64,000 nt of DNA. Origin: Ruditapes philippinarum (lineage: Eukaryota). A model generated the notes under the pieces. That model was not told the origin of the DNA, ran no database searches, and saw nothing but the letters and a program-made list of their open reading frames with translations. The stretch lies in NCBI RefSeq assembly GCF_026571515.1, contig NW_026863189.1, forward strand, positions 1-64,000. Direction: 5' to 3'. The position numbers were made by a program, and so were the translations under genes. How positions within the stretch are numbered: position 1 is the stretch's first letter; each line of letters opens with the position of its first letter. Shown here piece after piece: positions 1-64,000 of this stretch.

Positions 1-2235
1 TTTTCTTTTGTACAAAAATATCTTGAGTTCTTGAGTAAGTTGAAAGAAAAATGAAAATAAGGGCGATGTATCTGCATGTATATCTGTATACAGAATTGAT
101 TGAATAAAGATGTAACATGAAAAATAAAGAGAATAGACAAGACATCATATCAAATATACTCGTAGTCATAATTATTAAACGTCGTCTGATCACTAATCGT
201 TTACCGGAAATGACGAAGCATATAAAATCTAACTGAGCGTTGTAGATTTTATAGCTACTCGTAAATTCAGTCTGATAGAATAATTACTACTTTTAGTAAA
301 ATTGAGCAGGAAGTAACATTTGATAACAAGTAATTGTACAGATATATTTGGGAGAAATATATTGAGGAAAAACTTTTAAGTTATTGGTTGATAATGTAAA
401 TAGGTAATAATTTTGAGTCATTATCATACCTTTCAAATAAATAGTAATGTACAGTACATGTGGTATTTCTAATCACTATTCAGAGTTTAAAAACAATCAG
501 TGTATGCTTTTCTCACCATTTATTCGTTCACAAGTAACGTTGTTATTTTTTACGTTAAATATAAGGTTTCATGGTTACACGATGTATATAAATTGAAAAA
601 AAAGAAAGAAGGGCTGCAATTAAGTATAACGTAAGCTTAATTCTTAAAAAATAGGAAGCAATAATGGCAGTATGTTTTAAGCTGGCACACAGGTCGATTC
701 TATTAGAACAAACAGTCGAAAGAAAATCTTTTCCTGGTTATTTTGCGGAGAAATCATTCTTCTGCCTATATATTAAAACCTATATAAAGCGGGAAGTTTA
801 CTGTATTACTAAGACATTGATTAATATCGGATCGCTACTCACTGAATGATTTTGCCTTATGTATATAGCTGTAGGAGAAAAAAAATAACGGGACGTCGGA
901 CATAAAGCGGACGCTTGAAATATAGGGGGAAATTAGATGCCGAGTAAGTTATTTCTAAAGTTATAAGTTATAAGAAACCCCGTTGCAATAATAGTCTGGC
1001 AGTTCATTATGCAAAGATTTATTTGTTCTTTTTTGCTTTTTTAGACTTCAACCAGATATGAAGTATAAGCTAAGCAATTTCGATCCTAAGTTCAATAATT
1101 TGATTTGCTTCATGGCAGCGTTTCGTTTTAAAAATTTAAGGAGCAAGCGCAATTGATAATTGAAAGAAAACATTGATGACAAAATTTAGACTTGTGAAAA
1201 CATAAAGCTGAAGAATGTGTTATAGAAAGAGGACAGAAATAGAACACTGTAGACCACACAAGAATTATTCATTGCTTGAAATCAAATAGATTAGCAAATT
1301 TGATTAAATCTTTAATAATGCTTATCAAAAACAAGTGTTGTACGAACGTGCAAAAGTAAAATGATATAAACATAAATATTTTAATTCCTAGATTAAGAAA
1401 ATATTTTATTTATATAAACGTATCATTATGCATCTTAGAAGAAATAATACCACTACGTCTTTGATTTTAAAACGTGTTTTTGTGTGGACGTGTTTTAATT
1501 TTAGAGAGAAGGTTCTTTTGCAATGCCAGATTCCAGATTAAATGGGATGTGTCGTTTTAAGAATGTAAAAGGTTTTCCTGAAAAACAGTACTTAATTAAT
1601 TTGTCTCTTATATGACAATAACTTTCATACGAATTGTAAATCATGACAACATTGTATAAATACAATCACTACCTTTTTGACAGTCAAGTTTACGTCGTAC
1701 AAAAGGGTTTTCTGTCTGTATGTCAAATTATAATGTTCATATAATACCGAATAGGATTATAGCTGTGACAATGAAATTAATTTGTCGGAAGACACTGTTC
1801 GCATTATCCTCTTACTTAATTAACTAGCCTACAAATCACTGCAAAATTTGAAAGTTGCTTCCTATGTTATGTCTACAATCTTCTAACTTAGAGAATAGCA
1901 AGTATGCAATAGTAATGGCTCGTTTCTCATAGACAACACATAATTCTAGGATCCAGAACACATTTGTTGGAGGAAACATACTATCGTAATGAGATATAAT
2001 GAGATTGCCCATTCAACGCTTCCTTTCTTGTAGGAATGACTCGTTAACATTAAACATGATGTTGTGATAACATGTTGCTTGACAGTTTTGGAGAAATATG
2101 GAAAAGCAATAATATATATTTTTGAAAACATTTCCAAGATAAATTGCCAAGTTCATGAACTAACATTGCCTGTAGAGTTCTGACAATATTAAAATGTAAT
2201 GAAAATAATTCCAAATGTTTATTTTATTGGCCAAA
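1..2235 (+). repeat. Segmental duplication, paired with 17967-20178
   Basis: Collinear high similarity throughout, e.g. 187-330 versus 18165-18320 and 1935-2230 versus 19880-20174. Confidence 0.92.
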
Positions 2236-3081
2236 CTATTTGGGTGTAAAAAAAAAAAATAATGTATTATCGCTTGTCTAAAGTCAGCACATGTGACGCG
2301 GTGGTAATTGTGTATAATTTATTTTTAAAATAGTGTTAAAGGGGAAGCGTACTCACACAAAGCTAAATTCATTAACGTTGCGCACTGGTATTCAGCGCGG
2401 TGGTTTCGTCGTTCTATTTCTTTTTTCGCTGTTTATCTTCTTTTACGCGAGTGTAAATTCGAAAATACGTCAGTGTGGGTAATAGCGAGGGAAAAATAAA
2501 TTGACAACGATCTAAAATATACTTAAATCATAAACGGTCCCTACGCTGAATTATCAAATGCAAAATAGTATCCCTTTAAATAGAAGGACAGTGTATTTTC
2601 AGCTGAATTCAATACATCATCATTTTCTGTGCTTTTAGAATGGTTCCATATTATGAAGTCTGAAAAAACTACCTCATAATAGGAAATCAACCAGATGAGC
2701 AGTCCATTATTTGTTTACGGAGATAGGAAAATATTATTCGTCGAATGGGCAAAAATGTAAATAACCAATGTTTTTTTTGCAATGAATTGAAAAAAGAAAA
2801 TGGGTACCAAAATGTTTGGCATATGCATGTGAATGTTTTTATATACTTTGCAAACATTTTTTATATTCGCAAAATTAATCGTGTCATTCCGCAGTAAATC
2901 ATGCGACTTTTTCAAACTCGACTGCTTCGCAACCGAATAGTGCAACATTCTAGAGCAAAATATTATTTTCCATAATATAAATGTTCATATTAAATTACTA
3001 AGAACTGGATAAACATTTCTTTTTCTAAGAAATCTTTAAATTTATAAGAATATCTCAATGAACATTTTTATTGTTTGTCAA

Positions 3082-4213
3082 CATTCCTGTCTGCCATGTT
3101 AACACAAATTAGCTTTTTGTTAATACCTTGGAAGTATACTTAAAAGTTATACGTTTTAACACTTTTTTGTAAATGAATTGATCGTTTGTGAATAAACAGG
3201 CGTTTACATGTTTATTTTATGGTGAACTTATTGTACAGACATCGCATTGATTTTCAGAATATTTATTTTCGTTGATATACGAGTAATAATACAAAAATGC
3301 TCTTATTAAAGGAGATGTTTCCTCTTAGCTGGTTTGTGATGCGATAACTGGTTATGTGCAATGGTAGATATTGATCTACGATATTTTTATATTTGGATTA
3401 TAGATTTGAAATATTGTGTGCTGCGCTAAGGTTTTAATGCCATGACTGTAATAAAGCAGTGTGTAATTATCTCCGTTCTTTTGGCGAGAATGGCTGTTCT
3501 TTTTCAGACTATAAGTTTCATTATTCCTGGATGGTTTATAACTGACTTAAGTTATGTCAGTGTTAATATGGCTGTTTGGTATGTGATTTTTTGTAATGAT
3601 GAACAAAATGGGACGTTTGTTGACTCATGTAAATCACTGTCATGTAAGAATTTTTTTCGGGAAGAATGGACACGTTCTGGCTAATTTAGGTAGGTGCATG
3701 TGTTATAAGGTGATAAGAATTGCCATACATATTAATTTCACTACGTCAAACCTAAATTTGTTTATATTCTTTCAAATTTCGAATTCTCTGGATAATAAGG
3801 ACAGCTGTGAGACAATCAGATAATGTAATTAGTGACTGTAATAAGATCATACACAAGAAGGAAATGAATTGTCTTCCTTCTGATTAATTGAAATAATGGA
3901 TGAGACAATTTGAAAGATTGTTGGAGAATTCTATTATGAGCAACTTGTATCTTATCGCTGTGGTAACGGAATGTATGTTTGCAAATCACAACTAAAATGT
4001 TAAAAGTCTTGAAATTGAAAGATTTGATTTGTTGTATATTTATATTTGATTCAATCTACTCAATTACAATGTTGTTCGTATTTAATATTTAAGACGTTTG
4101 TAATGCATGAATAATTAATATATTGTTTAGAATTAGGTCTTTATATTTATACATGACTTTGTAACTTATTGAAGTAAGACTCTCTTTTTATCAGTTGTTG
4201 TTTTCAAGAGATA
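3082..4213 (+). repeat. V1 cassette, duplicate of the V2 cassette (~6121-7304)
   Basis: Near-identical from ctgtctgccatgttaacacaaatt to tcagttgtt..aagagatac; flanked by a perfect 28-bp direct repeat. Confidence 0.9.
3442..3689 (+). pseudogene. Variable first coding exon V1 of the claudin-like gene, frameshifted
   Basis: ATG 3442, MTVIKQCVIISVLLARMAVLFQTISFIIPGW...VNMAVWYVIFC...DSC, paralogous to V3-V5. The homologous end (GKNGHVLANL, G|gtaggt donor at 3690) lies in a different frame: a net 2-nt deletion around the T run at ~3651-3657 gives TAA at 3682-3684. Confidence 0.8.
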
Positions 4214-6480
4214 CTCAATGAACATTTTTATTGTTTGTCAATATTTGAAAAACTTATGGAAAATGTGCCCATTGTAGACGAATTCTTTTCATATTTAAGT
4301 TAGACTTCTTTAGTAACTTATAGATTTAAATGCTAGAAAAAATATTATCTTTTCAAAGCGTAATGTACCAACAGAATGTATTAACATCAAAGACATTTAT
4401 GTTAATCTTGACATTTACAGGCAATTAAGCCTCATTAAAATGATTAGTATGAATTATCGTAAAGATTTCCGAACGGTTTGTTAAAACTTAATTGTTACGG
4501 TAATTTCACAAGAAGTAGGACATTTTATCTTCAAAGATAATTCCCCTTTTATAAAAATGTCTTTATATCTGACTTTCAAGACACGATTCTGAAGTCTCTT
4601 TTGGAGGCCGTTATATCTTTTTAATTTGTATGATACGTTCCAAAATGTCCCTAGCACTTTGTGAAATTTGAACGTTTTGATTGACTTAATGTTTAGTTAA
4701 AAAGCTCAAAATGCCCCCTGTAAAGCTTTTGTTTCTATTTCTCAAATGTTTTTTTTTTATTTATGGTATTATGTTATAGTTTCAAAGATACTCATTGGAC
4801 AATTATCTGAACACTCTTTCTCCACTGTTTCCTTTTGGCATGCAGTTAAGTAATAGTGATTTGATATTTTGAATGGAAGTCAAAATACTAATTTCTTTTC
4901 ACTTTGCTAAATACTTCATAATTGACTTTCAAGAAAAGATTCTCATGTCACGATTATAAGCTACTAGTATTCTTGAATTCGTTTTGAGATAATACTACCC
5001 TTACTATCTTAGACTGAAACAAAAACTTTAAAAAATTATCTTAGAAATTACACATTTTGGAATTCCTTATAACGTCATTATGGTATGAACCATAATTGTG
5101 ATTGAACCGCAATAACGTCTGTGATGAATTGGTTTGGGTCGTTGACTTTGACTTTGATGAACCCCTCGAGAACAAATGAAACAAACAAAAACAGTTGTAA
5201 ATCGAAGCTTTATCGTAAGCTATATTGAATCTGTTTAGAAGAGTAAATAAAAAGTGTAAGATCTTTCTTGCCCTTCAGCGGTATTTAACACTAAAATATA
5301 TTGGAAATAATATAATAATCCTACAAGCAAGATATAACAATACTAAGACTGAGTACGAAGCAACCTTTTACAGCTTTAGCACAGTAAAAACACATGTAAT
5401 TATGAGTATAAAATCTTTAAAAACGGAAATTTCTCGAAAATAGTTATAGTTCAAAAGTGCAAATTTGGTTTTATTGACTCTTTTATGAGAGATAATGAAA
5501 CATCTGTCAACGGCTATTTTATTCTTAACCCTAAAATGTTGGAAGCAATGATGCCGTACATGCAGTCAATGTTGTTGTATTTTACGAGAGATTGTCCGGC
5601 GTTCATTGTTTGTTGGTCCTATTCATGTCCTGTCTGCAAAGACTTCTGCCTTTTTATTCATTTTGTATGTTACACGCCTCTTGTTCGGGGTTCAGTGTCG
5701 GTGACTGGATTTTGCCAAGGCTGTGTTTATTGAATGCCGCCCTTCCTTATTGATCACCCATATTTTAATATACTTTATAGTTTATTGCAAGTGTGTACCT
5801 AGTCACTATAATGATTATTCTTGAAGAGTCGATATAATTAAAGATCTACAATAAACAAATGTGTTTGTGAAGGGGGATATTTTTCTCTATTATGATCAAG
5901 TGAATGTTATAGGTAATAGACAACTTTTTGAATGTATATATGTATATGTATATAAATAATCAAAACAAATAATGAATTACATCGACATTCCTTTCTGCCA
6001 TGTTGTAGGGAGATATTTTTTTCTAATAATCATGTGCAAAATTCTTCCAAGTTATAAATAAAAGACAATACATTGAATGCTCCACAATATACGTAACAAA
6101 TAATGAATTGCATCAAAATTTCTGTCTGCCATGTTAACACAAATTAGCTTTTTGTTAATACCTTGGAAGTATACTTTACAGTTATACGTTTTAACACTTC
6201 TTTGTCAATGAATTGATCGTTTGGGAATAAACAGGCGTTTACAGGTTTATTTCATGGTAGACTTATTGTACAGACATCGCATTGATTTTCAGAATATTTT
6301 CTTTCGTTGATATACGAGTAATAATACAAAAAATGCTCTTATTAAAGGAGATGTTTGAGTAATTTCCTCTTAGCTGGTTTGTGATGCGATGACTGGTTAT
6401 GTGCAATGGAAGATATTGATCTACGATTTTTTAAAATTTAGATTATAGATTTGAAATACTGCGCCTTGGTTTTAAATGCC

Positions 6481-6724
6481 ATGACTGTAATAAAGCAGTG
6501 TGTAATTGTCTCCGTTCTTTAGGTGGGAATGGCTGTTCTTCTTCAGACTATAAATTTCATTATTCCTGGATGGTTTATAACTGACTTACTGTCAGTGTTA
6601 ATATGGCTGTTTGGTATGTGATTTTCTGTAATGATGAACAAAATGGGACGTTTGTTGACTCATGTAAATCAGTGTCATGTACGAATGTTTTTCGGGAAGA
6701 ATGGAGACGTTCTAGCTAATTTAG
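6481..6724 (+). pseudogene. Variable first coding exon V2 of the claudin-like gene, disrupted
   Basis: Near copy of V1 (ATG 6481, donor tta g|gtaggt at 6725) with in-frame TAG at codon 14 (6520-6522), a small deletion after 'actgactta', and the same 3' frameshift as V1. Confidence 0.82.
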
Positions 6725-8115
6725 GTAGGTGCATGTGTTACGTTGATGTAAGGTGATAAGAATTGTCATACATATTAATTTCACTACGTCGAACCTAAAT
6801 TTGTTTATATTCATTCAAATTTCGATTTTTTTTCATTAGCTTTATGTTGATTCAATTCACCAAGCATAGTATTTGTCCCTGAATGATAAAGACAGCTGTG
6901 AGACAATCAGATAATGTAATTAGTGACTGTAATAAGATCATAAACAAGAAGGAAATGAATTGTCTTCCTTCTGATTAATTCAAATAATGGATGAGACAAT
7001 TTGTAATGATTGTTGGAGAATTCTATTATGAGCCAGTTGTATCTTTTCGCTGCGGTAACTGCATGTATGTTTGCAAATCACAACTAAAATGTTGAATGTC
7101 TTGAAATTGAAAGATTTGATTTGTTGTATATTTATATTTGATTAAATCTACTCAATTACTATGTTGTTCGTATTTAATATTTAAGACGTTTGTAATGCAT
7201 GGATAATTAATGTATTGTTTAGAATTAGGTCTTTATATTTATACATGACTTTGTAACTTAATGAAGTAAGACTCTCTTTTTATCAGTTGTTTTTTAAGAG
7301 ATACCCTTAGACTTTTATTTTTTATAGCCATTATTATAAACAATCAGAAAACATTTTCAGTCATATTCATACTATGTTTAATATCGTGTGCTGTGCAGTA
7401 ATAATACAAGATACCATTTAGAAATGCAAACTGATAGTGTAAATACCTTCCTTAAAAAAGATTACTCAACAAAGGATGGCAAGTGGAAAATATATTTCAA
7501 ACAAACTCATTGCATTGTTGTTGTTCTATAAATTATTTAACATCTACTTTTTTCTCTTTTATTGATTCTGCTTTCATAGTTGTTAGTAAACCATTCATTT
7601 CCACAAGCGCGAAATGAGATGGCTTTACGGAACATACACGAAAACGTTGGCGTGGGTGCTGCAGTTATGTTAAGTGAGTTATTTCATCAATGTTAATGAT
7701 GCCACTGAATTAATTGCTGATGCTTAATTAAGTATATTCTGCTGATGCAAGTTGTTGTTGCCAAGTTATTTGGTTTCTTGGTTTTATATATATTTGCATA
7801 GAATGCTTACATTAAAAGAGCTAATATCTAAAGGTAAGAGGTTCACATTAACCTATTTATAACTAAAATTGAAAAAAAATGTTCTGTTTTATTGTAATTC
7901 TAGGACTAATATCTGCAGCAAAACGATTATTCAAAATAATAAACTAATCACAATGAATAATGTACTATTTCGCGTTTTCAAATATAACGGATTAATTTTA
8001 ATGATATATGTGGGTGTTTGAGTATGTTTTGTTTTTCAGAGGGAAATTTGCTTTCAAGTCCACTTTACACCATACTTAACGATTTGCTTCATAAACTATC
8101 TTGTTTGGGGTTTAT

Positions 8116-8256
8116 NNNNNNNNNNNNNNNNNNNNNNNNNNNNNNNNNNNNNNNNNNNNNNNNNNNNNNNNNNNNNNNNNNNNNNNNNNNNNNNNNNNNN
8201 NNNNNNNNNNNNNNNNNNNNNNNNNNNNNNNNNNNNNNNNNNNNNNNNNNNNNNNN
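8116..8256. other. Assembly gap (141 N)
   Basis: Run of N. Confidence 1.
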
Positions 8257-9985
8257 TTTTAACTTTCTTTTGTTAAAGGTGCATTATTTACATTTCAATC
8301 AGAATACCCATCGTGTGAATTTTAATTGGAAATCTAACGGAATTTCAATGCTAGTTTATTTCTTGAACTTTATCGCAATGGTATCTTGTAATCTAGATTG
8401 TCAAATAAATAGTCTGGGTTAGCAGAACGTCAACAATAAAGTGGATGAAATGAAACATAGTCCCGCATGTATAATATTCTTTTAATATTCTGACTACTAA
8501 GATTATGCTGGCGACAGATCGTTTTATTTATAGACATTGATTAATGTTGGACATTACTACTCTGATTTTCCATATATAGTAAGAGAACGAAAATAGCTGT
8601 TCCAAAAAGTCCTTTAAAAGCGGACGCGAGTAATCTTCGTAAAATGACATGCCTGATACTTTATGTCTATAATTATTCAATAAATCATTTCCATAATACA
8701 CTGACCGATATCTGATCATCTTAGTTATTGTGGATAGGAAATTAGCTTTATAATCAGTTCGTTTCCCGAAAAGATCTATTCTCTCCTTATGTTTTGTGTT
8801 TTTTTTTACAAAAAAGGGAATGGAGGACAAAGATAATTAGCATAATTGCATCGGTTTAAAACATAATTCATCACTAGATTATCAAGTTTTGTATGCAAAT
8901 ATTGATATAAAATCAGAAATGAAAAAGTCTAAATTGAACTCTTCAACAAATAAAATTTTACTTAAAACTAAAAAACTGAAAGCATTTCCTATGTCATCCA
9001 TTGATTTGTTAAAATTATAATTACATTATAAAGATGGAATAGTTATGAATTTCAAATTATAATTTTTTCTGTTAAGAAATAGTTTATTTTGAAATTATGT
9101 GCAGTTAAAAAAGATATTTATTTTAACAGATGTTTGAACATGACATCATTATCACATGTAATTACTTACATGCTAGAACTATCATTCTTCTACCGGTTTA
9201 ACATTTCATTTGTCTGAACTTATTTTAAGACATTGTAAATATGCTGTTATCCTGCAGCAAACAAAATAAGAAATCTCGTTTATATCAAATACTGTGTTGA
9301 CTTTGGCTTCTCATTTATAGTTGGATTTTCGCGGAAACTTTAAATAATTCCTAATTGCCACCTTTGTAAGAATTATATGTTTGATTATTTTCAATAAATA
9401 CTCGTACGTAAAAATCTATTTGGTGCTTGAGAGTTTCGTTTTTATATAAAGAGCAAGAAATATAATAATCTGTAGATACTACATAGAGCTATGATTGTTG
9501 CACTGTTGATATGAAAACCTCTTAATACATTGCATTTAGATTCCGATTGGCAGTATTGTGCTTGTACAAACACATTGTTCACACGTAATTAGCTATATTT
9601 GTCAGAATCTTGGTAGTAGATTTTACAATCAAATATAAATCACTTCTTTGTTAATGATTTGTAGATGCGTGTATTAATGGCACACATTAAGTGAATTGTT
9701 CATTGGTGAATTAAACGGTCGTTTACAGTGATGTTGATTTTTTTTTCATAGAGAGCTTATTTTTTCGCTTCGCATCTCATTGATTTTCAGACTGCTATCG
9801 CTGCTTGTAGCCTTCGTTGATATAGTAATACTAGAATAAATAGCTTTTATTTATTAAATATGTTGTTTAGCTTATTTACTGTTATACGATGTGCAGAGTG
9901 CTTTGAGATTATGGTAGGCACTAAGATTTTCGACTTTTGGAATTAGTGTTGACATATCATAGTGAAAGCGCTTCTAATTTATGCC

Positions 9986-10235
9986 ATGACTCTTCTTAAG
10001 CAATGCGTAATATCATCCGTTATTTTAGCGGGAATGGCTGTTTTGTTGCAGACGATTTGTTTTATTATTCCTGGCTGGTTTATAACTGAAACAAAGGTTG
10101 TTAGTGTGAATATGGCTGTATGGTATGTGATTTTCTGTGAAAGTAAACAAAATGGAACTCTCAGTGACTCATGTGGAACAATGTCATATAAGGAATTATT
10201 TTCTGGAATAAATGGAAAGAATTTAGCACAATTAG
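9986..10235 (+). CDS. Variable first coding exon V3 (TM1 + extracellular loop 1) of claudin/PMP22-like tetraspan protein
   Basis: ATG 9986 (gccATG), open 250 nt to caa tta g|gtagtg (phase 1). Hydrophobic TM1, then PGW...AVW...C...C, resembling the claudin W-GLW-C-C signature. Confidence 0.8.
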
Positions 10236-11183
10236 GTAGTGTATGTTTCTTAACTTTAAAAAAGAGTAGACTCTGTGTTTAGAAAAAAAAGGAAATATAA
10301 ATCAGAGCAAAAGTTTGATACACTTTTTTATGAAAAAGTTTTGTTCATTATTATGCTAATGAATGTTGTGAATATTAGTATGTACATCATATTTCCTTTT
10401 TTATTTTTGTTTTAACGCTTTTCTTTCTGTCTTTATTCTTAGGACTTAAGATACATGCAGTATCTAAAGATACTCTTATAACAAAACAATCATTACTGTT
10501 GCAAGACAATTTTCTGATGATAACACTTCACAGATGAAGTTGAAATGAGTTTCCAATAACTTGAAGTTTGTATCAACGTAAACAGTTTGATACAATAATT
10601 TCCGTTATACTTAATTATTCTTTTCTATATCCAAAACACCATAAATAGAGGCATTTTTATGTTTATATGAAATTGTTTCAATATGTGACATATATATAAT
10701 TATTAGACTTTGTATTGATCTTAAAGTTATTTTTATACGGTCACCGTTTAACTGTTTATAATATTTTATGCCCACATAAAAGATTTTATGTAATTGGACC
10801 CTATTTGTGACGTCCGGAACTTAACGATGTTAATCAGATTTTAGCTAAATGCATAAATTATGCTATTACCCAATCAGATGTTTACATTTTAGCATGTGAT
10901 GTTACTAAGCCAATAGATAGGCAGATAAGCCATATCTTTGTTCATTTTGGCGTACATCGTTTTGTTGCCAATTTTCTAAAAGAAAAAATAACGTTTTTCG
11001 TAAGATATTCTTCGAGGAAAAGGTTAAATTACATGTATTATTTTACTTAAGTGAATAAGTTATCATAAGGATCTAAACTTTTAGGACGGCGACCCGTAAT
11101 TCAACCAGGCTTTGAGTTATATTGTGAAACGTTTAGCGAACATTTCGAACAAAGGAAATCCGGCTGGAAATTGGAATACGAAT

Positions 11184-11440
11184 ATGACTTCTGTAACATC
11201 ACAATCGACGGTTCTTAAAGTACAACTGTTTGGTCATTCCTTTGTGAAAAGGTTGCGACACTTTATTCGTCTTAATAACTCTTTTCGATATGATTTAAAA
11301 ATACAAGGCAATCCACTTGTTCAATATTCTGGCTTTCCCGGATCCACGGTTCACAAAATTAGGAACAATCCGGAGGTTGTAAAAGATTTCAGCCCGGATT
11401 TCGTTGTGCTGATCATTGGGACGATTTTCAAAATGTGCAC
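11184..11440 (+). mobile_element. Truncated SGNH/GDSL hydrolase-like ORF fragment, probably retrotransposon-derived
   Basis: LFGHSFVKRL ... SGFPGSTV ... PDFVVLIIGT resembles SGNH blocks I-III (GDS/GHS, G, GxND); it breaks off at block III. Confidence 0.6.
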
Positions 11441-14400
11441 TGTATGAATATTTCTAATGTTAAAGTAACGTCAATTTTTGGGTTAAATTCAATAGAAAGT
11501 CAATTCATTATAAATTTCCTTTACAAACAGTTTATTGATCTAAAAAAGACAGCTGCAAAACAACCATATAATGAAATTAGTGAATGTAATAAAAACATAC
11601 TTAAGAAGGAAATTGTTTTTCTCTCTGATTAATTCCAAGAGTGGACAGGATACTTTGTAGGACCATTGGAGCTATTTGCTATAAGAAAAATTGGAGGAAG
11701 AGTTTCGTTTAACCTATAAAGAAAAAGTGAAGTCATTTATTAAGCACAAATACCTAGCATTTTAATCTCCTGACTTGAAACAGAAGAATAGGATTTTAAT
11801 TCATATTTTACCTTAAGTTAGGAATGACCGCATTTCTTTTCGTTGTTTATTGTCCGAATGGTAATTTTAATGTTTGTTTTTTACTGCCAGATTTGTTGTA
11901 TTTTCATTATTTTTGTTATTGTTGCTGCTGTTTTATAACATTTGCTGTTGTCTTTTCTGTCGTGTTATGTTTGGTTTTAAGTGAAGGTAATATGGTGACT
12001 TTCTATCTGTGCTGAAGAAAAAAGGTACCAATGTTTAATGCTTGAGACATGAACAGGTAACCAGTTGGTACACCGGTCATTGATGCTACAGTGAAAATAA
12101 TTGTTTGATAATAAACGAAATTACGGATATACATGTATCAAAATACATTTCTTTAAAAAGACTTTGACCATAATTATTGTTATTCCTTTGTATATGTATG
12201 CATGTTTGTTGGCAATAACTTTCTGATATATATGATTTCCTACGGATAAAGATGTCATCCATAACTACCTTGTCAGATTAGATTATTGTCTTCTCAAGAA
12301 ATAAAAAAAACTGTTAGGATAGACAACCGTAAGTCAAAAGATATTGTTTTATGTTAACTACAGGATACAACATTGTAAACTTTTACATTGTAATGATGAA
12401 GCTGCATTATTGGTGAAACTATCTTTTGAAGATTAAGACCTTTGCTACGGTAATCAATAACTCTTTAGCGTGTTCAATAGCCTATTGATATTGTTAAAGA
12501 CTAATAATCAATAAACGCATTTGTAACCGTAGCACTGAAGGAAAATGTATTTGGTTAATATTATTCTATTAATTTATTCTATCATTTATATAAAAAGTAC
12601 ACTTGTTAATAAAATCGACATTTATGTTTAAACCACCCCCCCCCCCTTCCCCTTTTTTGAAAAAAATTCCCATTTAAAAATGGAAACCCCTTTTTTTTTG
12701 CCTCAAGCGGGAAAAGGCCCCTTCCCAAAAACCCCCTTCCCAAAATTTTTTTGGGTTGTTCCGGGTTTTTTCCTGGGACCGACAATCAACATCAAGGTCC
12801 TTTTTCCCTTAAACTTCATTTTTAATTTTCTAGAAAAGCCTCTTAATTTCAATAAAAATAAAAATTTAAAAGCGATATAAATCAAACATTTTTTAAAAAA
12901 ATGTTTTTTTGCCTTAGTACAAAATAAGCGATGGTAGATAAAATGCAAACAAATGATAAAAAGATGTATGTGTATGTCAGACGAGAAAACAATTTCCTAA
13001 AAATGTTACACTTCAGGTGTATACACAATACTAGTACTATTGTAACAGAACATGTATTTATCTTCTCATTCTTAACTCTTGACAATACGTGTTCGAGTAC
13101 ACTATTGTTTTAAGAAGTGCTTTATTTTCCACGTACACTTATTGTATATTATTTTCTGCTGATGCATAGTTTGAAATTGGCACTAACTGTTACATTTCAT
13201 CACTGTTTGCGCATACAGTCTAAAACTTAATTTAGTGGCGCAATATTGTTAACATTTTCCTGACGCTGTGTTTGTTGAATTCAAAGTGAAATAAGTCTGT
13301 GAAATGATATGGTATTTCTGTGTACATGCGTTGTTAAAAGGAAGTGTATTGGACAAACAATAATTTCCAAGGTCTACAAAAAACATTGTGAAACTTTAAT
13401 TGTAATGAGCACCAATTTATTGCATTATCTTTGCAAAATCGAGCATAGTCATTCAACCGTTAAGGTTATCAATTTTAATTTAATTCAGTTTTAATCATCA
13501 GAGAAGTTTGTTATTTAATATACAAATATATGAGCAAAATCGAATCTTCACTGTTATGTGCACGATTAGAACATATACGAAAATATCTCTTATCTCTTAT
13601 TAAGAGATATAATATACAAGAGAAAATGTTAATTACAGTACATACAATTGGCCACGAGTATAACAGAGACCAACACAAAGATATACTAAAACTCATACAT
13701 ATTAAGCAATGCATAATAATGAAAAACAATTCAAACACATATATAATTACTTTATACACATTTCAATTCAGTTAAACAAAAATCAAATATTTTCGTAAGT
13801 AATCTAATTGGATTGATTTAACTGCATTTTTTGCATGAATTTAACAATAATTTTACGCTAATTATATAGATTAAAATATTAAACAAACAATTTGATAAAC
13901 ATTAAACATCACTTTTCACCATTATAAATCAACATCAGTCGAGCTTTAAATATTAAGTATTAATAATGTAGTAAAAGTTTTGATAGTTTTACTACTATTG
14001 GTGTATGTTTATATTTAACAACCTATTTTAGGAAAAGTTATCAAATTCATTTAGATTAGAAATTCGTTACGACAACACGTCTCTAAAGATTTTAAAATTG
14101 TAATTCAACTTTGTAGTTATAACATTTTTATTGGCTTTCAAGTTAACACACTTTAATTTTCCTGCACAGTGGTTATCCGTGTCTCAAATGTTTTTGTAGT
14201 AGAATAATACTTCATTTACTGTACTTTAAGTTTTTTTTAATTTTCTTTAATTTTCGTTATTGTCCGTAAATGCCTGGACGTAGACTACAGTAATCAATGG
14301 TATGCAAAAGGTTTTATTCAAAACAATGCTCAGTTTAATAAAGGACTGAGGAATGAATATAGATAAATATATATACTTGTGTAACCTATGTCGGAGGAAA

Positions 14401-15350
14401 CTTTTGCATACCTACAAACGAAAATACAATTAAGTGGTACTTTCATGGTTGACAATTGTATACCACTTAAACCGGCGCTTAGAGACGTATGAGACGTTGC
14501 ACTTTCTATTGTTTTTCATTTGACAAAATTAATAACAATGAGCCTGCGATTTCTAAGTATCGAGAGTCCACTCAATTGATTTTATACGAGTATAATAACA
14601 TACATTTTATACATCGAGAAAATAAATTATAGATAGGTACTGACTGTATAAATTATGTCATATTGAGCATTGCCAAAATAGGCTAATTATGTTTATTCCT
14701 GGTCTGATCGGATTTATAGAATATGACAATAAGAGTATAAATGTGAAAAGTTTCTTATACTTGATTTCCCCCATTCAACATACTTTCAATTAATAACCAA
14801 ATGACTTAGTGATGTCATATTAATAGTTAAATGCCATTAGTTTTAATGTCTGAATGACTCAACACATTGTTATATGTTGTGAAATATTTCACTTTTCATT
14901 TACGGAATGCAAAAGGATAACATATTATAGATAAAACACAAAGCTTTGTTAATTGAAATGTTAAAATGACAACCTGTTTATTCATTGTCTGCCAAACAAA
15001 TGTAATACACTCTTATCTTTGTCAATTATTCACAAAAGTGTGTCTTATTGTTTAATATTCTAACGAATGAGAATCTTTCTTTTGGAACAAATTGGACGTC
15101 ATCAGTGTTGTATTCTTTCAATAGTCATCCTGTACTACAGACATCTCATTGATTTTCAGAGCACTGACACTGTTGCTTCCTTGATATAGTGGTTCTGAAA
15201 TAAGTAGCTATAATTATTAAAGAAGTAGATTTTCGCATTTTCCGTTTTACGATTTGCTGAGTGCTTTGCTATTATGGATTGTACTAGAATGTTCAGGATT
15301 TTGAAATTAAACTAAGCAATATCGTGTTTGAAGCGTTTGAAATTTATGTC

Positions 15351-15600
15351 ATGACACTTGTGAAGCAATGTGTTGCATCCTCAGTTGTTCTCGCAGGAAT
15401 GTCTGTTTTGTTGCAGACTATAAGCTTTATAATCCCTGGATGGTTAATAACTGAAACGAGTTGTTACAGTGTAAATATGGCTGTATGGTATGTGATTCTG
15501 TGTGCTGGTAAACAAAATGGAACGCTCAATTACTCATGTAATTCAATGTCGTATAAGGAACTGCTTTCTGGAAAGAATAAAAACAGTTTAAGTCAAATAG
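15351..15600 (+). CDS. Variable first coding exon V4 (TM1 + extracellular loop 1) of claudin/PMP22-like tetraspan protein
   Basis: ATG 15351, open 250 nt to caa ata g|gtaagt (consensus donor, phase 1); paralogous to V3 and V5. Confidence 0.83.
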
Positions 15601-16699
15601 GTAAGTTTGTGAATAATGTTATTAATACAACATTCGTTTAAAAAAAGAATTGTTGTCATTTATCATTACCGGTATATTACTTTTTGATTTAGTGTATATT
15701 AAGCACATCATGCTTGTAGGGGAAACTTAAAATGATGTAATTGTGTTGTTGTTTTCTCCTGCTATTTTTAGTTAGTTCTGTGGGCAAAGAATTTATATTG
15801 CTAGAAAAGTCATGTTTTTATTTGTTAATAACACTTTATAAGATATCCTTTTGTTTAGTCAGACAATGCACATTTCTCCTTTTTTAAACTTCTTTAATGT
15901 TTTGCTTGTCTTTCAAAGTTATGATTGTCAATTTTTTATTAAAATATATATTAATTGCACTTACTTTATATATATATCAAACACTTCATTGATTTGAAAA
16001 CAAAAAGGAAATATATGAAACAATCAGATAATGCAAGACGAAATTAATTTTCTATGTGATTTATTCGAGAAAAAGACGAGATACTTTTCAGGACCATTGG
16101 AGATGCTCTCTAATTTCTAAAGCACATATGCTAATTCTGAGAACCATCTCGAGGTTTCATATACTCTACAAAAAGCAAAAAAATATACATTGAATTATTA
16201 AACCATATTTTACTTTAATTTGCTTTGTTTTATTTTGTCTCTATCTTTTGTCTCTATTGTACGAATAATGACTTTATGGACATATTTTTACCGTAGGAAT
16301 GATTGTTTTTGTTATTCCAAAATATGTATTTTTCTATATATTTTTTTCATTTACAAGACACATGTGGGCAATAGGCCCACGAGTATACAGTGCTATACAT
16401 TTTATACATGAATTTATGTCAAGATTGTTGTTCATGTTTATTAAAATGTGTCATAAATTTCTATCATGCACCTGATTAAAAAGAACAAAATCTGCAAAGG
16501 GTAAATGGGTAAAATTGTCACCGTTTAACATATGGTATCAGCTATAATATCAAAGTATCCTTGAAAATACTGAAAATGAAATAACGATTTTATTTCATCA
16601 ACATTTCTCAATATTTTATTTATAAGACTTGATAAATCTATAGACTAGTACACATGTAAATAAGTATATAGTGAGAAAGTATTTTTTTTGTATTTTAAA

Positions 16700-16880
16700 A
16701 GAAAGGTCTCAGATATCCCCCAGGTCCTTTTTTCAGGAACGAACGAGCATCTTAAAAGAATCGTTGGATAGCTTTCTCACTTAAATGACTCTGAACTCAA
16801 TGGCGGGATTCGAACCAACAGCAGAAAGGAAGGCAAACAAATTGAAGTTAGTAACCTTAGTCATACCACACAGGACCCCT
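16700..16880 (-). mobile_element. Degenerate tRNA-derived SINE fragment
   Basis: Reverse-strand B box (gggattcgaacc on +) with A-box-like remnant at 16855-16878; a similar fragment lies at 42660-42780. Confidence 0.55.
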
Positions 16881-17602
16881 ACTATAATTATAATCTTTAA
16901 AATATATCAATAGTGCAATTACGGGTTAACTCATATCAAATTATATAAGGAGTTAACTCGTTACTGCATATCATATTGTATTAGACGTGAAAAATAAGAT
17001 CTTCTCATCAAACGTCATTAATTCTTGATATAACTGTCAATATTTCTTGACAATGACGTTTTAATACGTAAGAGTTTGGGCTGTGTTCCTACGATTGATA
17101 AATATGACATCCATAACTTCCTTTCTCAAATAATGTTATTGTCTTAGACATGTGTGCGCCTCAAAAATAGACAGTATTAAAGCATGGTTTACTTGTAAAA
17201 TGTGTAACAAACTGTCTGGCTAAAACTTCACTATTTCATTATTGATATATACATATTCTCATTTTCATTTAAAACTATATAATTATTCATATATTGTTTG
17301 TATTGAAAGCACAAATTTAAGACTTATGCACCTAAATAATATATGCATCATTTTTATAAACCTGGTGCTCAAATAAAGAATTAACAATATTTTAAGTAAC
17401 AGAAAACTTGTCTTACAAAGATATGGTTGACATTCACAATTTCTGAAAATCAAGGGTGATCGTTGGAAATAAAATTAAATTATTGAAAACGTTTCTACAT
17501 ATTCTGCACAATTATCCGATGTTGAAAAATAGTGCAACGTTGGGAAACATAAGCAATTGCTTGTACAAGTAAGCCAGCATTAAACAGAGAAATAAAACAC
17601 TC

Positions 17603-17772
17603 TCGTTTGATTCTTTTTTTACATTTGACGGATAAAAAGGCAATTCAGCATTCTAGACAAAACTATTTTCACTAACATATTCTAATGCTCTCGCTTGGTT
17701 CTTTCTTTTACATTTGACGGATGAAAAGGCAATTAAGCATTCTAGACAAAACTATTTTCACTTACATATTCA
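17603..17772. repeat. ~88-bp tandem duplication
   Basis: ttacatttgacggat(a/g)aaaaggcaatt(c/a)agcattctagacaaaactattttcact occurs twice in tandem. Confidence 0.85.
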
Positions 17773-17966
17773 GATGTAACTACATTATTTATAGACGGCT
17801 TTCAGTTTCACGCCCAGCTATCAACATCAATTGTGTGGCAGGTGTTTAGCTGTTTTTCAGAGAACATCTCACTCTGCATTGTTGGAAACGACACTCGGGG
17901 GGTTTCATGAAAAAGAGTCAGGGATATTTGAAAAGCAGTTAAATGTCAACAATTCTTAAATGTAAT

Positions 17967-20178
17967 TTTTCTTTTGTACAAAAATATTTTGGTTAAATTG
18001 AAAAAAAATGAAAATAAAGGCGATGTACCTGCATGTATATCTATATACAGAATTGTTTGAATGACAATATGAAGTGCAAATCGTAAGCGAAAGGACACAA
18101 ACATATAAAAATTATAGACATCATATCAAAAAAAGTCATAATAATAACAATCTACTCAGCAATGTCGTCCGATGACTAATCGTTTTCCGGAAATGACAAA
18201 GCATATAAAATCTAACTGAGCGTTGTAGCTTTTATATCTATCTACTCGTAAATTCAGTCTGATAGAATAATTACTACTTTTAGTAAGATTGAGCAGGAAG
18301 TAGCATTTGATTACAAGTAATTGTACAGATATATTCGGGACAATTACATTGAGGCTATTGGTTGATAATGCAAATAGGTAATAATTTAAAGTCTTTATCA
18401 TACCTTTCAAATAAAGAGTACATGTACAGTGCATGTGGTATTTCAAATAACTATATAGAGTTTAAAAGCAATCAATGTATACTTTTCCCACCATTTATTC
18501 GTTCACAAGTAGGGTTGCTATTCTACGTTGAAATATAAGGTTTCATGGTTGCACGATGCATATTAATTGAATAAAAAGAAAGAAGTGTTGCAATTAAGTA
18601 TAACGTAGGATTAATTCTAAAATGTTAGGAAGCAATAATCGCAATATGTTTTAAGCGGGCACACAGGTCGATTCAAATAGAACAAAGAGGCAAAAGGAAA
18701 TCTTTTCCTGGTTATTTTGCGGAGAAATCATTCTTCGGCCTATATAAAAACCTATACGAAGCGGGCAGTTTACTGTATTACTAAGGTATTGATTAATATC
18801 GGATCGCTACTCACTAAATGATTTTGCCTTATGTATATAGGTGTAGGAAAAAATAAATGAACCGGACGTCGGACATAAAGCGGAGGGTTATAATATAGGG
18901 AAAATAAGATAACAAGTAATTTATTTCTAAAGATATAAGAAACCCCGTTACAATAATAGTCTGGCAATTTATTATGCAAAGATTTACTTGTTCGTATTCG
19001 TTTTTTTAGACTCCAACCAGATATGAAGTACAAGCTAGGCAATTTCGATCCTAACTTCAATAATTTGATTTGCTCCGTGGCAGCATTTTGTTTGAAATTT
19101 AAGGAGCAAGTGCAATTGATAATTGAACAGACTATTGAGGACAAAAATTGAGAGTTGTGAAAACATAACGCTGAAGAATTTGTTATTGAAAGAGGACAGA
19201 AATAGAACACTGCAGTCCACCCAAGAATCATTCGTTGTTTTAAATCAAACAGATTAGAAAATCTGATAAAATACAAAGTAATGAATATATAAAACATTTG
19301 TTGTACGAACGTGCAAAAATAAAAGGATATAAACGTAAATATTTTAATCCCTAGCTTAAGAAAATATTTTCTTTATATAAACATATCATTCTGCATCTTA
19401 GAAGAAATAATACCACTACGTCTTTTAATATAAAAATGAGTTTTTGTGTAGACGTGATTCAATTTTAGAGAGAAAGTTAATTTGCAAAGCCTTTTTTTCC
19501 AGATTCAAGATTAACTGAAATGCGATGTGTCGTTATAAGAATGTAAAAGATTTTCCTGAAAAACAGTACTTAAATAAAAAAATTTCTTATATGACAATAA
19601 CTTTCATACGAATATCAATATCAATACAATCGCTACCTTTTTGACGGTCAATTTTACGTCGTACAAAAGGTTTATCTGTCTGTATGTCATATATAATGTT
19701 CATATGATACCTAATAGGCTTATATCTGTGAATATGTAATTAATTTGTCGGAAGACACTGTCCGCATTATCCTCTTACTTAATTAACTAGTCTACATATC
19801 ACTGCAAAATTTGAAAGTTGCTTCCTATGTTATGTCTACAATCTTCTAAATTAGTGAATAGCAAAGACGCAAATTTTCATAAACAACACATAATTCCAGG
19901 ATCCAGAACACATTTGTTGGAGGAAACGTTCTATCGTAATGAGATAGTTTGCCCATCCAACGCTTCCTTTCTTGTAGGAATGACTTGTTAACATCAAACA
20001 TAATGTTGTGATAACATGTTGCTTGACAGTTTTGGAGAAATATGGAAAAGCAATGATATATATTATTGAAAACATTTCCAAGATAAATTGCCAAGTTCAT
20101 GAACTACCATTGCCTGTAGAGTTCTGTCAATATTAAAATGTAATGAAAATAATTCCAAATGTTTATTTTATTGGTCAA
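17967..20178 (+). repeat. Segmental duplication, paired with 1-2235
   Basis: Same collinear alignment as for 1-2235. Confidence 0.92.
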
Positions 20179-20196
20179 AATACACATGTCAACACC

Positions 20197-20274
20197 ATTT
20201 AATGTTAAGCAGTTCTCCAAATATTTAATGTTAAGCAGTTCTCCAAATATTTAAGGTTAAGCAGTTCTCCAAAT
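20197..20274. repeat. 26-bp tandem repeat x3
   Basis: atttaatgttaagcagttctccaaat repeated three times with one substitution. Confidence 0.9.
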
Positions 20275-20842
20275 TGCGCTATGTTGAATGTTCCTGCTGG
20301 CGACTATTTTGATATTGTTATTTGATTATTTCAGCTTTTTAATTATGTCATTAGATTACGGTTTTGTTTAGTAATATGACGAAAGTTAACTATTCTTTTG
20401 ATATATTTTAGTCTGGAAAAGGAGTTATCCATCGGAAGCAATTAAAGCTACAATATTACATAAAAATTGCATACTCGCTTTTATTGAGTCTGTTCCATAT
20501 ATGCCAATCATTGCCCAGTTCGTACCTAATCTTATTTGGACAGTTAAATCTCATTCAACAACTTGTACTTTTGTTGTCAATGATTTCGTGTTGTCGGTAA
20601 GGAGTGTTGTAGTGTAAAATGTGTCGTATATCAATTGAATTTGTCACCTGTAACCTTTCAGAAACAAAATCTTGGCTCTAAGTTTTCCTTGATTTCCTCA
20701 TTTTCTTTATAAAAAAATACGTTTCGCATTTTATTTCAAGTTTTAAAGAAAACGATAATTATATGACATAATAACCAGTTTTAACCAGCAGAGTCTCTTA
20801 AATGGCTTTGTCACGCTTATAGTTTTTGAACTGTCCATTACC

Positions 20843-20990
20843 AATTTTGTGGATATCGAGATGAAAATTCGAAGTAAGTTATCCTTGTAGAACCTGTAGA
20901 GCCTGGTCAGAAAGCATGGATGTTCAGGCTTGCCAGGCTCTATACCGGTGGCAAATGCTGATCACCGTCTGTCCAAGCAGCTCAAAAGTA
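20843..20990. mobile_element. MITE-like fragment
   Basis: agagcctggtcagaaagcatggatgttcaggcttgccaggctct imperfect palindrome, resembling the internal motif of the 60292 MITE (cagactgcgcggatgcgcaggctgg); another decayed copy at ~37475-37555. Confidence 0.5.
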
Positions 20991-22199
20991 GATGCTTATA
21001 TCAGGAAAACTTATTATGTAAAATCGAATTAAGTCAGCAAATAAGGCTCTTTACAGTTATCTGCACGAATAAAAAAATGATATGAGACATGCATAGTAAT
21101 TTCAATAACTGCAGAGCATAATATATCTGATTAAGAATAAAGCATCATTTTACCTGAAGGGATTCATATAATAAAAGTTAAAATCACTCTTGCCTAAATG
21201 TACTCTATGTACCCCGAAGTATGCTCTCTGGTGTAACTGCATATTCTGAATGAAAATATTACTTACACAAAAAAACTTAACAACCTCTTGAATAAACATC
21301 AATCGAAATTTAGCGATAACTTTAATTAGAAATGAAAAAAATTAATACAAGTTTGAGGGCTGTATTTTTTATTGCTTTTTTTATTGTTTTTATTTAATTT
21401 TTGTGTTTCATTCAGCAAGCCACTTACAGAAAAGCTATCAATTTATGGAAATTTAAATTGAAAAGCGACGATACGTCTCTAAAAATCTTAAAATTATTTC
21501 ATTTTACGACAAGCACTCTTAAATTGGCTTTCAAAAACAATTATTACTCTCTGTAAATTGGTTATTTCTTTTTCTAATTTATTTTTATAGAATTATACCT
21601 CATTTATTGTTATTAAAGTTGTTATTTTATGTAACTTCACTGTCGTTATTATTTCTAAATCTATGTATGTAGACAACTTTATTTGTTTTGATATTCAAAG
21701 TGTATGGAACATGATGATAGACTAAAAGGTTTTATCCAAAATAATGTTTTGTATGATACACCAGTGAGGAATAAATTTAGATAAATATGTACATGATCAC
21801 CCAATGTTAGATAAACTCTTACATCAATGCTTTCTAACACAAACGCACATACATTTGTAACAAGTGTGGTAAATGTAATCACCTGTAGCAAGTTATTTTT
21901 ATCTGATCATTCATTTGTTCTTTTGATATTTTGTTTACCGAGTTATGGAATCAGAGAAAAAAGGAAAAAGCAAATATACTTGTAGATTTAGAGTATTTAA
22001 AAAATCAAACAATTAAAATTTACAGGAATATCTGAAAATCTTAAAGGTATGAAAATTCACTCACTATTTTTTGTAATTATTTTAGTACATGTATAGTTCA
22101 CATGTTGTATTATTTGAAATAAAATAAATATGTAAGACTTAATAGGTTGTTGTAACCCTTCCATGTTATATATTTTATAATTTGTTTTAACTAGTTATA

Positions 22200-22750
22200 C
22201 ATATAGAGGATATTTGTTTGTTTTGCGTGTAAGATTGAAATATAATTTCATTGAGTGAACACCAGTTGCAATATTTTCACGAGTGGCGTAGCCACGAGTG
22301 AAAATATAATAGCTGGTGTTCACGAATGAAATATAATTCAATCTTATATGTAAAACAAATAAATTTTCTTTTTATTTTATGCTTTTTAAGTGATTTTAAG
22401 TATTTTTTTACTGATTTTGCCGCGTAACGTCGTGCATTCTCCTTTGTGACGTCATTATATCATGACGTCACATCAACAGTTTTGAAATCTAGTTCCGTTA
22501 AATTTCACTAATTTTGTTAAATTTCTAACATGATGTATGATGACATTGACTTTCTTTTCCTAAAGAAGCAAAATATACGTATGGCGGCATTTATTTCTGC
22601 CTGTTATTCCATTTATTTATGATTTTCTGTTCATCCGCATTCAGATATAGTCCGGCTACAGTGAAAATTATATTTTATAAATTTCACTAGTGGTTTATCA
22701 GAATATAATCATCTGATATATTACAATAAAACACTGGAAAGCATGAAATA
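22200..22750. mobile_element. Non-autonomous element with a long internal palindrome
   Basis: Inverted arms ~22213-22367 (tttgtttgtttt..taagattgaaatataatttcatt..gtgaacaccag..ttttcac / gtgaaaa..ctggtgttcac..aatgaaatataattcaatctta..aaaacaaataaa) centred on gagtggcgtagccacgag. The 3' boundary is approximate. Confidence 0.6.
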
Positions 22751-23658
22751 AATACATTTGTCAATATCTATTTTTGAGAATTGAGTTTAAAATTCAGAGG
22801 TCAAAAAACTAGATGACCTATACTAAGTTATGGTTGATATAATGGAATAATGGAATGATCAAATCGTCGTCGTATGTATAACTATTGAAAGTAATGTCGC
22901 CAAGGAACAGGTTATTTTTTGCTTTAATCTGATAAAATCATTTGGGATATTTTATGTTAATTATTCTTTATTTTGCTGATTACATTTCAAACAGTCTTTT
23001 ATAAAGTAAAAGCGTTGTTGATTTAAATAATAGCACAATTTGTAAAGCATATGGCCACTCTTAACAACAAATAAGTCTTCTGTAATGTCTAAATGCCTTT
23101 GATAAATACATTGATCTATGGTGTGAGATATTTCTCTTTTCATTAATGGCGTGCAAAAAGATAACATATTACAGATAAAGCACATAGCTTTGATTATTGC
23201 ACCGTTGACATGGCAACATCTTTATACATTGCATCAAGATTCAGAACTGCCTAATTACTCAAAAAAACTATCTCATTGCTAACACAAATTAGCTTTTCTG
23301 TCAGGCTTTTAATAGTATATTTAACAATCAAACGTAAAACACTTCTTTGTCAACTAATGGAAGTGCTTGTCTCGCTTTCATAAAGATAGGGAGTATTGTT
23401 GACAAGGGAATAAAACGGACGTTTACTGTGTTATTTCATAGAGCGCCTATTCTGCAGACATCGCATTGATTTTCAGCATTGGTTGATATAGTAATACTGG
23501 AATAAATAGCTCTCAATGTTTAAGAAGCTGTTAAGGTTATTTTCTGTTCCATGATTACAATGTATTTTGCTATCATATAGTATGTTGGAATTGTCGGATT
23601 AATCTAAAAAAGTTTAAAAATTTTGATCTGGAATAGTGAAGGGTGCGTATTCTATGCC

Positions 23659-23911
23659 ATGACAGTTGTTAAAAACTGTGTAATTTTTTCCGTTCTTTTG
23701 GCGGTAATGTCTGTTTTGTTTCAGACGATAAGTTTCATTATTCCTGGGTGGTTTATAGCTGACACAAATTCTTTAAGTGTAAATATGGCTGTGTGGTATG
23801 TGATTTTCTGTGATGGTGAACGAAATGAAACTGTGTTCAGTGACTCATGCGAATCTATATCATATACACAATTATTTTCTGGACAAAATGGAGATAAGCT
23901 CGCTCGATTGG
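23659..23911 (+). CDS. Variable first coding exon V5 (TM1 + extracellular loop 1) of claudin/PMP22-like tetraspan protein
   Basis: ATG 23659 (gccATG), open 253 nt to cga ttg g|gtaggt (phase 1); nearest V exon to the constant exons. Confidence 0.85.
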
Positions 23912-26661
23912 GTAGGTGCATGTTGCTTTATATTATTAATCTTCCTGGTTGCTTGGAGAAAAAAGAACTTGCTAATACATGTTCAACGATTATAGATCAG
24001 GGCCAGGTGTCACGTGTGTGTAGTTTGAGCATATTTTTCCTATTACCATAAGAATAAAAAATTCACTGACATTCACTGACAATAGATTGAATCTTTGAGC
24101 ATTACAAGTTCAAAAGTGCATTAAACGAATTGAGCATATTAAGATTTGAAAAGTGTGCGTTATTATAAAATATGTATAAGTAACATAAAAGGAATGTTTA
24201 TAGGCCCATAGTACACAGCTCTTTCTTTCATGGATATGTTACATTGTGTTTCTATAAATAATATCTCCCCCTTGTGGGCAACAAAATTAAAGCCATCGTT
24301 TATGCCTGCATGATCGTAGGAAGCGCCTTAATGCAGGAACCTAAGTATTTTATAGCTCCAGCAGGTGAGGTGGTTTTGCACCTATGGAATTGCTCTTTAC
24401 CTTAAGTCATCTTTCCTGTCTAAATTGTGTTGATGCGCCGTAAAACCAAACAAAACAAGACAAGCATAAAATCTATAATGATTTGTCTACTCAATGATGT
24501 ATATGCTATACAATAATAGATGAACGTTAAATGGAAACCTCATATTGACACATTTTAAATAGACCTTTTGTCAGAGTATGTAAGATATTGTTCTTAATTG
24601 TGGCATGTACATGTATATAACGATATTATAACAAAGAAGGAGAAAAATACAACCGGCGCATTGTGCTAACTAAATACATGTTATACAGGACCCTTCTTTT
24701 ATTAATATAAAAGTAAAACAATTTATATTATTAACGCTTTTAAGGAAATTTGGGTCTTACTTAAGAATAATGAATATCAATATGCAAATAAGAATAGTAA
24801 ATTAAAACGAATTGTTGTTTTAGTCATTTTAATACAAAATAATGATACATACCAATAAATGTGCATTACTTTATTACAGATAAAATCTAAACGTGGTGAA
24901 ATAGGCCGAAAGCATATATGCTCTTAGAAGCACTTGAGAAAATGAATTCCTAAAGGCTTATATTCAATTAAAAATAACACTAGGATTGCTAAGTAATCTA
25001 ATATTAATAAGAAAAGTAATGCCATTATTGACGACATAAATGTGTGTAAAATAGAGAAACGGAAACCTCCCAAAAGAACCCTGAGAACTACAAAAAAATA
25101 AATAAACGTTGCAGACTCATTTTGATTGAGTCTGAACAAAGACGGTACTTGAAAGCCCCCCCCCCCTCACGTACCGGCTTAAGCAGAATTCATCATTTAA
25201 ACATGAATATTTGTGAAAATTTAAATTAAAGAAAATCCATAGATGTGTTTTTAATATCATAGAACCTTCGTTATAACACTTTCGTGCCATTACATAAAAA
25301 TCGGTGTATGAAAAGTCAAGAATGTCTGCTCACTGATTAATATCATTTCACAAAAAATAAGTATTTTCTTTTTAACATACAGAGAATTGTTCAAGATAAC
25401 AATAGCTTTACTTATTCCTTCTACAGATCTTTTGTAACTGTGAATAATGTTAAAGGTACAGCTGTGAGACACTCAGATAATGTAATTAGTGACTGTAATA
25501 AGAACATACAAAATAGAGAAATAAATTTCCTTCTTTCTGATTAATTCTAAGAATGAACTGGACAATTTATATGGACAGCCAGAGGATTATGTTTACAAGG
25601 AACTGACAGTGTTTCGTCACACTAATGAAATACATAAAACTCTTTTGTCTGGCATAGGTGCTTAGCGTTATGCGATTTATATAGCTGTACAGTTTATTTT
25701 AAAATTGATAGGCCTAAAATGGACATATTTTCCATAAATATTTAAAATATTCATAAAAATCATAGATATGGATCATTTGGATATTCTTATGAATTTTTGC
25801 TGGAAAAAAAGTTGATATGGTTTTGTTAGATTTAAGATGAGCTTTTATATCATGAATGCTACATTTTGTTCTAGAACATTTTATTATCTGTTGTATACAT
25901 GTAAATAAATACATGTTGTTTCGGATAATGAATCTCACACATGCCAGCAACATTCGTGTACAATTCGTTTGGGGTTTGATAAATTGTGAAATTGTTTGAT
26001 GAATTGTGTTGCATAAAATATGCATGATTTCTGAAAAAATCATATCCAAATCATTAAAATGATTGTGAATTCATGATTAGCAGTATTTGTTTACATAACT
26101 TCGTTATTAAGCGTGTGTCTTCTTGTAATTTGCTTTGTTACATTAACCAAAACAACTAAAGTTATTGCTTGCAAATGTGCTAGAATTCATAGAATTCACG
26201 GAAAGTGCAATATGTAATAATTATTGTTGGCGGATATATTGATAAATGATATATATTAGTCATTTGATTAATGTTTTATACCGACATTAATTGCCGAATA
26301 TAACGTGATTTATGATGAGTATAGTGCACATTTTGTTACGCTACCTAGCAACCCGCATTTCTCATATTTGCATGGAAAGATAAACCTAAATATGGACAGT
26401 TTGTCTAGGTCAAATCTTATCGATATACTAATAAGATTTATAAGATTGAATAATAACTGTAGCATATGCATATCAAACCACTTGGGAAACAATTATTGTA
26501 ATGGCAAAAAGTTTCATATTACACAACTTTTTTAGCTTTATTTACTATCATTTATTCCTGGTGTGAAACAAAAACATATTGCTTAATGTTTTAAACCTTC
26601 GTTTAGTTAAGTTCCGGTTTTAGCATATGTTTATATATTATTACAACTTTTCATATTCCCG

Positions 26662-26760
26662 TAAATTATACATGTATATGATTTTGTTTGTTTGTTTGTT
26701 TGTTTCAAAGGCGTAAAATGAAACAAACAAACAAACAAAATCATATACATGTATAATTTA
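26662..26760. repeat. Near-perfect inverted repeat (46/42-bp arms, 11-nt loop)
   Basis: taaattatacatgtatatgatttt(gttt)5ca ... tg(aaac)4aaaatcatatacatgtataattta. Confidence 0.9.
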
Positions 26761-29256
26761 AGTAAATGTATAATAAGTTAGTATCATTTAAATTCATCAA
26801 AGATTTATACAAAATCAATTTTCAGTCCTGAATTGACGCCTTTTTATTCATGTGGTTAACATGTAGTCTATCTTTAGGTGTATTTATCATTGTTTCCATG
26901 GCAACATTTTTTATTGTCTTTGCTTTTTCGCTTTTGCATTATTCAAATAATTGAGTTTGTCCTCGATGTCATATATCTGTATGCATGTGCAGACAAAGCA
27001 AAACTGAATTATGTCTATCAAACTGTATCTCTGTGATTTAATTAGCGAGTCTGCAGCACGTCTGCTGCACGTTGCTAACTAATGAATACACAAACAGATG
27101 TTGCATTTACATTTGTCTTAATAAGTGAATAACAAAAAGGATTTGTAGTTTGTTGTATGCTCAAAATAACGTATGAATACAGTTCAGTAAATTGCGAAGA
27201 GCGAAGACATTTTTATGTCTTTCTGGTTTTTTTTTGTTTTATTTTTTTTTGTTATTTTCTGGGAGCAACTAAGTTATCATCTAACAGTGAGATGAAAATA
27301 ATTTGGTTCTAGATAATTACTCAGAACTAGATAGCATAAATAATTTAGAAAATAATATCATGTATCTAATATTTTAAGTATTTACTTTAATAAAGCACTT
27401 ATGTTATCTTATCTACGATTAGATAACAACTTTTTATTACTCGTACATTTGTATTAATTTTTTGCCTGATGGCCTTTATCAAATAAGTGAAATTTATCAA
27501 GAAATGTCTAATATTAAAGTTTTATATTTTATCGTTTTTATAGTTATCAAAGTTACAATAATAATAATAATTTCAATTTAAGGTCATGAGGTCATAATGT
27601 AAATAAAATATATGATTTACAATAGAGATTTTATCATTGATGGTCTTTTCCAACTTTTATCAGCATATGAAATTATATTATTTGTTGTAACAATTAAAAC
27701 ACTTAAGGTATAAGCCCCCTAACAGGCACTATAAGAAACTATAAAATTGACAACATAGGTCAGTTAAGTACCTTAAAAGACACATGTATGCCAAATTTAA
27801 ACAAAGTTAACCGTATGGTTTACGAATTCTAGAGATTTTCCTTAACTTAAACTTGGCTATCACAAGGGCTCTTTTTCAGAAATGAGAAACTAAATAATCT
27901 ATAATATAAACATTATAAAAATTGTTTTCCTGTTGAACATTGTTAAGAAACAAAAAATAGCATTCAGCTAACAAATGGCACAAGCAAAACTATTGTTTCT
28001 ACTCTAATTGTTATAAATATGTATGAAAATGTTATCCTACCCTACCCATTTTAAATAGTTGTTTGACCATTGTCCTACTTGGCGGACCTTATTCAAAATA
28101 TCCCTAAAATATATCAAAATGAGAGACTGTTTTCCAAGTTTGCCTATTTTTTTTAAATTTTATTGGCTGAGCTTGTCAAATATAAACTACTTTTACCGTC
28201 TAGTTTTTACTACTTTATTAGCCTTTGAAAATATCAGGTGCCATATTTGTTAATAAATTAGAGATTTTTTCACATTTTTATTGCAATGTTGCAACGCTTT
28301 TAAATTGTGAGTCAATATTTCAAAATTACTGGAAAAACGAAGTGAGCGAGTGATCTGAAATTGTGCACACAAGTTTATGGAATAGACCTTCATTTATAGG
28401 TATATTTATCTTGAAAAATTATTTGCAATCCCATCATATAGAAAAACACTCAGTGGAGTCCCTTTAGAATAGTCATTCAAATGTATTGAGCGAACAATAT
28501 CCTACCATATCAATAAAAGTCAATTAATTATTTTCACAAATGATAGAACAAACACCAGGCTTTTTTGTAAATAGTATCCTTCCTTTTAAAAGATTACATT
28601 TCTTGATTTGATAGTTTTTGTAAGCATAGACATTTTCATTCTAATATTATAATCTATTGTAAATTAGAATTTACCATCGCATCAGCTACCTTATGTTAAC
28701 GCCAGGTTTCCTCATCTTTATTTTTTTTTTTTATTTTATTGAATCAAAGTTAACTTTGTTCATTTCTGTTATTTAAATTATAAAGTTAACATGTAAAACT
28801 TGAAGCGTATACCTTTGTGTTTCAAGTACTTTATAATTAACATTTTTGATTTTCTATTTACAGTTTGCATTCACATATTTCTTTTCTATCACTTGCTTAC
28901 CGTCATGTTCTATGCATATTTTATTAACCAGCTTTAGACTGGCGTTTTGCTTGCTATAATAGTGTAAACTCGGTTTTACGCTTTAGCGTTGATAATTGAG
29001 TATCCTTCATGTAAAGACTCAATCAAACCGAGTTGCAATTTCATGTTATTTTGTTGTAATAAATGCTTCCGAGCGATCACATTTTTTTCCAGATTGTTTT
29101 TAACAGCTTGCGCAGTCAGTTTTATAAATCAATCAAACTGAGCATGCAACATTTTGATGTTGCCGTTTTGTGTTTTCTTTAGGAATTCAAATTTTCGCTA
29201 CTTTATATTAAGATTATTTCACAATTTATCAGAGGACTTGTTTTGTATATTTTCAG

Positions 29257-29478
29257 GCGCAATGTTCACGTCAGTGGTTGGTACTCAAGTTCAAGTAACA
29301 GCATGTCTGATTTTGGCAGCTGGAGCTTTCATGCTTATCATTTTTCAATTTAAAACATTCCATCAGCAAACGCCAGGTCAACCGAGCATATTTGTTGACG
29401 AACCAAGAGGCACGTGTAATGTAAGGGCAAAGTTTATTTACAGCGGGGGATTTTCAGCAATATTTCAATTATTTTCAG
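29257..29478 (+). CDS. Constant exon C1 (TM2, intracellular loop, start of TM3) of claudin-like protein
   Basis: Acceptor ttttgtatattttcag|gc (phase 1, completes Gly), 222 nt: AMFTSVVGTQVQVTACLILAAGAFMLIIFQFK...FIYSGGFSAIFQLFS, donor tca g|gtaaag (phase 1). Confidence 0.85.
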
Positions 29479-31125
29479 GTAAAGTATGATCGTCTTTACG
29501 ATTTTTTTATTTGTTAAGATGTGGAGTGATATTATTACTATGCAATAATATTGAAAAAAAATAGAAGGGAATTTAGCATCAAATAGTTAATAAGCTAACA
29601 AATTAGCTTACAAATGTAATAAATCCTAAAATTTGACAGGCGCGTTTGGAATAAAGTTGATACAAGGTTTGATGATAATATTGTTTCTAATTATGTTTGT
29701 ACTGTATAACTGTAGAAATATATTTATTTGATGTGTATATTCACAACTTGGGCTTACAGAGCATATCTTAGAATATTCGACTCTAACATAATTCACATTA
29801 TATGACTTTTTAAATAATTATTATCGCTTATTTTAATAAAATCTGGCAATATTTATAAAATTCATACCCGATTGACTTTTTGCTTAAAAATATATAAAAA
29901 AATTGAATTTGTTTTTTTGTTTCTTTTTTTTTAGTGTCTTTTTTTTAAGCTAGGTACAATGAAAGACTTTATAAGTCATCCATGTAGTATTTCGTTGTCA
30001 GTAAATTCGTCCATGTAGGTGGCTGAATTTTATTAAAGACCCACACACTCTGAAAGTCTTTCAGTTTGATATCCAAGGGAGGGCAACTCCTTTACACAAA
30101 TTTAGAAGAACAAGGATAAAAAAGATGAAATTTTTTTTGATAGCTAACACGCAAATCTATTATATAATAAGTATTGTTAGTTTATATTTTATTACACAAA
30201 AGCTTACATAAAGTGTGTTAATGGTTACACGTAGGAATCCAGAACACTGCTTCATAAATAATAAAAACATATTATGAAAAAGTCATGATGTAAAAAATAA
30301 ACTTTAAGCTTTAGTCAATTGTTTTTCCTCCATTTTTACGGAAGGGGTGTTGCGATCTTATCTTCCTTTTATACTTTTAATTGGCAAAAAAAAACAAGAG
30401 TGTCGTCTCGCCAAACTTGTTTTTGTTTGTAGCCTAGCTTCGGTATTTTGTTTGACAATAAAGTCCCGTAAAATTTAAACGGACTGTTTAAAACTCAAAC
30501 CAGGAAACATTCACTAAATAATTTTTGCAGGTTCAGTGTTAAATGAACGATTTTTACATAGAAAAGATATCGAGGTCAATGGCATACGATACCAGTGATT
30601 GTTAATGTCAGGCAAGAACTCTTGGCTACTCAATCCAATTACTGTTGCTTGTTTCTAGTAATTGACTGGACAGCTACCGTCTCGGAAATCTTGTCTAGTA
30701 TTAATTCTGGAAATTCGCCATTTGACCTGAATGTATTATGAAGACTTATTCCTGCTAGATCATTGACTAGATTATTGACTGGACTATTGAGAATAGATAT
30801 ATTTGGTGATTTATTTTCAAGCGTAGAATCAAAGCAAAGTTCACTTTTTTGTGTCAACAGCAAAACCATTTAACACATTCCAATGTGTTTATTGAAGAAG
30901 ATATTTTTAATAATATTTGTTAAAACCCATGTTTAATTATTTTATAATTTGTGATATTTTAATAAATAAAAATGATATTTCCCTAATAAAATACAGGAGT
31001 TTAGTTTCATGGTAAGAAGAGTAATCTAAAAACAGTTATTTCTCTGTTTAGATATTTATGTATCTATGTTAACTATTTATATGTTTTAATCACATGGATT
31101 GTATCTTATATTAAACTGATTTCAG

Positions 31126-31631
31126 GTATTTTACTCGGTCTGGTTATCATAGACTTCGGCAAGAAGTATTACGCCTTGGGCAAGCCAAGGCCAGCAATTC
31201 CGTATACATTATTCATCGCGGGAATAGGAGCTGCGTGCTCTGGACTTTGTGGAATCATTGAGCTAGCGATAGCCTTCCGGACAAAAGAGAACGGTAGCCG
31301 ACGCTCTAGCAATGCGGCAGATAAACACTGTTCTCCGCAGCAACTTATACCTCTAAATCAAGTTCAAGGTCAAGGTAAAGGTCCCCATCATCATCACCAT
31401 CATCACCATCATCATTATGATAAGCAAGCCAGAACGGTATCTCTGGATGATGGAGATTATTATGGACAAGATTATGATGTAGAAAATCCGGCATTTCATA
31501 CACAGGGTGGAAGGAAATCTGATGCATCCAGCTCACTTTTTCCAGGATATAGACTAGGTAGACAAAATTTACAAGGACATGACAAGAAGTGGTGGAGAAA
31601 AGTAACATTTGCAGCGTTTACAGTCTTGTAA
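31126..31631 (+). CDS. Constant terminal exon C2 (end of TM3, loop 2, TM4, cytoplasmic tail) of claudin-like protein
   Basis: Acceptor aaactgatttcag|gt (phase 1) reading GILLGLVIIDFGKKYYALGKPRPAIPYTLFIAGIGAACSGLCGIIELAIAF..., in frame with ORF 31176-31631. His10 tract; ends AAFTVL-stop. Confidence 0.87.
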
Positions 31632-32977
31632 AAACAAATTCCAAACTTTACAAATATATATTGGTTTTTTTAAATACTTTAACATTCAGTGTACATGGGT
31701 TTTCTTTTTCCTTTTCGAATATGAATTTGAAATGAAATTTCTTCCTGGTCGAAATATGCGTATTTTTTATTTTTCGCATTAAAATTGTCAAAAGTTTTAT
31801 ATTGTTTCGTATTAAAATACTGATTTGAGTTACTTTGTTCAAAATTTCGTATTGTAATATTTTAGACTTTGAAGTCATCTTCTTATCAAAACTACAGTGT
31901 GTACTTCATCACAGTGTGTACTTCTTATAAAAATCTAGGATATTTTGATTATTATTTTTCTATTTACAATAACATATAATTTTTTCTCGATTTTGCTATT
32001 ATTAAATGAACAAAAATATTTATTTCTTGCTTTTAAATCTACAACTTTGTTTAATATTTATAAGAAAAAAGTGTTCTAAATTTGATAATATTTTTTTTTT
32101 TTGCAGCACTGATTAAGGGACATTGAACCGTAAATATGAATATATTTTTCTTCTGTTAAATAAGAAAGGGCAAACACTGTTGAGGACTGTTTTAATAATA
32201 TGTTAAGAGCGTATAAAATGCTTTACACACTGAAAGTGAAATATTTTGTTGTTGTAAACAGAGTAATATTTTGATTTCTAACATATAATATTAAGTCACT
32301 ATTTTGTACAATTTGCAAACAATTAGAAAAAAACATTCAAAAGATGGTTAATATTTATTAGCCAATGATTTAATATTTTTGAAATTGGAAGGGACACCAA
32401 GCATTACAAAAAATGACATGTAAAAAAAATAGTCTCATTTTTTGGGTGTTAACAGGCCTTTCTTTTCTTCGGTAATATGTATGTCCACATATATCTGGAT
32501 ATCTTAACAGACTTTTCAAATGACTTTGATAAGTAGACGTTTTAAGTATGCATCGTTTCATATATGTTCAGTTTCCAATCAAATGTCTGTTTTATATCGA
32601 TTATCAACATTTAAACAGATTATTCTAAAATTAACATGCCAAATGTTTAACATGCCAATTCAACGTTTTATTTGAGGGTGGATATGAATGAAGCTGAATG
32701 CTTATAGTTATAAGAAATGAAATGTAAAAACTGCTCAAGTTTTCCTTTACATATATTACTTATATTATCAATTGTGTACGTATTTATAATACGCTATTTG
32801 TATTTATATTTTGAATATTTAGCTAGACTTTCTTAAAACCTGTGAAATGTAAATCATGTTTAATATTTATAAAATTTATTTAGAAAGTTCTTTATAGGCT
32901 TGGTATTTAGATTGTGTATATTGTGCAGAAATTAGTAAGAACCATATGTACCAAAACCATGGCTTAGTGAGATTCTG

Positions 32978-33139
32978 NNNNNNNNNNNNNNNNNNNNNNN
33001 NNNNNNNNNNNNNNNNNNNNNNNNNNNNNNNNNNNNNNNNNNNNNNNNNNNNNNNNNNNNNNNNNNNNNNNNNNNNNNNNNNNNNNNNNNNNNNNNNNNN
33101 NNNNNNNNNNNNNNNNNNNNNNNNNNNNNNNNNNNNNNN
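32978..33139. other. Assembly gap (162 N)
   Basis: Run of N. Confidence 1.
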
Positions 33140-35968
33140 ATTCACAACATTTTATATAGTGGTATAGCAACAACATTTAACGAGCATATAGTACATAACG
33201 ATAAAAGTCGTATATTGGTTTTATATATATTTAACAAATAAATGATGTAAACTGTCTTTTAGTTTAAATTATGTGAACATTTAACCCTTATTGTGTCCTA
33301 GTTGAGATTTAAAATGGTTTTGTTTGAAATATTTTTATCTTTCCTATTAGCATATTCCTTTTATTTCATTGTATCAATTGGGGTGGGGTTATAATAAGAT
33401 AGTGTACCTTACAGAAACATAGTTGATTTTAAATAACAAATTATGTTCATTTCAAACCGTTGGAATATATTTTATATCTTGTTTTGTTTTGGGTTTGTAT
33501 TTGTTTTTTGTTGTATGTCAAAAGATGTTGTTCACAAAAAGAAGCAAAGCTATGATTGGCTCAGAATAAAGTTATGTGATTTTACGTACAATTCTAAAAA
33601 TCGGTGGTGGCGTATATAGATATGTGAGTAACCATTATACAGTCACTGAAATATACGACTTTTTTTAAAGATAAAAACTGTCGGACTTCCTTATTCAGGA
33701 GTGAGTTAGGTATACGGACTGTATACGTACGGACTCCAATATCTAGGCAAATATAAAATATTTGCGTATGGCAGTATTGCAAGTAACATCACTGAGTCTT
33801 TGTCGATATTTCAGATTATTTAAGCATAGGAGTTGGCAGTTATATTTAGAAATATACAAGTCAGTTTAATTAAAAATTGATTCAACATGATCGTTTTAAT
33901 TTCAAATCTGTTATATGCAAAATAAACCAGGTAATATTGATCAATATTTCTTCCCGTTACTGCCATGTGGCAGCTGTAAAAAGTTGCCCCGTACTTCACT
34001 TCAATGTTGTTGTTTTTTCTCCTTTAGGATAATTGATCCATCACTTTTAAATGTTGAAAATTAAGAACCACTCAAGCAGTGCTAGGGGGCGTGAAAGATG
34101 TTGCACTTTTTTATTATACCTATGTACAGACTCAATCAAACCGAGTTTGCATTTTTCATGTTATTTTGTTGTAGATAATGCTTTCTCAAGATCTTAGCAT
34201 ATGCTTTGAAAGGCATAGATATGCCAATAAATGAGTGTCAAATTAGTCTGCACCTCTTCGCAGTTTGACCATACACTTAACAATTGATCACTTGCCAAAC
34301 TTTTTTATCACCTCATCTAAATCCCTAAAACTACCATGTTTTGTTCCTGGTTCAAAGCAGGCGATTCTTCAAACATGACTTTTACTGTCAGCTTATTTTT
34401 GAAACATTAATGATTTCATTAAAATGTATGTCGAGCATTATAATATTATTTACACATCTTTGAACTTTTGGCAAAATTTGGGCATAATGTCTTCCTCTAT
34501 AGAACAATATTCCTTTTAATTCATTTTTTGACGTTGTCACTTTTACACCAATCAGAATGCCATAGATTTCAATCATTTTATATATGATGCCATAAATTTG
34601 TTGTGTTTCGTGAGTGAGACTAGGTTTATTGCAAAAGTTCAAATATATTACATGTGTATTTTTAAATTATATACGTATATATTTCAATATAAGATTATTT
34701 TATCAAACTTGTAAATTTGAAATATGTGAATGAAATAAAAATTCAAAATTGTCCTGTATTGTTTTGTTGTTTTTTATATGAAATGAATTGACATCAGGGT
34801 TTTGTCACCTAATTCAATGTATTGTTTAAGGGTATTCCATGCATCAATAGCACAAATAGCATTTTATGCTTACACTCAAGAATATGTAGACGCTGATTTG
34901 ATTAATGTTACGAAATAATGTATTTTACGAACACAATGTGGAAAATAAAAAACTAATCTTATTGCTTACGTTTTTCCTGCCTGTCTGCTGGCCTAAATTG
35001 AAAAAAAAAGTTTTTATTTAAGAACCTCTAACTCCACTGTGTTTTCTTCTATTCGACGAGCAATTTTCGTAAAATCCATTTTACATATAGCTTTTACATA
35101 GCAAAATTTATTAAAAACATGAGTGTATACAGATATTCAGATGATAAATCACGCCTGAAATCAATTACTATGCCTGTAAGGAAATGGTAAACCCTGTTTG
35201 ACATTCGTACATCACATATTTCATATGATTAATTAACCAAGTACAGTACATCTCAGTTAAAAAAACAATTGAAGATATGTTACTGATCTATATATTAGCT
35301 TGGGAGAAACAAATACTATTTTAATAAAAATACGAGCGTACAACTGTTTGGAACAAACATTAATTAACAATCTCAAACCTTACTGTTTTACCTTAAAACC
35401 TGGATTTTGTTTCTTTTTGTTACAGGTACATGATAGTGTAAACTTAAAGTCATTTTTAATTCAAGTTCCTATGTAAAATGAACAAACAATTTTACAAACA
35501 CTTCTTTACAAAAAGGACTACACATTTTTCTGAAGTATATTCCGAATGGAGATAAAGAAGGAGATATAACTGTAGTTTGTTAACATAAAAATTTTAAGTT
35601 TATTACAAGGTAAAGCATTCATTTGATATACTGCAAATATTAAGCTAAAAATGGCTGCTGACAGTATGGCGAATTTGACTCTCAGAATATTTATAGGAAG
35701 AAAACACTAAACTTTAGTAAGTAAACTTTTGTTTTAAGCCTTGTCCCTAAGCTATATTTCCACCGTTGTCGTGAGCAATACCAAACATTTGATATTATTA
35801 CCCCTCACTTTTTTCGTAATGTTAATTTCCCCTCTGGTAGTTATTTTTACTGTTTACGCAAGTGTACCACGTGACTAAGACTTTTGTACTGTTACATAGG
35901 TAACAGTATTTTTTAACAGTATTAAATGGTGGTCTATTTTCTAAATAAAATGAAATAAAATGGACGCC

Positions 35969-37404
35969 ATTTTTATTTGTTTGGGTCGTCAGAGCAAACA
36001 AATAATGGTAGCGGAATTTCAGAGTCTAATGTTCTTAATTGCAAATGCCGAAAGTAGTCCACTTTTTTGAAGCGGTTACTTCCCTTTTGTATGTACACTT
36101 AAGCCGAAAAATTCAGGGGAGATCACTGCGTAAAGATGGTCAAAGACAGGCGCATCGATTTTCAAGCAAAGTAATTCCCGAATGGTCGAAGATTTCTAAT
36201 ATTGTTTTCTGGTATTTTCTGATCGAAAATAACTAAATACAAAGCGGACATTCAATCTCTGACACAGAAGTTTATGACAAACCTAACAACAAGTAGTTCT
36301 CAAAACAGCTTAAAACTAGCGATTTAAAAGAAAGAAATATTTTATTTTGTTACAAGTATCCAACAAATTACAACGCATTTAAAGTTAAACAATAGCGTTG
36401 GCTTATAGAATTGTCAATAAATGCACAATCACAAATTACGCGGATGAATATGATTTTATCAATGAAAATACTATTTTTAGCCATGTAGATTACCGAATAC
36501 TACACAAACCGAGTAGTGCTACATGTCGGACTGTTTGGGCGAGATGATTTTCGCTAAAATATTTACTTCAATTTTAAACAACAGGTTTACCCTGAACAAA
36601 ATACCTCGAAATTAATAAGGATTACAAACCTGAATGCAATGGAAGTTCTAAATTTAGAATCACTTGATATTATTCAGATATTCTGTGTAAAGCTTCTCCG
36701 TGGTACAGTGGTAACGCGCTCGCTTAGTGAGTGAGAGGTCTCGAGTTCGAATCCCAGTCGAGGAAATTTTTTTTTTTGTTAAATTCTTTTTTTAATTGTT
36801 TTTGTTAAGGAAGTAGCCATGATTTACAAGGATTAAGTGTGGCTGTCGTAAAAAAAGTACATAAATGATTTTTTGATGCAACTCCAGTTATGCAGAATTC
36901 CGTATGTGCCTTACAAAATGAATTATAGTACATAAAAATAAACTTATACAGGAAAATGCATACAGATATACAGTACGATTTAGATTGCAAAGATCAGAAA
37001 ATACCAAAGAACTTGAAGCCCTTTGATTCTTTATAAATATACATGCTTATAGTAAGCTTCAGGATTATTTACATCTGTGTTAAACAACAGTTAAAAGTCG
37101 TTACAAGCCCTAATTTAATATATATAAAATATAAATATAAATTTAACCGTGGCTGAAGGGTTTTCGGGCTCGCTTAGGAAGCAATAGGTCTGGAGTTCAA
37201 ATCCCAGTAAAGGTAACTCATTTTTTTAAATTGTTAAAGTCAAATAAACATTGGATTGAATATCAGTGTTGCAATTAGTCTTATAGCCAATTTAATACAA
37301 TTAAAACCCTGGAAAGCATTGGTGGCACTAAACATATAATCTCACAACCTGCACCTTTCTTACATTCTGAGACCCAAACAAATTCAGCGCCTTCTGTGCT
37401 TTGA
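35969..37404 (+). mobile_element. Dispersed repeat with tRNA-like modules; shorter relatives at 47008-47851 and 52604-53449
   Basis: Shared start tttttatttgtttgggtcgtcaga and end ttctgtgctttga across the three loci; absent from the equivalent 3' flank of copy D (~56760). Confidence 0.7.
36694..36765 (+). repeat. tRNA-derived (SINE-head-like) sequence, not a functional tRNA
   Basis: A box tggtacagtgg, B box gagttcgaatcc, anticodon arm ctcgc-ttAGTga-gtgag. T stem and acceptor stem pair poorly. Degenerate siblings at ~37146-37212, 47560-47625 and 53158-53225. Confidence 0.7.
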
Positions 37405-38545
37405 TTTTTCTTGAAACGATATCATTGATATTGCAATATCATGATGGAAATTTAAAATGTTAGTAAGACAACAATATAGAGCCTGAAAAGATTGCATATG
37501 TGTTCAGCTTGACTTGGTTTTAAACTGGTTAATTATTTAGGTTCCAGCAAGGTAAAGGTGCAGATTTTTATATAGTTGTCATCTTTACAAAATACATGTT
37601 CTGCCTACATAGACTTTTATCGCTTCAACCGGACTAGTATGGACGCCTGTAACATTCCCAAGAAAATATACACTGGGTTGATATTTTCCATGCATACATG
37701 GACTTAAAGTGATGATTGTTTATGTGTATATCACTAAATCCGTCTATTTGATTCAAACTTGAGATATTTTGAATAGAAAACAGCCGTTTTCACGGATTCT
37801 TCCAAAGCCGCACAAAATATTTTATGAAAGTCCAAAAAAAAAAGGTTAATGTACAGAAAGTCTATAGCAATGAAGTTAAGCTTATCTGCGTAATATAAAT
37901 ACACCAACCAAGTTTATAACCCGGTAAATTTTACATTTCTGTCATCACTGTATCATACTGTGTAAAGAATAGCGCCATCGGAAGACAACGATATACGTAA
38001 AATATGACAGTCAATTCCTGATTATTTCCCTTGCAACAAATCTAAGTGATTCTGGTAGACTTCAAGGTGTAGAGAGGCACGTAATATGTAATCCGTTCGC
38101 GTTTGGTTAATTAATCACTCTTGCATTATAATGCATTGAAGTCCATGATTATAAATGAGTGTGCTCTCCAATTCTGCAATTGATAAACTTACTGCCAAAT
38201 CCTGAAATTTATAAATAGGAGAGAGTGAAGTGTAACTTATTAAGATCATGGCCCCGTATTCACTACGAAAAGATCGGATCAGGATCAAGTGATCCTTATT
38301 TTATTTTATTGTTTTATAGAACTAAAATTGATCGTATTTTGCTAAAATTAGATGGTACTTATTCAAAATGTAAAAATGCTGATACCTAATTTTTGGATAA
38401 AATCAAGGAATAATAAAACAGAATTAGAAATAATCAGATCAAAATAAGGATCAGTTTTAGGATCAAGATCAATACTCAGCTCAACATTAAATTCCCATAT
38501 CTTGCAAAATAACAATAAATTTATTCTAAAATTTCACAAACACGC

Positions 38546-38703
38546 CATTTTAATCCAATTTTATCAAATTATTATTAGATATTTAATCTATGATGATAAA
38601 CAATGGAGAATATTTGACTTTTTGCATTTTAATCCAATTTTATCAAATTATTATTATATATTTAATCTATGATGATTAACAATGGTGAATATTTGACTTT
38701 TTG
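38546..38703. repeat. ~79-bp tandem duplication inside a probable MITE-like element (~38250-38745)
   Basis: cattttaatccaattttatcaaattattatta...aatatttgactttttg occurs twice in tandem. Confidence 0.8.
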
Positions 38704-41135
38704 AATTTGATTCTGATCTTGATTCGATATTTAAATTTTTTGTGAATTTTTTAAAATTGCATGGTGTTATTAGACGATGATATTTTAATATACCAGTATA
38801 GTATCACAATAAATCTATTTAAGATTGGATTCTACTTGTGTAATACTAAGAAATTATGTAATGTGTTTTTAATGATTTTTAAATTCCAAGACATTTTTTT
38901 AAATAGCTAGATAACAGAAAATGTCGTACACTTTGTCAGTGACTTTGATCTACATTAACTATTGCACTAATGTACGTATAATAACGCTTATTTTTACTCG
39001 CTATGTTTCGGATAGTGTTAGAAAGCAAGAGGTCGAATTATTGCTACATTTTCCTGATATTACTTTTTTTTATAATATTATTATTTATCATAGTCTCATA
39101 ATTGTGGTACAATCTATACAATATATCATAGATAAAATCATATTAGACCTTTCAAAAATGTACATTGTCACTCTTTACAGAATTATAAGGGACTTTGTAT
39201 CTAGTAATATGATAATACATTTTAAATTCACTTCTACATAATATAATATTTAAATTCACTTTAAATCTACATCTGAAACATAGTATAATATATTCAACTG
39301 CATAGGACAACAATGATTTTACGTAAGTATACATGATTGTTAAAAAAATAACTTAGATTGGTTTGGGCAAAATTAATGGCTGTATTTGGATGTACATGAC
39401 GTAACCAACTGTATTTTTGTATAGGACGAGACAAGTGATAACATGAATATATAGGACATGACCAAGTACATGATTGTAATAGAGATAACCAAGTAAGAAT
39501 ATGAATAACAGGACATGACTAAGTACATGATTACATTCTAAAATCAGCGAAAATAAATTACAAGCAATACTACATGCAAAAATAACTAAAAGAAGATAAA
39601 AAAATTCTCGAGTTACATCAATTTACATCCCATTATATCTGAATGCATCGTCGAATGAATTAATATCAGTAAATTATTGAGGTAGAAAATGACAACTGGT
39701 TGTTCTTCTTTCCAATGCTGAAGATATAGTTCGAATTTTTATCATTTTTGTATGCATATTTCGGATACAAAATTTAGTATCATAATTACTTTATACAATC
39801 CGCGTTCTCGATAATTCATCGACTAAAGTCGAAAATGAAAATTTATTATTAATGAAAAGAATATCATTATCTTTAATTGACATTTGGCACTAGAACAATA
39901 GAAGATAGACATGTGGCTTTTAGGTTTGCTGGAATGTAGTTACACGTTACTTAAAGGCAACACTCCAAATATATATCGGGCACAGAATAATAGGACTCAA
40001 AGAAAGACTATTTAATAAAGAATATATAATGCATGATGTAGAAAAGTTTTATAAAAAACAATCGTAAAGGAAGATTAAATATGGGGACGCATTCTTTCAA
40101 ATGGTGATGTTTCAATCTAAATTGCCGTTATCGGCATTGATCGATACATCAGCGGTTTTTCAAGAGTATTTTTTTCCATTTTTTCTGTATTTAGCAAAAT
40201 ACTTTTTACTGACATTTTATATACAATGCAACCAGCATGTATTCATAATAGTAAAACAGTTGCTTAAGGTAATACAAAAAAATATATATAATGACGGATC
40301 GTTATACCTTTTTGTACGCAACATAATGCATTGCCATGCCACATGCACAAGACATTTCCGCAATAAGTTCAAAATGGCAAAATATGGCAAATAAATTTAT
40401 ATTTTAAGTAGGAGTGATAAATTGAGTATACCATTCATATTTTGGGTTATTCCGAAACAAAGTCCTGAATACATTTATAACGATATACAAATCTTGGAAA
40501 TTCTGTCGAACTCTTTTATTAAATTTGCAAAGCATTAAATTGATGATTAAAGGTATTATATATAATATATAAATATATATCATTTAAGACTTTTAGTTGG
40601 CAGACAAAAAAAGCTTGTAATTACCAACAGGCTCAAACCGGCCGAGCCTTGAACATTTTCATTTTTTTCATTTTTGACGTTTTTAGGGATTCTTTCTGTG
40701 TTTTTTTTTTCTGAAACTAAACATAATAGATTAATTATTAAATGAACATTGTTTCAGGCTAATGAAAGGCAATCGATAAACTATGTGACACTATTTTATA
40801 CGTTGACATGACGTTAGATTACTTTCAATTCTCATCGGCACGATAACTTGCAACATATAGACATATGCAAATAAAGTCACTCACTATGTATATGAATTGG
40901 AGTTATTGTTTACAGAATTGATCACCAGCATTTTGAGTCAATTAGTCATTAGTAAATGCTTCATAGATTGATATTGTATGAGTTACTTAACAATATTAAA
41001 CAGACATCTCGTCGGCATGACCATAGATGTGAATAGACGTGGATAGAACAGTTTGGTTATTGCATTTTTTATTTAGGGAAACTACACAGTCTTACAGGTT
41101 GTTTTTTTTGCAAGGTTTATACAAAGTAAAACAGC

Positions 41136-42374
41136 ATGTCTATAATTGTACATATATTTTTACTACATGGGATTTTAATCCACAGATGTGTTTGTGTTAA
41201 AAATTCTACGTCTTTAAAGGATATGAGCAATGCGGAGTTTATGGAGAAATTATTTGAAGGATACAGCGTAAATATCCCTCCAGTTTTGAATTTCGAAAGA
41301 CCAGTTTTGATAGACTTAGCTTTATACCATTTATCTATAGACAATATAGAAATGAAAAGCAAGATTATCAGTGGTCGCATTATATTTGGTTTAGAATGGA
41401 CTGATGAATATTTAAAGTGGAACTCCTCTGATTTCAAGGACATTTCAAAGCTTTCATTACAACCAAACCAAATTTGGTTACCTGATTTGTATATTGGCAA
41501 TTCAGAGGATTTGTTTACGTTTTTAAAAGCAGAGAACGTGCAAGAAGTAATTTTGACAAGCAATGGTGTAGTGGAAGCTTGGCTGTATCTACATATTGAA
41601 GTCGGAATAGATTTGGACATTTACAAATATCCCTTTGACGAACAAATATGTGAATTTGAGTTTAGTTCATGGATGCATAGTGACCGCAAAATAGACATAT
41701 CAGTTAGGCAGGGTGCTGAAGAATTAAAAGCTTCGGAATTATCCAGGCAAAGTGGGGAATGGGACATTATACAGATAGAAAGGAAAAGAACAATTAAGTC
41801 ATTTGATGAATATTTGACCAATTTTACTCTAATTCAGTATAAATTCTCATTGAAGCGCAAATGGCAATATACAATTTTGAATTTGGTAACACCCGTTGTC
41901 ATAACATCGTTACTGAATCCTTTGTCATTTTTGCTCCCTGTTGACAGTGGGGAACGAATATCACTAAGTAATACTGTATTTCTGACAATGGCTGTATTTT
42001 TCTCGATAGTGAATCATTCTCTTCCAAAGACATCTGAAGGAGTTCCAATTATTGTTGCATATATCGGTCTACAAATGCTTGGAAGTTCTCTCACTATTGT
42101 GTTTACAATTTTCAGTCTTGCCCTGTATTATAGAAACCAAAACAACCCGTCAGTATTCAAGTTCATTTGTGGAAAAATAAGAAAACACAAAAAAGAAATC
42201 AACGATGAAAATGGTTCAACTGATCCAGTTAGTGAGACGAATATTCAAAACAACGTCCAAAGGGAATCTTGGATGAAAGCTTCAAATATGTTGGACACAG
42301 CTTGTTTTTGGCTTTCACTTTCTTGGAATGTGGTACTTTTAACACTAGTTATGATGAAAGTCACTGGAGAATAA
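41136..42374 (+). CDS. Intronless nicotinic acetylcholine receptor-like pentameric ligand-gated ion channel subunit, copy A (412 aa)
   Basis: Signal-peptide-like N-terminus; WTDEYLKW, IWLPDL, YPFDEQIC, GEW motifs; M1-M2 LLPVDSGERISLSNTVFL; four TM segments with a short M3-M4 loop. Confidence 0.95.
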   Translation: MSIIVHIFLLHGILIHRCVCVKNSTSLKDMSNAEFMEKLFEGYSVNIPPVLNFERPVLIDLALYHLSIDNIEMKSKIISGRIIFGLEWTDEYLKWNSSDFKDISKLSLQPNQIWLPDLYIGNSEDLFTFLKAENVQEVILTSNGVVEAWLYLHIEVGIDLDIYKYPFDEQICEFEFSSWMHSDRKIDISVRQGAEELKASELSRQSGEWDIIQIERKRTIKSFDEYLTNFTLIQYKFSLKRKWQYTILNLVTPVVITSLLNPLSFLLPVDSGERISLSNTVFLTMAVFFSIVNHSLPKTSEGVPIIVAYIGLQMLGSSLTIVFTIFSLALYYRNQNNPSVFKFICGKIRKHKKEINDENGSTDPVSETNIQNNVQRESWMKASNMLDTACFWLSLSWNVVLLTLVMMKVTGE

Positions 42375-42659
42375 TGATGTTCGTAAATCATTTCTTTTTA
42401 AATTTCTGCAACAATTATTGTGCAATTTGAATTTGAATTATGACAAAAAACACGATGTGTTATCATTCTGAAAAAGAAAATGTCATTTGCATTGACATTA
42501 CTTTTTATGATAATTTGTCCTGATGTTGTGGCGATGTTACTACATTTAGAATAAAAATTATAAACTAAAATACATGATGTTTTTAATTCTATTCTATTTA
42601 TTTATCATAATTTATTTTATTTTATTGTATTTTATTTTTGTGTATGGGGTGGGGGTGCG

Positions 42660-42780
42660 TTGCACCAACACTGCATTATTTCAGGCACGAATTGGCACCT
42701 AAGTAAAACCATCGACGCTCCGTAGCTTCCTCACATAAACAAAATCCAAAGTTCATGTCGGGATTCGAATCCACAACGGG
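42660..42780 (-). mobile_element. Degenerate tRNA-derived SINE fragment
   Basis: gggattcgaatccac reverse B box preceded by agcttcctcacat, similar to 16770-16820. Confidence 0.5.
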
Positions 42781-44742
42781 CCAAGTTAATGTATATATAG
42801 GTTCATTTTGTACATATCGTCCATGTTTTTTTTCTTATATTACTGTACAATGCTTACATTTGGTCATACTTCTCGCAACACCAACATTCTTAACGAAATA
42901 TTAATATTGTAAGATTTCACACAAATATACTGAAACAAAAAAGAAACTTTCTCCAAGTTTGAATGTAGATATGTTAGTACAGTTTTTCAATCCTTTTGAA
43001 ACTCGATTTTTACGTTGAATAAACATATCGGGCTTTTATACGTGATTAGCTGGGCGATTTTGCAAACAAAACGAGTTTTACAAACTACTAATTGTATATA
43101 TGTGTGTGTACATCTAAGTGGTACCTTTGAACAACTGGCACATACTTTGCGAAAGTTTCTTTTTTGGTTCAGTATATATATGTAAAACTTAACTTGCATA
43201 GGAAGATCCTCCAAGTGCTTTGAAGGCAAAGAATATTGCTTTCAAAAACAATAGGGATCAACAATGGTTTGCATAAACCCTTGTCTCATGATTTTTGTCG
43301 ATCGAATATATAGTAAAGTTAAAATTCATCTGAAAAGAAAGTGCAATAAGTTCATAAATAGCAGTATGTCATTTTCTTTTAATCGACTAGTTAAGTCCAA
43401 AGAGCAAAACATATTATAGAATACGACTTTGGATATGAAAGTTCTATACAAGAGTTGACACCAGTAAAGGAAATCAGTGATAGTCCTTTTTATTATTTCA
43501 AATGAACAGAAATATTTAGTATTGTGGGACAAATGGCTTCACCTGTGATCTTCTATTTTGATCTATCCCGTGATGCTTTTAAATTTAAAATTTTATCATG
43601 ATAAATAGACAATATGAGTTGTTAGCTAATTATGTAAAAAAAAAATTTAATCATTTTTGAAACTGCGCAAAAATATACTGCTAGTATTTAGTGAGCACAA
43701 CTGATTGCTAAAGTTCGTTTCTTATCAAGCATTGGAATGAAATGACTCTACAAATATCTTTGATTAATACTGATCAATAAATATGAAATTATTACAGTAC
43801 GTCTTTGTTGCAGCTATCATACAACATTTGTTAAATGTTTTTATCTATATTATGTTAATATTGTAACATTAGCTCATTCCCAATCAGATACAATGTATAG
43901 TCGATCTCTTAACGAATGAAACTTAAAAGATGCATTGTCCTGGCTTGTTTACAATATTGATTTATAATTAGGTAAGATTTTAATTACAATATAAATAGAC
44001 ATATGTAAATACCAATACTAAAAATCATATTGAATATAGAAAATAGTGTATATCTGTTGAACAGATTATAAGAAATCATAACCTAGCGTTTTTAGAAAGA
44101 AAAAAAATATGTCTTTTTTAACTTGTAACTTAATTAACAGCGGTGTTGATATTTTAATTGTTCTATAATATACGTATCCTCGGACTGGAAAACTTTTCCC
44201 GCATTGTACTTATTTATATGTGGTATCAATTTGCATGTTTTACTGTGTATTTGTATTACTATTTGACTCATTATTAAATGTCTGCCATGAAATGACTGGA
44301 AATAAAGAATTTACTTGAACAATGGCATAAAGGAGAGTTTCATAAAACTGTTATTCTTTATTTCACTTAGCAATTTATATTCCTGTTTAACGATGTTCTT
44401 GATGTAATTAACTGTATCAATAAATTTAATCTCATTAATTTTGTTTAAGAATGATATCGAAGTAGTAAGAGTTTTAGAAAAAAAATAAAGCAGTTGTCGA
44501 ATAGTTACAATCAAAAACAAATATATGCCACGGTTTTAAGTTTTGAAATTGTCTTTTGAATAACCAGATGATAATCTGTATCATCCGTTTTAAAGTGAAT
44601 TAGTATTTGTCTATATATAATAGGTATGCTATACATTAGATAATTGCGTTTATAGTATTTAGTATCAGACATAACAGCAGACCAAGAAAAAATAATATAT
44701 GCCTGTTGATGGCAAATATGTGATACATAATCCAAACTTTCA

Positions 44743-45080
44743 TATATATATATATATATATATCAAAAACGCTATTTAAATTTGCCGTAGCTTTCGGCCT
44801 TGCGGTTTTCTTCAGCAGCATTTATTTCATATACAAATATATCAAACAAAACAATGGAAGTGACGTAACGTCAATGAACGACGCCCGCCGTGGCATTGGT
44901 TGCCGTCTGCCGCGTTATTCTTTTGTATTAACTCCATACGGTCTATAGGTTCTTAATTTATTTTTCCACAAATTTTCTATTGTTTTCGGTAGTGGTCATT
45001 ACCGTATAGCTTTTCCAGTCCCATATATATATATATATATATGGATATATTAGATAATGAATGAATGAATGAATGAATGA
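44743..45080. repeat. (TA)n tracts at ~44743-44763 and ~45023-45042 flanking a GC-richer ~260-bp segment; (GAAT)n at ~45057-45080
   Basis: Read directly from the sequence. Confidence 0.8.
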
Positions 45081-45619
45081 AGCATTTAAAACTGTATCAA
45101 AATTTTTTCTATCAATGATTTTATAAGAGTAAGCAAATGATTTTGTATTGTTTTTATCAGTATTAATTTTGAAACATTCCTGAAAAATGTATTCATCGTA
45201 GACCGATCATCCACTTGAATAATTTGCAATAATAATGATTAGCTGATAAAGTTTAAAGGAACCATAATGTCGTCTCTGGCTGTATATGATTACAACAGTA
45301 AAAAACATGTTTGTTCTACTCGATTACTCAAATGTGTTATATTAATCAATTAAACACCTAGAAATATCATTATTTTAAATCAAATGGAAGAAAAAATCTA
45401 TTTGATCTCTTTGTCTTGGCCATTAACAGAGCCCTAAAAACACGTTAAAAGCATTGTCTTATTTGTAAATATCTGTTCATGTTAAACAAATATATTTAGC
45501 CAGCATCTCATTAACATTTTCCTGTTTATTTACTTCAAATGAATCAATATCAAGTGACAATTTATAAAAATAGTTTGTATACCATTTAGCTCGCTTAGAA
45601 AAGTAGTAGAGAGAGGAGA

Positions 45620-46879
45620 ATGCTGTTTAACAAAATGGGGAGTTTGATGAAAACTCTTCAAATAATTGTACTTCAGTATTTTTTATCTTTTAAATCGGCT
45701 TCCTCAAAAAACAAAATCCGAAATGGAGAATTTCTGGAACAATTATTTGACGGATACAGCAAATATATGTTGCCTATTTTGGACATTGAAAAACCAGTTG
45801 ACGTGAATCTTTCTTTGTATTATATTTCTCTGAATGATGTAGACACAAAACAAAAGACAGTCAGTGCTACTCTTATTCTAGAGTTGCAATGGATTGATCA
45901 GTATTTGATATGGAATAATTCTGGAGAATATGATGTGCCGTCTAGAATATCCATTGATTCGAAATCTATTTGGTTACCTGATTTGTTCGTTGGAAATAAC
46001 GAAGGACTCTTAACGTTTTTAACACCAGATGATATCAAAAACGTTATACTTTTAAGGGATGGACATATTTCAGCATACCCGTATAAAACGTTTGAACTTG
46101 GTGTTGATATAAATATCTATAAATATCCATTTGATACACAAGTGATTGAACTTGAAATTATGCCTTGGAGCTACTACTCGCATGAACTAGCAATAAGGGA
46201 TATAACGGAGGTTAATGAAAGCAATGCCGTTTTTAAACAATTCAGAGGAAATGGAGAATGGGATCTTGCTACCTGGTCTCGAGAAAACTTTTATTTGTCT
46301 AATGAAATTGACAGTTATACAACAGTTTCAACAGTTATTTATAAATTTACTTTAAAGCGAAGATGGTTGTATACAATTTTAAATTTAGTAGCGCCCGTTG
46401 TAATCACATCGTTACTGAATCCTTTGTCATTTTTGCTCCCTGTTGACAGTGGAGAACGCATATCACTAAGCAATACCGTATTTCTGACACTGGCTGTGTT
46501 TTTCACAATTGTGAGCAACTCATTACCTCAAACATCTGAAGGATCACCGATATTTGTCACGTATATCGGTCTACAAATGTTCGGAAGTGTTCTGACAATT
46601 GCATTTACAATCATAAGTCTGGCATGTTATTATAGCGACAATGACCTTAGACAAAACAATGCACTACTTCGTGTCCTGTGTAGTATGTGTGGTAAAAATA
46701 AAACCGAAAAATGCGCTGATTCTAATTCTGAAAACCTGGAAGAGTATGATTCTGAGCATACACATAGTCGGGAAATAGGAAAAATCTGTTCTAAAATTAT
46801 TGATAGAGTGTGTTTTTGGATGTCTCTTCTCTGGAATCTTTGTCTTTTATCCATTACAATAATTATAGCAATGTCTTAG
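45620..46879 (+). CDS. Intronless nAChR-like pLGIC subunit, copy B (419 aa; ATG 45635 corresponds to the paralog starts)
   Basis: WIDQYLIW, IWLPDL, YPFDTQ, GNGEW and DSGERISL motifs; four TM segments; aataaa at ~46944. Confidence 0.95.
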   Translation: MLFNKMGSLMKTLQIIVLQYFLSFKSASSKNKIRNGEFLEQLFDGYSKYMLPILDIEKPVDVNLSLYYISLNDVDTKQKTVSATLILELQWIDQYLIWNNSGEYDVPSRISIDSKSIWLPDLFVGNNEGLLTFLTPDDIKNVILLRDGHISAYPYKTFELGVDINIYKYPFDTQVIELEIMPWSYYSHELAIRDITEVNESNAVFKQFRGNGEWDLATWSRENFYLSNEIDSYTTVSTVIYKFTLKRRWLYTILNLVAPVVITSLLNPLSFLLPVDSGERISLSNTVFLTLAVFFTIVSNSLPQTSEGSPIFVTYIGLQMFGSVLTIAFTIISLACYYSDNDLRQNNALLRVLCSMCGKNKTEKCADSNSENLEEYDSEHTHSREIGKICSKIIDRVCFWMSLLWNLCLLSITIIIAMS

Positions 46880-48918
46880 TTAGACTTATGTCTTCTAACT
46901 TCTTTCAATGGTAAAGCAGACTACATCTTAACGGCGTGTCATCAATAAATACAAAATCCATTTGATTATCGACCTTATGAACTACAAGCATTTGCTTTAT
47001 ACAAACTATTTTTATTTGTTTGGGTCGTCAGATCAAACAAATAATGTTAGCGAAATGTCAGACCCTGATATGCTTAATTGCAAAAATCCGCAAGTAGTCC
47101 GTCACGAATTCCTCGAAGCGGTTACTTTATAAGTACACTAACGCCGAAAAAAAATTAAGGGTAAAGATTGTCAAATGACAGGCGCATTAATTTTAAAACT
47201 TTTTCAGGAAAGAAAAAATAGTTCCCAATTGGTCGAATATTTCTAATATTGTGTAATTCTTTAACATTTCCGCAAATGACCGAAAATATATTCAAATAAT
47301 TTTGTTACGCGGATGAATATTATTTTAATCAATAAAAATTGCTCGGCTATTTCCGTAAAGCTTCGGATTATTGTGATCCCCTAAATGAACATTTATTATT
47401 TAGACTTTCTGAAAAATAAAGTAAGAATGGTGACTCTAGGACAGGGACGACTTTATGCAGTCGACGATCGATAATAATTTAATTTAATTCGAAATTAATA
47501 AGGATCACAAACACTAATGAAGAATAATTTGGTTTGCTTCAGGCTGTTTTCTTATAACTTCCCCGTGGTCCAGGGGTTACACGCCCGTTTCAGAAGCGAG
47601 AGGTCAGGGGTTTAAATCCCAGTTAATGCAACTCATGTTGTTGTTTGTTCTTTTTATTTAATTGTTTAACCAAAATAAACATTGAATTGCATATCAGTGT
47701 TGCAATTAGCCTTATAGCTAGTTTACTACAGTTTTAACACTGGAAATAGCATTGATGGCACTACACAAAAACAAATTGGTTTATAATCTTACACCATTCA
47801 CATTTCCGAAATTCTGAGACCAAAACAAATTCAACGCCTTCTGTGCTTTGATTATATTTTAGTATTGGTATTGCATTTTTTTCCATTCCTTTGTAGGTTT
47901 TATTTTTACCTAGATTAAAACATTTTTGTAACAGCCTGTTCATGTTGTATGTTTCGGAATATTTATATATTTATTGGACAAAAAGGCTAAAAAAGCTGAT
48001 TAAATGTGAAAAAAGGAAAGTACTAAGAAAAAATCTGGAAAACGGGAAAAACTTCGTGAGCAATAATACCAATAGTAAAAATGTGGAAATTGCAGACTCG
48101 GTTTGATTGAGTCTGATCCTGAGGGATAACGAAAGATGCAATATCTCTCACGTCCCCTAGCACCGGTTTCAAGCAGTGTTAAATTTTCAACACAATCAAT
48201 GAATGGATGGAAGATATTAGAGGACAACACTGAACTGATTAACGGTGCAACATTTTACACTTGCCGCACAGCACTTGATAGCTGATGCTGTGAATTAAAA
48301 CAAAAACTCAGAATGGACATAAAAATTTTAATTTTAAATTAATGCCTATTAACAAAATATCATCAAATTCATCAATCTTTTCAAAGGGCTAAATAATTAA
48401 TTGTTTAGCCTTTGTATGTCCTTGATTTCATAGTCTACGAATGCAGTAGCTTTAAAGTTATAGATCTACATTCAACGCGAAATAAAACTGTTTTAATTAA
48501 GTTATCAAAATATATCCTTGAATCTTTATCATTGACAAATACAATCATAAACTCTTAACATAATTAGTTGTTTTTTTCTTGCATAAAGTTTTTCTTTCAA
48601 ATTATTGTTTATTTATTTCAAAAAGTTGTATATAATTGGGTGTATTTGTGTGTTTTAACCTTCTACGGGACTATTTTTAATCAAATCTTTATTAACAAGA
48701 CGATGTACATATGTATAACTGTAAATAAAATTATTTTATGGTTTGTTCTGTTCTGTAATGTAAAACCATGCGTTGAGAAATAAGGAAAGCATCTGGAAAA
48801 CAATATAAAATACAACAACGTGTTATTGACTTTATAAGGGATTAACTTTATTAATAAAGACACCACACTGTTCTTTTTACATCCGCATGTGGCATTTTCT
48901 ACTCACTTTCTACAGACT
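46880..48918 (+). repeat. 3' flank of copy B, duplicated at 52475-54504 (copy C) and more divergently at 56623-57815 (copy D)
   Basis: Near-identical collinear sequence, which also explains the duplicated spurious ORFs 48000-48230/53539-53829 and 48568/54189. Confidence 0.9.
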
Positions 48919-48959
48919 AGTACTAAATTCAATACAGTGTGATTTGATGTCAATTGAAT

Positions 48960-49345
48960 ATATGCGAAAGAAGAGTAGTTTGTATTAAATGTGTCCATAA
49001 TATGCAAAGATACTGTATAGTGTTTGCACTTAATTCATCCATAATATGCGAAGAAATAAGACGTTTATGGCTTTTATCCATAATTTGCAAAGAAAAAGAA
49101 AGTTAAACTCTGAATTTATCCATATTTTGCAAAAATATTGTATAGTTTTTGCATTAACTTTATCCATAATATGCGAACAAATAATAGTTTAGCACTAAAT
49201 TCGTTATACGAAGATACTGTGAAGTTTAGTGCTAAATTTATCCATAATATGAATAAGAACAGAATAGTTTAGCGTTTAATTTATCTATAATATGCGAAGA
49301 AACATTTAAATTTTTGCGCTTATTTATCCATAATGTGGAAAAAAC
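48960..49345. repeat. Degenerate ~40-bp minisatellite (tttatccataatatgcgaagaa core); paralog at ~57860-58170
   Basis: About nine imperfect units with the recurring atccataatatg motif. Confidence 0.75.
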
Positions 49346-51223
49346 AGCTTACTTTATCCAATGATAATAGGTCAAAAGAGATAGGATAAAAGAAAACAAG
49401 CTTTACAATCGTAAACGTATAGATATGCTTTAAATGCATACCATGAAATAGCTTTAAAGGCAGTAATGAAGCGGAGGAAGTCTTGTGAGCTGCGTCAACA
49501 TAAGAAACAGCAATTTTGGAATAATTTACGTCAGAGCTTGATAAGAGATCATGTGATGTAAAACCTGAATAATGCCGGGAAATTTTTTGTAGATTATTTC
49601 GAAACTTTAACAGGATATTATTAAAGTATTCTATGTCTATGTAATTATCACAATTTATGAATTATATGTTTCATAACAAGTTTGTAATAGTTTTATTTCT
49701 AACATATGTTTGACAATTGGTATGTTTGCAAATGAAAGACAGTGACTATAGATGCATAAAATAGGGGAAAACAGAATCCCTAAAGAAATCCCAACACGTC
49801 AAAATTGAAAATGACGCAGGCTCGGTTTGATGCTGTTCAAGCCTTGCAACATTGGGAAATTGTGTTGTAAAACTCCGATTTACTGTTATCACACTGCGAT
49901 ATTCGTTTTGAGATATCCAAATCGTAATCGTATACATGTATGTTTTGGATCGAAAAATATTCGCATTGTTCAGCAACTGCAGAAATAAAGGTGATGTTTT
50001 TATTAATGTTATACTGCATCTTTTGTTTCACCCCAACAACGCTAAATCATTTTGAATGGACAATCCATATATAAATCTGGACAAAACTATTTAATTTTAA
50101 AATTTGCAGTAATTTAAAAACGGCTGATCTTGGTCTCCACTGGTTGAATGTGTAGTATCTGTTGCCAGCAAGCTTTGTAACTGTTTAAAAGATTTTTTGT
50201 TAAATCCATCTTATAACTAATTGAATCCTTAGTTTCAATTGAATAACACAAAAAATACTGATGATTTACTATTACTATTTACTATTACAAATTTCAGATT
50301 GTTCTAAAATCAATTTCCTTTTTTATCTTGTTTGTAATGAATATTATAGTTCAAAAACATATAAAAAGAAATGAATAATGAATTGAGAATTAAAATCAAA
50401 ACTTGTGATAGGTTTCTTTTAAAGCATTTTGTGATCAGCAAATGATACCAGGTGTCATTCTTCTAATTAATCGTAAATGAGTTTTTCAATAATGGTACAA
50501 CATCCAGTATTCACTGATAAGAGTAAATGAGTACGGAGAGGAAATCAGGCAAACATTATATTGTTTTAACATATAGTTTCTTGTGTTGTAATGACTCTTA
50601 GATCACTTAGAATTATATTCTTTTAATATCAAATGAAGAAATATATGAAATATCTTATAACTTGATATAAAAAAATAAAACGTTAAAAGCATTGTAAGTA
50701 TTTGTTCATATAAAACAATGAAAATGGCAAAAGAAATTAAAGTTTATTTTCAATATCTTCTAAAATCACATTACCTGAATGATATTGACTACATAAAAGT
50801 AAAGATTTAAGACGAAATACAAGGAGTCTATCATATAAAGAAAAAAAAACAGTAAAGGAAACATAATACTGTTTCTAGCTCTAGATGAATACAGTTTAAT
50901 AACTGTTTGTTGTACTCATCTGCTTAATCGTGTTATAATTATCCTCTAATCACTTAATATCGCATTTTTTTTTATCAAATGGAAGAAAAATCTATTTAAC
51001 ATTAACCCTAAAAAACATAACACGTTAAAAGCATTGTCTAATTTGTAAATATGTGTTCATGTTAAACAAATATATTTAGACACTATCTCATTTACATTTT
51101 CCTATTAATTTACTTCAAATAAAACAATATCAAGTGATACATAAATTGTAATTTATAAAAGTAGTTCGTATACCATTTAGTTCGGAAAGGAAAGCAGCAG
51201 AAAGTAAATGTTCATTAAACAAA

Positions 51224-52474
51224 ATGGGGAGTTTCATGAAAACGCTAACTATTCAAATAATTGTAATTCAGTATTTGTTATTTTCTGAGACGTTTTCTTC
51301 GAAAAACAAAATACGAAATGGAGAATTTCTGGAACAATTATTTGACGGATACAGCAAATATATGTTGCCTGTTTAAGACATTGAAAAACCAGTTGACATG
51401 AATCTATCTTGGTATCTGATTTCTCTGAATGATGTAGACACAAAACAAAAGACAGTCAGTGCTACTCTTATTCTAGAGTTGCAATGGATTGATGAGTTTT
51501 TGATATGGAATAATTCAGAGGAATATGATGTGCCGTCTAAGTTATCCATTGATTCGAAATCTATTTGGTTACCTGATTTGATAATTGGAAATGAAGAAGG
51601 ACTCTTAACGTTTTTAACACCAGATGAAATAAAAAACGTTATACTTTTGAGAAATGGACACATTTCAGCATACCCGTATAAAACGTTTGAAGTTGGTGTA
51701 GATATAGATATCTATAAATATCCATTTGATACACAAGTAATTGAACTTGGAATAATGCCTTGGACTTATTCCTCGCAGGAACTAGTAATAAGTGATATAA
51801 CGGAGGTTGATAAAAGCAATGCCGTTTTTAAACATTTCAGAGGAAATGGAGAATGGAACCTTGCTATTTGGTCTCGGAAAAACTATATCATGTCTTATGA
51901 AAACAACAGTTATTCAAAATATTCAGCAGTTAATTATAAATTTACTATAAAGCGAAGATGGTTGTATACAATTTTAAATTTAGTAGCGCCCGTTGTAATC
52001 ACATCATTACTGAATCCTTTGTCATTTTTGCTCCCGGTTGACAGTGGAGAACGTATATCACTAAGCAATACCGTATTTTTGACACTGGCTGTGTTTTTCA
52101 CAATTGTGAGCCACTCATTACCTCAAACATCAGAAGGAGCACCGATATTTGTCACGTATATCGGTTTACAAATGTTCGGAAGTGTTCTGACAATTGTATT
52201 TACAATCATAAGTCTGGCATGTTATTATAGTGACAAAGACCTTAGACAAAACAATGCACTACTTCGTGTCCTGTGTAATATGTGTGGTAAAACTAAAACC
52301 GAAAAATGCGCTGATTCTAATCCTGAAAACCTGGAAGAGTATGATTCTGAGCATACACATAGTCGGGAAATAGGAAAAATCTGTTCTAAAATTATTGATA
52401 GAGTGTGTTTTTGGATGTCTCTTCTCTGGAATCTTTGTCTTTTATCCATTACAATAATTATAGCAATGTCTTAG
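51224..52474 (+). pseudogene. nAChR-like pLGIC subunit, copy C, premature stop at codon 51
   Basis: ATG 51224 aligns with the copy D start. cct gtt TAA gac (51374-51376) stands where D has cct gtt TTA gac; the rest of the frame is open to 52474. Confidence 0.85.
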
Positions 52475-55371
52475 TTAGACCTATGTCTTCTAACTTCTTT
52501 CAATGGTAAAGCGGACTACATCTAAACGGCGTTTTATCAATAAATACAAAAATCCATTTGATTATCGACCTTATGAACTACAAGCATTTGCTTTATACAA
52601 ACTATTTTTATTTGTTTGGGTCGTCAGATCAAACAAATAATGTTAGCGAAATGTCAGACCCTGATATGCTTAATTGCAAAAATCTGCAAGTAGTCCGTCA
52701 CGAATTCCTCGAAGCGGTTACTTTATAAGTACACTAACGCCGAAAAAAAATTAAGGGTAAAGATTGTCAAATGACAGGCGCATTAATTTTTAAACTTTTT
52801 TCAGGAAAGAAAAAATAGTTCCCAATTGGTCGAAGATTTCTAATTTTGTGTAATTCTTTAACATTTCCGCAAATGATCGAAAATATATTCAAATAATTTT
52901 GTTACGCGGATGAATATTATTTTAATCAATAAAAATTGCTCGGCAATTTCCGTAAAGCTTCGGATTATTGTGATCCCCTAAATGAACATTTATTATTTAG
53001 ACTTTCTGAAAAATAAGGTAAGAATGGTGACTCTAGTACAGGGACGACTTTATGCAGTGGACGATCGATAATAATTTTAATTTAATTCGAAATTAATAAG
53101 GATCACAAACACTAATTAAGAATAATTTGGTTTGCTTCAGGCTGTTTTCTTATAACTTCCCCGTGGTCCAGGGGTTACACACCCGTTTCAGAAGCGAGAG
53201 GTCAGGGGTTTAAATCCCAGTTAATGCAACTCATGTTGTTGTTTGTTCTTTTTATTTAATTGTTTAACCAAAATAAACATTGAATTGCATATCAGTGTTG
53301 CAATTAGCCTTATAGCCAGTTTACTACAGTTTTAACACTGGAAATAGCATTGATGGCACTACACAAAAACAAATTGGTTTATAATCTTACACCCTTCACA
53401 TTTCCGAAATTCTGAGACCAAAACAAATTCAACGCCCTCTGTGCTTTGATTATATTTTAGTATTGGTATTGCATTTTTTTTCCATTCCTTTGTAGGTTTT
53501 ATTTTCACCTAGATTAAAACATTTTTGTAACAGCCTGTTCATGTTGTATGTTTCGGAATATTTATATATTTATTGGACAAAAAGGCTAAAAAAGCTGATT
53601 TAATGTGAAAAAAGGAAAGTACTAAGAAAAAATCTGGAAAACGGGAAAAACTTCGTGAGCAATAATACCAATAGTAAAAATGTGGAAATTGCAGACTCGG
53701 TTTGATTGAGTCTGATCCTGAGGGATAACGAAAGATGCAATATCTCTCACGTCCCCTAGCACCGGTTTCAAGCAGTGTTAAATTTTCAACACAATCAATG
53801 AATGGATGGAAGATATTAGAGGACAACACTGAACTGATTAACGGTGCAACATTTTACAGTTGCTGCACAACACTTGATAGCTGATGCTGTGAATTAAAAC
53901 AAAAACTCAGAATGGACATAAAAATTTTAATTATAAATTAATGCCTATTAACAAAATATCATCCACTTCATCAATCTTTTCAAAGGGCTAAATAATTAAT
54001 TGTTTAGCCTTTGTATGTCCTTGATTTCATAGTCTACGAATGCAGTACCTTTAAAGTTATAGATCTACATTCAACGCGAAATAAAACTGTTTTAATTAAG
54101 TTATCAAAATATATCCATGAATCTTTATCATTGACAAATACAATCATAAACTCCTAACATAATTAGTTGTTTTTTTCTTGCATAAAGTTTGTCCTTTCAA
54201 ATTATTGTTTATTTGTTTCAAAAAGTTGTATATAATTGGGTGTATTTGTGTGTTTTATCCTTCTACGGGACTATTTTTAATCAAATCATTATTAACAAGA
54301 CGATGTACATATGTATAACTGTAAATAAAATTATTGTATGGTTTGTTCTGTTCTGTAATGTAAAATCATGTGTTGAGAAATAAGGAAAGCATCTGGAAAA
54401 CATTATAAAATACAACAACGTGTTAATTAACCTTATTAATAAAGACACCACACCGTTCTTTTTACATCCGCATGTGGTATTTTCTACTCACTTTCTACAG
54501 ACTAGAAACAGCAATTTTGGAATAATTTAAGTCAGAGCTTGATAAAGATCATGTGATGTAAAAAATATAATGAGTAAATGAGTACGGAGAGGAAATCAGG
54601 CAAACATTATATTGTTTTAAAATATAGTTTCTTGTGTTGTAATGACTCTTAGATCACTTAGAATTATATTCTTTTAATATCAAATGAAGAAATATATGAA
54701 ATATCTTATAACTTGATATAAAAAAAATAAAACGTTAAAAGCATTGTAAGTATTTGTTAGTATAAAACAATGAGAATGGCAAAAGAAATTAAAGTTTATT
54801 TTCAATATCTTCTAAAATCACATTACCTGAATGATATTGACTACATAAAAGTAAAGATTTAAGACGAAATACATTTGAGTAAAAACTGTTGAGTTTCATA
54901 CGAGAGTGAGTCTACATGTTCTGCAATACTAAGTATATTTTCTAATTTATTTAAAGAGTTATACTACAATGGTTAGCTGATAAGGAGTCTATCATATAAA
55001 GAAAAAAAAACAGTAAAGGAAACATAATACTGTTTCTAGCTCTAGATGATTACAGTTTAATAACTGTTTGTTTTACTCATCTGCTTAATCGTGTTATAAT
55101 TATCCTCTAATCACTTAATATCGCATTTTTTTATCAAATGGAAGAAAAATCTATTTAACATTAACCCTAAAAAACATAACACGTTAAAAGCATTGTCTAA
55201 TTTGTAAATATTTGTTCATGTTAAACAAATATATTTAGACACTATCTCATTTACATTTTCCTATTAATTTACTTCAAATAAAACAATATCAAGTGATAAT
55301 TTATAAAAGAAGTTCGTATACTATTTAGTTCGGAAAGGAAAGCAGCAGAGAGTAAATGTTCATTAAACAAA

Positions 55372-56622
55372 ATGGGGAGTTTCATGAAAACGCTAACTAT
55401 TCAAATAATTGTAATTCAGTATTTGTTATTTTCTGAAACGGTTTCTTCGAAAAACAAAATACGAAATGGAGAATTTCTGGAACAATTATTTGACGGATAC
55501 AGCAAATATATGTTGCCTGTTTTAGACATTGAAAAACCAGTTGACATGAATCTATCTTGGCATCTGATTTCTCTGAATGATGTAGACACAAAACAAAAGA
55601 CAGTCAGTGCTACTCTTATTCTAGAGTTGCAATGGATTGATGAGTTTTTGATATGGAATAATTCAGAGGAATATGATGTGCCGTCTAAGTTATCCATTGA
55701 TTCGAAATCTATTTGGTTACCTGATTTGATAATTGGAAATGAAGAAGGACTCTTAACGTTTTTAACACCAGATGAAATAAAAAACGTTATACTTTTGAGA
55801 AATGGACACATTTCAGCATACCCGTATAAAACGTTTGAACTTGGTGTAGATATAGATATCTATAAATATCCATTTGATACACAAGTAATTGAACTTGAAA
55901 TAATGCCTTGGACTTATTCCTCGCAGGAACTAGTAATAAGTGATATAACGGAGGTTGATAAAAGCAATGTCGTTTTTAAACATTTCAGAGGAAATGGAGA
56001 ATGGAACCTTGCTATTTGGTCTCGGAAAAACTATATCATGTCTTATGAAAACAACAGTTATTCAAAATATTCAACAGTTAATTATAAATTTACTATAAAG
56101 CGAAGATGGTTGTTTACAATTTTAAATTTAGTAGCGCCCGTTGTAATCACATCTTTACTGAATCCTTTGTCATTTTTGCTCCCGGTTGACAGTGGAGAAC
56201 GTATATCACTAAGCAATACCGTATTTCTGACACTGGCTGTGTTTTTCACAATTGTGAGCAACTCATTACCTCAGACATCTGAAGGAGCACCGATATTTGT
56301 CACGTATATCGGTCTTCAAATGTTCGGAAGTGTTCTGACAATTGCGTTTACGATTATAAGTCTGGCATGTTATTATAGCGACAATGACCTTAGACAAAAC
56401 AATGCACTACTTCGTGTCCTGTTTTATATGTGTGGTAAAACTAAAACCGAAAAACGCGCTAAATCTATTCCTGAAAACCTGAAACAGTACGATCATAAGC
56501 ACACACATAGTCAGGAAATAGGAAAAATATGTTCTAAAATTATTGATAGAGTGTGTTTCTGGATGTCTCTTCTATGGAATGTTTGTCTTTTGTCCATCAC
56601 TATGATAATAGCAATGTCTTAG
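55372..56622 (+). CDS. Intronless nAChR-like pLGIC subunit, copy D (416 aa)
   Basis: Complete ORF with the same motifs as copies B and E. Confidence 0.95.
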   Translation: MGSFMKTLTIQIIVIQYLLFSETVSSKNKIRNGEFLEQLFDGYSKYMLPVLDIEKPVDMNLSWHLISLNDVDTKQKTVSATLILELQWIDEFLIWNNSEEYDVPSKLSIDSKSIWLPDLIIGNEEGLLTFLTPDEIKNVILLRNGHISAYPYKTFELGVDIDIYKYPFDTQVIELEIMPWTYSSQELVISDITEVDKSNVVFKHFRGNGEWNLAIWSRKNYIMSYENNSYSKYSTVNYKFTIKRRWLFTILNLVAPVVITSLLNPLSFLLPVDSGERISLSNTVFLTLAVFFTIVSNSLPQTSEGAPIFVTYIGLQMFGSVLTIAFTIISLACYYSDNDLRQNNALLRVLFYMCGKTKTEKRAKSIPENLKQYDHKHTHSQEIGKICSKIIDRVCFWMSLLWNVCLLSITMIIAMS

Positions 56623-58320
56623 AAAGACCTGTGTCTTCTAACTTCTTTCATTGGTAAAGCAGACTACATCTTAACGGCGTTTCATCAATCAATGCAAAAG
56701 CTCTATTTGATTATCGACCTTATGAACTACAAGTATTTGTTTTATACAAACCATTTTTATATTTAAGTATTGGTACTGTATTTTTTTTCATTCCTTTATA
56801 GGTTTTATTTTTATCTTGTTTAAACATTTTTGTAACAGCCTGTTTATTTTGTATGTTTAGGAATATATCGATTGGGTAAAATGCTAAAAAAGGTGATTTA
56901 TTGTGAAAAGTGGGAAGTACCAGTGAAAAAAAAATCTGGAAAACGAGACAATCTTCGTGAGCAATAACAACAATAGTAAAATATGAAAATTGCAGACTCG
57001 GTTTGTTTGAGTCTGTTCCTGAGGGATTAACAAAAGATGCAATATCTCTCACGTCCCCTAGTACCGGTTTAAGCGGTATCAAATTTTCAACACATGCAGT
57101 ATACGGATGGAAGGCATTAAAGGACAACAATGAGATGATTTTTACAGTTGCCGCACAACACTTGATAGCTGGTGCTGTGAATTAAAACAAAAACTAGAAA
57201 AAGGACATGAAAATTTAAATTATAAATTAATGTGTTTAAACAAAATATCATCAACTTCATCAACTTTTTCAAAAGGCTTAAAAGTTAATTGTTTGGCCTT
57301 TGTATGCCCTTGATTTCATAGTCTATGAATACAGTACCTTAAAAGTTATAGATCTAATTTCAACGCGAAATAAAACTGTTTTAATTAAGTTATCAAAATA
57401 TATCCATGAATCTTTATCATTGACAAATACAATCATTAACTCTTTACATAATTAATTAATTTTTTTTCTTGCATAAAGTTTGTCCTTTTAAATTATTGTT
57501 TATTTATTTCAAAAAGTTGTTTATAACTGTGTGTATTTGTGTTTTAACATTCTACAGGACTCTTTTTAATCAAATCTTTATTAACAAGACGATGTACATA
57601 AAAAATAACTGTAAATAAAATTATTTTGTACTTTGTTCTGTTTGTAATGTTATACCATATTGTGTTGAGAAATAAAAGAGGAAATAATCTGGAAAATAAT
57701 ATAATTTACAACAACGTGTTATTGACTTTATAACACATTAACCTTATAAATTAAACACGCCACACCGTTCTTTTTACATTGGCATGTTACATATTCTACT
57801 CACTCTCTACAGACTTACTGCAACTAAATGCAATAAAGCGTGATTTGATGTCAATTGAATATATGTGAAGAAACAATAGTTTTGCATTAAGTTGTCTATG
57901 ATATGTAAAGATAAAGAAAGTTTAGCTCTGAATTTATCCATATTTTGCAAAGAAATTGTATAGCTTTTGCATTAAATTTATCCAGAATATGCGAATAAAC
58001 AAAAAAGTTTAGCACTAAATTCGTTATTCGAAGATACAGATTGAGTGTAGTTTAGTGCTAAATTTATCCATAATATGAATAAGAACAGTAAAGTTTAGCG
58101 TTTAATTCATCCATAATATGCGAAGAAACATTTAAATTTTAGCGCTTATATATCCATAATGTGGAAAAACAGCTTACTTTATCCAATGATAATAAATCAA
58201 AAGATAAAAGAAAACATGCCTTCCGATCGTAAACGTATAGATATGCTTAAAATGCGTACCCTGAAATAGCTTTAAAGACATTAATGTAGTGGATGAAGTC
58301 TTGTGAGCTGCGTCAATATC

Positions 58321-58835
58321 AAACTCCTCACAGTGATTACCTCCCTTGGCAGAATTGTAATCACAGCCTTCAAAGACGTCACATGATGATGAAAGTCACA
58401 TGACGTAACGTCGAAATTCAAATGTAAATATTGACCGTTACAAAGAAAATCTAACGTTATTTTTCTCTTTCTGTTTTATTTTTAACTTTCAGTGCCTACG
58501 TTCGATATAGTTTATCAAAAAATTATCGAAAGTATACAAAATAACGAAAAATAAATTCAAAAGCTTAAAAATATAAAATATCAAAATATTGTCTCGGTAG
58601 AAAATAGGCCCTAATCTCATAATTTTTAAAATTATTTCTAAATATTCATATTATTTATTTATTTATTTATTCATTAACATTGTTAAATAAATGAGAGAAA
58701 ACTTATCTGATAGATAAAAGCTGTAGATAAAACAATTTTTGAAAAAATATAGTATATCAGAAATTCTGATATATCGGGACCATGGTGGCAGAGATCTACG
58801 CCGAAGAATTAAGGGGAGATCACTGTGGGGAGATT
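58321..58835. mobile_element. Non-autonomous TIR element with ~10-bp target-site duplication
   Basis: Left end aaactcctcacagtgat..ccctt versus right end aagggga gatcactgtggggagatt. gcgtcaatat is duplicated at 58310-58319 and 58836-58845; the paralogous site at ~49492 is empty. Confidence 0.8.
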
Positions 58836-60291
58836 GCGTCAATATAAGAAACGACAAGTTGGAATAATTTACGTCAGAGCTTGATAAAGGATCATGTGAT
58901 GTAAAACCTGAACAATGCCGGGACTATTTTTGTAGATTATTTCGAAACTTCATCAGGAAAACATTAAAGTATTCTATGTCTATGTAATCATCACAATTTA
59001 TAAACTATATATTTCATGATAAGTTTGTAATAGTTATATTACTAACGTAGGTTTGACAATTGGTATCTTTGCAAATGAAAGACAGTGACTAATGATGCAT
59101 AAAATAGGGAAAAACAGACTCCCTAAAGAAAGCCCAACATGTGAAAATTGAAAATGTTGCAGGCTCGGTTTGACTGAGCCTGTTCAAGCCTTGCAACATT
59201 GGCAAATTGTGTTGTTAAACTCCGATTAACCATTATCACACTGTGATATCCGTTTTGAGATATCCAAATCGTAATCGTATACATGTATATTTTGTATTGA
59301 AATATTTCCACATTGTTCAGCAACTGCAGATATAAAGGTGATGTTTTTCATCGTATGTTATACTGCATCTTTTGTTTCGCCCTAACAACGCTAAATCATT
59401 TTTAATGGACACTCCATATTTCAATCTGAACAAAACTATTTATCATTTTTGGAAAATTTTAAGATATGCAGTGATTTAAAAACGGCTGATCTAGCTTGGT
59501 CTCCACTGGTTGAATGGGTAGTTTGTGTTGCCCGCAAGCTATGTAACTGTTTAAAAGATTTTTTTATTAAATGCATCTTATAACTAAATGATTCCTTAGT
59601 TTCAATGATTTCCTTTTACATCTTGTTTTGAATGAATATAATAGTTCAAAGTAAAAAACATACAAAAATAAATGAATGATGATATGAGAATTAAAATCAA
59701 TACTTGTGACTGGTTTCTTTTAAATCATTATGTGATCAGCAAATGATAGCAGGTGCCATTCTTTCAATTAATCGTAAATGAGTTTGAAGATAATGGTACA
59801 ACATCCAGTATTCACTGATAAGAGTAAATGAGTACGGAGTGGAAAAATAATCAGGCAAACATAATTTTGTTTTAAAATATAGTTTCTTGTGTTGTAATGA
59901 CTCTTAGATCACTTGGAATTATATTCTTTTAATATCAAATGAGAAAATTGATATAAAATATCTTATAATTTGATATTTACAAAGTAAAACGTTAAAAGTA
60001 TTGTATATTTGTTCATATAAAGCAATTAGAACGGAACACGGAATTAAAGTCTATTTTCAATATCTTCCAGAATCACATTACCTGAATGATATTGACTACA
60101 TAAAAGTAAAGATTTAAGACGAAATACATTTCAGTAAAAATATTGAGTTTCATACGAGGGTAGGTCAACATGTTCTGCAATAAGAAGTATATTTTCTAAT
60201 CTATTTAATTTATTTAAAGAGTTATACTACAATGGTTAGCTGGTAAGGAGTATATCATATAAAGAAAAAAAAAATAAAAGGAAACATAATA

Positions 60292-60529
60292 TGAGCCGCG
60301 TCACGAGAAAACCAACGTCATGCGTTTGCGACCAGCATGGATCAAGACCAGCCTGCGCATCCGCGCAGTCTGATCAGGATCCATGCTGTTCGCTTACAAA
60401 CCCTATAACAAGTAGAAAAACTGAGCGAACAGCATGGATCCTGATCAGACTGCGCGGATGCGCAGGCTGGTCTGGATCCTTGCTAGTCGCAAACCCATTA
60501 TGTTGGTTTTGTCGTGACGCGGCGGCTCA
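60292..60529. mobile_element. Palindromic MITE with TA target-site duplication
   Basis: Long inverted arms (tgagccgcgtcacgagaaaaccaac ... gttggttttgtcgtgacgcggcggctca). TA on both sides (60290-60291, 60530-60531). Paralogous sites upstream of C (~50866) and D (~55027) are empty (cataaTActgtttc). Confidence 0.92.
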
Positions 60530-60901
60530 TAATGTTTCTAGCTCTATATGATTGTAGTTTGATAACTGTGTGTTGTACTGACTCACTCAATCGTTTTATA
60601 ATTATCCTCTAAACACTTAATATCGCATTATTTTTTATCAAAAGGAAGAAAAATCTATTTCATCTCTTTGTCTTGGTCATTAACAGAACCCGAACCCTTA
60701 GAATCATAACACGTTAAAAGCTTTTTCTAATTTGTATATATTTGTTCATGTTAAACAAATTTATTTAGACAATATCTCATTTACATTTTCCTATTAATTT
60801 ACGTCAAATAAAACAATATCAAGTGACAATTTATAAAAGTAGTTCGTACATTATTTAGTTCGGAAAGGAAAGCAGCAGAGAGTAAATGCTCATTCAACAA
60901 A

Positions 60902-62152
60902 ATGAGGAGTTTCATAAAAACGCTAACTATTCAAATAATCATACTTCATTATTTTTTATTGTTTAAGTCTGTTTTTTCGAAAAACAAAATCCGAAATGAC
61001 GAATTTCTGGAACAATTATTTGACGGATACAGCAAATATATGTTGCCGGTTTTGGACATTGAAAAACCAGTTGACATAAATCTATCTTGGTATCTGATTT
61101 CTCTGAATGATGTAGACACAAAACAAAAAACAGTCAGTGCTACTCTTATTCTAGACTTACAATGGATTGATGAATATTTGATATGGAATAATTCAGGGAA
61201 ATATGATGTGCCCACTAAGTTATCGATTGATTCGAAATCTATTTGGTTACCTGATTTGCACGTTGGAAATAACGAAGGACTCTTAACGTTTTTAACACCA
61301 GATGAAATAAAAAACGTTATACTTTTAAGAAATGGACACATTTCAGCATACCCGTATAAAACGTTTGAAGTTGGTGTAGATATAGATATCTATAAATATC
61401 CATTTGATACACAAGTAATTGAACTTGAAATAATGCCTTGGACGTATTCCTTACAGGAACTTGTAATAAATGATGTGACGGAGGTTGATGAAAGCAATGC
61501 CGTTTTTACACAATTCAGAGGAAATGGAGAATGGAACCTTGCAACCTGGTCTCGGAAAAACTATATCATGTCTTATGAAAACAACAGTTATTCAAAATAT
61601 TCAGCAGTTAATTATAAATTTACTATAAAGCGAAGATGGTTGTTTACAATTTTAAATTTAGTAGCGCCCGTTGTAATCACATCATTACTGAATCCTCTGT
61701 CATTTTTGCTACCTGTTGACAGTGGAGAACGTATATCACTAAGCAATACCGTATTTCTGACATTGGCTGTGTTTTTCACAATTGTGAGCAACTCATTACC
61801 TCAAACATCTGAAGGATCACCGATATTTGTCACGTATATTGGTCTACAAATGTTCGGAAGTGTTCTGACAATTGCGTTTACGATTATAAGTCTGGCATGT
61901 TATTATAGCGACAATGACCTTAGACAAAACAATGCACTACTTCGTGTCCTGTTTTATATATGTGGTAAAGCTAAAACCGAAAAAGGCGCTGAATCTAATC
62001 CTGAAAACCTGGAAAAGTATGATTCTGAGCATTCACATAGTTGGGAAATAGGAAAAATGTGTTCTAAAAGGATTGATAGAGTGTGTTTTTGGATGTCTCT
62101 TCTCTGGAATGTTTTTCTCTTATCCATCACAATAATAATAGCAGTATCTTAG
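60902..62152 (+). CDS. Intronless nAChR-like pLGIC subunit, copy E (416 aa)
   Basis: Complete ORF with the same motifs as copies B and D. Confidence 0.95.
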   Translation: MRSFIKTLTIQIIILHYFLLFKSVFSKNKIRNDEFLEQLFDGYSKYMLPVLDIEKPVDINLSWYLISLNDVDTKQKTVSATLILDLQWIDEYLIWNNSGKYDVPTKLSIDSKSIWLPDLHVGNNEGLLTFLTPDEIKNVILLRNGHISAYPYKTFEVGVDIDIYKYPFDTQVIELEIMPWTYSLQELVINDVTEVDESNAVFTQFRGNGEWNLATWSRKNYIMSYENNSYSKYSAVNYKFTIKRRWLFTILNLVAPVVITSLLNPLSFLLPVDSGERISLSNTVFLTLAVFFTIVSNSLPQTSEGSPIFVTYIGLQMFGSVLTIAFTIISLACYYSDNDLRQNNALLRVLFYICGKAKTEKGAESNPENLEKYDSEHSHSWEIGKMCSKRIDRVCFWMSLLWNVFLLSITIIIAVS

Positions 62153-62369
62153 TAAGACCTATGTTATCTTTATAACTTCTTAAATTAGTAAAGCAGTCTA
62201 CAACCTAACGGCATTTCATTAAGAAATACAAGAATTCCATTTTATCATCAATCTTTTGAACTACAAGCATTTGCTTTATACACTATACAAACAATACTTC
62301 TGCATATTTTTGCATTTCTATTTTGTTCTTTGTATTCCTTTATAGGTTTTATTTGATAGTATAACATAG

Positions 62370-62837
62370 GTGTCGTGCCGACAAAAATTGAAAAAACACA
62401 ATAAACTTTGTCCTTCGACTGGCATGAAAGGTTTGAATTTTCTGCATGACAACGCTCCTGCACACAATGAAGCTATAAGTAATTTTTGTTGGAGAAAATC
62501 AGTAACTGTCCTTCCAAATCCATCGTTTTCTCCAGACATGGGACCCTGTGACTTTTCGCTCTTTCTTAGACTGAAGAAAATACATATTGTAGATCATTGC
62601 TGCTACAACAGCAGAAATGGAATTGGATCGGCAATTTTTCAATTATTGAAAAGTTTACCTAAGATGGTCCATGTTGTTCCATTCAAAATAAGATTTTGTC
62701 GTCTGAAACTCTGTATTTCAATGCGGAGAGATAATTTCGAAAATCGAAAGGTTGAAATAGAAATTTGTACAATATATTTGCTTTTTTAATATAATTATTG
62801 ACCGTATTGAAAAATAAATTAGTGACCCACCATTGTA
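62370..62837 (+). mobile_element. Tc1/mariner transposase C-terminal remnant
   Basis: ORF 62370-62789 contains FLHDNAPAH and PSFSPDMGPCDFSLFLRLKK, matching mariner HDNARPH and YSPDLAPxDF catalytic motifs; 5'-truncated. Confidence 0.9.
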
Positions 62838-62839
62838 AA

Positions 62840-62980
62840 GCGACTGCGAATACTTCAAATAGTTTAATTTCAGTATTTTATGTGTTGAATCTGTTTCTTC
62901 AAAATACTTAAAGCAATGGAGAATGTCTGGAAGAATTGATTGAAGAATACAGTAAATGCATTGTGCCGGTTTTGGACATT
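62840..62980 (+). pseudogene. Degenerate 5' relic of a sixth pLGIC copy (F)
   Basis: 62915-62980 reads NGECLEELIEEYSKCIVPVLDI versus NGEFLEQLFDGYSKYMLPVLDI in D. The upstream part matches the signal-peptide DNA with a stop and indels; similarity ends at 62980. Confidence 0.75.
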
Positions 62981-64000
62981 TTATGCCCTTACCATGAATT
63001 TTTTGTATACATTCACAAATGTTGTGTAAATCCGATGAACAGAAATATGTAATTTAAATGTTGTTATTCATTGTATAGTACGTTACGTATTTTCATCTTT
63101 TGAAAGCCAATGTACAAAAAATAGATGCACATTCAAAAAAATATGCAAATAGATGCTGTTTTGACTAAACAAGATAAAAGTCCAATTGATAACTAACAAT
63201 GCATACATTTCTTGCATGAAGACATATAACACGTATGTTAAATGTATGTGGTGTGGAGGGTCTATAATTTGAAATTTCGTGTTGCACAAGAGTGTGTGCC
63301 TCACACTTAACTTCTGTTGAGTATATAAACGACCCAGAATGAAACGGAAAGACTAATATAGTTGATAAACGACTGAAATGATGTTTGAGATATTGATATA
63401 TATTGTGGTATATTTGTAGTTGTTTTGTTTGTTTGTTTGTTTTCTGTTGTTGTTTTTGGCCTGTTTAAATTTGAGGTCAATAGACTTGGAATCTTATTGA
63501 ATTATATCTTTGCCGCAATTAAAACTGTCACAAGTGCTTATGGGGCTACAAATTATAATTATACCAATAAGTTACTAAAAATGACTAAGATATTTGATAA
63601 TGATGTCAAAGTAAAAATAGTATGAATCAGACACAGAAAAATTAATCTAATGTACGAAAAATAAGATAATTAAAAGTTTACATCAATAAATTTTTCTATT
63701 TATTGCTGATGAATATTGTGTTACGCACCTTAATAATTATTTATTGGCTACTTGAGTGACTATTTAGCGCATACATTTATTGATAAATATTTATGACAAT
63801 TGTCAAATACATTTTAGTATAATGGCTACCAGTAAGTCATAATTGCCATCAATTATGGACTTTGGTTTCACTTAGTTTTTATGAATAGTTTATATTACAA
63901 TGCTATTCATTCTGGCCAATGTTTCGTGCTTTTGTTTGGATCTTTTTATTTACTTTGTCCAATACTATCAATTTTCCATTAAAAATTTTAAAAGAAAAGT

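Follow-up and report, generated by a model that had tools for sequence, protein, structure and literature searches.

Tandem array of interchangeable first coding exons joined to one shared constant region in a Ruditapes philippinarum gene, probably of the claudin/PMP22 superfamily

Analysis of a 64-kb window of the Ruditapes philippinarum genome (contig C11676:1-64000, the whole stretch of DNA that was analysed) revealed five paralogous V exons followed by two constant exons, C1 and C2, all of which belong to one gene, LOC132721427, listed in RefSeq as an 'uncharacterized protein'. The gene probably has interchangeable first coding exons, and its product is probably a claudin/PMP22-superfamily protein that spans the membrane four times. 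The one locus yields proteins with differing outer faces and an identical tail, the V3-type form being seen in RNA and the V3 and V5 forms as RefSeq models. In this arrangement, the 5' coding exon is represented by the tandem array of V exons, each with its own start codon and each covering TM1 plus almost the entire first extracellular loop (ECL1), and C1 and C2 supply TM2-TM4 and the conserved cytoplasmic tail. The phase-1 donor of every V exon fits the sole C1 acceptor, and the mature mRNA is predicted to carry one V exon directly joined to C1, the intervening V exons leaving with the intron. The coordinates are given in the table below.

Features of the V-exon array and the constant exons (positions in the window)
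Feature	Position	Strand	Remarks
19-nt element (ACATCNCATTGATTTTCAG) before V1	3239..3257	+	185 nt 5' of the V1 ATG
V1, C-type pseudo-exon	3442..3689	+	2-nt deletion giving a frameshift and a premature TAA ahead of the donor
19-nt element before V2	6274..6292	+	
V2, C-type pseudo-exon	6481..6724	+	TAG at codon 14, 4-nt deletion, 2-nt deletion common to V1
Assembly gap, V2-V3 spacer	8116..8256	.	flanks collinear with the paralogous C2490 block
19-nt element before V3	9772..9790	+	1 mismatch
V3, D type, intact, 250 nt, phase 1	9986..10235	+	Met, TM1 and ECL1; RefSeq isoform X2
19-nt element before V4	15141..15159	+	
V4, E type, intact, 250 nt, phase 1	15351..15600	+	dN/dS 0.27 against V3
19-nt element before V5	23458..23476	+	
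V5, F type, intact, 253 nt, phase 1	23659..23911	+	RefSeq isoform X1
C1, constant exon	29257..29478	+	TM2 and intracellular loop; acceptor for a phase-1 donor; one copy genome-wide
C2, coding part	31126..31631	+	end of TM3, TM4, conserved tail of ~115 aa, TAA stop

A preliminary description of this DNA had proposed that five ATGs (3442, 6481, 9986, 15351 and 23659) open paralogous exons, and the homology searches agreed (tblastn E 1e-14 to 1e-53; blastn 70-88% identity). It had counted all five as exons without mentioning that V1 and V2 are broken by frame-shifting deletions; paralogy holds for the five, intactness only for V3, V4 and V5, whose lengths of 250, 250 and 253 nt and common phase 1 were found as described, with an open frame and a G|GT donor in each. 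The assembly gap lies 1.39 kb past the V2 donor and 1.73 kb ahead of the V3 ATG, and its two flanks are arranged and oriented as they are in the paralogous C2490 block. As it falls within a spacer and cuts no exon, the reading frame is not in question. An Rfam search of the whole 64-kb window found nothing, and none of the other ORFs of at least 100 aa within the locus could be assigned to any family. Five Cys-loop receptor genes are located directly downstream of the locus.

Searches of the window and of the whole 1.41-Gb assembly each gave one copy of C1 and one of C2, as the single visible set of downstream exons had suggested. The absence of a second C1 or C2 from the whole assembly speaks against hidden downstream exon sets belonging to the individual V exons. 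The split codon is GGC at the V3/C1, V4/C1 and V5/C1 joints and GGT at C1/C2, and the 3' UTR of C2 extends to about 32.4 kb. Two RefSeq proteins, 326 and 325 aa long in accordance with the prediction, contain the exon translations at the offsets expected: residue for residue by exon, XP_060561717.1 (isoform X1) is V5+C1+C2 and XP_060561718.1 (isoform X2) is V3+C1+C2.

Assembled RNA contigs from four runs, mapped to the window, showed a direct joint of a V3-type end to C1, with V4 and V5 skipped, as well as the joint of C1 to C2. In two contigs of run X4, the 18 loose letters ahead of 29255 coincide exactly with the 3' end of V3, and loose ends past 29481 match the start of C2. The same 18 letters also occur in copy D1 on C2490 and are absent from all other V copies; they fit V3 and D1 equally, and the junction is accordingly termed V3-type. 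Among the joints to C1 that had been proposed, the V3-type joint was thus seen, but no V5 joint reached the listing threshold in the four RNA runs. RNA contigs covered V5 at a depth of 3-5 versus 65-102 on C1 (run X4), and use of V5 rests on the RefSeq model and this low exon coverage. The RNA contigs gave no evidence for V4 and contained nothing assignable specifically to the V copies of C2490 or C7290. In run X1 the C1 contig stops exactly at the V/C1 junction, a break that would be expected of several upstream partners in a de Bruijn graph. No full-length isoform with V4 or with an A-, B- or C-type V was present in the protein collection, where the other V matches were V-only ORFs that read into the intron, i.e. 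the genomic form.

That more V exons might lie beyond the window was borne out by eleven copies on contigs C2490 and C7290, six of them intact. Altogether 16 V copies were found on three contigs, sharing one orientation within each contig, and with seven of these dead the array appears to be partly decaying. All nine intact exons, which fall into six sequence types, are 238-256 nt long, a length congruent to 1 mod 3 in each case, and end in a G|GT donor. C2490 carries ten V copies across 60 kb with neither C1 nor C2 between them, and its reverse complement follows the order of the window throughout at 74-90% identity. As this collinear reverse complement ends at the homologue of window position about 13.4 kb, C2490 probably adjoins the window start, just upstream. 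Weak V-like matches were also noted on contigs C7507, C4948 and C13650, and the search for V exons in metagenomes yielded one contig of 1.65 kb, whose lone V exon lacks any recognisable upstream element. Like V3 and V5, V4 is presumably in use, as are the intact exons of types A, B, C and D on C2490 and C7290.

Substitution ratios among the V exons, proposed earlier as a check, were 0.17-0.56 (dN/dS) across all 36 pairs of intact exons, and by region 0.15 for TM1 and 0.45 for ECL1. The V exons are 72-79% identical versus 45-51% for the first 200 nt of the intron. By these measures the intact V exons evolve under purifying selection. Together with the V3-type end joined to C1 in RNA and the RefSeq models of both V3 and V5, this constraint contradicts the reading in which V5 alone splices to C1 and V3 and V4 are untranscribed or neutrally evolving duplicates. 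The net charge of the outer loop ranges from -5 to +4 among the intact exons, and exchange of ECL1 would be expected to alter extracellular specificity and leave intracellular coupling constant. In the V tree, lineages A, B and C-F are separate, the Mercenaria V groups with C-F, and the B clade includes two V-only ORFs, P0007 and P0040, possibly from another species; if so, V diversity would predate the split of Ruditapes and Mercenaria. Orthologues were noted in Mercenaria, Mactra, Mya and Dreissena.

As to how a V exon is chosen, alternative promoters, one per V, may operate as in protocadherin and UGT1A clusters. The 19-nt element matches the window five times, once ahead of each V, against 0.02 matches expected, and has only 13 matches in 1.4 Gb, of which 10 are ahead of V exons. 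This locus-specific element precedes every V of the C-F types; its last letters, about 190 nt 5' of the V, form an acceptor-like TTTTCAG. According to the classical rule for variable-first-exon clusters, V exons are without a 3' splice acceptor, and this site is at odds with the rule. The protocadherin/UGT1A-like layout of the preliminary description is upheld with regard to the V array, the separate ATGs and the shared constant exons, but qualified by the acceptor-like site 5' of each V. We regard it as somewhat unlikely, yet worth serious consideration, that a shared non-coding leader exon 5' of the whole array is spliced to the conserved TTTTCAG acceptor before one V and that this V is then joined to C1, so that V exons would be chosen by Dscam-like mutual exclusion and not by promoters. 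In favour of such a leader, the best conserved stretch of each V flank ends in TTGATTTTCAG, close to the acceptors of C2 (CTGATTTCAG) and C1 (ATATTTTCAG); the AG at this spot is retained in the A and B types too; and an X4 contig runs 106 nt upstream of 23510, past the CAG at 23476, although this part may be merely collinear with the genome. However, a leader exon did not come to light, every V brings an ATG of its own and a 5' flank duplicated along with it over several hundred nt, and the conserved block of at least 19 nt, more than an acceptor requires, might be a promoter element comparable to the protocadherin CSE.

The remaining alternatives to an array of interchangeable exons concern how many V copies belong to the working gene. 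A gene with two isoforms like CLDN10a/b, using a V3-type exon and V5, with V4 and the copies on other contigs as decaying relics of segmental duplication, would account for the broken state of 7 of the 16 copies, for the two isoforms modelled by RefSeq and for the lack of further full-length isoforms in the protein collection. We consider it unlikely, as V4, like types A, B and C, retains ATG, frame, phase-1 donor and upstream element at dN/dS of 0.2-0.5, and as the A and B lineages are intact though seemingly older than the Ruditapes/Mercenaria split; the end of the X1 contig at the V/C1 junction, suggesting several partners, also argues against it. The V copies of C2490 and C7290 could instead be foreign to the gene, representing divergent haplotigs, mis-assemblies or paralogous genes whose constant exons were not assembled. 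The assembly is indeed fragmented and heterozygous (~15,900 contigs, ~4% heterozygosity; PMC9803972), C11676, C2490 and C7290 are unjoined, and a C1 variant with four changed letters was found in the RNA contigs. Four changes per 226 nt amount to 1.8%, which is within the allelic range at 4% heterozygosity; a haplotig origin of the C2490 and C7290 blocks was rejected, as their identity of 74-90% is far under the allelic level; and the ten V copies of C2490 have no C1 or C2 among them. We therefore judge foreign copies improbable, and the window by itself already holds one constant region preceded by three intact V exons.

The claudin-like identity that had been proposed stands at the level of superfamily and fold, but scores below the Pfam threshold and departs in the spacing of the ECL1 motif. 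With the families PF00822, PF13903, PF06653 and PF10242 considered, neither the exons searched singly nor the full-length RefSeq isoforms gave any Pfam family above the gathering score, the database proteins P0024 and P0022 serving as full-length queries; the best result was Claudin_3 with the Mya orthologue (E = 0.052, 13.9 bits versus a cutoff of 28.7). A match to SelP_N was discarded as the product of a poly-His tract, and a sequence profile search of the PDB found nothing. The embedding neighbours are of the claudin superfamily, and ESM Atlas models of two orthologues (46% identical) reached TM scores of 0.66-0.74 to clusters of claudin-34, claudin-12, PMP22, Clc-like and GSG1 proteins. 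AlphaFold2 gave an unusable model from a 6-sequence alignment (mean pLDDT 41) and, from 23 sequences (mean pLDDT 46), a poor 3D model with claudin-like secondary structure, consisting of TM1, four strands, a short helix and TM2-TM4. All of the best 50 PDB entries listed by Foldseek for the latter were claudins, TARPs, GSG1L, LHFPL4 or the Cav gamma subunit, with low TM scores, a best E of 2.7e-3 and none at or below 1e-3. Embedding and fold comparisons offer a lead to the claudin/PMP22/TARP superfamily and to no other. W31, W46, C51 and C64 are invariant in the nine intact V exons and the orthologues, with A44 and V, L or I at 45; the spacing is W-x4-C here versus W-x2-C in the W...GLW..C...C signature. 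The C-terminus is TVL, or LYL, PYL or PYY in the orthologues, without the PDZ-binding YV of classical claudins.

To our knowledge, clusters of variable exons are a rare source of cell-surface diversity, known from protocadherins, UGT1A, GCNT2 and chelicerate sDscam. In vertebrate claudins, it is ECL1 that determines trans contacts and the charge selectivity of the paracellular path; the variable part in the clam is this very segment of the claudin fold, with the range of loop charges given above. If several V exons are used under regulation, clams would adjust the properties of junctions or receptors through the choice of exon and not through separate genes. A bolder proposal, which we hold to be a long shot, is a 'clustered claudin' of heterodont bivalves, in which individual cells or tissues would select from a long-lived array of at least nine functional TM1-ECL1 exons, so that epithelia or neurons would acquire distinct surface or paracellular identities; if true, it would be a tetraspan analogue of the clustered protocadherins. 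More speculatively, as the solved structural neighbours include auxiliary subunits of ion channels (TARP, GSG1L, and LHFPL4/GARLH4 of GABA-A receptors) and Cys-loop genes adjoin the locus, the clam isoforms could be interchangeable auxiliary subunits of Cys-loop receptors.

Among claudins, CLDN18.1/18.2 are one example of alternative first exons. The preliminary description had taken the arrangement as new for a claudin-like gene, which is not so, since it is the first exon that distinguishes CLDN10a from CLDN10b (PMC7642450). Claudin-10a is an anion channel and claudin-10b a cation channel, and like the clam protein they are tetraspans of the claudin superfamily whose isoforms differ only in a TM1-ECL1 first exon (PMC7642450). 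CLDN10 has two such exons, whereas in the clam the window contains at least three intact ones and the assembly nine, of six types, besides seven dead copies, and its protein scores below the Pfam claudin threshold, has the conserved tail of ~115 aa and is without a terminal YV. A literature search on the locus identifiers and on variable first exons in molluscs found nothing. With protocadherins, UGT1A and GCNT2 the clam gene shares tandem V exons with their own start codons and common constant exons (PMC3325998, PMC1885805), as well as a short conserved element ahead of each V; it differs from them in the small size of the V exon (~250 nt coding, one TM helix and one loop only), in the acceptor-like site before each V and in its many pseudo-exons. 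Chelicerate sDscam is likewise an invertebrate cell-surface protein with an array of alternative 5' cassettes and constant exons, but belongs to the Ig superfamily, has 50-100 isoforms, and has promoter choice and trans-splicing documented (PMC9258826). The clam locus is thus an enlarged form of the CLDN10a/b arrangement, of the variable-first-exon/constant-exon type.

The window forms the opening 64,000 nt of a 245,520-nt contig in an assembly of 1.41 Gb and 15,874 contigs, and its G+C content is about 30% throughout; the published long-read assembly of Ruditapes philippinarum comprises 1.41 Gb in 15,908 contigs, with a heterozygosity of about 4% (PMC9803972). Searches with tblastn and blastn confirmed that the five ATGs proposed in the preliminary description as starts of paralogous exons do open five variable first coding exons (V1-V5), each of which encodes the first transmembrane segment (TM1) and the first extracellular loop (ECL1). 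V1 and V2 share an identical 2-nt deletion that breaks the frame, and were therefore duplicated after inactivation. The constant exons C1 and C2, encoding TM2-TM4 and the cytoplasmic tail, proved to be single copy as had been proposed, with one match each in the window and one each in the 1.41-Gb assembly. The split codon is GGC at the V3/C1, V4/C1 and V5/C1 joints and GGT at C1/C2. An assembly gap at 8116-8256 lies in the V2-V3 spacer and touches no exon, so the reading frame is unaffected; on both of its flanks, order and orientation are as in the paralogous block of C2490, another contig of the same assembly. A second gap (32978-33139) is located 3' of the 3' UTR of the gene and 5' of an array of Cys-loop receptor genes.

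Variable exons, constant exons and receptor genes of the window (positions in the window), with the V copies on contigs C2490 and C7290 (C2490 copies numbered in transcription order)
Feature	Position	Strand	Remarks
V1	3442-3689	+	pseudo-exon, 2-nt deletion; ATG-YCA-TGA at 3437-3445
V2	6481-6724	+	pseudo-exon, TAG at codon 14, 4-nt deletion, plus the 2-nt deletion of V1; ATG-YCA-TGA at 6476-6484
V3	9986-10235	+	250 nt, open, homologous G|GT end, phase 1; ATG-YCA-TGA at 9981-9989
V4	15351-15600	+	250 nt, open, homologous G|GT end, phase 1; ATG-YCA-TGA at 15346-15354
V5	23659-23911	+	253 nt, open, homologous G|GT end, phase 1; ATG-YCA-TGA at 23654-23662
C1	29257-29478	+	constant exon
C2	31126-31631	+	constant exon
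Cys-loop receptor gene	41136-42374	+	Pfam
Cys-loop receptor gene	45620-46879	+	Pfam
Cys-loop receptor gene	51398-52474	+	Pfam
Cys-loop receptor gene	55372-56622	+	Pfam
Cys-loop receptor gene	60902-62152	+	Pfam
C2490 V copy 1		-	A1, intact
C2490 V copy 2		-	B, in-frame stop
C2490 V copy 3		-	B, 5'-truncated
C2490 V copy 4		-	C, intact
C2490 V copy 5		-	C, broken
C2490 V copy 6		-	D1, intact
C2490 V copy 7		-	E, broken
C2490 V copy 8		-	C, insertion splits exon
C2490 V copy 9		-	D2, intact
C7290 V copies			A2 and B2, both intact

A stretch of C2 and the 3' UTR was present in 20 sequencing runs, 14 of them guessed to be RNA (about 54-205 million letters of contigs each), and four runs were compared with the window from V5 to C1 (23510-29500), where most intron bins were empty, as is RNA-like behaviour. 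Behind 29481, the loose ends of contigs from runs X1 and X4 are the first letters of C2, which confirms C1-C2 splicing. Two X4 contigs carried 18 loose letters before 29255 (AAAGAATTTAGCACAATT) which, together with the shared AG, reproduce the 3' end of V3 exactly; these letters occur otherwise only in copy D1 of C2490, and every other type, including D2, V4 and V5, has different ones. Thus, C1 is joined directly to a D-type V exon in a distal position, with V4 and V5, at least, being skipped, and the V3-type junction with C1 proposed earlier is borne out by RNA contigs. X4 depth was 3-5 on V5 and its 5' flank compared with 65-102 on C1, and no V5-C1 joint was found above the listing threshold in the four runs over 23510-29500. 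In run X1 the C1 contig starts exactly at the V/C1 junction, a break that would reflect a branching assembly graph if several V exons feed C1. Contigs of X4 and X10 contained a variant of C1 that differs at four linked positions (1.8%), namely 29297, 29324, 29342 and 29408, which is within the allelic range at this heterozygosity and probably represents the second allele, although it may alternatively derive from an unassembled paralogue.

The exons were queried one at a time, and the two RefSeq proteins as full-length queries. Automatic RefSeq annotation already models two alternative-first-exon isoforms of LOC132721427, named 'uncharacterized protein': isoform X1 (XP_060561717.1, 326 aa; V5 at residues 1-84, C1 at 86-158, C2 at 160-326) and isoform X2 (XP_060561718.1, 325 aa; V3 at 1-83, C1 at 85-157, C2 at 159-325), both of which match the window exons residue for residue. 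No mention of this locus or its orthologues was found in the searched literature. RNA covered a 35-nt intronic segment (25173-25207) to a contig depth of 428-1860, with raw reads numbering about 2,700; either side of it shows loose ends, and joints on the opposite strand lead to 29008 and 29129 (areas around 29001-29033 and 29129). The segment had no Rfam match in a search of the whole window and looks like a piece of an abundant repeat-derived transcript rather than a part of the claudin-like gene.

When the genome was searched in six frames with V5 as query, 11 further V copies came to light, nine on C2490, all on the minus strand from 63310 to 3506, and two on contig C7290. Over the window contig, C2490 and C7290, 9 of the 16 copies are intact, with lengths of 238, 250, 253 or 256 nt, and all nine end in phase 1 at G|GT. 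Neither C1 nor C2 is present anywhere on C2490 or C7290. These two contigs were rejected as haplotigs, an identity of 74-90% being too low at 4% heterozygosity. Read in reverse complement, C2490 aligns collinearly with the window at that identity and repeats the order C, C, D, E; the contig ends at a point homologous to about 13.4 kb of the window. Furthermore, positions 1-2238 and 17967-20182 of the window form a segmental duplication (85% identity), the contig start thus being homologous to the stretch that follows V4, which helps to place C2490 upstream. In the simplest layout of these unjoined contigs, C2490 would immediately precede the window, the break between the two having cost an E-type exon. 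A 175-aa ORF without a Pfam family is located at 18770-19297 on the minus strand.

Between intact V exons, dN/dS ranged from 0.17 to 0.56 over all 36 pairs, and pooled over the six V types it was 0.15 for TM1 and 0.45 for ECL1. Identity among V3, V4 and V5 was 72-79% in the exon, 59-67% in the 5' flank and 45-51% in the first 200 nt of the intron. The intact V exons are thus maintained, the loop being freer to vary than the helix. Their invariant residues include P29-G30-W31, N42-M43-A44, W46-Y47-V48, C51 and S63-C64, and all V types but B have an N-x-T site at residue 56. In the loop part, net charge is -5 in type C, -4 in V5, 0 in V3, +2 in V4 and +4 in A1.

One V exon spliced to C1 is seen in RNA, and two explanations were considered for how that exon is chosen. 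Each V carries its own ATG and several hundred nucleotides of co-duplicated 5' flank, in which a 19-nt element, ACATC-N-CATTGATTTTCAG, ends 183-196 nt before the ATG. It has five matches in the window against 0.02 expected, and 13 in 1.4 Gb with at most one mismatch, 10 of which precede V exons of the C-F types. By analogy with the CSE of protocadherins it could be a promoter element, and we lean slightly towards choice of the V exon by promoters. The 3' half of the element, however, resembles the genuine C1 and C2 acceptors, and because of this a shared leader exon spliced exclusively to one V at a time is a possible, though less likely, alternative to selection by promoters. A motif, ATG-YCA-TGA (ATGYCATGAC), overlaps the start codon in every V copy, those of C2490 and C7290 included; it constitutes a conserved upstream ORF of two codons that terminates within the main ATG region, its stop overlapping that ATG, and may be a feature of translational control.

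With regard to the protein family, neither the exons nor the full-length orthologues matched any Pfam family above threshold, Claudin_3 coming closest (E = 0.052, Mya protein, whole profile spanned), and PDB sequences searched by profile gave no match. ESM Atlas gave feature scores of 0.86-0.89 for isoform X1 and its 46%-identical Mya orthologue, the neighbour clusters with a Pfam family all belonging to the claudin/PMP22/LHFPL/Clc-like group, and the predicted structure had TM values of 0.66-0.74 to claudin-34, claudin-12, GSG1, TMEM204 and clarin-3. The AlphaFold2 models were of low confidence (pLDDT 41 and 46); the second of these shows the claudin order of elements, namely TM1, four strands, a short helix and TM2-TM4. 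Among the best 50 Foldseek matches in the PDB, all were claudins, TARPs, GSG1L, LHFPL4/GARLH4 or a Cav gamma subunit (best E 2.7e-3, probability 0.94-0.99, low TM). The protein thus very probably belongs to the claudin fold superfamily, as a divergent member restricted to one lineage. Its W-x4-C spacing, its tail of about 115 aa and the missing terminal YV set it apart from the classical claudins. The earlier term 'claudin-like' therefore holds for fold and superfamily neighbours (ESM Atlas, Foldseek) but not for the Pfam threshold or classical motif spacing. Ten consecutive His codons in the cytoplasmic tail (31386-31415), a run shorter or absent in orthologues, are the cause of a spurious SelP_N match in Pfam.

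A profile of nine V exons yielded 18 matches at E <= 1e-3 among 1.84 billion representative proteins. Full-length orthologues were found in Mercenaria mercenaria (LOC123563561, 79% identity to isoform X2), Mactra antiquata (60% to isoform X1) and Mya arenaria (MAR_029594, 46% to isoform X1), and a further orthologue in Dreissena polymorpha (LOC127866482); the named orthologues are from heterodont bivalves in every case, and the constant tail is strongly conserved. Many other matches are V-only ORFs running into the intron, on anonymous contigs without a species label. One of these ORFs (P0037) is a V type missing from the R. philippinarum assembly, and two (P0039 and P0041) have the same N-terminal signature as the Mercenaria V. 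Another, the environmental ORF P0038, is the intact counterpart of a V copy at C2490:53145-53309 (-) that, in the assembly, follows an A-rich insertion and is truncated at its 5' end; the ORF agrees with this copy in the 3' part and in reading through into the intron, and its own 5' half is intact, so that the array may be structurally polymorphic among individuals. When 25 V sequences were placed in a tree, the A clade (100/100) stood apart from the B clade (98/97), which includes P0007 and P0040, two of the anonymous V-only ORFs and possibly of another species, and the Mercenaria V joins the Ruditapes C-F clade (84/80). This topology, based on 83 columns and on some sequences unlabelled by species, suggests that at least three V lineages predate the Ruditapes/Mercenaria split.

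Directly downstream of the claudin-like gene are five tandem single-ORF Cys-loop receptor genes, with Neur_chan_LBD (E 1e-28 to 1e-39) and Neur_chan_memb domains and 79-96% DNA identity among copies; fragments resembling their downstream parts occur at 33966-37406. This five-copy array fits the expansion of nAChR genes published for molluscs (PMC6896357).

The anatomy of the clam locus is solid, and RNA shows the use of at least one V3-type exon. RefSeq already includes two of the isoforms without remarking on them; the searched literature contained no description of the array, of how far it extends, of the selection acting on it or of its claudin-fold nature. Clusters of variable first exons joined to constant exons are known for UGT1, GCNT2 and PCDH (PMC3325998, PMC1885805), and the same architecture is described for chelicerate sDscam (PMC9258826); the architecture of the clam locus is that of these clusters. 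The nearest precedent within the claudin fold is CLDN10, whose a and b forms differ in first exon and ion selectivity (PMC7642450), an arrangement that the clam locus enlarges to an array.

Follow-up and report, generated by a model that had tools for sequence, protein, structure and literature searches.

In the 64,000-nucleotide stretch of Ruditapes philippinarum DNA analysed here (hereafter the window), five pLGIC genes, A to E, each of a single exon, lie in tandem on the + strand. We consider it likely that they represent a lineage-specific tandem subfamily of orphan nAChR-like subunits, which lies within the known intronless expansion of bivalves and in which the loss of the Cys-loop cysteine pair is clade-wide. 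This loss marks an old subfamily of clams that selection has maintained. The Cys-loop receptor family is named after the disulphide bridge that is missing in these genes.

Organization of the array

The genes and the features associated with them are listed below by position.

41136-42374, + strand: gene A, intact, 412 aa, single exon; Pro-loop IDLDIYKYPFDEQIC at 41607-41651
45254-48920, + strand: duplication unit of gene B, starting ~365 nt upstream of the ATG of B
45620-46879, + strand: gene B, intact, 419 aa, single exon; Pro-loop VDINIYKYPFDTQVI at 46103-46147
51224-52474, + strand: gene C, with an in-frame TAA at codon 51 (51374-51376); Pro-loop at 51698-51742
55372-56622, + strand: gene D, intact, 416 aa, single exon; Pro-loop VDIDIYKYPFDTQVI at 55846-55890; M2 SGERISLSNTVFLTLAVFFTIV at 56191-56256; loop A IWLPDLIIGN at 55711-55740
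60902-62152, + strand: gene E, intact, 416 aa, single exon; Pro-loop at 61376-61420
62900-62989, + strand: N-terminal relic of the family, matching residues 27-56 of D at 53% identity; not a gene
Contig 64401-65645, just past the window: gene F, the sixth member of the array

An earlier note on this DNA, made from the sequence alone, had described a cluster of five channels spanning 41136-62980. The five genes are indeed there, and A, B, D and E are intact, but C carries a stop codon; likewise, the array does not end where the note placed its end, since it goes on past the window to F, and the stretch at 62900-62989 is a mere relic. Counting F, all ORFs of the array except that of C are intact. 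The coding frames are not interrupted by introns between the signal peptide and the stop. Genes C and D are 94% identical, and the TAA codon of C reads TTA in D. Given this in-frame TAA, C is probably a (recent) pseudogene or a broken allele.

The duplication units of the array are 3.5-5.6 kb long. The B unit shows 92.7% identity to the C unit (50853-54505), and over its first 1.75 kb it also matches the D unit, which starts at 55014, and the E unit, which starts at 60528, at 86-87% identity. In the Pfam scan, all five ORFs A-E contain Neur_chan_LBD (PF02931, E = 1e-28 to 1e-39) and Neur_chan_memb (PF02932, E = 1e-13 to 1e-17), and no domain was found in the ORFs at 62370-62789, 31176-31631 and 23623-24051. 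The ORF at 62370-62789 has a mariner-like HDNAPAH motif. An antisense ORF over gene A (41117-41620) was regarded as a chance occurrence. Runs of N occupy 8116-8256 and 32978-33139 of the window.

Cysteines of the Cys-loop and the ectodomain

The Pro-loop spans 15 residues, with the sequence IDLDIYKYPFDEQIC in A and VDI(N/D)IYKYPFDTQVI in B-E. According to the phmmer alignment, Cys128 and Cys142 of human alpha7 correspond to Val159 and Ile173 in D. That is, both Cys-loop cysteines are replaced by Val and Ile in B-E; A and F have Ile at the first position and keep the second cysteine, which is a half-Cys state. In none of A-F, then, are there two cysteines 13 residues apart that would close the beta6-beta7 loop, as a Cys-loop in the strict sense has. 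Genes B-E have no cysteine before residue 333, and their ectodomain is thus Cys-free; in A, Cys172 is the sole cysteine before M3 outside the signal peptide. The Pro-loop reads and the cysteine positions therefore confirm what had been noticed at first sight, i.e., that A has lost the first cysteine and B-E both of them, with no cysteine left in the ectodomain of the latter. As the same state is seen in the independent assemblies of other species, it is unlikely that the missing cysteines are assembly errors.

The rest of the loop is well kept. YPFD is present in every copy, and P167, D169 and the M1 proline P256 are invariant in an alignment of 22 clade sequences. A search of the clade for specific residues that might substitute for the disulphide found only Gly122, Thr260, Gly305, Val310 and Asn403, none of which is near the loop base.

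Agonist site, pore and predicted fold

In the same phmmer alignment, the loop-A Tyr93 of alpha7 corresponds to Gly122 in D, and the loop-B Trp149 is retained as Trp180. The latter, the cation-pi residue of loop B, is present in 22 of 23 clade sequences. The loop-D Trp55 of alpha7 is Ile in the clam genes. For loop C, whose alignment to alpha7 is uncertain, the vicinal Cys-Cys is gone (Cys190/Cys191 correspond to Asn/Ser in D), and the equivalents of Tyr188/Tyr195 are kept as Tyr225/Tyr233 in C-E, replaced by Asn/Val in B and by Phe/Phe in A. Gene B thus has a loop C unlike that of C-E. Since C-E keep both tyrosine equivalents, the aromatic box should be regarded as degraded, not erased. The earlier claim that the hallmarks of the ACh site are lost holds accordingly for the loop-A Gly and the missing loop-C CC, but not for the two tyrosines of C-E. 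Overall, the genes have neither the vicinal Cys-Cys nor the full aromatic box by which an ACh-binding nAChR alpha subunit is recognized. As the loop-A Tyr, the loop-D Trp and the loop-C Cys-Cys are all lost and these sites vary among recent paralogs, canonical acetylcholine binding is most likely no longer present, judging from the residues at the site.

One may still ask whether the proteins respond to ACh or choline, or serve as accessory subunits, by co-assembling with Cys-bearing nAChR-like subunits and using the loop-B Trp and the loop-C tyrosines. The near invariance of Trp180 in the clade and the presence of both tyrosine equivalents in C-E are in favour of this idea, yet loop A has Gly for Tyr, loop D has Ile for Trp, the vicinal pair is absent, and B has Asn and Val at its two loop-C Tyr positions, so that we regard it as unlikely.

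In the pore, the SGER...L9' region is retained and M2 resembles the alpha7 M2 closely; A-E do not differ from one another in the M1-M2 stretch. The clam genes share with alpha7 and the solved nAChR and 5-HT3A structures M1-M2, the -1' Glu, the 9' Leu, the Pro-loop FPFD/YPFD, the pre-M1 Arg and the loop-B Trp. In contrast to alpha7 and the solved nAChRs, they are without the Cys128-Cys142 disulphide, the loop-C Cys-Cys, the loop-A Tyr and the loop-D Trp, have Asn/His in place of the outer-ring 20' Glu, and possess a short M3-M4 loop of ~50 residues. The alignment to alpha7 hence bears out the initial description of a retained loop-B Trp, PFD proline, GER and 9' Leu together with a short M3-M4 loop.

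Human alpha7 is the best solved sequence relative (E = 1e-39, ~29% identity), muscle nAChR and 5-HT3A also being among the best, and all 60 of the 60 best PDB sequence matches are nAChR or 5-HT3A. The AF2 model of the clam subunit has a pLDDT of 81.7, with helices at 246-267, 276-298, 308-334 and 372-415, and its top Foldseek matches are nAChR subunits (E ~1e-31). The fold predicted by this model is that of an ordinary nAChR subunit. With a beta-sandwich LBD and four TM helices, the Pro and Asp of the Pro-loop and the M1 proline, the proteins have the features of pLGICs.

Relatives within the genome and in other bivalves

At least 100 intronless relatives are present in the R. philippinarum genome. 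In a cysteine census of 90 of 110 loci, both cysteines were found in 84 of the closest 90 nAChR-like loci, and only A-F are without the pair. When members of the clade's other subclades were searched against the genome, nothing closer than A-F was returned. By these searches, the cluster A-F is the entire complement of the clade in this genome.

The loss of ACh-site residues, which the note had listed for this cluster, turned out to be the rule across the bivalve expansion (PMC6896357), as the loop-A Tyr is kept in just 8 of 53 Cys-bearing relatives. The clam genes resemble this expansion in being single-exon, tandem and of cationic nAChR type, with diverged ligand-binding residues (PMC6896357), and they are nested among genes of this kind from their own genome. 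Jiao et al. (2019) already reported 8 of 141 C. gigas LBDs without the Cys-loop (PMC6896357). Here, on the other hand, the pair loss marks a whole, well-supported and selectively maintained clade across several clam families, rather than scattered aberrant models, with a fully cysteine-free ectodomain in B-E. Having a single coding exon, lying in tandem and being nested in bivalve paralogs, the genes belong to the intronless expansion of bivalves.

Cephalopod chemotactile receptors (CRs) and the annelid orphan Alpo4 keep the Cys-loop disulphide. It is gone in the clam genes. What is common to all of them is that they are lophotrochozoan and nAChR-like, with no alpha signatures and with a response to ACh that is absent or not expected (PMC10338036). 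The CRs (CRT1, CRB1) are intronless and tandem, and a sensory role has been shown for CRs only (PMC10338036). A CR is recognized by its place in the CR clade, its expression in sensory epithelium and its gating by natural products of low solubility. It has been suggested that the clam genes are environmental chemosensory receptors analogous to the cephalopod CRs, in which case ligands other than neurotransmitters would gate them in the siphon, the mantle edge or the palps. They are CR-like in being intronless, tandem and divergent nAChR-like genes with a degraded ACh box and loops varying between recent paralogs (PMC10338036, PMC13174522). However, the same traits are common to hundreds of bivalve nAChR-like genes, the published expression of the expansion points to development, stress and immunity (PMC6896357), and the read support described below is faint. 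A chemosensory role is therefore improbable in our view.

Selection and expression

Purifying selection acts strongly on the pore domain, and the binding loops are variable. M1-M3 has a pN/pS ratio of 0.10 and the ECD one of 0.48, the variable sites being concentrated in loops F and C. The constrained residues include the -1' Glu, the 9' Leu, the YPFD of the Pro-loop, the pre-M1 Arg and the Pro of the M2-M3 loop. For A-F, dN/dS is 0.19 at a dS of ~1.4; among B-E it is 0.34-0.49, which for young copies is just moderately low and has to be counted against the explanation that we prefer.

RNA support for A and B is faint, and very low in the sampled runs. For gene A, contigs of run X1, whose RNA nature is a guess, cover 41000-42443, and run X18 has a few polyA RNA reads on the gene. 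For gene B, there are ~15 RNA reads over 45400-47000 in X12, versus ~0 on the unique intergenic stretch 43200-44600.

This very low expression, the stop codon in C, the relic at 62900-62989 and the dN/dS values among B-E would all suit decaying, functionless duplicates, with the disulphide loss as part of the degeneration. Nevertheless, only one of the six ORFs is broken, the clade includes several clam families with a conserved pore (the M1-M3 ratio and the M1-M2 identity in A-E given above), and the dN/dS of A-F is low at the dS given above. We conclude that such decay is very unlikely.

Phylogeny and taxonomic range

In a careful ML tree, the window genes fall into a clade of 25 rows (support 100/99), and 0 of the 25 members have both cysteines. 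The clade is nested among Cys-bearing intronless bivalve nAChR-like rows, with support of 98/97, 97/87 and 97/86 at the enclosing nodes, and the genes lie inside a tree group whose limits are set by 5-HT3A-like and AChR gamma rows from fish and alpha7-like rows from cnidarians. This nAChR/5-HT3 grouping, along with the GE[K/R] pre-M2 signature, is that of the cationic type. Within its sampling, from which cephalopod CRs, Alpo4, anionic pLGICs and the ancient Cys-less sequences are absent, the tree supports the Cys-less state as a secondary loss inside the cationic nAChR/5-HT3-like group. The earlier note had proposed just such a secondarily Cys-less family, and the strongly supported clade nested in Cys-bearing bivalve paralogs agrees with it. 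The note had also named grouping with an ancient Cys-less clade as evidence to the contrary; instead, in this tree without ancient-clade sequences, the genes are nested in Cys-bearing cationic rows, and GER is present.

In the work of Jaiteh, Taly & Henin (2016), secondary Cys losses in animals occur only in the anionic clade (nematodes, spider, Oikopleura), and a large lophotrochozoan/flatworm Cys-less group forms a separate deep clade with no GE[K/R] signature (PMC4795631). Although the ancient eukaryotic Cys-less pLGIC clade (Jaiteh et al. 2016) is lophotrochozoan-dominated with bivalves included (PMC4795631), it is extremely improbable that the window genes belong to it with a primitive Cys-less state, since they do not lie outside both Cys-loop clades with neither GE[K/R] nor PA[R/K] (in the tree without ancient-clade sequences), their own clade is strongly supported within Cys-bearing cationic-type paralogs, the GE[R] cationic signature is kept with an M2 that hardly differs from the alpha7 M2, and the members that retain a single cysteine (A, F, Mercenaria P0010 and others) resemble intermediate steps of a loss.

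Like the secondary and ancient Cys-less pLGICs (PMC4795631) and the schistosome Cys-less LGICs (PMC9874803), the clam genes have no complete Cys-loop and keep the Pro and Asp of the Pro-loop. They differ from the secondary cases (PMC4795631) in that the loss happened inside the cationic nAChR-like clade. No conserved disulphide-less subfamily inside the cationic clade is described in the literature that we searched.

The named members of the clade come from Ruditapes, Mercenaria and Mactra. One more member is labelled as a protein from a lucinid symbiont MAG, and probably comes from a lucinid clam. Venerids and mactrids thus have the clade, and lucinids probably do, a taxonomic range which is a lower bound; a further word-index search using the clade alignment gave no additional named members. 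The family extends beyond this cluster and this species. Disulphide loss has recurred elsewhere, e.g., in Mya arenaria. An AU test, on a group defined after the tree had been inspected, rejected one common origin of the loss for this clade and the Cys-less pair of Mya arenaria (p = 0.0016).

A model for the loss of the disulphide

Under the explanation that we favour, a tandem subfamily of orphan nAChR-like subunits, a single loss of the first cysteine probably took place at the clade base, and the orphaned second cysteine would then have decayed repeatedly to hydrophobic residues. One clade member, P0037, keeps the first cysteine only, so a single loss of the first cysteine requires either a re-gain or several independent losses. 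Because the cysteines are replaced by hydrophobic residues, we infer that packing (Val/Ile, Val/Phe) may hold the base of the beta6-beta7 loop in place of a disulphide, like in the bacterial channels GLIC and ELIC, and the proteins may still form cation-selective pentamers. GLIC and ELIC are working pentamers that likewise have no beta6-beta7 disulphide and a hydrophobic residue at the second-cysteine position. They are, however, distant homologues, and the clam state is derived from a disulphide-bearing ancestor.

It is doubtful that the proteins are at once functional cation channels, Cys-free in the ectodomain and gated by a non-cholinergic, possibly environmental ligand. If this were true, they would constitute a new receptor class of clams and, within the cationic Cys-loop family, a scaffold that does without the disulphide, as well as a natural, long-maintained experiment on how nAChR-type channels function without ectodomain cysteines.

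Significance

It is commonly held that animal nAChR-type receptors need the Cys-loop disulphide in order to fold and assemble. A clade without the bridge across several clam families, with a strongly constrained pore, suggests that the bridge may be dispensable in a eukaryotic nAChR scaffold. The cluster alone reveals no new sensory system, and the loss of the ACh site is already known to be ordinary in the bivalve expansion; what goes beyond the literature that we searched is a conserved disulphide-less subfamily of cationic type. Its members offer natural sequences for probing how the bridge is compensated and for engineering cysteine-free ectodomains. In addition, they refine the evolutionary picture of the family, in that the cationic clade, too, has undergone secondary loss of the disulphide, on more than one occasion.

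The tandem array and its gene models

We have found that five open reading frames (ORFs) on the + strand of 41136–62152 match Pfam Neur_chan_LBD and Neur_chan_memb, each reading from a hydrophobic N-terminal stretch through M4 in a single frame.

Members of the array
Gene A, 41136–42374, + strand; Neur_chan_LBD and Neur_chan_memb; intact
Gene B, 45620–46879, + strand; Neur_chan_LBD and Neur_chan_memb; intact
Gene C, 51224–52474, + strand; Neur_chan_LBD and Neur_chan_memb; in-frame TAA
Gene D, 55372–56622, + strand; Neur_chan_LBD and Neur_chan_memb; intact
Gene E, 60902–62152, + strand; Neur_chan_LBD and Neur_chan_memb; intact
N-terminus relic, 62900–62989; 30 residues
Gene F, L006:1489–2733, i.e., 64401–65645 of contig C11676; 414 aa; just outside the window

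The earlier note had described a cluster of five genes, which stands for A, B, D and E, but the TAA in gene C had escaped it. Gene C shares 94% identity with D, and its codon 51 (51374–51376) is TAA where D has TTA; it may be newly dead. B–E arose by a recent segmental tandem duplication, each unit of which starts ~365 nt upstream of the ATG, and A and F constitute a pair older than these copies.

The NCBI model P0001 (610 aa, labelled 'neuronal acetylcholine receptor subunit alpha-10-like') is a chimera, in which the C-terminal part of gene E (61436–62152, from MPWTYSLQ...) is fused to F without the F signal peptide. That is, this model is an annotation artefact masking two single-exon genes. 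Adjoining the N-terminus relic is an ORF of 139 aa (62370–62789, +) with an HDNAPAH-type motif, which we take to recall mariner/Tc1 transposases; Pfam gives zero matches for it. The same holds for an ORF of 151 aa at 31176–31631 (+), with a run of ten His and a hydrophobic N-terminus, which may be an exon from a gene that the annotation lacks.

Loss of the Cys-loop and changes at the agonist site

The gene D protein was aligned with the human alpha7 nAChR by phmmer (E = 1e-39). Cys128 and Cys142 of alpha7 correspond to Val159 and Ile173 of D, loop-A Tyr93 to Gly122, loop-D Trp55 to Ile83, and loop-C Cys190/Cys191 to Asn and Ser. The alignment shows retention of Trp180 in loop B, the YPFD motif, the Arg that precedes M1, SGER including the -1' Glu, the 9' Leu, and the Pro of the M2–M3 loop; among these are the four features (loop-B Trp, PFD proline, GER filter and 9' Leu) previously stated to be kept. 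B–E lack both Cys-loop cysteines, their first cysteine coming not before residue 333, while A lacks the first, as had been claimed; A and F possess only the second. The alignment and the cysteine positions therefore confirm the original observation, with corrections. For the acetylcholine site, the loop-A Tyr (now Gly) and the loop-C CC are indeed gone, but C–E keep, on this alignment, both loop-C tyrosine equivalents (Tyr225 and Tyr233); these positions are Asn and Val in B, and Phe and Phe in A.

AlphaFold2 on the alignment of the Cys-less clade described below predicts a canonical pLGIC subunit with four TM helices (mean pLDDT 81.7), the best structural matches of which are muscle, alpha7 and alpha4beta2 nAChR subunits.

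Evolutionary origin of the Cys-less state

A profile search over 1.84 billion representatives returned 2150 matches at E <= 1e-30, and several top matches miss one or both cysteines. We have built a quick tree (136 rows) and a careful tree (82 rows, IQ-TREE, LG+C20+F+G4 PMSF, rooted on a fish 5-HT3A-like protein). Both show a single clade of 25 rows, none with both cysteines (neither in 17, second only in 7, first only in 1). In the careful tree, this clade is supported by 100 ultrafast bootstrap and 99 SH-aLRT, and is nested under Cys-bearing nodes (98/97, 97/87 and 97/86). Its neighbour group is Cys-bearing and includes the C11557 contig cluster of this genome and a Mercenaria protein, and outside the bivalve group are a fish AChR gamma and a cnidarian alpha7-like protein. 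Since the clade is nested among Cys-bearing bivalve rows, the Cys-less state, judged from these sequences, arose secondarily within the cationic nAChR-like clade, in line with the earlier proposal, in a tree without cephalopod chemotactile receptors (CR), annelid Alpo receptors or ancient Cys-less sequences. Membership in the deep Cys-less clade (PMC4795631) is strongly disfavoured by this nesting, in a tree that itself holds no deep-clade sequences.

The named members are P0010 of Mercenaria mercenaria and P0061 of Mactra antiquata (KAL4224137.1, misfiled as 'Cullin-3'). P0062 (MEW8548454.1) is likewise misfiled, under a MAG of 'Candidatus Thiodiazotropha', which lives in symbiosis with lucinids; this protein is therefore most likely a contaminant derived from the clam host.

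In the R. philippinarum genome, there are at least 100 intronless nAChR-like matches (468 candidates). Both Pro-loop cysteines are present in 84 of the 90 best-scoring loci, and the sole exceptions are A–F. Queries from the other two subclades of the clade find nothing nearer than A–F in the clam genome, therefore the cluster is the full complement of the clade in the assembly. The loop-A Tyr is kept in only 8 of 53 Cys-bearing relatives, in keeping with acetylcholine-site loss being ordinary here. The Cys-bearing relatives nearest to A–F in the genome make up a separate group of five clustered intronless genes (L007–L011, contig C11557, 74–173 kb; 32–36% identity to D), which would be natural experimental controls.

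Selection and expression

By the Nei-Gojobori method, dN/dS is 0.19 between A and F (dS ~1.4) and 0.34–0.49 among B–E (dS 0.08–0.20). Among B–E, pN/pS is 0.10 in M1–M3, 0.23 in M4, 0.48 in the ectodomain, and 1.86 in the short cytoplasmic loop, where synonymous changes are very few. The ectodomain differences are concentrated at residues 181–204 and 212–237, i.e., loops F and C. Overall, the substitutions follow the pattern of functional channels whose binding site is labile rather than that of dead genes.

The index search found the stretch in none of the runs on record as RNA. Reads were mapped onto 41000–46999 only. In X1, a small run that is RNA by guess only, four contigs tile gene A (41000–42443), with zero on unique intergenic DNA and zero on gene B within the mapped interval. 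The polyA run X18 has ~4 reads on gene A, and X12 has ~15 reads on 45400–47000 (gene B plus the duplicated DNA upstream of it), with essentially zero on unique intergenic 43200–44600. Given reads on A and B against near-zero intergenic signal, expression is real but low in the sampled runs.

Between A and B, interspersed repeats (42800–43200 and 44800–45000) reach tens-fold depth in RNA runs. Many of these reads extend into unrelated sequence, so the repeats are transcribed families rather than local transcription. Many X14 and X18 RNA reads also fall on 34 nt at 42672–42705 with one consistent foreign sequence on both flanks; this is a short segment common to an expressed transcript from elsewhere.

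Relation to known channels and implications

An intronless, tandem bivalve nAChR expansion with degraded acetylcholine sites has been described by Jiao et al. (PMC6896357), with one sentence mentioning that 8/141 C. gigas LBDs are without the Cys-loop. In the study of Jaiteh et al. (PMC4795631), the animal channels found to have become Cys-less secondarily all belong to the anionic clade. The Cys-less channels of schistosomes are a separate clade without GEK (PMC9874803). The MolluscaGenes preprint (PMC13174522) uses 'Cys-less' for a clade defined by the absence of the loop-C YXCC, with PAR-type pores; it is distinct from the clam clade, which lacks the Cys-loop pair. The literature searched describes no subfamily of the cationic clade that is at once conserved, monophyletic and free of the disulphide.

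Based on the above analyses, the cluster encodes cationic-type pLGIC subunits, with pore and coupling elements intact and constrained, and with hydrophobic residues at the loop base where the disulphide was. The subunits would assemble into cation channels, in which hydrophobic packing may replace the bridge, as in GLIC and ELIC, and canonical acetylcholine binding is probably gone. A chemosensory role for the cluster is possible but speculative.

Elsewhere, a tandem pair of Mya arenaria (P0047, accession XP_052778131.1) is also Cys-less and is placed apart in the tree; uniting it with the clade is rejected by the AU test (p = 0.0016, for a group set post hoc from the tree). P0065 (the nemertean Tubulanus polymorphus) and P0072 (Bulinus truncatus), nAChR-like proteins without the full Cys-loop pair and on long branches, are candidates for more such cases. 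Lying outside the clam clade, P0047, P0065 and P0072 point to recurrent loss of the Cys-loop pair in lophotrochozoan expansions.
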